This document shows, in pieces, positions 1 to 64,000 of a stretch of DNA of 64,000 nucleotides; positions within the stretch are counted from its first letter, which is position 1; each line of letters opens with the position of its first letter. The stretch lies in assembly GCA_012295275.1 (NCBI GenBank), contig CM022675.1, forward strand, positions 6,076,001 through 6,140,000, in the 5' to 3' direction. The position numbers and the translations under genes are program-made. The DNA is from Chrysomallon squamiferum (Eukaryota; Animalia; Mollusca). The notes under the pieces were generated by a model, which was not told the origin of the DNA, did no database searches, and saw nothing but the letters and a program-made list of their open reading frames with translations.

Positions 1-14
1 ACAGTTCAGGCAAC

Positions 15-168
15 ATGGATGATGAAAAAGAGGAATCGGACAACACTACAACTTCATTTACTTCTGACTCAGATGATGAACAGAAGGATTCAGACAACAG
101 CATAGCTGCAACTACTTCTGACTTGGATACTGCACAGCCACAAGTGTCAAGTATAACATCTTCTGAAG
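15..168 (+). pseudogene. Copy 1 exon A: acidic DDEKE..SD repeat exon (2 units), splice donor mutated
   Basis: ATG at 15, open frame MDDEKEESDNTTTSFTSDSDDEQKDSD...QPQVSSITSSE. Ends GAAG|ataatt where paralogs have G|gtaatt. Confidence 0.8.
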
Positions 169-743
169 ATAATTAATAAGACAGTACTTCTCTACAATGT
201 AGTTTACCAGTTTGATGGGCAGTTCTAAAAGGACAAGATTATTATTCAAATACGTAACAATGCATATTTTCAATCTATTGCTTAGTGTGAAATTTATTTT
301 TTATTTCTGTTGATTTTACTTTCACTTTATAGTGTATACTGACAATTTTAAAGTGATGACACTATTGGAGGAAATAAAAAATTAAGTTTGGTTTGTACAC
401 ACACAGTTCTCTGACTGATATGATAATAGATTAACAATTTATGGAGTTTTATGTCCTGTTTGTTGGACACATGAAAACTGTAAAGCAAAACACAGACTAA
501 TTACCGTTTGATAACAATCATAACAACTATAATTATTCTTGGATTTACTATGTTTATTTTAATACTGTAAAGTTGCACTTATTTCTTAGCATCTACACAA
601 TTAATCAGTTAACAAACAATATTAAACTTGTTTTTTTAATATAGTTATATTTAATAATAACCGATTTTATTAATACTGTATGTTGCCATTGTTCTATATA
701 TAGCTAAAAAAACATTTTTGGAAATTCATTTACCATTTTACAG

Positions 744-851
744 TTCCCACAAGAAAACAGTTAGTGACAAAACCAAATATCAGCACAGTTCAGAATCAGC
801 AGGTCTCATCTCATAAGAAGAATGTTGTGTTAGGAAAGAGAGTTAAAACTA
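744..851 (+). CDS. Copy 1 exon B1: basic variant of the RHIM-like exon
   Basis: ttttacag| ... ACTA|gtaagt, 108 bp, phase 1-1; encodes ..KPNISTVQNQQVSSHKKNVVLGKRVKT. Confidence 0.75.
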
Positions 852-1002
852 GTAAGTTAAAAACTAAAAGTTGTCTTTTCTATCAGACTCTGCGATCTGA
901 ACACATACCCAAGCACGCACACACACACACTCACACAAACACTCACACACACACGCACACACTCATTCATACACATTTCTCATTAACAGGTTATTAAATC
1001 AG

Positions 1003-1150
1003 CAAATATGGATGATGAAGAAAACGATTCAGATATCAATTCTAACACTACACTTCTTTTTTTTCTGACAACATCACAGTTATATCTACGTCAAACTCAG
1101 ATACTGCACACCATTTACAGACACAACTGTCAAGTATCACATCCTGTGAA
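1003..1150 (+). pseudogene. Copy 1 exon A2: decayed internal duplicate of the acidic exon
   Basis: Homologous to 12508-12657 but frameshifted in a T-run; donor is GAAG|ttaatt; the upstream intron is shortened. Confidence 0.65.
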
Positions 1151-1721
1151 GTTAATTAATAACACAGTAGTTCTCTACAATGTAGTCTACTATTTTGAAG
1201 AGGAGATCTAAACAGAAACAATTATTATTTATACCTGTAACAGTGCAGGTTTTCTTTCAATATGTCGTTCAGTGTCAGAGAATTCCACTCTGATAATGGA
1301 CCGAGTTATTAATTATTTCTGTTGATCTTACTTTCATTTTAAAATGTCTTCTGATAATTTTAAAGTGATAACACACTTATTTGATTCATACTGCGAATTA
1401 ATTAATAATTTATTGTTTTATGTCCCGTTTCTTTTAAACATGAAAACAGTAAAACAAAGCATATACTAATTACTGTTTTATTAACATAATAACCACTGTA
1501 ATTATTCTTGGATTTACTTTGTTTATTATATTAATCTAAAGTAATACTTATTTCTTAGACGGTAAGAACATTAAACATTTTTTTGAAAGATATAGCTATG
1601 TTCAGTAATAAAAGATTTTAATAATACTGTTTCCTGCCACTATTCTATATACAGATAAAATCATTTTTAAAAATTATGTTGCAAATAGTGGATTTAAATC
1701 ATTTTATTTACCGTTTTACAG

Positions 1722-1838
1722 ATCCTGCAGGAACACGATCAGCGGTAGAACAAAATCTTAATCTCAGTACAGTTCAGAATTACCACAACCTATCTCATAA
1801 CAGGAATGTTGTGTTAGGAAATCAAATTGTGAACACTA
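1722..1838 (+). CDS. Copy 1 exon B2: RHIM/cRHIM-like motif exon
   Basis: ttttacag| ... ACTA|gtaagt, 117 bp, phase 1-1; encodes EQNLNLSTVQNYHNLSHNRNVVLGNQIVNT. Confidence 0.8.
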
Positions 1839-2108
1839 GTAAGTTAAAAACTGAAAGTTTTCTCTTCTTTGTACGTTTGATAGATAATAGAACTACAAAG
1901 CCCAGTAATCATTAGTACTGTATTGTCAGACACAGTGACATGAACAACACACAGACACAAACTGATGTATTCATGTTCTTCGAAAACCAAGTAGCTTTTA
2001 TATAAATTTTAAATTGTGTCCAGGAGAGAAAGATATAAACACATAATTACACATACATATATAGTAAAGCACACGCATATGTGTGCATACACACACCGAC
2101 ACACACTC

Positions 2109-4799
2109 GATTTTATGTTGTCATGGCAACTGAAATTTTCAAAGATGTGGAGTCTTGTTCAGGATGGTTCTGTGAAATGTATTATTACCTTACGAAATGA
2201 AATATTTGTAAAAAGTGAAACCAGTTTGAAGAAATTTGATCTGTTTAAAGAGAATCATCTCCTTGACCTCCAGAATGATGTATGTTGTTTGAACTATGAT
2301 GAAAAGAAAACAATTCTAAACAAATATCTCAAACAAAAAGATGTTACAATGGAAGGAAACGACAAAGACACTGTCATTTGTAGATCATGTACAAAATTAG
2401 GATTTCCCCAGGTGTGTGTGTTTTATGTTAATTCAAATGATGCACAAAAAAGAGGAGTTGAGTTTTTCAAGAAACCTGTAGAGTATCTCAGACAACAGCT
2501 GGAAAATATGAATAGTGACGAATCCTTACAGATCAATTATCTGGTTCTACTGCTGCTTATGTTTAAAAATGGCAGTCTGAGTATTGATTTGTTGAACCCA
2601 TTTGAAAATGACACTGACAGTGAAATAATGAAATTAGTAAAACAGCTAGAGCGTGTCTGTTCAAGTCTAAAAACCACAGATCTTGCAGATATAAAGAAAA
2701 CAGCTGATGCAATGTGTGGTACGTATCTGAAATGTTATGAGAATAAATACACATTCATTCACCAGTCAGTGTTTGACTGTTTGTTTCTGATGTTTTCATC
2801 AGAGTTTCCAAAGAAAGCAGCTGAGTTGCTAGAAGTGTGTCCTGTCTGCATGTTGCTAGAATATGTTGTGACGCCTGGTCTGTCTAACAAAAGTCACATT
2901 ACAATGACTGTCAGACCTGACTGCTTTGATTTTCTTGCTCGCAGATGTATTGACTTGATGACATCAAGCAGAGCCAGAGAAATTATTTCACATCCATCAC
3001 TGAAAGATGAAGAGTTTGTGAAGTATATCATAGTGGAAAAAACCTTTTATGGTAAATTGTCTGAAATACTGAATCAGAAACTGTATGGAATAGCACATGT
3101 TTATCCATGTGAGATAGATAAAAATTTCCTTTTTGTATTTGAGAAAATTGTACATTTCCATGACAGTCGTCCAGAGCCTCTGTATTTGAGAGATAAAGAA
3201 AAAGTGATAAGTTCATCATCTGTTGCAAGTGAGTGTGTTGTGAATGGATTAAGAACATTGTCAAGGTGTTTCATATCTCATCTGTATAAAATGGGATTCA
3301 CAGATGAGAAAGAAGAACTTTTGAATATTTCTTGTTTGTATGGTGATGAAGATGTTGTGAACATTTTTCTACGAGAAGGTGTTATTCCAACATTTGATAC
3401 TGTCATTGTAGCTGCTTGTTGCAAAATAGACAATGTTACCATAATTAAAAAACTTTTACAGTGTAAAAAAGTGAATTTGCATCAGTATTCTCAGTTGTTA
3501 CAACTTTCAATTTATTTAGGTAACATCAACATTTCCCATTTGTTGGCCGACATAATAAATAATGAGAAAGAGAACAGTAAAATCAAGGAAGAAGCAGTAA
3601 AACTGTTACTGGTTAGCTTCCATCCTCAAGTAAGATGTAGGTACTGGCTTTCTTTATGTCACATACATGAACCTTCTGTAATATTATTCATATACCTGTT
3701 AATTTACATACGTGTTGATATCAGCCATCTTTTTAAGAAACTGGTTACCACTGAAATAATAAACAAAATTGAAAACATTGCTATCATTGCTGCTGCTCAG
3801 ATGAATTCAGGAGTTATTAATGAAATAGTAAAACTGAAACCTGATTGTTTAAATGATGAGAACAGAGATAAAGTTCTACTAGCAGCAGCAGCATGGGGTT
3901 CTGTTGACACAGTGAATTTTCTCATTGACCAGAGACGTAGTGATACACATGAGAACAACTGGAAGAGAAGTCAAGTACTAAAAGTAGCAGTGATGTTTAA
4001 CAGTGCAGATGTTGTTGAGTGTTTACTTGATAAAGGAGCTGATCCTAATGCTCGAGTAGCTGTTAACAGAACACTAATTCACTGGTTTTACGTTGCACGT
4101 GATCAATGTATTTATAATATCGGCCAGTCTTTAGTAGATAAAACTGAACTACAACTATTGCCTTCTGACTCAGCTCTCCACATTTCAGTTCTACGTTCTC
4201 AGTTAGAAATTTTGAAATTATTAGTAGAAAGAAATGCTGATGTCAATGCAGTGAACTGTGAGGGGAAAACTCCACTTCATGAAGCTGCAATTGTAAACCA
4301 TCGTAGAAAAGAAATAGTTTTGTATTTATTGGAACATGGAGCTGATCCTAATTTAACAGACAAATGTAACAATTCTGTTTTACATCTAGCAGCTAAACAT
4401 GGAAATATAGAAATGGTAACAGCACTGAATCCAAAAGCTGTTCATATAAATATTAAGAACAGTAGAGGTAAAACTCCTCTTCTTACAGCTGTCAGGTACG
4501 AACAGAGCAAAGTAGTTTTGTATTTACTGGAACATGGAGCTGATCCTAATTTAAAATACAAATATAACAATTCTGTTTTACATCTAGCAGCTAAACGTGG
4601 AAACATAAAGATTGTGAAAGCACTTGTTAAGAAGGGTGCTCATGTAAATGTTATTAATGATAATGGTAAAACTCCTTTCAGTATAGCTTATGATGGATTT
4701 TGTAGTAAAACTGTTTCCTTTCTATTGAAATATGGTGCTAAATTTAATATAACTGGTTTCCAGTGGATTTTATTACAAAGAAAGCTATTTACTACATGA
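2109..4799 (+). pseudogene. Copy 1 main exon: STAND-ankyrin gene lacking Walker A/B (about 7 ankyrin repeats)
   Basis: Homology to copies 2-4 starts abruptly at 2109 (DFMLSWQ), fused to intronic (CA)n. Retains CIITLR, LGFP and FIHQSV motifs and ankyrins (KTPLHEAA, NSVLHLAA). Frame open to TGA 4799. Confidence 0.85.
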
Positions 4800-5414
4800 T
4801 GGATAAAAACATAATTTGAGTGGTGACAGCAAAATGGGCATGATCCAAAATATGAAAAATGGTTTTAGATAGTACTGTAATGGAGATCGTCAGCTATAAA
4901 ATAAGGTCAAAACTACTAAGACATCTCCAAATTTGACATAAGTATTGTGTTGCAAATTTGGCTGTTTCCTTTTGGAGAAAGCAGACTTTAAGGAATCTGG
5001 GCCTTTTTTTATTTGTAATACTATTTCTGTTGGAATCCACATTTCGTTATAAAAATACAAGTAAAGCATGATGTGCATTGAATACATCAGAAATTATATA
5101 AATTTTTGTTCTGAACATTTTTCAGTGACATACAAAATTTGGTTTAAAAATATTTGAGATTTAGCCTGACCTGAAGTGTAAGAATTAAGATTTCTTTCAA
5201 AAAAAGAGAAAATATATAAAAAATTACTCTTATTTTTTATGATTTTTTACCTTTTTTGAAAACCATTTAATCATAAAGCAAAAAAAAGAAATAATCAGTT
5301 GTTATATAATTCTAAAAAATATATTTCACAGAGAATTGTTTTCGACATAATTATATATATATATATGTAATGATTTGAAATTGATTTTTTATTTCTTCTT
5401 CTTCTTCTTCTTCT

Positions 5415-5434
5415 TATTCTTATTATTATTATAA

Positions 5435-5492
<58 letters not shown>
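5415..5492. repeat. (TAT)n microsatellite, representative of many (TAT/ATA)n, (CA)n and (CT)n tracts
   Basis: Seen directly; others at ~8800, 12118, 23312, 27396, 29323, 39666, 45145, 58272, 59303, 59697, 61894, 63800. Confidence 0.95.
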
Positions 5493-5549
5493 GAAAATGA
5501 AAAAACCTGAGAAATGTCATTTTTTAATAATTAATAAAAAGGAAATACG

Positions 5550-8500
5550 GAAATAAAATTTTACGTCTGTAAGATAACAATGAAAATTCGATGATATCTT
5601 CAGCATTTTTTAATTCACATTCTTTCTGTTTGGTTGTAGTACAATATCAATCTGCTGGTTTTATATAGTCTCTATTAGTTTCTAGATGTCTTTATGCAAA
5701 CTGTGTTGTTGTTTGCTGTCCAGCTCTCGTGTCATAATTATTTCTGTTTTTCCTATGGTTGGATGTGTTATGTTATACGGGATCAGAATATTTCTTCTTG
5801 AAAATGTAGTCTGAATTTTCTTAGAGTTATACTCAAGATACAGGGAATTTCTTCTCTTTTTTTTTTTTACCACCTGTAGAATCTTCTTTGTTGATCAGAA
5901 GGGAACTTCCCAGAAGATTGAACACATTTTCAGAATCTAGTTAGGAGCAATTTCGTCATCATCATTGCTCTTGTCAGCCCATTATGATTATCTGAATCAT
6001 CATGAATTGAAACTGTAAATCAATACTTTCATCAGAATCGGAGGACAAACTATTCACTTTGGCTTTGTCCCATGTGTGTAATAAAACAAGTTGTTGTAAA
6101 TCAGTACTTAAAGCAGCAGCATATTGGGGATATGACAAATGGAAGATGTACTTTTCTTTGTTTGTTTCAGTTAATTAATAATGGTTGTTTGTAGGAGAGG
6201 GTTCCAAAGCAAATTTATTTTAGCTCACTTTGCCTCCTTTTCAAGAGACATTTCTTCAGAATAATACTAATAAACAAAACTATCAATTATAAATAATTTA
6301 GTCAATGAAAGTGAACTTACTCATTGATCCTTTTATTTAAGCATGTGTTTTATGAAACTGGATGGCCTCTTTAGAATACCCAATGCTTAGCAAATAGTCT
6401 TATACACACAGCATGACCTATAAGTTGCTAACAAGACGTTTTGTTTATCTTTTTAAATCATTTACATTCGCTATTAATATCATCGTAACTTCTAAAAAAT
6501 CACAAAGAAGAAATTTCCAATTTATTTGTTTGGTTCAAGTGATTAATAATGATTGTTAGTAGAAAAGGATTAGTAACTGCAGGTTTTAGACAATTCATAT
6601 TATAGATAAATTAACAAGATTCAAAATAGGACAAAACAGAAATGACATTTCTATTGTATTTTATGAGAACTGAATACGAGTGGCAACTGTCTCAGTTTGC
6701 TATCTCAGGTCACATTCGACTGAATTCTCATTTTGAGACAGATTTAACCTAATTAAAATTAACATCACGAACAAAATAGTCAAACATTTTTGTTTGAAAC
6801 GTGTGGACAATAATGAATATAGTTGTTGTGAACGAAACTAATTTATGTTTGTAATTTCTAACTTAAGAAGTTTACTTAATTTACTACTGATTCTGAGCCA
6901 CACTGACTTCTAAAATAGTTTTAATTTGAACTGTTTCATTTGACTTTATTTTTTATGTAATGTTGTTTTATTATAGTCATGTCTTATAAATATGTACATT
7001 CTTAACTGCTTTTTGTGGAGTTTTCTGCTTCATTATCAACAAAAAAGTTTAATAATTAAGAAACTAATCAGCTCAAATGTCACTATCTAATTGTTTATTA
7101 TTTTTCATCTTGAATTTTTATTTTGCTCAGTGTATTTGCTACAGGTATTGAAGACAGGTATTTTTCGAAAAAACCCCAACAAAAACAAAAAACAAAAAAC
7201 AACAAAATAATAATAATAAAATGTTCTTGATAATCATAAAGCTATTTTTTCTTTTTATTATTATTTTTATTATTACTGTTTTAAAGAACATTTGCAATTA
7301 CCTTTTATTAATTAGTTTGATTGTTTGTATGTGTAAAACATATTTATCTTTGCTTTTTGTTATTACTATTAGTAGTAGTACTTTGTTGTTTTGTTATGTA
7401 TCTGATCCGGAAATGTTTCCAGTACATTTTCGTTGAATATTTTCTTTTATTTATTTTTTATAATTTTTATAATTAAACTGAATCTTTCCATTAATACTTA
7501 TGTACCTTACTGATTTTGATACAGATATGTTGTTCAGTTAATTCAACAGTCAAATGAATGATTTGTATGTTCAAGAATTGTTGATAATTATTATTGTTAT
7601 TATATTGATTAAAAAACAAAAATAGTAATTCTTTATTTAATATACATTCATAACCTCTGTTTTTTCTAATATTAATTTAGAAAGCATTTACTTATTATGT
7701 ACACAACTACTAATTAATAAGATTGACACTTCTATGAAAGTTATATTAAGTAAAAACTGTACAAATTATGTAAGTTTCATTATTAATTATAATTTGTCCG
7801 CAATTTTATTGTGGGTAAGTGTTAAATAACTTGTAAATGTGCTAAAATCATTGAAAATAAATTACATATTTTAATCTCAGTATTTTTGTTTTGTCATGCA
7901 AGCATATTTTTGTATGATACTCTGTATCTTACACATCATAAACAAAACAGAATAAAACGTTTAATCTTTCTAAAATTTCGTAATCCAGCCCGTGCTCCTT
8001 ACTTTACATGGAACAAACCATATTGGAAATTCTTGCAAAATATATCTTACAGTTGGAATGAAATAGAGAATTACTGCGCGTCTTCTCTTGAATTTTAACA
8101 TTACATATTTAGATTTGGCACATAAATATTACGTTTTCTCAAGAACCTACCGTTTGTTAAGTATGCATTTGTTCATTGTCATCAAATATATTATTCCAGA
8201 TGAAAGGTGACTATAATATCAGATTTAACTGATTTTTTAATGTCACTGTCTGAATCCAGGTGGACTGTTAAACTGCTGCTTTCATTGGGATCTATCGTTC
8301 TGAAGCAGGAATCAGTTTTCTTGCGTCAAAGTGAATATTCTGACCAGTTACTGAAACTTGTATCTTTTGCAGCTTGTGGTGTCCATAATTTAGCTGCAGC
8401 TCAAAAACCCATGTATAAACCTGTTGTAAGTGAGATACAAGACATCAACCATTTCACCGATATTAACAAACAAGCAAAAAATCTAAATCAAAACGATAAA

Positions 8501-8730
8501 CATATGTTGAATCCTTTATAATTATTGCTTCAGTTGTTTGGGTAGATTTTTAACTAGACTAAGTTGTAAATAAATAAATAAATAAATATTATTGTTAGAA
8601 TAGTAACCCTTGAGAGACTGTGTAAATGAAGAGACTGATGAAGTTAATGGCGAACTCAATAAAATTTGTCATCAAATTAACAATTAACAAAATGGAGGGA
8701 GAAATGATTGCTGGTTCATTCTGCCTTTTT
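5550..8730 (-). pseudogene. Decayed exons of an unidentified antisense gene carried in each duplicated unit
   Basis: Acceptor (acaacag|) near 8421 then GLYMGF*AAAKLWTPQAAKDTSFSNWSEYSL*RKKTDS..; acidic piece ..WDKAKVNSLSSDSDES.. near 6030-6130. Homologous pieces at ~23560-24290, 37680-38670, 46560-47250, 56850-57230. Confidence 0.45.
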
Positions 8731-8799
8731 TTCAAGATTCCACTGGTTACCAAATACAAAAGTTGAATTGACAAAAAATTCAAATAATAATAAAAATGA

Positions 8800-8868
<69 letters not shown>

Positions 8869-8928
8869 AAAATAAACTAAAAAGTAAAATAATAAAAGTA
8901 ATCATGATAATAATAATAATTATAATTA

Positions 8929-9215
8929 GATTCAGACTCAAATCTGAAGGCAACAAGCATTTCCGCGACGACACCGCCGACAACAACGGTGCCAAGCGGC
9001 GTGGAGAAACCATCGGATAAACTGGCGAATGGGGAGACTGGAAGTCGTGGAACTACTGTCCTGTTGGCCACGGCATTTGTGGCATCAGGACGAAGGTGGA
9101 AGGTCAAAAGGCACTGGGTTTGATCACCGACAACGTTGTCTTGTCCGATATAGAAGCTTACTGTTGTCCAATGGCGTGCACGTCGGGTGACTGTGGCCTC
9201 AAAGCTAGTGATTAA
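8929..9215 (+). pseudogene. VMO1: Vitelline membrane outer layer protein 1 (VMO-I beta-prism) 3' remnant
   Basis: FRLKSEG..DDTA..GEWGDWKSWNYCPVGHGICGIRTKVEGQ..D...SDIEAYCC matches the VMO-I repeat pattern (WGxW, CGIRTKVE, DDTA, terminal CC). In-frame stop; 5' part missing. Confidence 0.8.
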
Positions 9216-9694
9216 ACTTTCAGTTTCTTCCTGTTGTACGTTTCTTCAAAAAAATAAGTGATCTCTAATACGTTTTAGTCATTCAGTATTTTAACGAGAC
9301 GAACCAGTTATATTTCAGAATTTCTACGTTTGTGATTTTTTTTTCCTTAAGAAATCTAATTCTTGTACAAAAAAGCTTTTCTAATGTTCAAATTCTTGCA
9401 GGACAAAGCCAGTGGTATTATGTTTCCTCTAAAGATATCAGATTTACAAATTCAAAAGCGATACATGTTCTTTAAATATACAATTTTGTCGAAATATGAA
9501 ATTTATTATTTTTCAGCCATAAATTATAATATTTTATTTGTTTACACTATAAATCGTTTTCACTTCAGCTGATTAATTTTCTCACATAATTGTAATAGCT
9601 TGATGGAACAGACTTATTATTTCACACACACACACAAAACCCAAACGACTACCGTTGTCCGACTATTAATCTGTCTAAATTCTGTCAAGATAAT

Positions 9695-9851
9695 AACCGG
9701 GTACAAAGTGCACAAAATAATAATCTCGAGTGTTCACGTTATCTCGAATCACGTGATTAAAATGGCGGCTTGCTGTTAGGAGGCAGTCGCACCGCAAATT
9801 AAAGTGAAGAAACTAGAAAGAATTGGTTAGTTAATTGCTTCTGTTTTGGAG
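9695..9851 (+). promoter_or_regulatory. Putative promoter and non-coding exon 1 of copy 2
   Basis: CpG-containing patch, palindrome AATCACGTGATT (E-box), YY1-type AAAATGGCGGC at 9759-9769, donor GAG|gtaagg at 9852. Paralogs at ~19290, 20995, 42190, 43900. Confidence 0.65.
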
Positions 9852-10959
9852 GTAAGGGTCTACTTAATTTGTCTCTTTATATTCAGTTTCATTTTTTTAT
9901 AATATGACACTGCATTTTCATGTAATATTACTTCTAGGTCATGCGGATGTGGTTTATCAGTTTCACTCTCAAACAGGGTCACCGTGACACTGAGTCGAGT
10001 AACAGTCGAGTCTGTGGTTTAAAAAACAGTGTTTTATGTTATTACAAAAAGGTTTAACATTAGTAATAGCAGTCTGGGACTATAAGCAATCTAATAGGAA
10101 ACAATGTATTAAAAAATAAGTTACCAGTGTCTTAGAAACATCAGGTATTTGTATTTTGATACATAATGCAATAAGTGGAAACGTATCACCATGTGAGTGA
10201 TATATGACACAATTTTCATTGTCAAAATGATATTTGACTTGCCATGGATGATCGGCTAAACATAAGATACACACCTTGTGTGTGTGTGGGTTGTCAGATG
10301 AGGAAAGAGTGTCTTTATTATTATTTTGAAGAAAGACCTGTACTTGTGATTTTTCTCAACAATTGAAAGTATACCTTGATGTTTTGTGTCATGTATATTG
10401 TTTTCTAAACATATAAAACTATTAAATTATTAGTTGCCCCAAAATCTAAGTCACTTTCTCAAATGCTGAGTCATGTTTATCTTAAATCAGTTCAAAAGTC
10501 TTTGTATATATATCGAGATAAATCCCTCTTTTCAGAAAAGAGTTTCAGTTTACCTATAAGCATGGTAACAAACCAGAGTCTGCATTTGAAAATTCAAAGT
10601 AGACAGTCCTTTTATTTTTATTTCTTAAATTTACTCTGTCATGTGAAGCTAGTTTCCTTTTGGAATAATCTAGAATTCAGGGGTATTAAAGATATAAACA
10701 CACACACACACATATTTTAATCCCGGGGGTGTGAAAAAAGAAAATACACACACACACACGTAGAGGTGTGGTTATTTAACAGAATCCAAGATCACAATAT
10801 AAAAACTTGAACATATATTAACACTTTTTATTTCTTATTGTTATAATGTTTTTTTTTTTTATTTTTTTTATTTTTTTTTCAAAAAATTATATCTATAGAA
10901 GTGAATGTAATATTTACAGCTTTCAAGTATTAAAGCGGATATCTTACAGTGCAGCCAAT

Positions 10960-11383
10960 ATGGATGATGAAAAAGAGTATTCAGACAACACTATAGATGC
11001 ATATATTTCTGACTCAGATGATGAAAAAGAGGATTCAGACAGCACTATAGATGCATATATTTCTGAATTAGATGATGAAATAGAGGATTCAGACAGCACT
11101 ATAGATGCATATATTTCTGAATTAGATGATGAAATAGAGGATTCAGACAGCACTATAGATGCATATATTTCTGAATTAGATGATGAAATAGAGGATTCAG
11201 ACAGCACTATAGATGCATATATTTCTGAATTAGATGATGAAATAGAGGATTCTGACAACACTACAACTGCATCTACTTCTAATTCAGATGATGAAAAAGA
11301 GGATTCAAACAACACCATAGCTACAACTACTTCTAACTCGTATACTGCTCAGCCACAAGTGTCAAGCATCTCATTTTTTGAAG
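10960..11383 (+). CDS. Copy 2 exon A: start exon with seven 54-bp acidic repeats
   Basis: cttacag| acceptor at 10949, ATG 10960, units DDEIEDSDSTIDAYISEL, donor GAAG|gtaatt, phase 1. Confidence 0.85.
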
Positions 11384-11950
11384 GTAATTAATAACACAGT
11401 AGTTTTCTACAATTTAATTCTGTTGCTTTTACTTTCACTTTAAACTGTCTGCTGACAATTTTAAGGTTATATCACTACTGGAAAAATAAAGAATTAGTTT
11501 GGTTTGTACACACACAGTTCTCTGACTGATATTGACAAAAATTAACAATTTATAGAGTTTTATGTCGTATTTCGTTGACACATGAAAACTGTAAAACAAC
11601 ACATACACTAATTACTATTTGATTACAATCATCACCACTGTAATTATTATTCGATTTACTTCACTAATTGTAATACTGTAAAGTAATACTTATTTCTCTG
11701 CATCTACAAAAATAATCAGTTAATACATTTTTTTTAAATATTGTTATATTTAATAATAACAGATTTATTAATACTGTATTCTGCCATTGTTCCCTATATA
11801 AATAAAATCTATTTTCATAAATTCTGTTTGTAAATATTGAAATACTACACAAAGTATCATTATTATCTCTATTAAATATTGAAAAAAATACTTTTTTTAA
11901 ATTCAGTTTAAAAACTGTCGATTTTAGTAACTTCATTTACCATTTTACAG

Positions 11951-12064
11951 ATCACAAAAGAAAACAGTTAGTGACAAAACCAAATGTGAACATCAGCACA
12001 GTTCAGAATCAACAGGCCCCATCTCGCAAGAAGAAAGTTCTGTTAGGAAAGCGAGTTAAAACTT
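11951..12064 (+). CDS. Copy 2 exon B1: basic variant exon
   Basis: 114 bp, phase 1-1, canonical sites; ..NVNISTVQNQQAPSRKKKVLLGKRVKT. Confidence 0.8.
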
Positions 12065-12115
12065 GTAAGTTAAAAACTAAAAGTTTTCTTTTCTATCAGA
12101 CTCTGCAGTCTGAAC

Positions 12116-12155
<40 letters not shown>

Positions 12156-12507
12156 AACACACATTTCTACACTAACAGATTATTAAACCATTTAAAACAT
12201 TGAAATACTAGACAAAGTATCGTTATTATCTCCAGTAAATACTGAAATACCACACAGTGTCAATATGATCTCTAGAAAACATTGAAATACATCACAAAGT
12301 ATACATAAGAATAAATGGCAGTAGTTTAGATAATAGTAGCAGTAATTATAGTAAAATCAGTCATAAATGCTACAAGTTTGCTCTTTTATGACTCACTTAT
12401 TTTTGTTTTGTTATTGTGTTGCTTTTAATAATATTAGTAGAACCAAATGTAATATTGACAGTCTATAAGGCTAAGATTTGTATTAAAACTGATATTTTAC
12501 TGCTCAG

Positions 12508-12657
12508 CGAATACGGATGATGAAAAAGAGAATTCAGAAGTCAATTCTAAAACCAGAGGTGTTTCTTTCTCTGGCAACACCACAAATACATCTGCTCCTA
12601 ACTCAGATACTGTGCACCATTTACAGCCACAAGTGTCAAGTGTTACATCTTGTGAAG
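12508..12657 (+). CDS. Copy 2 exon A2: internal duplicate of the acidic exon
   Basis: ctcag| ... GAAG|gtaatt, 150 bp, open in phase 1-1; the former ATG is ACG (NTDDEKENSEV..QPQVSSVTSCE). Confidence 0.75.
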
Positions 12658-13101
12658 GTAATTAATAACACAGTACTTCTCTACAATGTAATTTACTAAT
12701 TTGATAGGAAGATCTAAACAGACAAAATAATCAAATGAAATAAAACATTTGTTTGGTTTGTACACAGACAGCTCTTCGATTTATATTGATAATAACAATT
12801 TAAAGAGTTTTAATTTCCTCTTTGTTTATAAATGAAAACGGTAGAACAAAACACACACTAATTACAATTTTATTACCACCATCACCACAGTAATTATTCT
12901 TGCATTTACTTCATTTACTATAATACTGTAAAGTAACACATAATCAGTTAATAACATTAGACACATTTTTTGAAATATAATTATATTCAGTAATAAAATA
13001 CTTTACTTTTACCGTGTGCTGCCATTGTTCTATATATATAAGAAATTTCGAAGTTCTACCAGTAGTTTTGTATTTAAATAATTTCATTTTCTGTTTCTCA
13101 G

Positions 13102-13218
13102 ATCATGCAAAACCACGATCAATGGCTGAACAAAATCTTAATTTCACCAGAGTTCAGAATTACCATAATCTATCTCATAACAGGAATGTTGTGATAGGAA
13201 ATCAAACTGTGAACACTA
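13102..13218 (+). CDS. Copy 2 exon B2: RHIM/cRHIM-like motif exon
   Basis: 117 bp, phase 1-1; EQNLNFTRVQNYHNLSHNRNVVIGNQTVNT. Confidence 0.8.
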
Positions 13219-13708
13219 GTAAGTTAAAAACTGAATTTTTATTTTCTTTGTATGTTTGGTAGGTAAGAGCACTACAAAGTTCAGTAATCATTAATACTTT
13301 TACATTAGACACAGTGACCTGAACAACACACAGAAAGACATATAGAAGTTTATAATTTATGAGGTGTACTGTGTGCTCACACATTTTCATAGAAACTAAA
13401 CAGTTATTATATAGATTATAAACTGAATCCAGGATATAAACATATGAATAAATAATTACATACATAAATGCATACATATATTTTTCACAGCCAGATCAGT
13501 AAATATATAACACTACTTTCAAGAAACAACAATAGTGGCAGTAGTTTCATAATAGTAGTAGTAATTATAGTAAAATCTCTCAAAAAGGTACAATAATAAT
13601 ATTAAAACTTTGCTGTTTTATGACAAAAATCAATAGTAATTCTACAGATCACTTTCTTAATAATTCTTTCCTTATTAGCAACAGAAACTTATTTTTACAT
13701 TGTTTCAG

Positions 13709-13741
13709 CAAAGATTGACGGAAGAACATCCAATATTAAAG
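13709..13741 (+). CDS. Copy 2 micro-exon C (33 bp)
   Basis: gtttcag|CAAAGATTGACGGAAGAACATCCAATATTAAAG|gtaatt; KIDGRTSNIK; conserved at 29694 and 52358. Confidence 0.75.
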
Positions 13742-13952
13742 GTAATTTCTTTTTCTTTACTTCTATACTTTTGATAAACCTGCATTAATAACAAGATAAT
13801 CATCTAGTTGTTTTTAATCTGATCATTAATGTTTTCGTAAATTCTGATGAATGATTCTAAGAAATGTTTATAATAATTTTGTTTACATAGTAAAAACAAT
13901 TATATAACATTTTATAATAAATTTTAATATTTGTTAACTTATTGCGATACAG

Positions 13953-15800
13953 AGTCTACAAAGTCAGTTTTGAACTCAGTTCAGTGGAGTCTCTATGTTC
14001 AAACAAGAGCAGAAGAAATAGGTGTTGCAGTTTTGAAGAACAATGGTGTTGTGATTATAATAGGATGTCCAGGTTCAGGAAAGACAACTCTAGCTTTGAG
14101 CATGATGAAACAGATAGAAAATGAAGAGACAAGAGAACCTTACTTGCTGACTCATCACTCTGAATTCAATGATATCCCTGTATCTACAGATATAAAATGT
14201 GTTGTAGTTGTTGATGACATATTTGGTAAGACTAATCTCAGTTCACATTTTATGTCAGCTTGGCAACTGAAATATTTAAAGATGTGGAGTCTTGTTCTGG
14301 ATGGTTCTGTGAAATTGATTATTACCTTACGAAATCAAATATTTGCAGAATGTAAAACAAGTTTGAAGGACTCTGATCTGTTTAATGAGAATCATCTCCT
14401 TAACCTGCAGAGTGATGACTGTTGTCTGAATTATGATGAAAAGTATAGAATTCTAAACAAATATCTCAAACAAAAAGATGTTACAATGCACGAAGAGGAC
14501 AAAGAAACTGTCATTGAGGAATCATGTACAGAGCTAGGGTTTCCTCAGGTATGTGTGTATTATGTTAATTCAAGTGAGGCACGAAAAAGAGGAGTTGAGT
14601 TTTTTAAGAAACCTGTGGAGTATCTCAAATAAGAACTTGAAAATATGTAAAGTGACAAATCCTTACAGACCAATTACAAAACACACTAGTCTCACACATA
14701 TACAGACAGTAACTGATGTAATGTCTGGTACCTATTTGAAATGTTATGACCATAGATACATATTTATTCACCAGTCAGTGTTTGACAGTTTGTTTCTGAT
14801 GTATCTGTGTAAAACAGAAAATATGTATCAGAAAATCAACTTTTGGATATTTCTTGTTTATTTGGTGATGAAGATGTAGTGAGTGTTTTTTTTTTCTAAA
14901 ATCAGTTGTTATTCCAACTGTTGACACACTAAGTTTAGCTGCATGTTCCAAAACAGATAATTTTATCATACCAAATAAACTGTTGTGATATAAAAAGATG
15001 AATTTGAGTAAGTATTCCTCGTTGTTAAATCTTTCAATCTATTCATGTAACATGAATGTTGCCTTTTTTTGGCTGACATTATAAATATTGATTTGTATTT
15101 ACTGGAACATGGAGCTGATCCTAATATGGCAAACAGTGTAACAATTCTGTTTTACATCTAGCGGCTAAACATGGAAATATAAAAATTGTGACAGCACTGA
15201 TTGAAAAAGGTGTTGATGTTAACATTGTAAACAACAAAGGCAAAACTCCTCTTCAGACAGCTCTAAATTGTTATGAGCGGTATTCATATAAACATTGTCA
15301 AGTAGTTTTATATTTACTGAAACATGGAGCTGACCTTAATTTAAGAGACAGTGATAACAATTCTGTTTTACTCATGGCAGCGAAACGTGGTAATTAATAA
15401 AGGTATAGATGTAAATATTATAAACAATTGAAGTGAATCCCCTCTTATTATAGTTGTGATGTACAAAGACGACCAAGTAGTATTGCATTTACTGGAACAC
15501 AGAAATTGTGGTATTCAACAGACAGTGATAACAATTGTCTTTTATAGAAAGCAGCAAAATGTGGAAATGTAGAATTCTGAAAGCACTGATTGAAAAAGGT
15601 GTTGATGTAAATATTAAAAACATTGAAGGTGAAACTTTTCTACTTACAGCTGAGAACGTTAAACGGAACAAAGTAGTTTTTTTTTTAAATTTTATAGAAC
15701 ATAGAGCTGATCCTAATATAACACAAATATTAGGAAAATAGAGAAATTGTGAGAGCAGTGATTGATAAATGTGCTGATATAAATCTTAAAAGCGGTCGTA
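13953..15800 (+). pseudogene. Copy 2 main exon: STAND NTPase with nonsense codon, deletions and ankyrin remnants
   Basis: GCPGSGKTT and VVVVDDIFG intact; TAA at 14630-14632; then deleted/frameshifted linker and ankyrin fragments (15090-15800), ending at the LTR element. Confidence 0.9.
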
Positions 15801-15803
15801 GTG

Positions 15804-16695
15804 TGTGACGGAACCTCATAAGTGCCTTTTTGCCACACTTGCTTTTAATTGTAATTTGGTTTTCTTTCTAGTGTATTATAGAATATTCACAAAATCTTTA
15901 TTTTTATATGTCCAGGTAAAGAAGAATGTCTGCCAACTGTTATCTTAAATATTTTATTATATTACGGTAATATTTATTTAGCTATCTTGTATGATCATGT
16001 TTATAATTATATTTTTAGAGTCGTTAACTGTTTACCTAATTAATGAATTAAAAGGGGGTATATACATAATGACTAAATAGCAGAGCGTATGAAGACGTGC
16101 ATAGGCAATTTAGAAACTGTATTATATAATTAGGGGAAGTTCCGTTATTTAATAAACTAAGAAAAACTGGGGTTTAACAAACTCATAATTGGCATTAAAC
16201 GCTGCAAAGTAGATTCAGAAAGGCTGTGTGCAGAGTTGTAGATTGAAAACCGAGCGATGGGTGTGAAAGTAGCGGCACGCTTTTTGAACGAGATCTCTTT
16301 GTCCAGTGCCCTTCTTCAAAGTCTTTGTCTGTGCGCGCCGTCTGCACAAGACAATGGTGAATTTGTTTTAATGTTTTGAATATGTAACATCTATATTGAA
16401 TGATTTAAGACAGCTAAATCTATTACTGTTGAATTTCTACGGTGTTATTCTGTGGTACGTACTTGCATTTATAATAAAAGGTTAACCTATTCTAAAATAC
16501 TTATATATATAAATAAAACAATTATGCATACTGAATTCGTGTCTGTGTTATTGTTCTCTAGTGGATACTGAACAGTCATTTAGTTGTTTAAGCTGCCTCA
16601 GATAACTGACATCTTGTCACGTGACGCTATTAAAATCTGCTACCCTTTAGACGGGACGAGCCCAATTTTAGGTAGTAATACCACTCACCGTGACA
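15804..16695 (+). mobile_element. 5' LTR (~890 bp) of a Gypsy element
   Basis: Starts TGTGACGG, ends CCGTGACA (imperfect terminal inverted repeat), internal AATAAA; followed by PBS and gag. No second LTR to confirm the boundaries. Confidence 0.7.
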
Positions 16696-16714
16696 GGACT
16701 AAGTAAAATAAAAT

Positions 16715-16734
16715 TGGGGTTCTTGTCCGGGATT
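16715..16734 (+). mobile_element. Primer-binding site, tRNA-Pro-like
   Basis: TGGGGTTCTTGTCCGGGATT is a near match to the tRNA-Pro PBS TGGGGGCTCGTCCGGGATT. Confidence 0.75.
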
Positions 16735-16855
16735 TTTGAAACGGGAAATAATGCGTAAATATAACACAGTAAATGAGGGCTTTAACAAAAAAAAAAAATT
16801 ACTGCAAATTACTAAGAGACAGTAAATATTTGTATCCACTAGAGAATAACAAATT

Positions 16856-19040
16856 ATGGGCAAAGGTTTGTTGGATCAAGTTACCATCGCACAAATTAAG
16901 TATTGCAAGCGGGTAGAATTAGTAGTGTTAGCAGAAGAAAGGAATCTTTCAATTGAGGAGTCTGAAACAATAGTGGAGATCAGAGATATGATAATAGACA
17001 AATTATTTGAAGATCTTATTGAACAGAGTGAAATGGAAGGTGAGAAAGAGATAGAAAGTGGAGATGATGAAATTAGGGAAGAAGGTTCACGAGCTGGACT
17101 GTATTAGAGAGTGCTAGTTTGACTGTGAATCAGAAAATAGAATTAAAGAAATTAGATTGGAAGAAAAACGAATGCAGATGGAAGAAAAACGGTTAGACAA
17201 AGAGATGGAACAGAGACAGTTAGAGAGTTGGAAGTGACTAAACTTAGAATGGTTCATGAACATAGAATGGAATATCGCGAAAATAGCTTAAACAGTGACG
17301 CAGGCGCAAGTAGTTTCAAAATTACTGAAGCATATCACTACTGGTAACCGTTTGAAGAAGATAAGGTAGACAGATTCTTTCAGTCATTTGAAAGGATGGC
17401 GCGGCAGTTAGACTGGCCTGAAGACAAATGGTCATTACTAGTGCAAGATAGATTAACAGGGAAGGCCAATGACGCATGTAATTCGTTAGTTGAACAGAAT
17501 GCTAAGGATTGTCATAGATTAAAATAGGCACTGTAAAGAGTATACCAGCTAACCAATGTAGCAGTTTAGACATTTAAAAAAATCCGAATCCGAAACTTAT
17601 TGTGACTTTCAAGACAAAAAGGCAGGTTTATTTCATATTTTCTTAAGATTCCAGAATGTCAATGGTAAGTTTGAAACGTTAAGAGAATTAATGATGTTAA
17701 AAGAATTCAAACGATCGTTACCTTTGCCTATGCTAGTTCATTTAGAGGACTAAAATATCTATAATACTTGGCAGTCAACTGGTAATCGACTTTCTACAGA
17801 TAGGAATATTCGGACAAATGGTTCAGATTTTAAACATAAGTTGAGTCCTGGGTCAGTTGATAAGAGATGGACCAGCCAGGCTGAGTCTCAACAATCTACT
17901 GGTGCTAGCCATTCTAAGTTATTTACTGGGACTAAATCTTTTATGTCCTAGATGCAGTTATTGTCACATGACTAATCATTTAATTGCGAATTGTTTTAAG
18001 GGGAAAAGAGATAATGATAAAGTTGTTGGACTTGTTCAGAGGAATAGGAATTTGGAGACAGTTAGGTTCCTAGATATGCCAAGTAGGAATAAAGTTGACA
18101 GCTATGTGTTTACTAGCGAGATTTGCAATGTGTTGCAAACAGATATTCCTAAGTCATTATGAATTTTCAGAGATACCGGGGTATATCACAGTTTAATACT
18201 GGAAAATGCCCTAAATAAAATATCTTATACACAGACAGGAAGATGTGTAAGTATTAGAGCTGTACGTGGATCGTGTATGAACATTCCATTAGTCGAGGTG
18301 ATTCAGCGATAGAAATTTGTGACAGGTAATGTAGTGTTAGGAGTTATAGGTCAGTTACCATGTGTGAAGGTTGATTTGTTACTTGGAAATGACTTAACAG
18401 ACAGATGTTGTCAGAAAGGTTGTGATATTTTAGAAGTAGCAGAGTCGCCTGCTGTAGCTGAACCAGAAGTAGATACATTATTGTATCCGGCTTGCGCTAC
18501 TACCAGATCCATATCGGCTAAAGCTAAATTGCCAGATGTAGAAGTTTTAGATTTGTCAGAAACGTTTATAAGTCATTCAGCAGAGAGCGAAGCAGCAAAG
18601 AGTAATGCTAGCATATCGGCTGATACGTCGGGACCACGTGATCAATAGTAATAAGCAATAAGGAACCACCAGTAATGTGTGATATTTCGCCTGTGCCTAG
18701 GGACAAAAGAAAGTCTCTGCCGAGATTCAAATAAAGAATTCTCCCCTTTTGAACTAGTGCATGGACCCAAACCAAAGGGGCTTCTTAAGTTAATTAAGGG
18801 CAGCTGCTTACAGGAAAACAGTTCAGGAAATTTACTAAACCAAGTTTCAAGAATTAAAGAAAAACTTTGTCAAAAATTAGCGAAAATGCATCTTAACGTT
18901 GCGCAAACAAAAATCAAAACCCATTTTGATAAGAAAGCTAAGTTTAGGGAATTTAACCAGGGGGATAAAGTAATGTTATACTTACCATTACAAAAAGCTT
19001 CTTTACAATGTAAATATTTCGGACCATATGTAATTAACAA
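16856..19040 (+). mobile_element. Degenerate Gmr1-like Ty3/Gypsy internal region: gag, zinc knuckle, protease, integrase C-terminus
   Basis: gag PFEEDKVDRFFQSFERMARQLDWPEDKW; CSYCHMTNHLIANC (CCHC); protease FRDTG (~18166) and DLLLGND; integrase tail FSPFELVHG..GDKV..GPY. No RT or 3' LTR; many stops. Confidence 0.85.
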
Positions 19041-19289
19041 ACAAACAAACAAGGAAACAAACAAATAACAAAGGATTGAACTATTCATAAAAAGAACTTC
19101 ACACTTGTCGTCATACAACTTCGAATTGTAAAGACGTCGACTTCAAGATAACTGTATAATTATTAGAATCAATAAAATTAAAACGTTTATTTAGCCTTAT
19201 GTTATTTATTAAACTATTTGTGATCTTTATGCGAATGCCAGTAAACAAACAAATAAATAATTATCACACATAAACAATGTAATCGGGAG

Positions 19290-19447
19290 TAACCGGGTAC
19301 AAAGTACACAAAATAATAATCTCGAGGATTCACGCGACTTTGAATCACGCGATTAAAATGGCGGCTTGTTTTCAGGCGGCTGTCATTGCGCAAACTAAAA
19401 TGAAAAGATTACAAGGAATTTGTTAGTTAATTACTTCTATTTTGAAG
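19290..19447 (+). promoter_or_regulatory. Promoter/exon-1 paralog (also 20995-21153, 42190-42347, 43900-44057)
   Basis: YY1-type AAAATGGCGG at 19355, 21061, 42255, 43965; donors GAAG|gtgagt or |gtaagg; GC box GGGGCGTGGC about 100 bp into the intron. Confidence 0.6.
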
Positions 19448-20639
19448 GTGAGTGTATATTTAATTTATTTCTTCATATTCAGTTTCATTTTTTAATAATA
19501 TGCCACTGTATTTACATGCAATATTAATTATAGCTCATGAGCCATGATGGGGGCGTGGCAGAAATATTTTACACAAAACTATTACACACCATTAATGTAT
19601 TTAAAATATAAAAGTTAAATATCTACTTAATTATTACTTCTAACTGTTTACGTGTATCGTGGGATTAACAGACAAATATAAAAAATCGAAACGATGTTTG
19701 TTAATTACCATGAAAAGTGACTGAGCTGTGAGATTTTTAGTACTGGACGTCTGGGACCGTATGGGAACCCGTAGAAAATAATGAATTTCGAAATAAGTTA
19801 CCCGTCTCTTAGAAATATCAGTTACATAGACATTTTTATCACTAGATGGGCGATACTATTATTATTATAACTTAGAAGAAAGGATTGTCATGTTGTTCAT
19901 TATTTTCTAAACATAAAAAACTTACAAATTATTAATTGCTAACAAAGATAAAAAAAAGTCAAGATATTACTTGTCAAATGCTCAGATATTTTAGTACTAT
20001 TCATTTTGAAATATTTCTTTTCCATTGTTTCTTTCTTTGTTGTGTTGTTGTTGTTGTGGTGTTCTTCTTCTTCTTCTTCTTCTTCATTTAAATCAATTAA
20101 CAACAATGTTTGTATATATACATACATATATATATATATTTGTGTGTATATGGATGTGTGTGTGTATATGTGAAGATATATCTGTGTTTTCTCAAGGTAT
20201 TTTCAGTTTTACTAAACATATAATAATGCACCAAATTCTGCATCGAAAACAATATTGTGGTTGAAATTCCCTTGACATTTGAAATTTCAGTGTTGATATT
20301 GTCTTTTGTTTTAGAAAGATTACTCTGTCAGTTTTAACTGGCCTCCTTGTGGGATAATCTTGAGACAAGAAAAAACACAACTTTATGGAAAATGTTCTTC
20401 TTTTATACAGTATTTCTAGCTTTTCTATATAGTGTGAAGTTCCATGTGTATCGAAATAATGATTCGAAGATAATGGCCGTTTATCCTAATTACTAAAGAT
20501 TCATAAAGGTATGGTTACAAAATGTCCTCCCCAAAAGAAGTTTTCTAGTATTTTTTATGTGGTTCTTTAGAAGAAAGATGAATACTTAGTTAATTGATGA
20601 TTTTGTGCACAAATCCTAAAACCAATAAAAAATTACCTA

Positions 20640-20945
20640 CTATATGAAATATTGAAATTGTGACAACAGTTATTGAAAAAGGTGTTGTTGTAAATATTAA
20701 AAACAATGCAGGTAAAATTTCTCTTCTGATAGGTTATCACTACAAACACAACAACGTAGCTTCGTTTTTACTGGAGCATGGAGCTGATCCTCATTTAGCA
20801 GACAGATATAACACTTCTGTTTTACACGTAGTATTTTAACGTGGAAATATTGAAATTGTAACAGCACTGACTGAAAAAGGCAGTGATGTAAATATCAAAA
20901 GTAACAGAGGTTAAACTCCTCTTCATAGAGCTTTAAATTATGGCC
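20640..20945 (+). pseudogene. Orphan ankyrin fragment (paralog 43545-43850; second relic 23150-23280 / 46175-46285)
   Basis: EIVTTVIEKGVVVNIKNNAGK..LLEHGADPHLADRYNTSVLH with stops; lies between promoter copies. Confidence 0.8.
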
Positions 20946-22479
20946 AGTAAACAAATAAATAAATAATTATCACACATAAACAATGTAATCGGGAGTAACC
21001 GGGTACAAAGTACACAAAATAATAATCTCGAGGATTCACGCGACTTTGAATCACGCGATTAAAATGGCGGTTTGTTTTCAGGCGGTTGTCATTGCTCAAA
21101 CTAAAATGAAAATATTACAAGGAATCTGTTAGTTAATTTCTTCTATTTTGAAGGTAAGGGTATATTTAATTGATTTCTTCATATTCAGTTTCATTTTTTA
21201 ATAATATGTTAGTGTATTTACATGCAATATTAACTATATCTCATGAGCCATGATGGGGGCGTGGCAGAAATATTTTACACAAACATATTACACACCATTA
21301 ATGTATTTAAAATATAAAAGTCTATATATCTACTTAATTATTACTTCTAACTGTTTTCGTGTATCGTGTGATTAACAGATAAATATAAAAAATCGAAACG
21401 ATGTTTTTTAATTACAATGAAACGTGACTGAGCTGTGAGATGTTTAGTAATGTCAAAAGCTGAATTTCTCAGAATCATTGATTCGGAAAATTGCTTTTTA
21501 AGTCACCCCTTATGTTTAATTCTGAAGATCATAGCAACCATGTATTTTTAGTCGCTTTATGTCCTAAAACTTTGAAAAAAGTTTGGTTAGAGTTTCAGCA
21601 AGAATGAATTAGTATTTATCAGTGTTCTCACCTCATGTGTTAACATTTGTCTGAGTTTAAAGAAAAGTGACTAAACTGCCATTTTTGACATCAGTGAATT
21701 AAATCGCGATTGATTTATTTATTATTATTTTTTTTTTTTAATTATTATTATTACTACTTTTTTACATTGTAGTTTCCCATAATATATTCGAAATTCTGCA
21801 TTTTTAAAGTATTTAGTCATGATATTGATTAATACCTTATAAGGTATTAAAATGACACAGGTTTACGTTTAAAACAAAAAATGAAATAGGTGTAAAGATC
21901 TTTAAACAGCACATCATAACTTTCTTGACACATATAAGTTAATTTTTCACACTTATGTGTTAAAAGGACTTCAAGCATATGATATTTAACCATAATCCTC
22001 TACAAAATACGATTTCGGCTAATCCGTGGAGCGCACTCCAGAATGGTGTAGCAGGTACTTATTATTGTAGTCTGGGATCGTATGTGAACCCGTGGAAAAT
22101 AATGAATTAAGAAATAAGTTACCCGTCTCTTCTAAATATCAGTTACGTAGACATTTGTATCACTAGGTGGGCGATACTCGAAATGGTTTTCATTTACCAC
22201 CTCTGATCAGCCAATCATAAAGTGCCCACCTTTCAAAGGAGAAAGATTATTATTATTGATACTATTATTATTATTATTATTGTTGTTGTTGTTATTATTA
22301 TTACTTAGAAAAAAAAATGCTCAGATATTTCAGTACTATTCATTTTGAAATAATTCTTCTTCTTTGTTGCTTTCTATGTTGTGTTGTTGTTGTTGTCCTT
22401 CTTCCTCTTCTTCTTTATTTAAATCAATTAACAACGTTTGTTTATAAATAGTTGTGTGTGTGTGAGTGTGTGTATGTGG

Positions 22480-22529
<50 letters not shown>

Positions 22530-23328
22530 TTTCTCAAGGTAGTTTCAGTTTTACTACAAACATAATAATGTACCAAATTCTGCATCGAAAACAATATTGT
22601 GGTTGAAATTCCCTTGACATTTGAAATTTCAGTGTTGATATTATCTTTTGTTTTAGAAAGATTACTCTGTCATTTTTAACTGGCCTCCTTGTGGGATAAT
22701 CTTGAATTCAGAAAAAAATTATTTTGAAATAAAAAAACAAACAACAAAAAACACAACATCTTGGCACATTTTCTGCTTTTATACCGTCTATTTCTAGCTT
22801 TTCTATATAGTGTAAAGTTCCATGTGTACCGAAATAATGATTAGAAGATAACGGCTTACCCTGGTATTTCTAACCTTAGTGCAATAAAAGCAGGCTGTTT
22901 ATCCTAATTACTAAAGATTCATAGAGGTATGGTTACCAAATGTGCTTCCCAAAAGAAGTTTTCCAATATATTGTATGTGGTTATTTAGGAGAAAGATGAA
23001 TACTTAGTTAATTGGTGATTTCGTGCACAAATCCTAAATTTACCTATTACATGATTAGATGATTATCTTTTTATTGGCCCATGCAAGAAGAGCTTACTTT
23101 TAGTCAAACTTAGATATCTTGGGTGTTGATGTGTCAAGCTGAACAGATGGTCATAATATTTCTGTTTTATTTATGGCAGTTGGATATGGAAATACTGAAA
23201 CTGCGACAGCACTGATTGGAAAAGATGTTGATGTAAATATTAAAAACAATTAAGGTGAAACTGCTCTTCTTGCAGGTGTGATTTATTTCTTTTCAAAAGA
23301 AAAGAAACACAAAATAATAATAATAATA

Positions 23329-23373
<45 letters not shown>

Positions 23374-24359
23374 CAAGATAAAGAAAGATTTTAATTCAGT
23401 GTTTCCATTTCCTGAAGAGCATTAAACCATAATTTGAAACAGAAATGATCATTTTTTATATAATTCTACAAAACAAATATTCTGTGAAATAGTTTTTGAC
23501 ATAACCATTAAACAAATTTCCGCAAATATGTCATATTTTAATAATTACTATTAAGGAAATGCAGAATTAAATTTACATATTTGTAAGGGAAGAATGAAAA
23601 TGTTGACATAACTCCAGCTTTCTTAACTCCACTTTTGTTTTTCTTTTGTTTGTACTACCAGATCTTATCACAGAAGTCAGTTCTTTCATCACTCTTACTC
23701 AATTCATCACAGTCTGTTGGTTTTGGATAGGCTTTCATATCAGATTTAATTGGTTTTTTAATGTCATTGTCTGAATCCAGGGGGACTGTTAAACTGCTGC
23801 TTTCATTGGACTCTATCGTTCTGAAGCGACAATCAGTTTTTTTGCGTCAAAATGAATATTCTGACCATTTACTGAAACTTGTTTCTCTTGCAGCTTGTGA
23901 TGTAGCATAATTCAGCATCCGATCAAAAACCCTTGTATAAACCTCTAGTACCTGAGATACAAGCCATGTCACAGATATTAACAAACAATTAAGTGAAATG
24001 TTCTGAGAAAAGGAAAAAATCAAAATCCAATAGATAAAACCATGTTGAATCCTTTATAATTATTCCTTCACTTGTTTGTCTAGATCTATCTAGATAATAA
24101 GATGTTAAAAAAAAAGAGAAAATAAAAAAATAAATAAATAATGTACATTTAATATTATAATACTAGTACTTGAGAGACTGTGTACATGAACCAGACTGAT
24201 GACGTTATCGGAGAACTCATTAAAATCTGTCATCACTACAATTAACAATATAGAGGGAGAAATGATTGCTGAGTCACTTCTTCTGTCAAACAGTCGAAAT
24301 GTACACGATCAAATTCTAAAAATATAAAAGTGCTGTTGTTTGTTTATATTTCTCTTATC

Positions 24360-24545
24360 TAGGTCGTGTGCCACGCGATAGAAACGCGATGTGCATGCGT
24401 TTATTTATAGGTTTATTTAATCAGTTGTCAATGAACCAATGAGATCAACAGCTGGCGCATGACCTTCCCTTTTCTACCACGTGATCAAAATCGTTTCAGT
24501 TGTGAGCTTTAAAAGGTGTGCGTTCTAAGCAAATTAACAGGTTGA
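24360..24545. promoter_or_regulatory. Second CpG-containing promoter-like patch (paralog 47328-47510)
   Basis: CGCG motifs, CCAAT and CACGTG in otherwise CpG-poor DNA; target gene and orientation uncertain. Confidence 0.35.
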
Positions 24546-25199
24546 AAATATTAAAAATAATAAAAATAAATAGTAATTGAAAATAATATAAAATAAAAAT
24601 CAACAATAACAATACAAAAACCCCTAAAACAAATACATTTGTTTTCAGCCATAGACGCACAGAATAACGAAAATAATAATAATAAAATTTAAGATGTGTA
24701 ATACAAAATTAGATATGAAGACAAAGAAAGCTTTGCATTTAGTCTCAGTTTACATTAATCTATGCAATAAAATATATAGATATAGATATAATGTATATGT
24801 ATATTCAATACCAAAGTCATTGAGAAAAAACCCACAGTGTAAATGAACAGACACACACACATATACTGAGGAAGCCATCTACAATACTCAAAATATATAT
24901 ATGAAGACTAAAACGGCAACAAAATGCAGTTGAATAACACTACTATATAAAGAGTTTATTGCAGTCAAATCATATAGGAAACACATCAATATGATATCTC
25001 GCACACACAAACAAACACACGCACAGACACGGAAACATACACGTACAAATACACAAACTCAGAAATACACACAAACACATACACAGCCACAGAGATACTC
25101 GCACACACCAGAGATGACTGCGATAAACTGGAATCATTAACTCTACAGTTTATCTTTACTCTGATATGATAACTAAAATCACAACTTTAAAATACTGGG

Positions 25200-25874
25200 T
25201 CTAAAGGTAAACATGTCTACATCAATATGTAAAACAAGTAAAATACTTCAACAGCTAGCTATACATCAAGATGATGTACGTATGAAAAATACTAAAAATA
25301 TTATTGCATAAACATTTGGTGAAAATAAAAATGCAAAACAAGTATTCTTAAGTATTATAATAATCTCTCCATCGACTGTGTACATAATTTATTTGAAAAA
25401 CTTATACAGCCAATTTTATTGTATGGTTGTCGAATACGGGTTTTACATATATACAACTAATAGACTGATTCCATATGAAATTTTTATGTACCCCTGATTT
25501 TAGGATCTATGATGAACTAAGACTGTGTCGCCTTTGTATTTACATAAAAGCAAGAATGATAACCTTGGAGATGAATATCATTATATATTTGAAAGTAATG
25601 TTCCTATATTATTAAATGCAAAAAAAAATGTATACCAGATAAATATTTGCGACATCCAAATGTAAGTTCATATACTAATATGTTTAACAGTAAAAATATA
25701 TTTGTATTAAAAAAGCTATGTTTGTTAATAAGAACTATATGTGACAGAGTATGTCCTCCACGTTAACCTTTCATGCATGTACATTTTAAATTTGTTTCCA
25801 TGTGTCTGTAATACGTTCTTCTCTGTACTCTTATCCTACAGTTTATGACAATAAAACCATTGTCATTGTCATTG
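25200..25874 (+). mobile_element. 5'-truncated non-LTR (LINE) 3' fragment (paralog ~48165-48853)
   Basis: LFEKLIQPILLYGC.. RT C-terminus, then RLCRLC..DEYHYIF, stop, AATAAA and a (CATTGT)n tail. Confidence 0.75.
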
Positions 25875-26195
25875 CTAAGTTGTATATCTAAATAAGAAAT
25901 ATAGCTTTGACTGCAAAACAAAAGTTACCTAGCATTTGACCATTTTTGACAGTTTCACTGATGGTGCTAATACAAATTTAAAGGAAAAAGAAAAAAGTTT
26001 TGAAAAATAAATATATAATATTAAAAAAAGAAGAAGAAATAGTCATTAGGTTTCTTATTCGGTATTTGTGCAATAATACAGGTACTTTTAATTAAGCAGA
26101 TCTACTACTTAGAACATTTTAATTGAAATAACATAACAAATATGGTTAATGCAATGAAAACTGGAAGTGAAGCTTAATTAGCAAACATTCATAGA

Positions 26196-26237
<42 letters not shown>

Positions 26238-27392
26238 TGTTCTACTGTAGGTTATTTTGTGCTTCTTTGGGTGAAAGATGAATATATAATTGAGGGTTTT
26301 ATATACAATTCCTGAAATATGATCATTAACAGTAAACATCATCATTTCAAAATATCGTTGTCCAAAACAGTAATCATTGTTTCTATTGTTTCTTAGCGAA
26401 ATTGTCTTTCACTACAGTGTCTGGAATACCAAACAAATTTGTTAAATTTCATGAGAATGTTCACATTTATCATGTGTAAATATTAACTCTTATTTAAATA
26501 GCACAAATAGAAGGATAAGATACACTCATTTGTAAGCAAAAGAAACATCAATTGGTGAACTTTGTGATTTTACTGCAAATATTCTTTGATGTCTGTCTCC
26601 AGTTGCATATTATGTAAAGATACAATAAAAACAGAGAAGCTGGAGGCAGGCATGGTTAATTTTCCTGAATCAAAGGTCCATGGTTTTGTATTTACCAAAG
26701 GAAAGAATAGCTGATGCATTCCAGCAGCTGGAGGTTTCAAAGGCTGATTTCTGTTAAATCAGTAGTCAGGGACCGTATAGGAACCAGTAGAAAACAATGT
26801 ATAGAAAATAAGTTCCAAGTGTCTTTGAAACATCAGTTATTTGAATTTTGATACATAATGCAATATGTGCAAATTTCTTGATATTTTAAGCTGCCATGGG
26901 GAGCAGCTAAATATTAAAAGCACACCCTGGGTGTGTGTGTGACGAAAGATTATCATTATTATTATCTGGAAGAAAGAACTGTACTTGTGATTTTTCTTGA
27001 CAGTTGAGCGTGTACTTTGATATTTTGTCTCATGTACATTGCTTTCTAAACATACAAAACTTGTAAATTATTAGTTGCCCCCAAAAATTGAGAAATGTAG
27101 AAGACATTTTTCAAATGCTCAATCATGTTAGTTCTCTTCATTTTAATTTTAATTTTTTTTGTTGCTTAAGTCAGTTTTCATCAATATTTGTACATCTATT
27201 CAGATACACCTCTCTTTTCAGAAGGTAGCTTTAGTTTTCTTATAAACATAATAACAAAGCCAAGTCTGCATCAAAACAAATATTTTGGTTGAAATTTCAA
27301 AACTGATTTTCTTTATTTTCATTTATTTATTTTTTTAAATTTACTCTGTCATCTTAAACTGGTGTCCTTGTAGGATAATCTAGAATTCAAGG

Positions 27393-27449
<57 letters not shown>

Positions 27450-28331
27450 TTTTATCTTTCCTGAATTCTAGATAACTCCTAGGGGTGGTGTATATATATA
27501 TACACTAACACTTTGATGGAATTCAGATTGCGTAATCAAATTTGTTAGTTCAATCACAGATCCACTCCTTTTATTTTTAAGCGATGGAATTGAAATTGCG
27601 CATCCTTAATTGCAATTACAATCCAAAGGCCCTTTTGTTATTTCTGCTAATTTTTCAAATCTGTGGATTTGTTATAAAAAAAGACTGGCGTTTGGTAAAT
27701 AAAGTAAGCGAAGTAAGCGATAGCGAAGAAAACGGTTAAGACGAGAATTCGGTCAGAGGGGAAACCAATGTTTTTGAATGACATTGCCTTTACAGACAAG
27801 TATGGTAAGCAATTGTCTATTCTTAATTTGATACGGTGTAATGTGCAATTAACCTGTGTCAATAACATTTATTATAAAACTTTAAGGTTTTAATCTGTCC
27901 TTCGTGCAGATTCTTATTTTTTCTTGGTTTTTCGTATGACCTTTGTCTTATCATTAATCAAAATTACTTAAACGTATGTTTTATGACTGTATAATGCATT
28001 ATTATCAAGTCACCTGTATTTCATAATTAACTGGTGTTGTGTTTATTTCTCTGATGGATAAATAGACTTTATTGATTTATATAGATTGCTGTCAATTTAG
28101 CTTTTATATTCTTTGTTAGGTGGCCATAGACTGAGCCATAAAAAAAACTATATAAAGTGTTTAAAGGTGTGAACCCCGTGATATACACACATGACCTATG
28201 CGTGCGTGTATGTGTGTGTTTATTTAACAGAATCCAATGTCACAATATAACAACAAAACTTAAACACAGAACTGAATGTAATATTAGCAATCTATCAGTA
28301 ATGTAAACTGATATTTTACATTTCAGCCAAT

Positions 28332-28526
28332 ATGGATGATGAAAAAAAGGATTCAGACAACACCACAGCTGCATCTACTTCTGTCTCAGATGATGAAAAG
28401 ATGAGGACATCACAGCTGCATCTACTTCTGACTCAGATGATGAAAAAGAGGAGGACATCACAGCAGCAACTACTTCAGACATGGATACTGCACAGCCACA
28501 AGTGTCAACAATCACATCTTGTAAAG
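28332..28526 (+). CDS. Copy 3 exon A: acidic exon (3 units) with a 1-bp deletion
   Basis: tttcag| at 28326, ATG 28332; GAAAAG vs GAAAAAG near 28400 shifts the frame; downstream in-frame ATG at 28481; donor AAAG|gtaatt. Confidence 0.75.
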
Positions 28527-29125
28527 GTAATTAATAGCACAGTAGTTTTCTACAATTAGTTTACTAATTTGATGGGCAGATCAAAACAAACAAAATTAAT
28601 TTGATAAATGTAACAGTGCAGTTTTTCAGTATATTGTTTAATCTCAAACAGTTCTACTCTGACAGAGGACAAAGTTATTGTTTATTTCTGTTGTTTTTAC
28701 TTTCACTTTAAAGTGTGTGCTGACAATTTTATGGTTATAACACTACTGAACATACACTCTTTTCAGGTTTATATTGATAAAAAATTAACAGTTCAAAACA
28801 TTTTATCTCCTGTTTATTTGAAACATGAAAACTGTAAAGCAAAACACACACTGATTACTCTTTCATTGCAATCATGACTGTTGTAATTATTCTTCTATTT
28901 ACTTTTGTTTATTTTAATACTATCAAGGAATAGTTATTTGTTAGCATCTACAAAAATAATCAGTTAACAAACAATATTAAACCGATTTTTTTTATACAGT
29001 TATATTTAAAAATAATACATTTTATTAATACTGTATCCTGTACTGTTCTATATATAGATAAAAAAACATTTTTACAAATTGTTTCTAAGCAGTGCATTTA
29101 AGTCAGTTCATTTACCATTTTACAG

Positions 29126-29242
29126 ATCACACAAGAACACAGAGAGTGACAGAACAAAATGTAAATATCAGCTGAGTTCACAATTACCATGCCCTATCTC
29201 ATAACAAAAATGTTGTGATAGGAAATCAATTTGTGAACACTA
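29126..29242 (+). pseudogene. Copy 3 exon B: RHIM-like exon with in-frame TGA
   Basis: 117 bp, canonical sites; EQNVNIS*VHNYHALSHNKNVVIGNQFVNT; TGA at 29173-29175. Confidence 0.8.
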
Positions 29243-29321
29243 GTAAGTTAAAAACTGAAGGTTTTTGTTTTTTTGCAAGATTGATAGATAATCATTAGCA
29301 CTTTTCTACCAGACTCTGTGA

Positions 29322-29369
<48 letters not shown>

Positions 29370-29693
29370 TTCTAAATGGTGTGAATGTTTCAGTGATCTT
29401 AAAAGATCATCAATAAATATTGAAATGCTATGCAAAGTATCTATGAAACAACAACAACAACAATAACAACAATGGCAAAATCAATTAGAACAATAAATAA
29501 ATTAATAATATTATCAAGAAACAGCAACAATAGCAGTACTGATTATAGTAAAATCAATCAGAAAGATATAATAATGTTACACATTTGACCTTTTAAGACT
29601 CAGCTGTAGCGTAATTGTACAGATTGCTGTTAATAATTCTTGTTTACTTCTAAACAACAGAAAGTTATTGTTTTTATTTTTATATTATTTCAG

Positions 29694-29726
29694 TAAAGAG
29701 TGATGGAAGAGCATCAAATATGAAAG
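29694..29726 (+). CDS. Copy 3 micro-exon C
   Basis: atttcag| ... AAAG|gtgatt, 33 bp, KSDGRASNMK, phase 1-1. Confidence 0.75.
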
Positions 29727-29929
29727 GTGATTTTTTGTCCTTACATTGTTTTGAAAAATGTCCATTAATAACAAAATAATCATCTATTTGCTTTTAATCT
29801 TAACATTGATGAATAAATATTATAAACTAATTCTTACTAAGAAATAATAAAGTTAATGTTTATATAGTACAAACAATTATAAAACAGTTTATAACAGATT
29901 TTAATATTTTTTAACTTCTTCTGATGCAG

Positions 29930-32900
29930 TGTCTACCACATCAAGGATAAACTCAATTGATTGGAATCTCTACGTTGAAACAAGAGCAGAAGAAATAGGT
30001 GTTGCACTTTTGAAGAAGAAAGGTGTTCTGATTGTAATAGGCTGTCCAGGTTCAGGAAAGACAACTCTAGCTTTCAGCATGATGAGACAGATAGAAAAAG
30101 AAGAGAAAAGAGAATCTTACTTGCTGACTCACCACACTGAATTCAATGATATCCCTATATCGAAAGATAAAAAATGTATTATTCTCATCGATGACATATT
30201 TGGTAAAACTAATCTCATTTCAGATTTTAGGCTGTCATGGCAACCAAAATTTCCAACGGTATGGAGTCTTGTTCAGGATGGTTCTGTGAAATGTATTATT
30301 ACCTTACGAAATCAAATATTTGCAGAAAGTAAAACCAGTTTGAAGGAATTTGATCTGTTTAATGACAATCATCTTCTTGATCTTCAGAGTTATGAATTTT
30401 GTCTCAGTTGGGATGAAAAGAATAAAATTCTAAACAAATATCTCAAACAAAAAGATGTTACAATGGAGGAACATGACAAACGGGATGTCATTCACAGATC
30501 ATGTACAGAGCTAGGATTTCCTCAGGTATGTGTTTATTATGTTAATTCGAGTGATGCACAAAAAAGAGGAGTTGAGTTTTTTGAGAAACCTGTAGAATAT
30601 CTGAGAGAACAATTGGGAAATATGAAAAGTGAGCAATCCTTACAGATCAATTATCTCGTTCTACTGCTGATCATGTTTCAGCAAGGCAGTCTCAGTGTTG
30701 ATTTGTTGAACCCATTTGAAAATGACACTGACAAAAGTGACATAATGGAATTAGTAAGAGTGCTGGAGGGTGCCTGTCTGAGTTTAAAAGACACAAGTCT
30801 CACACATATAAAAGCAGCAGCTGATGTAATGTGTGGCACCTATTTGAACTGTTACAACAATAGATACACATTTATTCATCAATCAGTGTTTGACTGTTTG
30901 TTTCTGATGTTTTCATCAGAATTTCCAAAGATAGCAGCAGAGTTGCTAGAAGTGTGTCCTGTCTCCATGTTGTTAGAGTATGTTGTGACGCCTGGAGTGT
31001 CTAACAAAAGTCACACTACAATGACTGTGAAACCTGGCTGCTTTGATGTTCTTGCTCGCAGATTTACTGACTTGCTGGCATCAAGCAGAGCCAGAGAAAT
31101 TATTTCATATCCATCACTGAAAGATGAAGAGTTTCTAAAATATCTCATTGAGAAAAAACACTTCTATGGTAAATTGTCCGAAATACTGCATCAGAATCTG
31201 CATCGAGTAAGGCATTATTTAGCATTTCGGGTATGTGAAGATTTCCTTCATAAATTTGAGAAAATTGTACATTTCCATTACAGCGATTCAGAGTACTGGA
31301 AATCATCCTACTGGTCTTTGATAGTTAAAGAAAGAAGGATGTATTCGTCATCTCTTGCAAGTGAATGTGTTGTGAATGGCCTGAGGACACTGTCGAGGTG
31401 TTTCACATCAGATCTGTGTAAAATGGAATCCGACTATAACAAAAAAGAAGTTTTGAATATTTCTTGTTTGTTTGGTGATGAAGATGTTGTGAAAATGTTG
31501 TTACAATCAGGTGCTGTTCCAACACCAGATACTTTCAGTGCAGCTGCACGTTCAGAAACCGATAATGTTACCATACTGAAAGAACTGTTACAGTATACAA
31601 AGGTGAATTTGAAACAGTATTCCCGGTCGTTACAACTTTCAATTTATTCACGTAACATGAACATTGCCTGTTTTTTGGCTGACTTTATGAATAATGAGGA
31701 AGGCAACAGTAAATTCAAGGAAGAAATTGTAAAACTATTATTGGTTAAGTTCCATGGACAAGTGAAACCATTCACTGAAGAATATGTTGATACAAGCTCT
31801 CTTTTTAAGAAACTGGTTACCATTGAAATAATAAACAAAATTGAAAACATTGCCATCATTGCGGCTGGTCAGATAAATTCAGGAGTTATAAAAGAAATAG
31901 TAAAACTGAAACCTGATTGTTTAAATGATGAGAACAGAGATAAAGTTCTTTTAGCAGCAGCAATGTGGGGTTCTGGTGACACCGTGGCTTTCCTCATTAA
32001 ACAGATACACAATGACACAGATGAGAACAGCTGGAAGAAAAGTCAAGTACTGAAAGTAGCAGTGATGTTTAACACCGCAGATGTTGTTCAGTGTCTACTT
32101 GATAAAGGAGCTGATCCTAATGCTAATGTAGCTGTTAATAGGACATTGATTCAATGGTTTGAAAAGAAAACTGGATTAGAATGTTTGGATTCTGACTCAC
32201 CTCTCCATATCTCAGTCCGGCTTGGTGACTTAGATTTGTTGAAATCACTGGTAAAAAGAAATGCTGATGTTAATGCATTGAACAGTCAGGGAAAAACTCC
32301 ACTTCATGATGCTGTAATTGTAAAGGAACATAGAAAAGAATTAGCTTTGTTTTTGCTAGAAAATGGAGCTGATATTAACATTACAGATCAGAATAACAAT
32401 TCAGCTTTACACCTAGCAGCTACACTTGGATATCTGGATGTTCTGACAATACTTTTTGAAAATGGTGCTAAGGTGAACATTATTAACAACGAAAGCAAAA
32501 CTCCTCTTTTTGCAGCCCTCACTTCTTATGAACGACATCTATCTCTGAATTGTTACAAAAAGCATCAATCTGCAAGTGATAAACGATGGAAAGTTGTTTT
32601 CTATCTAGTGGAACATGGAGCTGATCCTAATATAACAGACAGTGATAACAATTCTGTTTTACATTTAGCAGCTGAATATGCAAAAATAGAAATTGTCACA
32701 GCGCTGATAGAAAAAGGTGCTGATGTAAATATTAGAAACAATGAAGGTAAAACTCCTCTTCTTACAGCTATAAATCATCAATACCTCTGCCACGATTCTC
32801 TTAATGATGAACATTGTGCAGTAGTTTTGTATTTGCTGGAACATGGAGCTGATCCTTTCTTGACAGACTGTGATAACAATTGTGTTTTACACTTAGCACC

Positions 32901-35900
32901 TCAAGTAAACAAAATTGAAATTTTGAAAGCACTCATAGAAAAAAGTGTTGATGTCAATATTAAAAACAGTAGAGGTGAAACTCCTCTTTATACAGCTATA
33001 AACAGATATAAATATGGTACATACTTTGATGATAAACATTGCGAAATAATTTTGTATTTACTTGCACAGGGAGCTGAACCTAATTTAATAGACAGTGATA
33101 GCAATTCTGTTTTACACTTAGCAGCTAAACATGGAAAAATAGAAATTGTGACAGCACTGATAGAAAAAGGTGTTGATATAAACATTAGAAACAATGAAGG
33201 TGAAACTGCTCTTTTTAGAGCTGTTAACTGTTACCAAAACAAAGTAGTTTTGTATTTGCTGGAACATGGAGCTGATCCTAATTTAAGAGACAGTGAAAAC
33301 AATTCTGTTTTACACTTAGCAGCTAAATATGGAACAATAGAAGTTGTGACAGCACTGATTGAAAAAGGTGTTGATGTAAATATTAGAAACAATGAAGGTG
33401 AAACTCCTCTTCTTACAGCTATAGATCATCAATACCTCTGTGATGGTTCTCGTAATGAACATTGTGCAGTAGTTTTGTATTTGCTGGAACATGGAGCTGA
33501 TCCTAATTTAACAGACTGTAACAACAATTCTGTTTTACACTTAGCAGCTAAATATGGAACAATAGAAGTTGTGACTGCACTGATTGAAAAAGGTGTTGAT
33601 GTAAATATTAGAAACAATGAAGGTGAAACTCCTCTTCTTACAGCTATAGATCATCAATACCTCTGTGATGGTTCTCGTAATGAACATTGTGCAGTAGTTT
33701 TGTATTTGCTGGAACATGGAGCTGATCCTAATTTAACAGACTGTAACAACAATTCTGTTTTACACTTAGCAGCTAAATATGGAACAACTGAAGTTGTGAC
33801 AGCTCTGATTGAAAAAGGTGTTGCTGTAAATATTAGAAACGATGATGGTAAAACTCCTCTTTTTATAGCTGTGAACTCTCAACAGAACAAAGTAGTTTTG
33901 TATTTGCTGGAACATGGAGCCGATCCTAATTTAACAGACAGATATAAGAATTCTTCTTTACACATAGCAGCTAAAATTAGAAATATAGAAACTGTGAAAA
34001 CTCTGATTGAGAAAGGTGCTAAAGTGAATATTGTAAACATAGAACATAAAACTCCTCTATATACAGCTGTATACAACAGACAGAACGAAGTTGCTGATTA
34101 TTTACTGCAACATGGAGCTGACCCTGAATTAAAAGACAGATATAATAATTCTGTTTTACACACAGCAGCTAAACAAGGATATGTAGACATTGTGAGAACA
34201 TTGATAAAATACGGTGTTGATATCAGTATTAGAAACAATGAAGGTAAAACTCCTCTTTTCACAGCTCATCTCTACAAACAGAACAATGTAGTTCTCTGTT
34301 TACTAGAACATGGAGCTGATCCTCATTTAATAGACAGATGTAACAATTTTGTTTTACACATAGCGGCTAAAGAAGGAAATATAGAACGTGTGACAGCACT
34401 GGTAAAAAACGGTGTTGATAAGAATATTAGAAACAATGAAGGTAAAACTCCTCTTTCTACAGCTCATTTCTTCAAACAAAACAAAGTAGTTTTGTGTTTA
34501 CTGAAACATGGAGCTGATCCTCATTTAAAGGACAATGACAACAATTCTGTTTTACACATAGCAGCTAAGGAGGGAAATATAAAATTTGTCACAGCATTGA
34601 TCAATGAAAGTGTTGATATAAATATTAAAAACAATAAAGGTGAAACTCCTCTTTTTGCAGCTGTTCTCTTCACACAGAACGATGTAGTTTTCTGGTTGCT
34701 GGAACATGGAGCCGATCCTCATTTAAAAGACAATGACAACAATTCTGTTTTACACATAGCAGCTAAAAAGGGAAATACAGAGATTGTCAGAGCATTGATT
34801 AATAAAAGTGTTGATGTGAATATCAAAAACAATAAAGGTGAAACTCCTCTTTTTACAGCTGTTCTCTTCACACAGAACGATGTAGTTTTGTGGTTGCTGG
34901 AACATGGAGCTGATCCTCATTTAAAAGACAATGACAACAATTCTGTTTTACACATAGCAGCTAAAAAGGGATATAAAAAAATTGTCAGAGCATTGATTAA
35001 TAAAAGTGTTGATGTGAATATCAAAAACAATAAAGGTGAAACTCCTCTTTTTACAGCTGTTCTCTTCACACAGAACGATGTAGTTTTGTGGTTGCTGGAA
35101 CATGGAGCTGATCATCATTTAAAGGACAATGACAACAATTCTGTTTTACACATAGCGGCTAAAGAGGGAAATACAGAGATTGTCAGAGCATTGATTAATA
35201 AAAGTGTTGATGTGAATATCAAAAACAAAAAAGGTGAAACTCCTCTTCATCTAGCTGTGGACCGCAAACAGTCCAAAATAGTTTTGTGTTTGCTAGAACA
35301 TGGAGCCGATCCTCATTTAAAGGACAATGACAACAATTCTGTTTTACACATAGCGGCTAAAGAGGGAAATACAGAGATTGTCAGAGCATTGATTAATAAA
35401 AGTGTTGATGTGAATATTAAAAACAATAAAGGTGAAACGCCTCTTTTGACAGCTGTTCATTACGTACAGAATAATGTAGTTTTGTGTTTACTGGAACTTG
35501 GAGCTGATCCTCATTTAAAGTACAATGACAACAATTCTGTTTTACACATAGCGGCTAAAGAGCGAAATATAGAAATTGTCAGAGCATTGATTAATAAAAG
35601 TGTTGATGTGAATATTAAAAACAAAAAAGGTGAAACTCCTCTTCATCTAGCTGTGAACCGCAAACAGTCCAAAATAGTTTTGTGTTTGCTAGAACATGGA
35701 GCCGATCCTCATTTAAAGGACAATGACAACAATTCTGTTTTACACATAGCGGCTAAAGAGGGAAATACAGAGATTGTCAGAGCATTGATTAATAAAAGTG
35801 TTGATGTGAATATCAAAAACAATAAAGGTGAAACTCCTCTTTTTACAGCTGTTCTCTTCACACAGAACGATGTAGTTTTGTGGTTGCTGGAACATGGAGC

Positions 35901-37197
35901 TGATCCTCATTTAAAAGACAATGACAACAATTCTGTTTTACACATAGCAGCTAAAAAGGGATATAAAAAAATTGTCAGAGCATTGATTAATAAAAGTGTT
36001 GATGTGAATATTAAAAACAATAAAGGTGAAACGCCTCTTTTGACAGCTGTTCATTATGTACAGAATAATGTAGTTTTGTGTTTACTGGAACTTGGAGCTG
36101 ATCCTCATTTAAAGTACAATGACAACAATTCTGTTTTACACAGAACAGCTGAACAGGGAAATATAGAAATTGTCAGAGCATTGATTAATAAAAGTGTTGA
36201 TGTGAATATTAAAAACAATAAAGGTGAAACGCCTCTTTCTACAGCTCATTTCTTCAGACAAAACAAAGTAGTTCACTGTTTACTGAAACATGGAGCTGAT
36301 CCTCATTTGAAAAACAGATTTAACAATTCTGTTTTATACATAGCAGCTAAAAAGGGAAATATAAAAATTGTCAGAGTATTGATCAATGAAAGTGTTGATA
36401 TAAATATCAAAAACAATAAAGGTGAAACTCCTCTTTTTACAGCTGTTCTCTTCACACAGAACGATGTAGTTTTGTGGTTGCTGGAACATGGAGCCGATCC
36501 TCATTTAAAAGACAATGACAACAATTCTGTTTTACACATAGCAGCTAAAAAGGGAAATATAGAAATTGTCAGAGCATTGATTAATAAAAGTGTTGATGTA
36601 AATATTAAAAACAATAAAGGTGAAACTCCTCTTTCTACAGCTCATTTCTTCAAACAAAACAATGTAGTTCACTGTTTACTGGAATGTGGAGCTGATCCTC
36701 ATTTGAAAAACAGATTTAACAATTCTGTTTTACACATAGCAGCTAAGGAGGGAAATATAAAAATTGTCAGAGCATTGATCAATGAAAGTGTTGACATGAA
36801 TATTAAAAACAATAAAGGTCAAACTCCTCTTTTTGTAGCTGTTCTCTTCACACAGAACGATGTAGTTTTGTGTTTACTGGAACATGGAGCTGATCCTAAT
36901 TTAACAGACACTGACAACAATTCTGTTTTACACATAGCAGCTAAAAAGGGAAATACAGAGATTGTCAGAGCATTGATTAATAAAAGTGTTGATGTAAATA
37001 TTATAAACAATGAATGTGAAACTCCTCTTCTTACAGCTATGAAACACAAACAGTCCAAAATAGTTTTATGTTTACTGGAACATGGAGCTGATCCTAATTT
37101 AACGGACATTGACGAGAATTCAGCCTTAGATGTAGCAGCTGAACATGGATTAACAGAAGTTGTGATGACTCTTGTGGAAAGAGGTGTTGATGTATAA
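29930..37197 (+). CDS. Copy 3 main exon: STAND (nSTAND3-like) NTPase + helical linker + about 50 ankyrin repeats; NLR-like receptor
   Basis: 7268 bp open exon after tgcag|. Walker A GCPGSGKTT (30040), Walker B IILIDDIFG, sensor CIITLR, GxP motif LGFP, winged-helix FIHQSV; ankyrins from ~32040 to the end. Confidence 0.92.
34250..37190 (+). repeat. Coding tandem array of ~15 x 198-bp (two-ankyrin, 66 aa) units with high internal identity
   Basis: Repeating GADPHLKDNDNNSVLHIAAKxG..IVRALINKSVDVNIKNNKGETPLxxAxxxxQ at 198-bp period. Confidence 0.95.
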
Positions 37198-39663
37198 ACT
37201 CGTAATATTATGGGGACAAAAACCTATCAAGATGGTTAGTGGTAGTTATATGATAGGAAAGAAAATTGTTTCCTATTTATTGAGTCATAGAAAATAAAAT
37301 GATAAAAAGTATTTTGTATAAATAAAACTAAAAATAATAATATTTACTGCATCATGGAGACAAATGTAATTTGACTGGTGACAGGAAAATTGGTGACTTG
37401 TTCCAAAATGTGAAAAATGATTTTACATAGAACTGTAGAGGAGACCATCAGCTATAAAATAAGATCAATATTTCTAAGACATCTCTAAAATTGACAAGAA
37501 AGTGTTCCGAATCCAGGTTTGACAGTATAGTCATCTTGGAGAACATTGACTTTAAAGAAGTTGTCATTTGCGATGTGTTTGAAATTCATAAATATATAGA
37601 TTTTTTTTAATAATCAACAATAAAGAAATAACGAAGAATTTCACTTTTATGTTTGTAAGTTAAGAAATATGAAAATGCTGTCATAACTTGGGTGTTTTAT
37701 TATTCAAATTCTTTCTTTTTCGTTGTACTACCATATCTCATCACAGAAGTCAGTTCTTTCATCACTGGTACTGGATTCGTCGCAGTCTGCTGGTTTTTGA
37801 TGGGCTATATTCATTGCTTCTAGATGTGTTTATACAAATAGTGTTGGTGTTTCCTGTCCAGTCCTAGTGACATTATTATTTCTTTCGTTGGAGCTGTCTT
37901 AAATTAAGCAAGGTCACCAATTCTTGATCAGCATCAGAATATTTCTTCTCAAAAATGGAGCCTGGATTTAAAATTAGTGTATGAACAGTACGATGATTTT
38001 CTTACATTTATACTCAAGATACAGGGCTTTTTTTTTAGGGGATGGGTTGAGTGTTTCTTTTGTTGTTTTTTTTACACCACTTGTGGAGTCTCCTTTGTTG
38101 ATCAGAAAGGAACTTCCCAAAAGAAACGAATTCTTTTCATAATATGTTAATGAAGCCATACACAATCTTAAATGATAAATGGTATTTTGGTCAAAAATTT
38201 CATAATGGGATTTTCCATCATTTATTTTGAATGCGTTTTTCTAGTTTCTCCAATTCTCTGATCCTTGACAACAAAATCAGTTCATTCCTTTAGAGATTCT
38301 AATAAATCGATTGTGTTTTTCTAGCACTATCAATGTAATCATCACTGATCTTGTCAGTCCCTTTCTGGTTATCTGAATCATCATGAATTGAAACTCCATA
38401 TTCATCACTACCTTCGTCAGAATCTGACAACAAACTGTTCACTTGGGCTTTGTCCAATATAATGTATATAATGAAAAGCATTCTCGTAAATGAGGATTCA
38501 AAACAGAAGTATGTTGGGGATATCCCAAATGGGAGATGGGAGAATAATATAATTTAAAAAATGTGCTTTTCTTTATTTGGTTTATATAAAGAATCATCTA
38601 TAATTAATGATGATTATCAATAGGACAGGGTTACAAAGCAAATACATCTAAGAGACATTTCTTCTGAACTGAAAACAACAACAAACAAACAAAAAACTAC
38701 TTTATTATTAACTGTAAACTGTTATAAATAATTTAGCAAATGAAAGTGGAATACAAAATTACTTATTTAAGCATGTGTTTTTTTGTGAAATGCGATGCTG
38801 TCTTTAGAATACTGAGAAAGCTTAGCATAGTAATACTCAGCATACTGGATATGCCAGACCATCATCTCTATCTTGGCAACAAGACATTTTGTTTATCTTT
38901 AGAAATTATTTACTTTCGTTGATCATGATATCACTGTTAATATGATAACACTTCTATAAAATAACAAACACGATATTTCCGGCTTTTCAGTGATAACAGG
39001 GGATATCCCTGATAGAAGGGCCAAGATTATTATAATAATATTTTCTTCTTAGTTTTGTTCAGATAAATAATGATGATTGTTAGTAAGAGACGATTACTAA
39101 TTGCAGGTGTTAGATAATTTTTATTATATACGTTAACAAGACTGAGAATACTTAAAACAGAAGTGATACTCCTGTTGCTACTTTTGTATTTTATGAGTGA
39201 CAACTGACTCAGTTTGCCGTCTCGAATAACATTTCACTGAATTCTTCTTCCCATTCTGAGACAGATTATTTAATCAAATTAAAATTAATATCCCAAAATA
39301 AATGTTCAAATAGTTTTGTTTGAAAAAGGTGTGGATAATAATGAATATAACTGTTGTTGTGAAGGAAACTAATTTATGTTTGTAATTTCTGAGGTATGAA
39401 GTTTATATTAATTATGTACTTCATTCTGATAGACATTGACTTGTGAAATATTTTTAACTGTTTCATCTGGCTTTATTGTTTATGTAATGTTTTCAGATAG
39501 TTATGTCTTAAAAATACGTACATTTTTTAACTGACTGGTTTTATCTAATTGCTTATTTTTTATGTTAAATTTTTTGTTTGCTCAGTGTATTTACTGAAAG
39601 TGCACTTCAAAAGTGAAAAAAAATTCTTGATATATATATATGACGCCATTTTATTTATGTTTT

Positions 39664-39717
<54 letters not shown>

Positions 39718-40851
39718 GGTTTTTGTATATGTTTAAAACATATCTCTCTCTTTGTTATTACTACTACTACGACTAATACTATTTTGTTGATTTATGATGT
39801 ATCTAATCCAGATATGATTCCAGTATATTTCTTCTTGAATATATATTGTTTTTATGTATAATAATAATTGTTTTGACTTTGTTAAAATATTTCAGTTGAA
39901 ACTCGAATGTGTTTACTAAAAGTACTCTTTGAAATTGAAGACACGTATTTTTTGAAGAAGAAAACAAACAAACAAAAACTTTCTAACCCTAACCCATTTT
40001 TTTTTTTTTTGGTTTTTTTTTTTTTTTGAACAGGATTTGGTATTAGCTTTTATTAATTACTTAGACTTGTTTTTTCTGTTTGTTGTAGTGTTTAAAAAAG
40101 CTTTTTTATCTTTTGCTGTTGTTGTTATCACTACTACTACTTTGTTGATTTATAATATATTTGTACAAATATGCTTCCACTACATTTTCCTTGAATATTT
40201 TCTCGTATTTTTTATTTTTATGTTCAGTTATTGTTTTCACTGTTAAAATACTTCAGTTGATGACATATTAAATTTGCATTATTCCTGATGTTTTATCACA
40301 TACCAACCTTAACTTATAATTTTTAAAATTAAACTGCATTTTTCCATTATAATACTTGTGTATCTTATTGATTTTGATACACATATTTTGTTTAATTATT
40401 TTCAAGAACTGTTTGTTGTTATTATTATTACCTTGGTGTATTTTTTTTTGATTATTCCTAAAGTAATTTGGTTATTTATTAATTAGTTTTCTATCCTTTT
40501 ATTTCTAACACTAATTTAGTATTCATTTAGTTACTATTTACATTTGTTGATTTAAGTAATTATTTCAAATGTATCAAGAAAGTAAATGTGTTAATTTTAT
40601 TATAGAATTTTATTCACGTAAGATATAAGAATTAATAGGTTATCAGTCACAGAAGTAAATAAATAAAAACTGATTTACACAATCATGAAAGATAAAATAT
40701 TACAAAGTCTATTTCTTATGAGTTTGTCATCAAATGAAAAATAAACAAGGATTTAAGGTTTAATTACAGCATTTATAATCGTTTCATTTAAGGAATCGCA
40801 GCTTAGTGTTTTTGATCGAGAGAAACTATTTTTACTTTTATGATGATGATG

Positions 40852-40910
<59 letters not shown>

Positions 40911-43900
40911 TTTTATTGTAAAATTAATGTTTAGTGGTTTTGTTTTGTTGTGTTGCTTTTTTGTGGTTTTTTTAAATTGAATTTCTTCTCATTTATAGCA
41001 CCCATGTTAGCTACGCAATTATATGAAATACTGTGGACAACTCTTAAGTAATTAACACACACAGGCACAAACAGACACACATATTAATTAATAACAATAA
41101 CAGTTCTATGAAAGTGGAAATAAATAGAAATGTACAAATTATGTAGATTTCATTATTATTATTATCATTTTTCTATACATTTTAATGTGTATAAGTTAAA
41201 TTAACCTTCTAACACTATTAGAACATGAATATGCCAAACTTAGATATTTTAGGATAAAGTTCAAGAGAAATTTTCATTGTAACAGAAAGGCATCATCTTC
41301 TGCAAGAAACTTCCAGTTTGGTTTGCTTTATATAAATTATTAGCTGCTGCTTGGACAGTCATTTTTCGAAAATGTTATTCCATTTCTTTAATAAGGTGTA
41401 AAGTAGAGACTATTAAGTAAAAATATGCTAATAAGAAAAAAAAGAAAATGCATGAAGATAGATATTAAACCACTTCTTTGTCCCTATTGTTAGTTTTTCA
41501 TGTCGGAGATCCTGTATTGTAAACGTTTAATTATGATATTGTAAATATATTATATTGTAAACACTTAACTGTTATATAGTAAACATATAACTTTTATACT
41601 GTAAACCCATAGATTGTTTCATTGCAAAGTATAATTCACTGTACACTTCTCATTGCTGTATTGTAAACATATAGCAGTCCTGTTGTAAGCAGACAGTTGT
41701 TTTATTATAAAGATGTAACTAGCACACAGTAAGCATATAATATAATGTAAATACAAAATCGTTATATCATTAACAAATAACTTTTGTATTTTAAAGATAT
41801 ACATTTGAATTCTAGACATATAACTGTTATAAGGTAAACACAATTACTTTACTATAAAAATATTACTAATTTATTATTAATGTGTACTTAAATAAATAAA
41901 GAAACAAATAAATAAATATTAAATACATAAATAAGTAAACAAAACAAACAAACTAAGAAACAAACAAATAACACAGGATAAAAATATTCACACTAACTTC
42001 ACACTTGAATTCATACAACTTCGAATTGTAAAGACATCGACATCGAGATAACTGTATAATTATTAGAATCAATAAAATTAAAACGTTTATTTAGCCTTAT
42101 GTTATTTATTAAACTATTTGTGATCTTTATGCGAATGCCAGTAAACAAACAAATAAATAATTATCACACATAAACAATGTAATCGGGAGTAACCGGGTAC
42201 AAAGTACACAAAATAATAATCTCGAGGATTCACGCGACTTTGAATCACGCGATTAAAATGGCGGCTTGTTTTCAGGCGGCTGTCATTGCGCAAACTAAAA
42301 TGAAAAGATTACAAGGAATTTGTTAGTTAATTACTTCTATTTTGAAGGTGAGTGTATATTTAATTTATTTCTTCATATTCAGTTTCATTTTTTAATAATA
42401 TGCCACTGTATTTACATGCAATATTAATTATAGCTCATGAGCCATGATGGGGGCGTGGCAGAAATATTTTAAACAAAACTATTACACACCATTAATGTAT
42501 TTAAAATATAAAAGTTAAATATCTACTTAATTATTACTTCTAACTGTTTACGTGTATCGTGGGATTAACAGACAAATATAAAAAATCGAAACGATGTTTG
42601 TTAATTACCATGAAAAGTGACTGAGCTGTGAGATTTTTAGTACTGGACGTCTGGGACCGTATGGGAACCCGTAGAAAATAATGAATTTCGAAATAAGTTA
42701 CCCGTCTCTTAGAAATATCAGTTACATAGACATTTTTATCACTAGATGGGCGATACTATTATTATTATAACTTAGAAGAAAGGATTGTCATGTTGTTCAT
42801 TATTTTCTAAACATAAAAAACTTACAAATTATTAATTGCTAACAAAGATAAAAAAAGTCAAGATATTACTTGTCAAATGCTCAGATATTTTAGTACTATT
42901 CATTTTGAAATATTTCTTTTCCATTGTTTCTTTCTTTGTTGTGTTGTTGTTGTTGTGGTGTTCTTCTTCTTCTTCTTCTTCTTCATTTAAATCAATTAAC
43001 AACAATGTTTGTATATATACATACATATATATATATATATTTGTGTGTATATGGATGTGTGTGTGTATATGTGAAGATATATCTGTGTTTTTTCTCAAGG
43101 TATTTTCAGTTTTACTAAACATATAATAATGCACCAAATTCTGCATCGAAAACAATATTGTGGTTGAAATTCCCTTGACATTTGAAATTTCAGTGTTGAT
43201 ATTGTCTTTTGTTTTAGAAAGATTACTCTGTCAGTTTTAACTGGCCTCCTTGTGGGATAATCTTGAGACAAGAAAAAACACAACTTTATGGAAAATGTTC
43301 TTCTTTTTATACAGTATTTCTAGCTTTTCTATATAGTGTGAAGTTCCATGTGTATCGAAATAATGATTCGAAGATAATGGCCGTTTATCCTAATTACTAA
43401 AGATTCATAAAGGTATGGTTACAAAATGTCCTCCCCAAAAGAAGTTTTCTAGTATTTTTTATGTGGTTCTTTAGAAGAAAGATGAATACTTAGTTAATTG
43501 ATGATTTTGTGCACAAATCCTAAAACCAATAAAAAATTACCTACTATATGAAATATTGAAATTGTGACAACAGTTATTGAAAAAGGTGTTGTTGTAAATA
43601 TTAAAAACAATGCAGGTAAAATTTCTCTTCTGATAGGTTATCACTACAAACACAACAACGTAGCTTCGTTTTTACTGGAGCATGGAGCTGATCCTCATTT
43701 AGCAGACAGATATAACAATTCTGTTTTACACGTAGTATTTTAACGTGGAAATATTGAAATTGTAACAGCACTGACTGAAAAAGGCAGTGATGTAAATATC
43801 AAAAGTAACAGAGGTTAAACTCCTCTTCATAGAGCTTTAAATTATGGCCAGTAAACAAATAAATAAATAATTATCACACATAAACAATGTAATCGGGAGT

Positions 43901-45143
43901 AACCGGGTACAAAGTACACAAAATAATAATCTCGAGGATTCACGCGACTTTGAATCACGCGATTAAAATGGCGGTTTGTTTTCAGGCGGTTGTCATTGCT
44001 CAAACTAAAATGAAAATATTACAAGGAATCTGTTAGTTAATTTCTTCTATTTTGAAGGTAAGGGTATATTTAATTGATTTCTTCATATTCAGTTTCATTT
44101 TTTAATAATATGTTAGTGTATTTACATGCAATATTAACTATATCTCATGAGCCATGATGGGGGCGTGGCAGAAATATTTTACACAAACATATTACACACC
44201 ATTAATGTATTTAAAATATAAAAGTTAAATATCTGCTTAATTATTACTTCTAACTGTTAAATGTATCGTGTGATTAACAGATAAATCTAAAAAATAAACG
44301 ATGTTTGTTAATTACAATGAAAAGTGACTGAGCTGTGAGATTTTTAGTAATGTCAAAAGCTGAATTTCTCAGAATCATTGATTCGGAAAATGGCTTTATA
44401 AGTCACCCCTTGTGTTTAATTCTGAAGATCATAGCAACCATGTATTTTTAGTCGCTTGATGTCCTAAAAGTTTGAAAAAAGTTTGGTTAGTTTCAGCAAG
44501 AATGAATTAGTATTTATCAGTGTTCTCTCCTCATGTGTTAACATTTGTCTGAGTTTAAAGAAAAGTGACTAAACTGCCATTTTTGCCATCATTGAATTAA
44601 ATCGCGATTGATTTATTTATTATTATTGTTGTTTTTTTTGTTGTTGTTTTTATTATTATTATTTTTTATTTTTACATTGTATTTTCCCATAAAATGTTTG
44701 AAATTCTGCATTTTTATGATATTGATTAATGCCTTATAAAACAGGTATACGTTTAAAACAAAAAATGAAATAGGTATAAAGATCTTTAAACAGTACATCA
44801 TAACTCTCTTGACACATGTAAGTTAAAAAAAAAAACAGTACTTGGTGTATACATTTGTTAAAAGGACTTCAGGCATTTGATATTTAACCATAATCCTCTA
44901 CAAAATACGATTTCGTCTAATCCGTGGAGGGCACTCCAGAATGGTGTAGCAGGTACTTATTATTGTAGTCTGGGATCGTATGTGAACCCGTGGAAAATAA
45001 TGAATTAAGAAATAAGTTACCCGTCTCTTAGAAATATCAGTTACGTACACATTTGTATCACTAGGTGGGCGATACTCGATGCAGTTTTCATTTACCACCT
45101 CTGATCAGCCAAACATAAAGTGTCCACCTTTCAAAGGAGAAAG

Positions 45144-45190
<47 letters not shown>

Positions 45191-48100
45191 GATTATTATT
45201 ATTATTGATACTATTATTATTATTATTATTATTATTATTACTTCTACTACTACTACTTAGAAGAAAGAACTGTCATGTTCATTGTTTTCTAAACTTACAA
45301 ATTATTAATTGCTAACAAAGATAAAAGTCAAAATATTATTTGTCAAATGCTCAGATATTTTAGTACCATTCATTTTGAAATATTTATTTTTCTTTGTTTC
45401 TTTCTTTGTTGTGTTGTTGTTGTTGTCCTTTTTCTTCTTCTTGTTTATTTAAATCAATCAACAACGTTTGTGTGTATATATCTGTGTGAACGTGTGTGTG
45501 TGAGTGTGTGTATGTGCATATATATATATATGTGTGTGTTTTCTCAAGGTAGTTTCAGTTTTACTACAAATATAATAATGTATCAAATTCTGCATCGAAA
45601 ACAATATTGTGGTTGAAATTCCCTTGACATTTGAAATTTCAGTGTTGATATTGTCTTTTGTTTTAGAAAGATTACTCTGTCATTTTTAACTGGCCTCCTT
45701 GTTGGATAATCTTGAGTTCAGAACAAATTATTTTGAAACAAAAACACAAACAACAAAAAACACAACATGTTGGCACATTTTCTGCTTTTATACCGTCTAT
45801 TTCTAGCTTTTCTATATAGTGTGAAGTTCCATGTGTACCGAAATAATGATTAGAAGATAACGGCTTACCCTGGTATTTCTAACCTTAGTGCAATAAAAAC
45901 AGGCTGTTTATCCTAATTACTAAAGATTAATAGAGGTATGGTTACAAAATGTGCTTCCCAAAAGAAGTTTTCCAATATATTGCATGTGATTATTTAGGAG
46001 AAAGATGAATACTTAGTTAATTGGTGATTTCGTGCACAAATCCTAAATTTACCTATTATATGATTAGATGATTATCTTTTTATTGGCCCATGCAAGAAGA
46101 GCTTACTTTTGGTCAAACTTAGATAGCTTGGGTGTTGATGTGTCAAGCTGAACAGATGGTCATAATATTTCTCTTTTATTTATGGCAGTTCGATATGGAA
46201 ATACTGAAATTGCGACAGCACCGATTGGAAAAGATGTTGATGTAAATATTAAAAACAATCAAGGTGAAACTGCTCTTCTTGCAGGTGTGATTTATTTCTT
46301 TTCAAAAGAAAAGAAACACAAAATAATAATAATAATAAAACAAGATAAAGAAATATTTTAATTCAGTGTTTCCATTTCCCGAAAAGCATTAAACCATAAT
46401 TTGAAACAGAAATGAACATTTTTTATATAATTCTATAAAACAAATATTCTGTGAAATAGTTTTTGACATAACCATTAAACAAATTTCCGCAAATATGTCA
46501 TATTTTAATAATTACTATTAAGGAAATGCAGAATTAAATTTACATATTTGTAAGGGAAGAATGAAAATGTTGACATAACTCCAGCTTTCTTAACTCCACT
46601 TTTGTTTTTGTTTTGTTTGTACTACCAGATCTTATCACAGAAGTCAGTTCTTTCATCACTGTTACTCAATTCATCACAGTCTGTTGGTTTTGGATAGGCT
46701 TTCATATCAGATTTAATTGGTTTTTTAATGTCATTGTCTGAATCCAGGGGGACTGTTAAACTGCTGCTTTCATTGGGCTCTATCGTTCTGAAGCGACAAT
46801 CAGTTTTTTTGCGTCAAAATGAATATTCTGACCATTTACTGAAACTTGTTTCTCTTGCAGCTTGTGATGTAGCATAATTCAGCATCAGATCAAAAACCCT
46901 TGTATAAACCTGTAGTACCTGAGATACAAGCCATGTCACAGATATTAACAAACAATTAAGTGAAATGTTCTGAGAAAAGGAAAAAATCAAAATCCAATAG
47001 ATAAAACCATGTTGAATCCTTTATAATTATTCCTTCACTTGTTTGTCTAGATCTATCTAGATAATAAGATGTTAAAAAAAAGAGAAAATAAAAAAATAAA
47101 ATAAAAAATGTACATTTAATATTATAATACTAGTACTTGAGAGACTGTGTACATGAACCAGACTGATGACGTTATCGGAGAACTCATTAAAATCTGTCAT
47201 CACTACAATTAACAAAATAGAGGGAGAAATGATTGCTGAGTCACTTCTTCTGTCAAACAGTCGAAATGTACACGATCAAATTCTAAAAATATAAAAGTGC
47301 TGTTGTTTGTTTATATTTCTCTTATCTAGGTCGTGTGCCACGCGATAGAAACGCGATGTGCATGCGTTTATTTATAGGTTTATTTAATCAGTTGTCAATG
47401 AACCAATGAGATCAACAGCTGGCGCATGACCTTCCCTTTTCTACCACGTGATCAAAATCGTTTCAGTTGTGAGCTTTAAAAGGTGTGCGTTCTAAGCAAA
47501 TTAACAGGTTGAAAATATTAAAAATAATAAAAATAAATAGTAATTGAAAATAATATAAAATAAAAATCAACAATAACAATACAAAAACCCCTAAAACAAA
47601 TACATTTGTTTTCAGCCATAGACGCCCAGAATAACGAAAATACTAATAATAAAATTTAAGATGTGTAATACAAAATTAGATATGAAGACAAAGAAAGCTT
47701 TGCATTTAGTCTCAGTTTACATTAATCTATGCAATAAAATATATAGATATAGATATAATGTATATGTATATTCAATACCAAAGTCATTGAGAAAAAACCC
47801 ACAGTGTAAATGAACAGACACACACACATATACTGAGGAAGCCATCTACAATACTCAAAATATATATATGAAGACAGTAAAACGGCAACAAAATGCAGTT
47901 GAATAACACTACTATATAAAGAGTTTATTGCAGTCAAATCATATAGGAAACACATCAATATGATATCTCGCACACACAAACAAACACACGCACAGACACG
48001 GAAACATACACGTACAAATACACAAACTCAGAAATACACACAAACACATACACAGCCACAGAGATACTCGCACACACCAGAGATGACTGCGATAAACTGG

Positions 48101-51100
48101 AATCATTAACTCTACAGTTTATCTTTACTCTGATATGATAACTAAAATAACAACTTTAAAATCCTGGGTCTAAAGGTAAACATGTCTACATCAATATGTA
48201 AAACAAGTAAAATACTTCAACAGCATGCTATACATCAAGATGATGTACGTACGAAAAATACAAAAACGAGGTAAAATATTATTGCATAAACATTTGGTGA
48301 AAATAAAAATGCAGAACAAGTATTTTTAAGTATTAGAATAATCTCTCCATCGACTGTGTACTTAATTTATTTGAAAAGCTGATACACCCAATTTTATTGT
48401 ATGGTTGTCGAATACGGGGTTTTACATATATACAACTAATAGACTGATTCCATATGAAATTTTTATGTACCCCTGATTTTAGGATCTATGATGAACTAAG
48501 ACTGTGTCGCCTTTGTATTTACATAAAAGCAAGAATGATAACCTTGGAGATGAATATCATTATATATTTGAAAGTAATGTTCCTATATTATTAAATGCAA
48601 AAAAAAATGTATACCAGATAAATATTTGCGACATCCAAATGTAAGTTCATATACTAATATGTTTAACAGTAAAAATATATTTGTATTAAAAGAGCTATGT
48701 TTGTTAATAAGAACTATATGTGACAGAGTATGTCCTCCACGTTAACCTTTCATGCATGTACATTTTAATTTTGTTTCCATGTGTCTGTAATACGTTCTTC
48801 TTTGTACTCTTATCCTACAGTTTATGACAATAAAACCATTGTCATTGTCATTGCTAAGTTGTATATCTAAATAAGAAATATAGCTTTGACTGCAAAACAA
48901 AAGTTACCTAGCATTTGACCATTTTTGACAGTTTCACTGATGGTGCTAATACAAATTTAAAGGAAAAAGAAAAACGTTTTGAAAAATAAATATATAATAT
49001 TAAAAAAAGAAGAAGAAATAGTCATTAGGTTTCTTATTCGGTATTTGTGCAATAATACAGGTACTTTTAATTAAGCAGATCTACTACTTAGAACATTTTA
49101 ATTGAAATAACATAACAAATAGGGTTAATGCAATGAAAACTGGAAGTGAAGCTTAATTAGCAAACATTCATAGAGGTATGGTAAAAAAAAAAAAAAAAAA
49201 AAGGTGTTCTACTGTAGGTTATTTTGTGCTTCTTTGGGTGAAAGATGAATATATAATTGAGGGTTTTATATACAATTCCTGAAATATGATCATTAACAGT
49301 AAACATCATCATTTCAAAATATCGTTGTCCAAAACAGTAATCATTGTTTCTATTGTTTCTTAGCGAAATTGTCTTTCACTACAGTGTCTGGAATACCAAA
49401 CAAATTTGTTAAATTTCATGAGAATGTTCACATTTATCATGTGTAAATATTAACTCTTATTTAAATTGCACAAATAGAAGGATAAGATGCACTCATTTGT
49501 AAGCAAAAGAAACATCAATTGGTGAACTTTGTGATTTTACTGCAAATATTCTTTGATGTCTGTTTCCAGTTGCATATTATGTAAAGATACTATAAAAACA
49601 GAGAAGCTGGAGGCAGGCATGGTTAATTTTCCTGAATCAAAGGTCCATTGTTTTGTATTTACCAAAGGAAAGAATAGCTTATGCATTCCAGCAGCAGGCG
49701 GTTTCAAAGGCTGATTTCTGTTAAATCAGTAGTCAGGGACCGTATAGGAACCAGTAGAAAACAATGTATAGAAAATAAGTTCTTAGTGACTTTGAAACAT
49801 CAGTTATTTGAATTTTGATACATAATGCAATATGTGCAAATTTCTTGATATTTTAAGCTGCCATGGGGAGCAGCTAAATATTAAATGCACACCCTGGGTG
49901 TGTGTGTGACGAAAGATTATCATTATTATTATCTGGAAGAAAGAACTGTACTTGTGATTTTTCTTGACAGTTGAGCGTGTACTTTGATATTTTGTCTCAT
50001 GTACATTGCTTTCTAAACATACAAAACTTGTAAATTATTAGTTGCCCAAAAAATTGAGAAATGTAGAAGACATTTTTCAAATGCTCAATTATGTTAGTTC
50101 TCTTCATTTTAATTTTATTTGTTTTTGTTGCTTAAGTCAGTTTTGAACAATATTTGTACATCTATTCAGATACACCTCTCTTTTCAGAAGGTAGCTTTAG
50201 TTTTCTTATAAACATAATAACAAAGCCAAGTCTGCATCAAAACAAATATTTTGGTTGAAATTTCAAAACTTATTTTCTTTATTAACATTTATTTATTTTT
50301 TTAAAAATTTACTCTGTCATCTTAAACTGGTGTCCTTGTAGGATAATCTAGAATTCAAGGGTAAAACACACACACACACATACACACACATATTTTTATC
50401 TTTCCTGAATTCTAGATAACTCCTAGGGGTGGTGTATATATATATATATACACTAACACTGTCATGGAATTCAGATTGCGTAATCAAATTTGTTACTTCA
50501 ATCACAGATCCACTCCTTTTATTTTTAAGCGATGGAATTGAAATTGCGCATGCTTAATTGCAACTACAATCGCATCCGCTCCTTTTGTTGTTTCTGCTAA
50601 TTTTTCAACTTTGTGGATTTGTTATAAAAAAGGCTGGCATTTGGTAAATAAAGTAAGCGAAGTAAGCGAGAGCAAAGAAAACGGTTAAGACGAGAATTCG
50701 GTCAGGCGTGGAAACCAATGTTTCTGAATGACATTGCCTTTACAGACAATTATGGTAAGCAATTGTCTATTCTTATTTTGATAGGGTGTAATGTGCAGTT
50801 AACCTGTGTCAATAACATTTATTATAAAACTTTAAGGTTTTAATCTGTCCTTCGTGCAGATTCTTATTTTTTCTTGGTTTTTCGTATGACATTTGTCTTA
50901 TCATTAATCAGAATTACTTAAACGTATGTTTTATGACTGTATAATGCATTATTATCAAGTCACCTGTATTTCATAATTAACTGGTGTTGTGTTTATTTCT
51001 CTGATGGATAAATAGACTTATTGATTTATACAGATTGCTGTCAATTTAGCTTTTATATTCTTTGTTAGGTGGCCATTAAAGCACCTTGTTTCTCTAGACT

Positions 51101-51288
51101 GAGCCATAAAAAAACAATATACGGTGTTTAAAGGTGTGAACCCCGTGATATACACACATGAGCGTGTGTGTATGTGTGTGTTTATTTAACAGAATCCAAT
51201 GTCACAATATAACAACTTAAACACAGAATTGAATGTAATATTAGCAATCTATCAGTAATGTAAACTGATATTTTACATTTCAGCCAAT

Positions 51289-51436
51289 ATGGATGATGAA
51301 AAAGAGGAGGACAACACCACAGCTGCATCTACTTCTGACTCACATGATCAAAAAGAGGAGGACAACACCACAGCAGCAACTACTTCAGACATGGATACTG
51401 CACAGCCACAAGTGTCAACAGTCACATCTTCTAAAG
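51289..51436 (+). CDS. Copy 4 exon A: acidic start exon (2 units), intact
   Basis: MDDEKEEDNTTAASTSDSHDQKEEDN..QPQVSTVTSSK; 148 bp, donor |gtaatt. Confidence 0.8.
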
Positions 51437-52357
51437 GTAATTAATAGCACAGTAGTTTTCTACAATGTAGTTTACTAATTTGATGGGCAGGTAAAACCAA
51501 ACAAAATTAATTTTTATAACTGTAACAGTGCAGTTTTTCAGTATATTGTTTAATCTCAAGCAGTTATTGTTTATTTCTGTTGTTTTTACTTTCACTTTAA
51601 AGTGTGTGCTGACAATTTTATGGTTATAACACTATTGAACATACACACTTTTCTGATTTATATTGCTAAAAAATTAACAATTCAAAAACCTTTATATCCT
51701 GTTTCTTTGACCTATGAAAACTTTAAAGCAAAACACACACCAATTACTATTTTGATTACAATCATGACTGTTGTAATTATTTTTGAATTTACTTTTGTTT
51801 ATTTTAATACTGTAAAGTAATACTTATTTCTTAGCACCTACAATAATAATCAGTTAACAAACAATATTAAACAGATTTCTTTTATATAATTATATTTAAA
51901 AATAATACATTTTATTAATACTGTATCCTGTACTGTTCTATATATAGATAAAAAAAACATTTTTAGAAATTTTCTACCAGACTCTGTGATCAGAACAACA
52001 GATACAACACACACACACATCACACACACATATTTCTAAATGGTGTGCATGTTTCAGTGATTTTAAAAGAGCATTAATAAACATTGAAATGCTACGAAAA
52101 GTATATATAAAACAACAACAATAATAACAACAATGAGAAAATCAATTAGAACAATAAATAAATTAATAATATTATCAAGAAACAACAACAATAGCAGTAC
52201 TTATTATAGTAAAATCAATCAGAAAGATATAAAAATAATGTTACACATTTGCTCTTTTAAGACTTAGCTGAAGTGTAATTGTACAAGTTGCTGTTAATAA
52301 TTATTGTTTAATTGTAAACAACAAAAAGTTATTCTTTTTATTTTCATATTATTTCAG

Positions 52358-52390
52358 TAAAGAGTGATGGAAGAGCATCAAACATGAAAG
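52358..52390 (+). pseudogene. Copy 4 micro-exon C with mutated donor
   Basis: Same 33 bp as 29694-29726 but AAAG|atgact. Confidence 0.7.
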
Positions 52391-52595
52391 ATGACTTTTT
52401 TGTCCTTACTTTCTTTTGAAAAATGACCATTAATAACAAAATAATTATCTAGTTGCTTTTAATCTTAACACTGATGAATAAATATTATAAACTAATTCTT
52501 ACTAAGAAATAATAAAGTTAATGTTTATATACTACAAACAATTATAAAATAGTTTATAATAGATTCTAATTTTTTTTTAACTTGTTCTGATGCAG

Positions 52596-55500
52596 TGTCT
52601 ACAACAACAAGGATGCACTCAGTTGACTGGAATCTCTATGTTGAAACAAGAGCAGAAGAAATAGGTGTTGAACTTTTGAAGAAGAATGGTGTTGTGATTG
52701 TAATAGGCTGTCCAGGTTCAGGAAAGACAACTCTAGCTTTGAGCATTATGAGGCAGATAGAAAAAGAAGAGAAAAGAGAATCTTACTTGCTGACTCATCA
52801 TATTGAATTCAATGATATCCCTATATCTAAAGATAAAAAATGTATTATTCTCATTGATGACATATTTGGTAAAACTAATCTCATTTCAGATTTTAGGCTG
52901 TCACTGCAACCAACATTTCCATCGGTGTGGAGTCTTGTTCAGGATGGTTCTGTGAAATGTATTATTACCTTACGAAATCAAATATTTGCAGAAAGTAAAA
53001 CCAGTTTGAAGGAATTTGATCTGTTTAATGAGAAACATGTTCTTGATCTGCAGAGTCCTGAATTTTGTCTCAGTTGGGATGAAAAGAATAAAATTCTAAA
53101 CAAATATCTCAAACAAAAACATGTTACAATGGAGCAACGTGACAAACGGAACGTTATTCACCAAGCATGTACGGAGTTAGGATTTCCTCAGGTATGTGTT
53201 TATTATGTTAATTCTACTGATGCACAAAAAAGAGGAGTTGAGTTTTTTAAGAAACCTGTAGAATATCTCAGAGAACAATTGGGAAATATGAAAAATGATG
53301 AATCATCACAGATCAACTATCTGGTTCTACTGCTGATCATGTTTCAGCAAGGCAGTCTCAGTATTGATTTGTTGAACCCATTTGAAAATGACTCTGACAT
53401 AATGGAATTAGTAAGAATGCTGGAGGGTGCCTGCCTGAGTCTAAAAGACACAAGTTTCACACATATAAAAGCAGCAGCTGATGTAATGTGTGGTACCTAT
53501 TTGAATTGTTACAACAATAGATACACATTTATTCACCAGTCAGTGTTTGACTCGTTGTTTCTGATGTTTTCATCAGAATTTCCAAAGAAAGCAGCAGAGT
53601 TGCTAGAAGTGTGTCCTCTCTCAATGTTGTTAGAATATGTTGTGACGCCTGGAGTGTCTAACAAAAGTCACATTACAATGACTGTGAAACCTGACTGCTT
53701 TGATGTTCTCGCTCGCAGATTTACTGACTTGCTGGCATCAAGCAGTGCCAGAGAAATTATTTCACATCCATCACTGAAAGATGAAGAGTTTCTAAAATAT
53801 CTCATTGAGAAAAAACACTTCTATGGTAAATTGTCCGAAATACTGGAAACGGAACTGCATCGAAGAAGTTATTATTTTGCATTTCAGGTAGGCGAAAATT
53901 TCATTGATATATATGAGAATATTTCACATTTCCATGACGGTCATACAGACTGTTGGACATTATCCTACCTGTATTTGACAGTTAAACAAAACAGATGTAT
54001 TCATCATCTGTTGCAAGTGAGTGTGTTGTGAATGGTCTGAGAACACTGTCGAGGTGTTTCACATCAGATCTGTGTAAAATGGAGTTCACAGATCAGAAAA
54101 ACGAACTTTTGAATATTTCTTGTTTGTTTGGTGATGAAGATGTTGTGAAAATTTTGTTACAATCAGGTGTTATTCCAACACTAGATACATTCAGAGCAGC
54201 TGCATGTTCAAAAACCGACAATGTTACCATAATGAAAGAACTGTTACAGAGTAGAAAGGTGAATTTGAAACAGTATTACGAATCCTTAAAACTTTCAATT
54301 TTTTCACGTAACATGAACATTGCCTGGTTTTTGGCTGAAATTATGAATAATGAGGAAGGCAACAGTAAATTTAAGGGAAAACTTGTAAAACTGTTATTGG
54401 TTAGCTTCCATATACAACTAAAATCACTCACTGATGAATTTGTTGATACAAGCTCTCTTTTTAAGAAGCTGGTTACCATTGAAATAATAAACAAAATTGA
54501 AAACATTGCCATCATTGCGGCTGGTCAGATGAATTCAGGAGTTATTAAAGAAATAGTAAAACTGAAACCTGATTGTTTAAATGATGAGAACAGAGATAAA
54601 GTTCTTTTAGCAGCAGCAATGTGGGGTTCTGCTGATACAGTGGATTTCCTCATTGACCAGAGACGTAGTGATACACAAAAGAACAACTGGAAGAAAAGTC
54701 AAGTACTGAAAGTAGCAGTGATGTTTAACAGTGTAGATGTTGTCCAGTGTCTACTTGATAAAGGAGCTGATCCTAATACTAATATATCAGTTGATAGGTC
54801 ATTGACTGATTTGTTTGAACAGAAAACTAGATTAAAATACTTCGATTCTGATTCACCCCTCCACACATCAGCTCGGCTTGCTGACTTACATTTGTTGAAA
54901 TCACTGGTGGAAAGAAATGCTGAGGTTAATGCAGTGAACAGTGAAGGGAAAACTCCTCTTCATGAAGCTGTATCTGTGAAGGAACATAGAAAAGAATTCG
55001 TTGTTTATTTACTGCAACATGGAGCTGACCCTACTTTAACAGACAGATATAACAATTCTGTTTTACACAATGCAGCTAAACAAGGAAATATAGAAATTAT
55101 GACACTACTGAGAGAAAACGGTGTTGATATGAATATTAGAAACAATGAAGGTGAAACTCCTCTTTCTACAGCTGTTCACTACAAACAGAACAATGTAGTT
55201 TTGTATTTACTGAAACATGGAGCTGATCCTCATTTAAAAGACAATGACAACAATTCTGTTTTACACATAGCAGCTAAAAAGGGATATACAAAAATTGTCA
55301 GAGCATTGATTAAAAAAAGTGTTGATGTAAATATTAAAAACAATGAAGGAGAAATTCCTCTTTTTACAGCTCTGAAACACAAACAGTCCAACATAGCTTT
55401 GTCGTTACTGAAACATGGATCTAATCCTAATGTAATAGACAATGATAAGAATTCTGCCTTACATGTAGCAGCTAAATATGGATTAACAGTAGTTGTGAAG

Positions 55501-55632
55501 GCCCTTGTGGAAAAAGGTGTTGATGTAAATACTCCTAATGCAAGGGGGCAAACACCTCTTGAGATGGTTAGTGGTCCACTTAGGAAACAACAGGAGATTG
55601 TGTCCTATTTATTGAGTCATAGTGCTAAGTAA
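52596..55632 (+). CDS. Copy 4 main exon: STAND NTPase + about 9 ankyrin repeats, single 1-bp frameshift
   Basis: ORFs 52595-54031 and 53995-55632 join into one paralog of copy 3; one base missing near 53990 (AAA CAA AAC AG ATG vs AAA GAA AGA AGG ATG). Could be a young pseudogene or a base-call error. Confidence 0.85.
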
Positions 55633-57901
55633 AATTAAATGACAAAATGTATTTTGCATAAATAAAACTAATAATAATAATATTTACTACATCATGGAGA
55701 CAAATGTAAATTGACTGGTGACAGGAAAATTGGTGACTTGTAATTTATTAATTACTTAGATTTTTTAAAATTATTATTTGTTTCTATGAAACAAAAAAAA
55801 ATATATTTGTCTTTTGTAGTTGTGATCACTACTAATTTTTTTAATTAAATTGTATTCTTCCATTATAGTACTTATGTATCTTTTTTATTTTGATATAAAT
55901 ATTTTTAGTTATATTCAAGAACTGTTTATTATTATTATTGTTGTTGTTATTATTATTATTGTTATTGTTATTGTTATTGTTGTTATTATTATTATTATTA
56001 TTATTAGTATTGTTATTATTATTATTATTATCTTGATGTATTTTTGTTGACTTTTCCTATCATAGTTGTTCATTTATTTAATTAGTTGTTGAGTCTTCTT
56101 TTTTCTAATATTAATGTAGAATTCATTTAGTCGCTACTGATATTTCTTGATTTAAGTAATTATTTCAAAAGCACCAAGAAAGTAGCTGTAAATATCTGAA
56201 ACAGTTGTCAAGATTTCCAAGATGCTTTACGAGCTGTATATAGAATGTAAGATTCTATTATTAATACTTAATTATTATTTTATTTCACGTTTATTATAAA
56301 ATGTTTATTCATGTAAGAAATAAGAATTAATAATTTAGCATTCACAACAGTAAGTAAGTAGAAAAGGACTTTCATAATCATGAATCAGAAAAGATTACCA
56401 AGTCTGTTTCTTACAACTTTGTCATCAAATGAAAACCAAACTATGATTTTTAGTCGTTTCATTGCTTTTATAATTGTTTCATTTAAGGAATCACAGCTAA
56501 GTGTTTTTGATTGAGAGAAACTATTTTTATTATTTTTAGTAGTAGTAGTAGCAGTAGTAGTAGTAGTATAATTATTATTATTATTATGACGACGATGATT
56601 TATTTTTTATTTATTTCTTTATTTGTTATTTAATTATAAAATTAATGTTTAGTGTTATTGTTTTTCTTTGTTTTTTGTTTGTTTTTGTTTTTTCTCAAAT
56701 TCAATTTCTTTTCATTTATGTAGATGTCATTATTACTTTTATCATTTTTCTATACATTTTTAATGAGCATACTTAAAATTAACCTTCTAACGCTATTGAA
56801 AATTAAATACAATAAATATTTTAATCTAATTATTTCGTATTATGTTTTTTATTATTAGCATATTTTTATTTAATAGTATCTACCTTACATATTATTAATC
56901 ATATGGAATAAAAACGGTATTGTTTTTGAAAATTGACTTTCCAAGCAGTACCCAATTACTGACATAAAACAAACCATACTGGAAGTGTCTTGTGGAAGAT
57001 GCCTTTCTGCTAAAATCAAAATTTTCTCTTCAACTTTATCATAACATATTTAGGTTTGGCATATTAATGTTCTCAAATACCTACTGTTTGTAAATATTTG
57101 AATGGCTGTGTGTGAATTCAAGTGGAGTGTTAACTGCTGTTTTCATCTGACTCTATTGTTCTGAAGCAATCAGTTTGAAGATATTTCTGACTACTTAAAC
57201 ATTTTTCTTTTGCACCTGGCGAGTTCCATAGTTGAGTTATGTAATCAGATCAAATGTTGATCGTTAGCATGCATTTTGCTCTAAATGCATAAAACAAAGC
57301 AAACAAAGTAGACATTAGAAATTAAGAAATAACATCTAGAAAAATAAGAAACAAAAAATAAGAAAAACAACAAACTCCATCTACTTAACAGCTATCAGTT
57401 AAGATGTCCCTTTTAAAGGACTGAACAAAAATTAATTCTCAGAAAACAAACAGGTGTTACATGGAATATATACTTTATTAAATATAAAGGATAACTACAC
57501 TGAACACACTATTCTTGAATAAATTAGAACAGAACATTTAAAATGCTACTGCAGTTTTCTGAGTAATGTCGAGAAGAAAAAATATCTTCGTGTGGAACAC
57601 ACAGAGTAACAACAACACAAATAAATATACACTTGTAACAACATACGGACACAAATAAATATACACTTGTAACAACATACGGACACAAATAAAAATAAAC
57701 ACACACATGCCTCCACAAGTGTCTTTATCATAATCATACATAAAATGTTAAAACATATAATACAAAAATTAGGTGAGATTATCTATTCATATAGATACCC
57801 ATGTGTTTATATTTTTAAGAATGTTTATATCATTATATAATAATAACAACAATTAAATATTAATAATACAAACAACAACAGCAATGATATTAAAATGTTA
57901 C

Positions 57902-58057
57902 TTGACAAACTTCCTGCCAATTTGGACAAATAAGATATCCTTTGTGAAGATAACTCTGTGAGACATACTGTACTTTAATTATCTGCCCTTCTTTATAATA
58001 GCGATATGCATTTCCTTCTACAAATATTGTCAAACCAATGTCAGCACTGCATTTATA
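57902..58057 (-). pseudogene. LMLN: Orphan leishmanolysin-like peptidase (invadolysin) C-terminal Cys-rich exon, copy a
   Basis: cccag|YKCSADIGLTIFVEGNAYRYYKEGQIIKVQYVSQSYLHKGYLICPNWQEVCQ|gtaac, 156 bp; resembles the invadolysin tail (Y.C...GQ......LH.G...CP.C...C) as recalled. Confidence 0.7.
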
Positions 58058-58270
58058 CTGGGAAAGAAGAAAAAACAAACAAACAGTAATAAATAATATT
58101 TTAAAAATAAATATATATATATATGTCTAGAATAGTAATAATAACAACAACAAAAATAGGAAAAATATAAGTAGTAGGCATAATAATAATAGCAAAAATA
58201 TCCTAATAATAATAATTATAATAGCAATAGTGGTAGTAGTAGTAGTTATAATAGAAGTAGGAGTAGCAAC

Positions 58271-58325
<55 letters not shown>

Positions 58326-58385
58326 CAACAACAACAGTGAAATATTAATAATAAAAACAAAAAAATAAGGATAATAAAATCTTAC

Positions 58386-58539
58386 TTGACAAACTTCCTG
58401 GCAGTTTGGACAAATAAGAGATCCTTTGTGAAGGTAACTGTGAGACATACTGTACTTTAATTATCTGCCCTTCTTTATAACAGCGATATGCATTTCCTTC
58501 TACAAATATTGTCAAACCAATGTCAGCACTGCATTTGTA
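58386..58539 (-). pseudogene. LMLN: Same invadolysin-like exon, copy b, with a 2-bp deletion
   Basis: 154 bp, cccag| ... |gtaag; keeps YRC and CPNC but is frameshifted. Confidence 0.7.
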
Positions 58540-58789
58540 CTGGGAAGCAAAAAAAAACAAAAAAAAAAACTTATGTATATAATAAAATTAACTTTCATAA
58601 TGTCTCGAATAATAGCAGTACTAACAGAACAATAACAACAACAACAAAAATAATAATAATGTAAGTAGTAGACATCGTAATAATAATAATAATAATATCC
58701 TAATAATAATAATAATTTTAATACTAATAGTAATAGCAGTAATAGTAGTCATAATAGTAGTAGGAATAGCAATATCATAATAATAATAA

Positions 58790-58820
<31 letters not shown>

Positions 58821-59298
58821 AATAGCAGTTGAAAACGGTTGATACAGCAGTAGTATTAGCAATTACAATGATCATGATAATAAAAAGATCGATAGTAAAA
58901 ATCTCATTAACCATGATCTTTGCAGCCATAATAAGTGAAAACAATGTGTAAACCACAGCCAATGATAATATGGTAAATGTATTAACTGTCATATTGTAAA
59001 CATAGCTTATCTATAAACATGCATAATATTATAAACAACTGGAAACATTGTAAGCTATTTTCTTGATGTCTGCAACTTGAGCCAAGTAAAGCATCATGAC
59101 TGCTGCACGAAAATTCCTGTTTGCAAAAAGAAAGAAAAAAGAAAGAAAACAAACAAACAAAGAAAATAGAAACGAAAAAAAAGAAGAAAAAGAAAAAATA
59201 TGTTTTAAAGAATAATGGTTTAATTAAATTATGAATTAACGAATTTATTTATTTACTTATTTATTTATTTATTGATTGATTTATTGATTTATTTATTG

Positions 59299-59371
<73 letters not shown>

Positions 59372-59529
59372 GTTATTATTATTTTGTTAGAGAAAACAAA
59401 AATAAAGAGATTATCTTTTCTGTAACTTTTCTGTATCTTTTCTGTTAAAAGTAATGAATAAATGATTAAATAAATAAATTCTATTCCGACCAGGCAGATT
59501 TCTACGTTTTTCTTTTTATATATTCGGAC

Positions 59530-59696
59530 ATTGTTACGTCACGTTCACTAGTTGCCCTCCTTCTAGATTTCTTAGAAACGGTTATTTCCGGCATCGAGCA
59601 GGTGCTTCTAGAATCACTTGGTAACAGTTTCTGGGAAAATGGAAAGATTCAGAATTTTTATCCAGTGTAAGTTTCGTTGTTCGTTTCTTGATCAGG

Positions 59697-59750
<54 letters not shown>

Positions 59751-60281
59751 ATTTGTATTTGTGTGTGTGTGTTTAAAGTTTTAAAGTAAACAACAAGAAA
59801 CAAATAAAATAAAATAAATAAAATAATTATTAGATTCAAAATACAGGTAAGTATATATCATTGTTTTTAACACGACGAAACATTTTTCTTTCTTAACAGC
59901 AAAAGGAGCCACAAGAAGATGGAGACGACACCGCCACCGCCACCAACGCCGTCCGTTTATTCTGCGACGACCAGAAGCATTCTACGTCGTCATGTCATCA
60001 GAAGGTGAATGGTGAAGCTGGAATGCAGGACGGAACTGCAGTAACAGTCGCAGCATCAGTGGATTCAGACTCAAATGTGAAGGCAACCATCAGTTCCTCG
60101 ATGACACCGCTGTCAATGGTGTCAAGCTTATTTGGTGGCGTACCATCGGCTACACCGGCGAATGGGAGGTTAAAAGATACTGGGTTTCAACACCGACCAC
60201 GCTGTCTTGACCAATGTAGAAGCTTACTGTTGGAAAATGGCGTGCACGTCAGGCGATTGTGGCGTGAAAACTAGTGATTAA
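59530..60281 (+). pseudogene. VMO1: Two-exon VMO1 pseudogene
   Basis: Exon 1 (signal-like LVALLL, GNSFW.KWKDSEF) ends 59696|gt. Exon 2 from 59900: EPQEDGDDTA..NAVRLFC..EGEW*SW..GFRLKCEG..DDTAVNGVKL; stops, frameshifts and an internal deletion. Confidence 0.8.
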
Positions 60282-61892
60282 ACTTTCATTGCGTTGCTAT
60301 TATTCAAGGTTTTGCACGAGAAAGCCAGGGAAATTATATTTCCTCTAACGATTTACAAATTCAGAAGCAGGCAGTCACTTAGCGTAAGAAATCTGTTATG
60401 AAATTCAGCTATCACACAAACTACTAAGAGTTTTTACTTCACCAGCAGATTATGTAAAACAAAAACAAAATAAATAAATAAATTAATAAATAAAAAGGTT
60501 TTGATGGCTTTCCTGTTTGTGTATTTTTGTTGTTGTAAATCTTCTTTTTATTATTATCATAATCATCATCCTATTGATTTGTTTCTCTCTTCATTTGTTT
60601 CTTTAACCTACTTTCCTTGAATTTAATTTGAATTTTTGTTATTTCATTTTTTTTTTCTTTTTAGTTTTTGTCTTTTCTACATCGTCCATCGAAAATTATA
60701 TTCATTTATTTGTTAAAATTACAAAATATTTTCACGTCAGATAATTAATTTTCACACCTAGTTATTATACTTTTCGGATATTTTGGTGTAATCGACTTAT
60801 TGGATGCACAATATTAAATTAATATATTTATTTATCTATCTATACATCTATCTGTATGTATATATATACACACAAACACACAAATAAATAAATAAATAAA
60901 AAAATAAAAATTCAAATCAAATCAAATAAAACAAATAATACTACAAAACAAAACAATATAGATAACAAACTGTAGGCTACGTGCACACACAGTCCTTTCG
61001 GATACTCTCTTTGTATTGCATTAAGAAATTCCTAAATCTTCGAAATCCGAGACGATAATTACTGCCCTGAGTGCGAGATTTTTTTTTTTTTTTCTTACCA
61101 CACTATTTATATCCTAACCAAATGCGACTGTAGCGACAGTATCGTTTTTGAAACACTGATCCACCATGAAGACAAGTTAAACCTACCCAGGGTATGTATT
61201 ATAACGTTGTTTCGTCTTAATGTAAAGCTACCTTACTCCCACCCAGTGTAGGACTGGATCTTCCAAGAAGCTTATACATGCATGTTATTAAAAAAAGATA
61301 GAAACAATTCCTGTTGGTATTGTGTCGTGCGCTCGACTAGATCAAACTGTCGCGCCCCATGCGTGCAGTTAGGATGCTGAAACTGAAATCAATGTTCTAT
61401 GACAAAGGATCACTTGTCGCTCGTGTTGCATGAGCCCGGTTAGGTTACAGCTTAAAGGACTCATTTCTGTCGAACAGACACGTGTAAAATGTATGTATTT
61501 AATTCATTTGTCAATTTTCGGTTGTTAAGATTTACGTAAAATAAATATGTAAGTAAATTATATATATATGTATAATATTTATTACAGATAACATTAGGAA
61601 TTGTCAGTTTGTTTGTTCATTTATGTAGGAGATATAAATAAACGAAATGTAGTCAAATAATTTGTACATCGGCTTAATTATTATTAATTTTTTAATCATG
61701 AACGTTTTTTTGTGGGTTTTTTCGTTTATTATTGTTTTTCAAATTTGTTTAAACTGTAGAGACGAAATATACAGATCCATCAATAAATTTGTTTAGAGTA
61801 CGTTTTTAGTTTTTGTTCTTTTTCCCTTTCCTTTTGAGAGACAGTAAACAAAGATGAACTCCTAAAAGAATAGCTGGTGTTGTACATCTGTG

Positions 61893-61944
<52 letters not shown>

Positions 61945-63799
61945 GTATATTTCATACATTTCTTTATCTTACTGAAATGTATCTGCTTTTCCTACATAGT
62001 TTTATCAAGTAATGTGTACATTTATAGGTATGTACTGATATTGTTCCCTATCTCTCTAGGTCTCACTCTGTTTTTCTTCTTTTTTGTTACAGTTTGTTTG
62101 TTTATGTATTTATTTATTACTGTTCTTTGTTTTCTCCAGTATATTTTTTAAAATTTATTTTCGTAATGGTGAACTAATTTCCTTATTACTTACTGACAGA
62201 TGATTGGTTCAATCCTTGTCGGTGTCTTTGAAGCCAATAGGCAAGGATGGTGTGTAAAAGTCAAGCTATGTACTGTACAGTATTCAGCAAAAGATATGAA
62301 AACAGAATGTAGCAAAGTTTCATTTTATTTTATTGTGAGTAATATTTGTCCCAGAAAAGTTATTACAATGGCAGATAAAAGTAACATCAAATAGATTTTG
62401 TTTATTTCGGTTTTCATCCATTTCATTTCTCGTTGTTTCTTTCAGTCGTCATTCATCCTTCAAATATGTTTACAGGTTGGGTTAGAGTTAAGCATATAAT
62501 TGTTTTAGTTTTAGAATTATGGTACTGCCTCAGGACTGGGTCAGGCTTAGAACTGTGTAAATATAAAGTTAGTAAGATACGTGATTATGTTTACAGTCAC
62601 AATTAATTCAGTGCAGGTATTCGTGTTGAGGTCAAATTAGGTTTAATGTTAAAATTACTTTTAAAGTTAGGGTTTGGCTTTAATTTAGAATTATCTAAAA
62701 TATTAATATCGAAGTCATGGTCGTTTTATGTCAGGATCAGGTTGAGCTATACACTGGTAATATTAAGTATTATAACTAGTTCTAAAGTTACAGATATGGT
62801 TAGATTTGAATTAAAACTTTACTTTGTGTTTAAAAAAATACTGAGTATTAATAGTGTGAGCCGTACAGACTGATACGTGGTGATTTATACAGAAGTCATG
62901 GAAGCTTTCTCTGGTACACTAACATTTATTTATATCTTCATAAACACTTAGGTATACACATTCTCAGAGATCCATTTTATGCATGCATTTACGACTGATC
63001 TCTTTTTTCTGTTTTATTTTTCTTCTTCTTTTATAGTGGGGGAGATAGCTCGTACATAACTCACTAGTTCCTTATCTGTGTTTAAAACACGCTCTCACTA
63101 GCGCTGTAACATGATAAACTAAGGACGACTCATTAATCTTTGAAATATGAGATAATTAAAACTAAATGAAAAAAGCTGTTTGAAACATAAGCAGAACTTA
63201 GTGAACAAACTATCAAACCCTCTTTTCATCCGCTCTGTAGTGCCTTGTCTGTGTCCACCCTATTCTACACTCTTTGTACCCCTGCTGTAGGACTTCATTT
63301 ATGTATATTATCATACCCTCTTTGTTTTCACAATCTCACCCAGTAGTATTTTAGTTGTGTATATTATTATACTCTTTGTTTTCACAATCTCACCCAGTAT
63401 TATTTTAGTTGTGTATATTATTATACTCTCTTTGTACACACCCTGTAGTACCTTGTTTGTGTCCACCCTATTCTACACTATGTGTACCCACGCTGTAGTA
63501 CATTACTTCCTACACAACACTACTCTTTTTTTCCCACACTATACTATTTTTTTTATTATTTTTTTTTTACTTCTATATTCTACACTATACCGCTTGTTTA
63601 TCGATATTTTGAATTAATGTTTTGTCAACCCACATTATCTGAAAATCATAGGAATAAAAACATTCTACAGGCGAATTTGATTGATACAAGTTATCGTTTT
63701 GCTGGTTTTCACAATGTTTCAGTTCGCTCGTTCGTATCGTGATGGTTTTAAACGATACAGTACAAAAATGTCATTGTCTCAAATAGTTTTAATAATAAT

Positions 63800-63852
<53 letters not shown>

Positions 63853-64000
63853 GCTCATGTAGGAGATTTACTCTCATTTTATTTGACCTGTCCATGACAA
63901 CAAATTCTATTCCACAAAATTGTAAATAAAAAATAATGAATTTTTCTCTGGTTATTTAAACTGAGTGTCGATCCGTTCTAACCACAGACTGACGACATAC

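Follow-up and report, generated by a model that had tools for sequence, protein, structure and literature searches.

The window, that is, the whole 64-kb stretch of DNA analysed here, holds four tandem, lesioned nSTAND3-ankyrin paralogs, copies A to D, all on the forward strand. Their phase-1 exons follow one plan: exon A (acidic repeats), exon B (N/Q-rich), exon C (linker) and exon D, a single large exon encoding nSTAND3 and ankyrins. Spliced models, RNA joints and Pfam agree on this build and bear out the anatomy drawn in an earlier note on this DNA. The note placed the family at 10960..37197; copies B and C do lie inside that span, but two further copies lie outside it (15-4796 and 51284-55632). 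It also held that no copy is lesion-free, and damage is found in all four.

In copy C, exon A (28327..28526, ATG at 28332) carries acidic repeats with a frameshift inside, and exon B (29126..29242) contains a motif core at 29194-29229 and an in-frame TGA at 29173-29175 that is replaced in most RNA contigs. Exon C (29694..29726) is joined to exons B and D by RNA contigs, and the giant exon D (29930..37197) is open for 2,422 codons, encoding the nSTAND3 module, a helical region and about 50 ankyrin repeats, with a frameshift that takes off the last ~35 residues. Copy B begins with exon A1 (10960..11383), which has an ATG, acidic 18-residue (54-nt) tandem repeats and a phase-1 donor; it is followed by exon B1 (11951..12064), a lysine-substituted motif copy with seven of its last 28 residues charged, and by exon A2 (12508..12657), a second acidic Ser/Thr spacer of symmetric phase 1. 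The open, N/Q-rich motif exon B2 (13102..13218; core LSHNRNVVIGNQ at 13170-13205), the 11-codon linker exon C (13709..13741) and exon D (13953..15790) complete the copy, the nSTAND3 frame being open up to a stop at 14630-14632 and deleted and decayed thereafter. Spliced in frame, copy B has GT..AG introns throughout and internal exons that are all multiples of three, and its first stop is codon 506.

The front exons of copy A (15..1838) comprise A1 (15-168, donor mutated), the basic B1 (744-851), A2 (1003-1150, frameshifted) and the N/Q-type B2 (1722-1838); at its exon D remnant (2109..4796) the copy has lost exon C together with the Walker A/B part, and the remaining NTPase module and ankyrins are open. 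The copy D front (51284..52390) retains an open exon A (51284-51436) and exon C (52358-52390, donor mutated), exon B being deleted, and its exon D (52596..55632) encodes nSTAND3 and a short ankyrin array with a 1-nt frameshift near 53990. The window thus contains five exons B, three N/Q-rich and two lysine-substituted (both B1). All four copies are proposed to have fallen victim to birth-and-death turnover, with expressed alleles or paralogs as the genes that still work.

The RNA evidence consists entirely of contigs from a single study; taken from four of its runs, they join A to B, B to C and C to D in copy C (28524/6>29124/6, 29242>29694 and 29724/6>29928/30). The B-C and C-D joints are present in all four runs, and a 470-nt contig (X4 record 23) spans D, C and B into the letters of exon A. 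These joints support the splicing of exon B, by way of exon C, onto the NTPase exon, as the earlier note had predicted, and no transcript of copy C that skips exon B is found among the joints listed. G29174C, which removes the exon-B stop of copy C, accounts for 76.5 of 86.8, 26.9 of 26.9, 36.3 of 36.3 and 38.9 of 38.9 of depth in the four runs, and the expression of relatives lacking this stop is thus supported. A further exon upstream of copy C (donor 27804) joins letters absent from the window.

The NTPase belongs to the STAND class, as first proposed: Pfam nSTAND3 (PF20720) scores are 86.3 bits for copy C, 89.0 for copy B and 92.5 for copy D against a cut-off of 27.2, with copy A, which is without the P-loop part, below it at 17.9; NACHT scores (13.7-24.2 bits) stay under the Pfam cut-off of 26.7. 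In copy C, Walker A (30040-30063), the Walker B Asp-Asp (30190-30195), GFP (30514-30522) and FIH (30871-30879) can be located in exon D, and the key residues G37, G40, G42, K43, D87, D88, R126, G195, F196, P197, F314 and H316, covering Walker A, Walker B, sensor-1 Arg, GxP and the winged-helix His, each occur in 88-100% of 147 aligned cores. A PDB sequence search with the NTPase gave nothing but chance P-loop matches. The AlphaFold model (pLDDT 90.1) predicts an NBD-HD1-WHD fold whose best structure matches are the NB-ARC of NRC1/NRC2, MalT, Apaf-1, NLRC4 and NLRP3 (256-340 aligned residues); with Avs5 included, the matches have Z of 13-15 and rmsd of 3.8-6.2. Pfam finds nSTAND3 and ankyrins and, in line with the earlier note, nothing at E<=0.1 from the death-fold, TIR or LRR families, so the window genes do not have the death fold-NACHT-LRR build of canonical animal NLRs. 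That they encode an NLR-like STAND sensor is very probable.

The sensor end of copy C contains sixteen double-ankyrin units (33847..37014) of 66 residues (198 nt), with a mean DNA identity of 84% and a maximum of 99.5%, in which variable blocks are shuffled against a highly conserved background. High internal conservation likewise marks the repeats of fungal NLRs (PMC12881547), and the ankyrin units thus have the internally conserved, non-LRR character of NWD2-type sensor repeats. A second NWD2-type trait, a short motif with no folded effector before the NTPase, is found here by spliced models, RNA joints and Pfam together.

That short motif is encoded by exon B. In the three N/Q-type exons its core reads N-V-V-[IL]-G, and the 12-residue core shows one or two conservative differences among the three copies vs six to nine in the first 14 residues. 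The peptide is N/Q-rich, proline-free and low in charge, and has RHIM-like spacing. Its VVIG or VVLG agrees with the loose RHIM/cRHIM core, VxxG or IxxG, in which the Gly is invariant and the surrounding stretch hydrophobic and beta-prone (PMC9387487); this is by itself a weak criterion. The description of the motif as RHIM-like thus stands for the spacing and for the presence of a similar motif in relatives, but not for the canonical Gly and Gln: the strict G-phi-Q-phi-G core is missing from all five exon-B peptides, and Pfam RHIM, run without a known-RHIM positive control, matched none of them and none of 16 segments from relatives. Gene models often leave out the 117-nt exon that encodes the motif, and because of this ORF-based annotation yields "ankyrin-like", much as the earlier note had expected. 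A four-copy complex prediction of exon B2 (ipSAE 0.01) speaks neither for nor against self-assembly. Exon B is probably a conserved interaction motif; that it works by amyloid-type templating is predicted with slightly less than even confidence.

The relatives extend the picture beyond the window. An nSTAND3 family search gave 1,008 representatives at E<=0.001, their mollusc origin checked for part only, and the nearest relatives of the window genes are Gigantopelta proteins, with sister cores VQFG (twice), VHVG and VQIP. A first homolog search yielded five proteins whose N-termini were short or missing; by itself it would have suggested, wrongly, a motif private to the window genes. Aligned in register, exon B matches P0110 (p 0.0002) and P0037 (p 0.00045); 13 of 76 upstream regions match it at p<0.05, with 3.8 expected, and family-wide query shuffles give p of 0.016 and 0.010. 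The pattern phi-x4-[GN]-phi-x-phi-G, defined post hoc with the sequences already seen, occurs in 9 of the 76 regions (5 species) and is absent from 67, where shuffled sequences give 0.58 (max 5 of 2000). The motif stands 66-121 residues before Walker A in relatives and 64 in exon B, so that a similar motif does sit at the same place. None of the three outcomes that the earlier note named as refuting it was observed. The slot before the mollusc NTPase is otherwise filled by a caspase, DED, HEPN, SAM or DUF4559 domain (18 proteins, chosen by eye), and caspase, DED, HEPN or SAM domains are found in many members of the family. P0042 and P0044 have an N-terminal domain that by eye resembles TIR, a likeness unconfirmed by Pfam. 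What is new, as judged from sequence comparison, is that across molluscs one slot appears to hold either a folded effector or a short RHIM-spaced motif. The motif does not always replace a fold, because in Argopecten P0121 it stands behind a DED.

The window shows no effector carrying the motif in its 64 kb, as previously noted. With the Gigantopelta P0010 motif, no candidate sharing three 5-residue words was obtained, which means that such a search is blind to partners at the expected divergence. The P0104 motif returned four of six candidates, all short Argopecten proteins on the same contig as receptors, and these may be truncated receptors. The scallop proteins P0156 and P0157 have a DED-spacer-motif layout.

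The locus is read here as a set of spliced nSTAND3-ankyrin genes clustered in tandem, which likely encode immune sensors of a snail. A short RHIM-spaced peptide likely stands where a folded signalling domain would be, and amyloid-like stacking with a partner protein is its predicted way of passing the signal; belief and doubt in this proposal are about evenly balanced. The ankyrin array would bind a foreign or damage ligand, as STAND biology and the shuffled, variable repeat blocks lead us to infer. The NTPase module, whose fold is predicted, would then open and oligomerise, packing the exon-B peptides on their disordered acidic tether into a beta-stack. The stack could in turn recruit a partner whose motif is compatible, for instance a death-fold adaptor, a caspase or a kinase from another locus; no such partner was found.

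The strongest competitor, a serious but unlikely one, is sensor-helper pairing, in which the receptors co-oligomerise through the NTPase with caspase, DED, HEPN or SAM paralogs and exon B is a non-amyloid beta-strand docking or autoinhibitory motif. Effector-bearing members in other molluscs, the company of motif and DED in P0121, and the shortfall of exon B from the canonical RHIM core are all consistent with pairing, as are the NTPase filaments that the bacterial nSTAND3 protein Avs5 forms according to PDB titles (PMC11897194). However, Pfam detects no effector in the six of eight sister-clade proteins scanned, and the motif retains its RHIM-like spacing and is still rich in N/Q, free of proline and low in charge.

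It is less probable still that these are ordinary decaying mollusc nSTAND3-ankyrin receptors whose front exons form a lineage-specific disordered tether, RHIM likeness arising by chance and shared N/V/I/G composition. Database results fit such a tether: Pfam has no family at E<=10 for any of the five exon-B peptides, a PDB sequence search no match at E<=10 for exon B2, and the ESM Atlas no usable match for exon B2 or the P0146 motif. An unsupervised motif search in 67 regions (400 starts on real data, 120 on shuffles) found a Haliotis-type GMTGG instead, against which exon B scores p of 0.07-0.57. Copy D has lost exon B, both B1 exons are lysine-substituted, and whole exon B has a dN/dS near 0.8 (0.73-0.87 among three damaged copies, with synonymous change low in the core too). 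Yet composition-preserving shuffles of target and query both leave significant, order-specific in-register matches, and gastropods through bivalves keep the motif in position relative to Walker A. Very improbable is a bait or localisation module (a protease tripwire of the NLRP1/CARD8 kind, or nuclear targeting) with exon B in a charge-paired autoinhibitory leader: Asp/Glu-rich 18-residue repeats do alternate with Lys/Arg-rich B1 exons, and relatives' N-termini also show tandem repeats and basic patches, but the motif is conserved between lineages and the repeat sequences are not.

In its strongest form, amyloid-like stacking through exon B becomes a tentative scheme for molluscs at large: fungal-style two-component amyloid signalling on an Avs5-class (nSTAND3) ankyrin receptor, whose cryptic RHIM-type motif, exon-swappable with caspase, DED, HEPN or SAM effectors, would seed partners in trans, with P0156/P0157 as possible adaptors, and whose ligand specificity might be renewed, as it is for the NWD genes of Podospora, when ankyrin units are reshuffled in concert. 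If true, a large family of mollusc receptors with a cryptic motif would bring within the range of amyloid-type immune signalling a phylum that is affected by major diseases in aquaculture. Short motif peptides are directly testable for fibril formation and cross-seeding. A review has asked whether RHIM is the sole signalling amyloid in animals (PMC7889193), and a nemertean study describes molluscs as without RHIM-bearing PGRP or Imd (PMC9835746).

The novelty claimed in the earlier note was overstated. Mollusc nSTAND3 + ankyrin proteins appear in the supplementary alignment list of Kaur et al. 2021 (PMC8195603, Figure 4 source data), where at least 11 rows for Crassostrea virginica have nSTAND3+Ankyrin as their last part. 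As listed there, the mollusc proteins share the NTPase clade and ankyrin sensor of the window genes, but the C. virginica rows have TM, TRADD-N and often HEPN in front, whereas the window genes have an acidic tether and short motif only; "RHIM" is absent from the main text, and in 12 of the 13 supplements, those searched, its occurrences are all chance runs of letters. Like the window family, the amphioxus RHIM-NACHT-repeat protein BF82280 (Kajava et al. 2014, PMC4262963) is a STAND receptor from an animal, and a RHIM-type motif occupies the usual position of a death fold. It differs in being a chordate NACHT protein with a profile-detected RHIM, the window family being molluscan nSTAND3-ankyrin with a motif that escapes Pfam. 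Among the papers listed by literature searches of openly accessible text, none describes mollusc nSTAND3 proteins as bearing a RHIM-like motif.

Among known systems, Avs5, a SIR2-nSTAND3-helical repeat protein, has the same NTPase family (10.1101/2025.07.08.663546), and its fold resembles that modelled for the window NTPase (9jap, Z 13.3, rmsd 6.2, 218 aligned); unlike the window genes, it is bacterial, with an enzymatic SIR2 effector and a TPR/Sel1/PPR sensor. RHIM and insect cRHIM share with exon B a VxxG core, an invariant Gly, N/Q richness and low-complexity flanks, and are sometimes tandem, but exon B lacks a Gly ahead of the core and has Val for Gln, and no RIPK- or Imd-like partner was found. 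RHIM, PP and BASS3 have G-phi-Q-phi-G in common, in contrast to the window core. Fungal NWD2/HET-S and PNT1/HELLP and bacterial BASS NLR/Bell differ in that the NTPase is NACHT or NB-ARC, the motif is N-terminal and the effector gene adjacent, whereas the window family has nSTAND3, an acidic region before the motif, no effector gene within 64 kb and a different core at G and Q. What they share with it is a STAND core, highly conserved internal non-LRR repeats and a short motif where an effector domain would otherwise be.

The + strand of the window, AT-rich animal DNA (GC 23-36% per 2 kb), carries four tandem paralogs, each with several short phase-1 exons in front of a single large exon D. 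The exon anatomy given in the earlier note holds, as does its statement that no copy is lesion-free. Copy B is in frame through A1-B1-A2-B2-C-D (A, acidic repeats; B, N/Q-rich motif; C, linker; D, nSTAND3 and ankyrins) as far as a stop at codon 506 and is decayed beyond. Exon D of copy C is open for 2,422 codons; the lesions of this copy are two frameshifts, one in exon A and one ~35 codons short of the end, and a TGA in exon B. It could give a putative long motif-less protein via a Met in exon C or skipping of exon B. Copy A has lost exon C and the P-loop to a deletion, besides having a dead donor and a frameshift; in copy D, exon B is missing, the donor of exon C is mutated and there is a 1-nt frameshift. 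Copies C and D are products of a segmental duplication (19039-32777 and 41942-55379, 87-96% identity), and a ~200 bp deletion in copy D took little besides exon B. Stray ankyrin fragments with stops (20559-20935, 23142-23283, 43463-43839, 46151-46292) are remnants of further lost copies; short frames at 17845-19065 resemble, by eye, a decayed LTR-retroelement gag-pol, with only a weak zinc-finger match in Pfam.

In four RNA runs from one study the region is represented, at low word shares (0.10-0.20), by contigs that are mostly paralogs or alleles (85-99% identity) and indicate presence, being neither single molecules nor a measure of expression level. The anticipated splicing of exon B toward the NTPase exon is confirmed by the B>C joint (29242>29694, GT..AG) and the C>D joint (GT..AG with cut +2), both found in all four runs; the A>B joint falls at the GT..AG position in three of four listed rows, with loose ends in run X3. 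A 470-nt contig, record 23 of run X4, contains D, C and B plus 250 letters with an exon A-like end; it has three other letters and no gaps in exon B, and with one of these differences specified, its exon B is probably fully open. G29174C, which removes the exon-B stop of copy C, is present in nearly all RNA depth, and record 1 of run X1 carries the window's own TGA with zero differences; thus, one allele does have this stop, and stop-free expressed versions exist. Further RNA contigs (27661-28143) lie around and behind an upstream donor at 27804, marking a putative 5' exon or a repeated leader.

The proposed STAND class of the NTPase is upheld by profile, predicted fold and conserved motifs. 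Pfam nSTAND3 matches three of the four window copies at 86-92 bits (cut-off 27.2), and the NACHT and NB-ARC profiles both stay under their cut-offs. An AlphaFold model (44-sequence alignment, pLDDT 90.1, pTM 0.85) structurally matches NB-ARC, MalT, Apaf-1, NLRC4, NLRP3, Avs5 and SAMD9; Walker A/B, sensor-1, GFP and FIH are conserved in 88-100% of 147 cores, and the module is under purifying selection between copies C and D (dN/dS 0.37). Past the winged helix lie 50 codons (31159-31308 in copy C, 53816-53965 in copy D) in which 29 of the changes between the two copies are non-synonymous and 3 are synonymous (dN/dS 2.6, compared with 0.37 for the module); the predicted model has a beta-hairpin there, and the stretch may be a second specificity site. 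Downstream of the module follow about 50 ankyrin repeats (24 and 28 anchor motifs counted), including sixteen 66-residue units with a mean DNA identity of 84%. The double-ankyrin unit has variable blocks at its positions 6-15, and these reappear in mosaic fashion along the array (33847-37014), as expected from repeat shuffling.

A phmmer search of 1.84 billion representatives gave 1,008 matches at E<=0.001, the best 150 of which were examined; all 25 relatives with an organism name (30 looked up) are molluscs. In a FastTree tree of 147 cores (midpoint root), the window copies nest (support 0.999) together with eight proteins of Gigantopelta aegis, to which they are 38-49% identical, so the source animal is likely a related gastropod. 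The slot before the NTPase differs between these related proteins (P numbers): among 18 picked by eye, it holds a caspase (P0011), HEPN (P0103, and P0061 below cut-off), SAM (P0078, P0127), DUF4559 (P0128) or DED (P0070 and P0111, both below cut-off). In many others it is a disordered, often tandem-repeat tether with a short beta-rich motif alone. Such a motif is of GMTGG type in P0027, P0030, P0034 and P0035 and of VIN..IxA..V type in P0004, P0005, P0020, P0025 and P0031. These are two further motif kinds in the same slot of abalone-side relatives, so the mollusc family may have several motif families, as fungi do. Two close Gigantopelta aegis relatives, P0006 and P0007, begin with a hydrophobic, by eye membrane-anchor-like helix, followed by tether and motif.

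The exon-B peptide was compared using a pattern fixed after the data were seen, phi-x4-[GN]-phi-x-phi-G, which loosens the RIP1/RIP3 cores printed in PMC4262963 and has an assumed spacing. The pattern occurs in 9 of 76 upstream regions against a shuffle mean of 0.58, and in 0 and 2 equal-length control regions; the 76 come from 151 proteins, 75 being left out because the N-terminus was short (70) or an anchor was missing (5), and the nine matches span five species, three being Argopecten paralogs. All three N/Q-type exons fit, the expectation being 0.003 per 38 residues of the six-frame window. When exon B was aligned to the 76 regions without gaps and without a pattern, P0110 (p 0.0002), P0037 (p 0.00045), P0121 and P0095 ranked highest, their cores being in register (family-wide p 0.010-0.016); blind motif discovery on the relatives' upstream regions did not recover the RHIM-spaced motif. 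Given the cores of the Gigantopelta sisters (VKDCSNVQFG, VTGNQNVHVG, ISGNRNVQIP) and Potamilus P0146 (INNSSGVEIG), the window VVIG makes most sense as a variant core of phi-Q/H-phi-G type. The RHIM likeness claimed earlier survives in spacing and in the loose VxxG rule; the motif lacks the G-phi-Q-phi-G signature, and exon-B peptides have no Pfam match and relatives' motif segments none to RHIM. Modest but consistent sequence evidence points to a conserved, position-specific motif with RHIM-like spacing. In genes A (744-851) and B (11951-12064), the leading copy of exon B is Lys/Arg-rich and resembles a nuclear localisation signal; basic patches flank the motif in several relatives too.

The cluster is real and expressed, and the reading of its product as an NLR-like receptor that lacks a folded effector is sustained; gene structure, splicing, STAND class, shuffled sensor repeats and motif kinship are established. 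From STAND and amyloid-motif biology, the ankyrins would bind a ligand, the receptor would then oligomerise, the motifs would beta-stack and a partner would be recruited in trans. The 64-kb window encodes no motif-sharing partner, and protein searches needing three exact 5-mers gave no partner other than candidate scallop proteins. These short Argopecten irradians proteins, P0154-P0157, end shortly past the motif, and two of them start with a weak DED match; the DED-spacer-motif layout is compatible with an adaptor role, but the proteins may instead be receptor models that are truncated. The main rival is sensor-helper pairing, in which the receptors signal with effector-bearing paralogs; amyloid signalling to a partner is possible, though less likely than not.

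The window receptors are members of the known mollusc nSTAND3-ankyrin family: Kaur et al. (2021; PMC8195603) define nSTAND3 from bivalve TRADD-N proteins and already list nSTAND3+Ankyrin in oyster. CARD-RHIM sequences are known from bivalves (PMC12452177). Our literature search, which also covered passages of PMC7889193, 10.1101/2020.01.06.895854, PMC7885112, PMC9646362, PMC12261475, PMC9387487, PMC9835746, PMC12881547 and 10.1101/2025.07.08.663546, found no paper that describes a RHIM-like motif for these proteins. What is new is that, across gastropods and bivalves, nSTAND3-ankyrin is paired with a cryptic motif of RHIM spacing. An NWD2-like RHIM-NACHT-repeat protein is described from amphioxus by Kajava et al. 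(2014; PMC4262963). The earlier identification as amyloid-motif NLRs is putative as to RHIM protein identity and stands as to architecture, which the window receptors have in common with amyloid-motif NLRs.

What the first reader, a model, noticed from the sequence alone, without database searches (positions are those of the whole stretch)
34250..37190. Combinatorial ankyrin 'code': four cassette types shuffled in an invariant scaffold
Seen: within 198-bp units the scaffold is nearly constant, while the helix after TPL comes in discrete types: A=F(T/A/V)AVLFT, B=HLAV(D/N)RK, C=LTAVHYV, D=STAHFF(K/R). Order is D A A A B C B A C D A D A, flanked by FTAHLYK and LTAMKHK. The partner repeat (KEGNTE, KKGYKK, KKGNI..) reassorts partly independently. 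A non-periodic order implies repeated unequal crossover or conversion. Established: these positions include the inner-helix binding face varied in DARPins, and fungal NLR repeats diversify by shuffling. Inference: a recombination-driven specificity generator.
Basis: partly seen in the sequence, partly recalled or inferred. Interest (0 to 1): 0.8.

Follow-up and report, generated by a model that had tools for sequence, protein, structure and literature searches.

The report
Shuffled ankyrin sensor, snail NLR-like ATPase
In what is likely a snail genome, a gene for an NLR-like ATP switch ends in 13 near-identical double-ankyrin units that carry four helix variants in irregular order, likely reshuffled by ordinary germline recombination into a variable binding surface as in fungal immune receptors; this copy's front end is damaged and its target is unknown.

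Summary
In detail: 13 tandem 198-bp units read D A A A B C B A C D A D A, and the four types are discrete. The array is the 3' end of a 7.3-kb exon encoding an nSTAND3 STAND ATPase plus about 48 ankyrin repeats, in a tandem cluster of four paralogs; the closest named relatives are from Gigantopelta and Haliotis. Recombination is supported: unit A3 is a clean A/B mosaic, and tandem duplication alone cannot give the order. Positive selection is not shown: the cassette evolves twice as fast as the scaffold, with omega indistinguishable from 1. Public contigs confirm one junction and splicing, and hint at fewer B/C units in one of three DNA runs. This copy has a frameshift and a stop in its small N-terminal exons and has lost its C-cap, while the main exon stays open. 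Nine of 150 relatives have similar conserved arrays. It works like the highly conserved repeat sensors of fungal NLRs, a known mechanism; the molluscan nSTAND3-ankyrin form was not described in the papers searched. Nothing supports somatic shuffling.

The parts
34447..37020 (+). Core array: 13 units of 198 bp, each a TPL-type plus an SVL-type ankyrin repeat; order D A A A B C B A C D A D A
   Evidence: AlphaFold2 pLDDT 95.9 for four units with alignment, TM 0.91 to ankyrin-B repeats
34456..36861 (+). The 13 variable 30-nt cassettes (unit codons 4-13; starts 34456, 34654, 34852, 35050, 35248, 35446, 35644, 35842, 36040, 36238, 36436, 36634, 36832): second half of helix 1, the turn and the start of helix 2
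35041..35238 (+). Unit A3, a mosaic: type-A 5' part, type-B partner repeat
   Evidence: 18 sites match A4 then 8 match B2; exact p 1.2e-5, about 0.02 after 1716 triplets
34249..34446 (+). Flanking unit F (FTAHLYK), single copy
   Evidence: exact contigs in DNA runs X1, X2, X3 and RNA run X7
37021..37197 (+). Terminal unit L (LTAMKHK) and early TAA stop; its cassette is related to type B and to the last unit of the 52-55 kb paralog
37195..37310 (+). Decayed C-terminal capping repeat: stop plus a 1-nt insertion relative to the 52-55 kb paralog
   Evidence: contigs without differences span the stop in X1, X2, X3, X5
32197..34248 (+). Older, divergent ankyrin repeats of the same exon; several TPL-type repeats carry insertions of up to 17 aa at the position of the cassette
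29971..30447 (+). nSTAND3 NTPase domain, Walker A GCPGSGKTT at 30040-30066, Walker B IILIDD
   Evidence: Pfam PF20720 E 6e-25, 88 bits against cut-off 27; sequence
29930..37197 (+). Main exon, open throughout (NTPase, helical region, about 48 ankyrin repeats)
   Evidence: 48 hits of a home-made ankyrin profile
28332..28526 (+). Exon 1 (acidic, low complexity) with a 1-nt frameshift near 28400 relative to paralogs
29126..29242 (+). Exon 2 (117 nt, N/Q-rich, VxxG motif) with in-frame TGA at 29173; open in three paralogous copies
   Evidence: splice 28524-29124 GT..AG in RNA run X7
29694..29726 (+). Exon 3 (33 nt) holding the first in-frame ATG (29720) that is open into the main exon
   Evidence: predicted from splice sites and paralog conservation, its splicing not seen in RNA
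51289..55632 (+). Closest paralog: 3 TPL-type units plus C-cap against 24 here; exon 2 deleted, exon 3 donor lost, frameshift near 53990
2109..4799 (+). Paralog lacking the first 106 residues of the main exon (no Walker A/B), otherwise open
10960..15800 (+). Broken paralog (nSTAND3 with stops, deletions, ankyrin remnants)

Best explanation
The array is the C-terminal ankyrin region of an nSTAND3 STAND ATPase gene in a tandem cluster, and it likely serves as the ligand-sensing surface of an NLR-like intracellular receptor that germline unequal crossover and gene conversion likely expanded and reshuffled. Shown: architecture, discrete types, a mosaic unit, an order that tandem duplication alone cannot give, and 24 TPL-type units against 3 in the nearest paralog. 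Inferred: crossovers fall in the near-identical scaffold, so each 30-nt cassette moves as a block and the scaffold is homogenised; the cassettes arose by point mutation from two older unit types still seen in the paralog; each order presents a different row of residues on the inner-helix face; binding would release the ATPase to oligomerise. This copy cannot make its normal N-terminus, so it is either a signal-less sensor that starts at ATG 29720 and would need an intact paralog to signal, or a recently disabled gene.
For: nSTAND3 E 6e-25 with intact Walker motifs. Similarity to consensus 0.87 over 13 x 66 aa, my approximation of the 0.85/100-aa criterion of PMC4986451. Mosaic A3. PHI-like test p 0.0014, 0.011, 0.025 for three window sizes. 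A 253-nt identical tract five units apart. Contracting tandem duplications leaves DABCBACDA, 9 units. Cassette tree length 4.05 against 1.93 for the rest; rest omega below 1 (2dlnL 8.2). Cassette dN 0.57 against unit-wide dS 0.23; by minimal counts p 0.008. The highest-entropy position is ankyrin position 13 here and in Haliotis P0008, and among the most variable in P0013. Nine of 150 relatives have conserved ankyrin-like arrays (abalones, Gigantopelta and bivalves). Relatives carry caspase, HEPN, SAM or DUF4559 N-termini. Four lesions lie in 461 nt of small exons and cap and none in 7,265 nt of main exon (post hoc p 1e-5 to 2e-4). RNA run X7 holds a spliced junction and exact array pieces. 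Bacterial Avs5, an antiphage sensor, has nSTAND3 plus C-terminal repeats.
Against: Omega in the cassette is not distinguishable from 1 (2dlnL 0.38; nonsynonymous 1.02 against synonymous 0.92 per site, p 0.52), and synonymous change is also raised there (p 0.07). The overall share of four-gamete pairs (0.21) is matched by recurrent-mutation simulations without recombination (p 0.04 to 0.86 over 8 settings), so the count of 10 breakpoints is no evidence by itself. No ligand, immune induction or cell-death activity is known. Three of four paralogs in the window are broken and this one is damaged at both ends. Most relatives have no conserved array (67 of 150 have 3 or more ankyrin hits; 9 have an array). 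The RNA contigs could come from a near-identical paralog.
Confidence: 0.6

Rival explanations
1. Neutral turnover in a decaying gene: the array expanded and recombined because identical repeats do so, the cassette differs only because it is the least constrained part of the repeat and escapes homogenisation once diverged, and no specificity is selected.
For: Cassette omega about 1 with raised dS; frameshift, stop and lost cap in this copy; three broken neighbours; PMC5120217 (abstract only) reports relaxed purifying selection among new repeat copies generally.
Against: Scaffold omega is below 1; all lesions avoid the 7.3-kb exon; the same helix end varies in independent abalone arrays; against the paralog's unit, type A differs by 5 replacement and 0 silent changes and type D1 by 6 and 1, though these counts are too small to be significant.
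Confidence: 0.25
2. The units are real but their number or order is an assembly artefact or a mix of two haplotypes.
For: No listed contig spans the array; identical tracts reach 253 nt; how the window was assembled is unknown.
Against: A 209-nt RNA contig matches the A4-to-C2 junction exactly, a string found once in the window and 7 mismatches from its nearest copy; depth of the type-B piece is 1.45 and 1.76 times single copy in X1 and X2, against 1.51 expected from the assembly; the frame is open over all units.
Confidence: 0.07
3. A non-immune scaffold or signalling protein, like the P-loop plus ankyrin proteins TANC and ANKRD50, whose repeat number drifts.
For: TANC2- and ANKRD50-named clusters appear among feature neighbours at scores 0.87; no immune assay exists.
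Against: The six listed neighbours at 0.9 or above are mollusc-dominated nSTAND3/ankyrin clusters; the gene sits in a birth-and-death cluster; relatives swap caspase, HEPN and other N-termini.
Confidence: 0.05
4. A somatic diversification system, as in lamprey VLRs, in which cassettes are copied into the array in haemocytes.
For: Orphan ankyrin fragments lie in the cluster at 20.6, 23.1, 43.6 and 46.2 kb.
Against: Those fragments are about 50% identical in protein, three of the four contain stops, and none carries cassette A-D; the array is complete in genomic DNA; the type-B piece is the same in DNA runs of three studies.
Confidence: 0.03

Closest known systems
Fungal NLRs with high-internal-conservation ankyrin repeats (Podospora Pa_3_8560, Pa_2_8180; PMC4986451, PMC13449251)
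   Same: STAND ATPase followed by near-identical ankyrin repeats; variation on inner helices; repeat gain, loss and exchange.
   Different: nSTAND3 rather than NACHT; the unit is a 66-aa pair in which one repeat carries the cassette; variation comes as four multi-residue blocks; positive selection and repeat-number polymorphism are shown in Podospora but not here; no enzymatic effector domain.
Molluscan nSTAND3-ankyrin proteins (Gigantopelta aegis LOC121387848 and others; Haliotis rufescens LOC124125871, caspase-nSTAND3-ANK; H. asinina P0013)
   Same: Same family: 36-39% identity to Gigantopelta over the first 732 aa; abalone members have conserved arrays with discrete helix-1 variants in irregular order.
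   Different: All are uncharacterised database entries; their arrays use different unit sequences and periods (33, 62-68), so they expanded independently; this copy lacks an intact N-terminus.
Bacterial Avs5 (Sir2-nSTAND3-TPR/Sel1/PPR; bioRxiv 10.1101/2025.07.08.663546)
   Same: nSTAND3 ATPase with variable C-terminal repeats in a tested immune sensor.
   Different: Antiphage, Sir2 effector, not ankyrin; no direct sequence comparison was made here.
Designed ankyrin repeat proteins (DARPins)
   Same: Gapless 33-residue register and the same fold; constant frame with variable helix-1 end.
   Different: Here the TPLH histidine and the turn glycine positions vary and the preceding hairpin hardly does; only every second repeat carries the cassette.

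Membership tests
nSTAND3 STAND NTPases (PF20720) | Profile match with Walker A and Walker B | tested here: met
   E 6e-25, profile 1-154 of 155; motifs
NLR in the strict sense | NACHT or NB-ARC domain | tested here: not met
   No NACHT or NB-ARC hit at E 0.001 for this copy; paralogs score below the cut-offs
NLR in the strict sense | Leucine-rich repeat sensor | tested here: not met
   Ankyrin repeats only
NLR-like STAND receptors with high-internal-conservation repeats | Repeats at least 85% alike over at least 100 aa behind a STAND ATPase | tested here: met
   Mean identity to consensus 0.873 over 858 aa for the 66-aa unit (my approximation, T-REKS not run; mean pairwise identity 0.80); criterion from PMC4986451
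NLR-like STAND receptors with high-internal-conservation repeats | N-terminal effector or signalling domain | tested here: not met
   Exon 1 frameshift and exon 2 stop in this copy; no Pfam family for four exon-2 peptides; present in relatives
NLR-like STAND receptors with high-internal-conservation repeats | Recombination among repeats | tested here: met
   Mosaic A3, PHI-like test; overall four-gamete share uninformative
NLR-like STAND receptors with high-internal-conservation repeats | Positive selection at binding-face positions | tested here: inconclusive
   Rate doubled, omega not different from 1
NLR-like STAND receptors with high-internal-conservation repeats | Repeat-number polymorphism among individuals | tested here: inconclusive
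   Type-B piece at 1.45, 1.76 and 0.91 times single copy in X1, X2, X5 (1.51 expected); type-C piece 0.96 in X5 (1.62 expected); contig depth is not a copy number
NLR-like STAND receptors with high-internal-conservation repeats | Ligand-triggered oligomerisation and cell death or immune signalling | not testable with these tools
   Needs experiments
RHIM / cRHIM amyloid signalling motifs | Core tetrad (V/I)-Q-(V/I/L/C)-G | tested here: not met
   Exon 2 has VVIG or VVLG, which fits only the looser VxxG cRHIM (definitions from PMC13506858); no Pfam hit; no RHIM chain found in PDB at E 10
RHIM / cRHIM amyloid signalling motifs | Conserved position before the NTPase in relatives | tested here: inconclusive
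   Pattern in 10 of 52 relatives with a long N-terminus (3.1 expected by shuffling), 8 of them 62-78 aa before Walker A; the pattern was chosen after seeing five of these
Somatically assembled receptors (VLR type; features recalled) | Incomplete germline gene with flanking donor cassettes | tested here: not met
   Complete array in DNA; the orphan fragments in this window match no cassette type; the rest of the genome was not available

The most novel reading that the evidence does not exclude
nSTAND3-ankyrin genes are a large, undescribed intracellular receptor repertoire that stands in for the scarce classical NLRs of gastropods, signals through a short N-terminal amyloid-type motif or swapped effector domains, and diversifies by block shuffling of ankyrin cassettes; this copy is a maintained, signal-less sensor whose array differs between individuals.
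Probability: 0.2. Interest if true: 0.75.

Novelty: new variant of a known kind. Interest (0 to 1): 0.48.

Why it matters
One gastropod survey found a single NACHT-LRR gene in Aplysia (PMC9334734, passages), so how snails sense intracellular microbes is open. Such surveys count NACHT and LRR domains and would miss nSTAND3-ankyrin genes. If these genes are receptors that diversify by repeat shuffling, molluscs use the mechanism described in fungi, on a different ATPase. The locus gives a cheap test: one amplicon of about 3 kb, four discrete cassette types. The mechanism itself is not new, and this copy may be a dying gene.

Tried and rejected
No genome is held for this window, so family size and other donors could not be counted. 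Single-sequence folding failed (pLDDT 33); the model made with a 22-row alignment gave secondary structure but no burial values, so surface exposure is inferred from alignment, not measured. A search with four array units found only generic ankyrin proteins at 28-38% identity, 18 of 7,989 scored candidates. The Hudson-Kaplan count and the overall four-gamete share were dropped as evidence after simulations. The RHIM reading failed Pfam and PDB tests; no Atlas result was obtained for that peptide. No solved structure resembles the NTPase region at E below 0.3. Bins of the array without contig cover (about 35.0-35.3 kb in X1, X3, X5) were not read as deletions, since contigs that fit several places are laid at one. 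Whether the exon 1 frameshift and exon 2 stop are shared by other individuals is not settled: no differing letter or indel was listed there, but cover at those bases could not be confirmed. Summed depth up to 200 times single copy over conserved ankyrin stretches suggests many related copies but is not a count. My automatic 'ankyrin-like' flag counted 4 arrays; reading the units by eye gave 9, one with only three units and one (P0168) without ankyrin profile hits. Look-ups of earlier findings by place and sequence gave nothing relevant.
Full report
Observation. The region 34249-37197 holds 15 units in a 198-bp register: a flank F, 13 core units and a terminal L. Each unit is a pair of ankyrin repeats, one starting TPL and one starting SVL. 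Over codons 4-13 distances are 0-2 nt within a type and 7-17 between types, and 24 of 64.5 minimal replacements fall there (p 1e-5). The scaffold is conserved, not invariant: 71 of 198 columns vary.

The gene. The array ends a 2,430-codon open frame that begins with an nSTAND3 NTPase (E 6e-25) and has about 48 ankyrin repeats. The best named relatives of the first 732 aa are Gigantopelta aegis proteins at 36-39% and Haliotis proteins at 22-33% (13 hits of 4,451 candidates; one search adds 4 of 7,997), so the source is likely a gastropod. The window holds four paralogs and a duplicated block of about 13 kb at a 23-kb offset. The nearest paralog has 3 TPL-type units and a C-cap against 24 here, so the expansion is specific to this copy. 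The family is wide: 952 clusters at E 0.001. Of the best 150, 67 have 3 or more ankyrin hits and 9 have conserved ankyrin-like arrays by eye, from abalones, Gigantopelta and bivalves. Among 27 relatives chosen for long N-termini, 4 have HEPN_DZIP3, 2 DUF4559 and 1 SAM; one abalone protein has a caspase domain.

How the order arose. Undoing tandem duplications reduces the type string only to DABCBACDA, so duplication alone is not enough. Unit A3 matches A4 at 18 sites and then B2 at 8 (exact p 1.2e-5, about 0.02 over 1,716 triplets). A 253-nt identical tract lies five units apart, and incompatibility rises with distance (p 0.0014-0.025). Against this, the overall four-gamete share is reproduced by recurrent mutation alone in most simulations, so I rely on the tracts only. 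The cassettes have precursors: the paralog's penultimate unit differs from types A, C, D and F by 5-8 nt in the cassette, and type B shares the QSK ending and has no silent difference from the paralog's last unit. Exchange between paralogs is also suggested: coding dS between this gene and its nearest paralog is 0.136, while the duplicated flanks differ by 0.022-0.029.

Structure and selection. With an alignment, four units fold as canonical ankyrin repeats (pLDDT 95.9; TM 0.91 to ankyrin-B). The cassette covers the second half of helix 1, the turn and the start of helix 2. In the gapless alignment to DARPin 6MOL, codons 5, 8 and 9 fall on positions that vary among its repeats, codons 4, 7, 10 and 13 on constant ones. 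The standard list of randomised DARPin positions was not in the passages read (PMC8683736). Podospora ankyrin NLRs vary on inner helices and hairpins, the binding face (PMC4986451, section 17). The cassette changes about twice as fast as the rest, whose omega is below 1, but its own omega does not differ from 1. Its dN exceeds the unit-wide dS (p 0.008), yet its dS is raised too. Diversifying selection fits these numbers but is not shown.

Other individuals and RNA. Eleven runs were listed, nine holding part of the stretch; five were laid, all as short contigs. RNA run X7 has a GT-AG joint from exon 1 to exon 2, the F unit, and an exact 209-nt piece across the A4-C2 junction that is unique in the window. 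The type-B piece has no differing letter in X1, X2 and X5. Its depth is 1.45, 1.76 and 0.91 times the mean of single-copy pieces, with 1.51 expected; a type-C piece in X5 gives 0.96 with 1.62 expected. For the single-copy mean I used 4, 3 and 3 pieces and left out pieces outside 33.9-37.4 kb in X2 and X5, several at about half depth (30-50). This is a hint that X5 has fewer B and C units, no more.

State of this copy. Comparison with paralogs gives three small upstream exons. Exon 1 has a 1-nt frameshift, exon 2 an in-frame TGA, and the C-cap is cut by a stop followed by a frameshift; contigs of four DNA runs span that last stop unchanged. The first in-frame ATG open into the main exon is at 29720, behind 13 upstream ATGs in the modelled exons. 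Four lesions in 461 nt and none in 7,265 nt argue that the main exon is still maintained (post hoc; conversion from intact paralogs could also purge lesions). In 61 of 132 relatives with a Walker A the protein starts within 60 aa of it, which may reflect real short forms or incomplete gene models.

A side lead. Exon 2 encodes an N/Q-rich peptide with VVIG or VVLG, about 59 aa before Walker A in the modelled protein. A similar pattern lies 62-78 aa before Walker A in 8 of 52 relatives. It fits the loose cRHIM pattern but not the RHIM tetrad (PMC13506858, passages) and failed Pfam and PDB tests. N-terminal amyloid motifs are known in fungal and bacterial NLRs (PMC7889193, passages). It remains a resemblance.

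Comparison with what is known. It works like the high-internal-conservation repeat sensors of fungal NLRs (PMC4986451, passages and section 17). PMC13449251 (abstract, section 12, first part of section 13, passages) extends such repeats to ATPase proteins of animals, plants and bacteria, includes nSTAND3 among the ATPases screened, and does not mention molluscs in its main text. It is not an NLR in the strict sense. Searches for nSTAND3 with ankyrin (2 papers), nSTAND3 alone (5 papers, 4 listed), gastropod NLR ankyrin STAND expansion (none), abalone NLR ankyrin NACHT and conserved-repeat NLRs found no description of this molluscan family; the library lacks most subscription journals. The Gigantopelta genome paper lists ankyrin repeat proteins among expanded immune families without detail (PMC7895826, passages). 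Avs5 gives a tested precedent for nSTAND3 sensors (three passages).

Verdict. Real feature, known mechanism, apparently undescribed molluscan variant. Recombinational shuffling is about 85% likely, a selected sensing role about 55-60%, somatic shuffling about 3%.

Noticed in passing
window 29930-32300 against 52600-54960; flanks 19039-28250 against 41942-51200: The coding exons of the two nearest paralogs differ five times more at silent sites (dS 0.136) than their duplicated flanks (0.022-0.029), and codons 410-489 have dN 0.225 against dS 0.125; this suggests replacement of one coding region from an older paralog.
   Followed up: partly
window 29126-29242, 1722-1838, 11951-12064, 13102-13218: A 114-117-nt symmetric exon with an N/Q-rich peptide and VxxG motif before the NTPase; stopped in this copy, deleted in the 52-kb paralog.
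   Followed up: partly
window 10963-11320: Exon 1 of the broken paralog holds 6.6 copies of a 54-bp acidic repeat; the same exon has 2-3 units in other paralogs.
   Followed up: no
window 1-1250 and 10900-12750: The small N-terminal exons are themselves duplicated in tandem in two paralogs.
   Followed up: no
window 20646-20947, 23142-23286, 43550-43851, 46151-46295: Orphan ankyrin fragments, copied with the segmental duplication, about 50% identical to the array and mostly with stops.
   Followed up: partly
window 17845-19068: Short frames with a CCHC-like knuckle and integrase-like words next to the duplication breakpoint at 19039; likely a retroelement remnant (recalled resemblance; Pfam gave only a weak zinc-finger hit).
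   Followed up: partly
window 32500-33850: Older TPL-type repeats carry insertions of 9-17 aa exactly where the cassette lies, and two 225-bp units are near-identical (96%): an earlier round of expansion.
   Followed up: no
P0008, P0013, P0134, P0052 (Haliotis): Abalone nSTAND3 proteins have independent conserved ankyrin arrays of up to 27 double units with discrete helix-1 variants; P0008 has an N-terminal caspase domain.
   Followed up: partly
window 57839-58827: A two-copy repeat of about 482 bp in AT-rich sequence.
   Followed up: no
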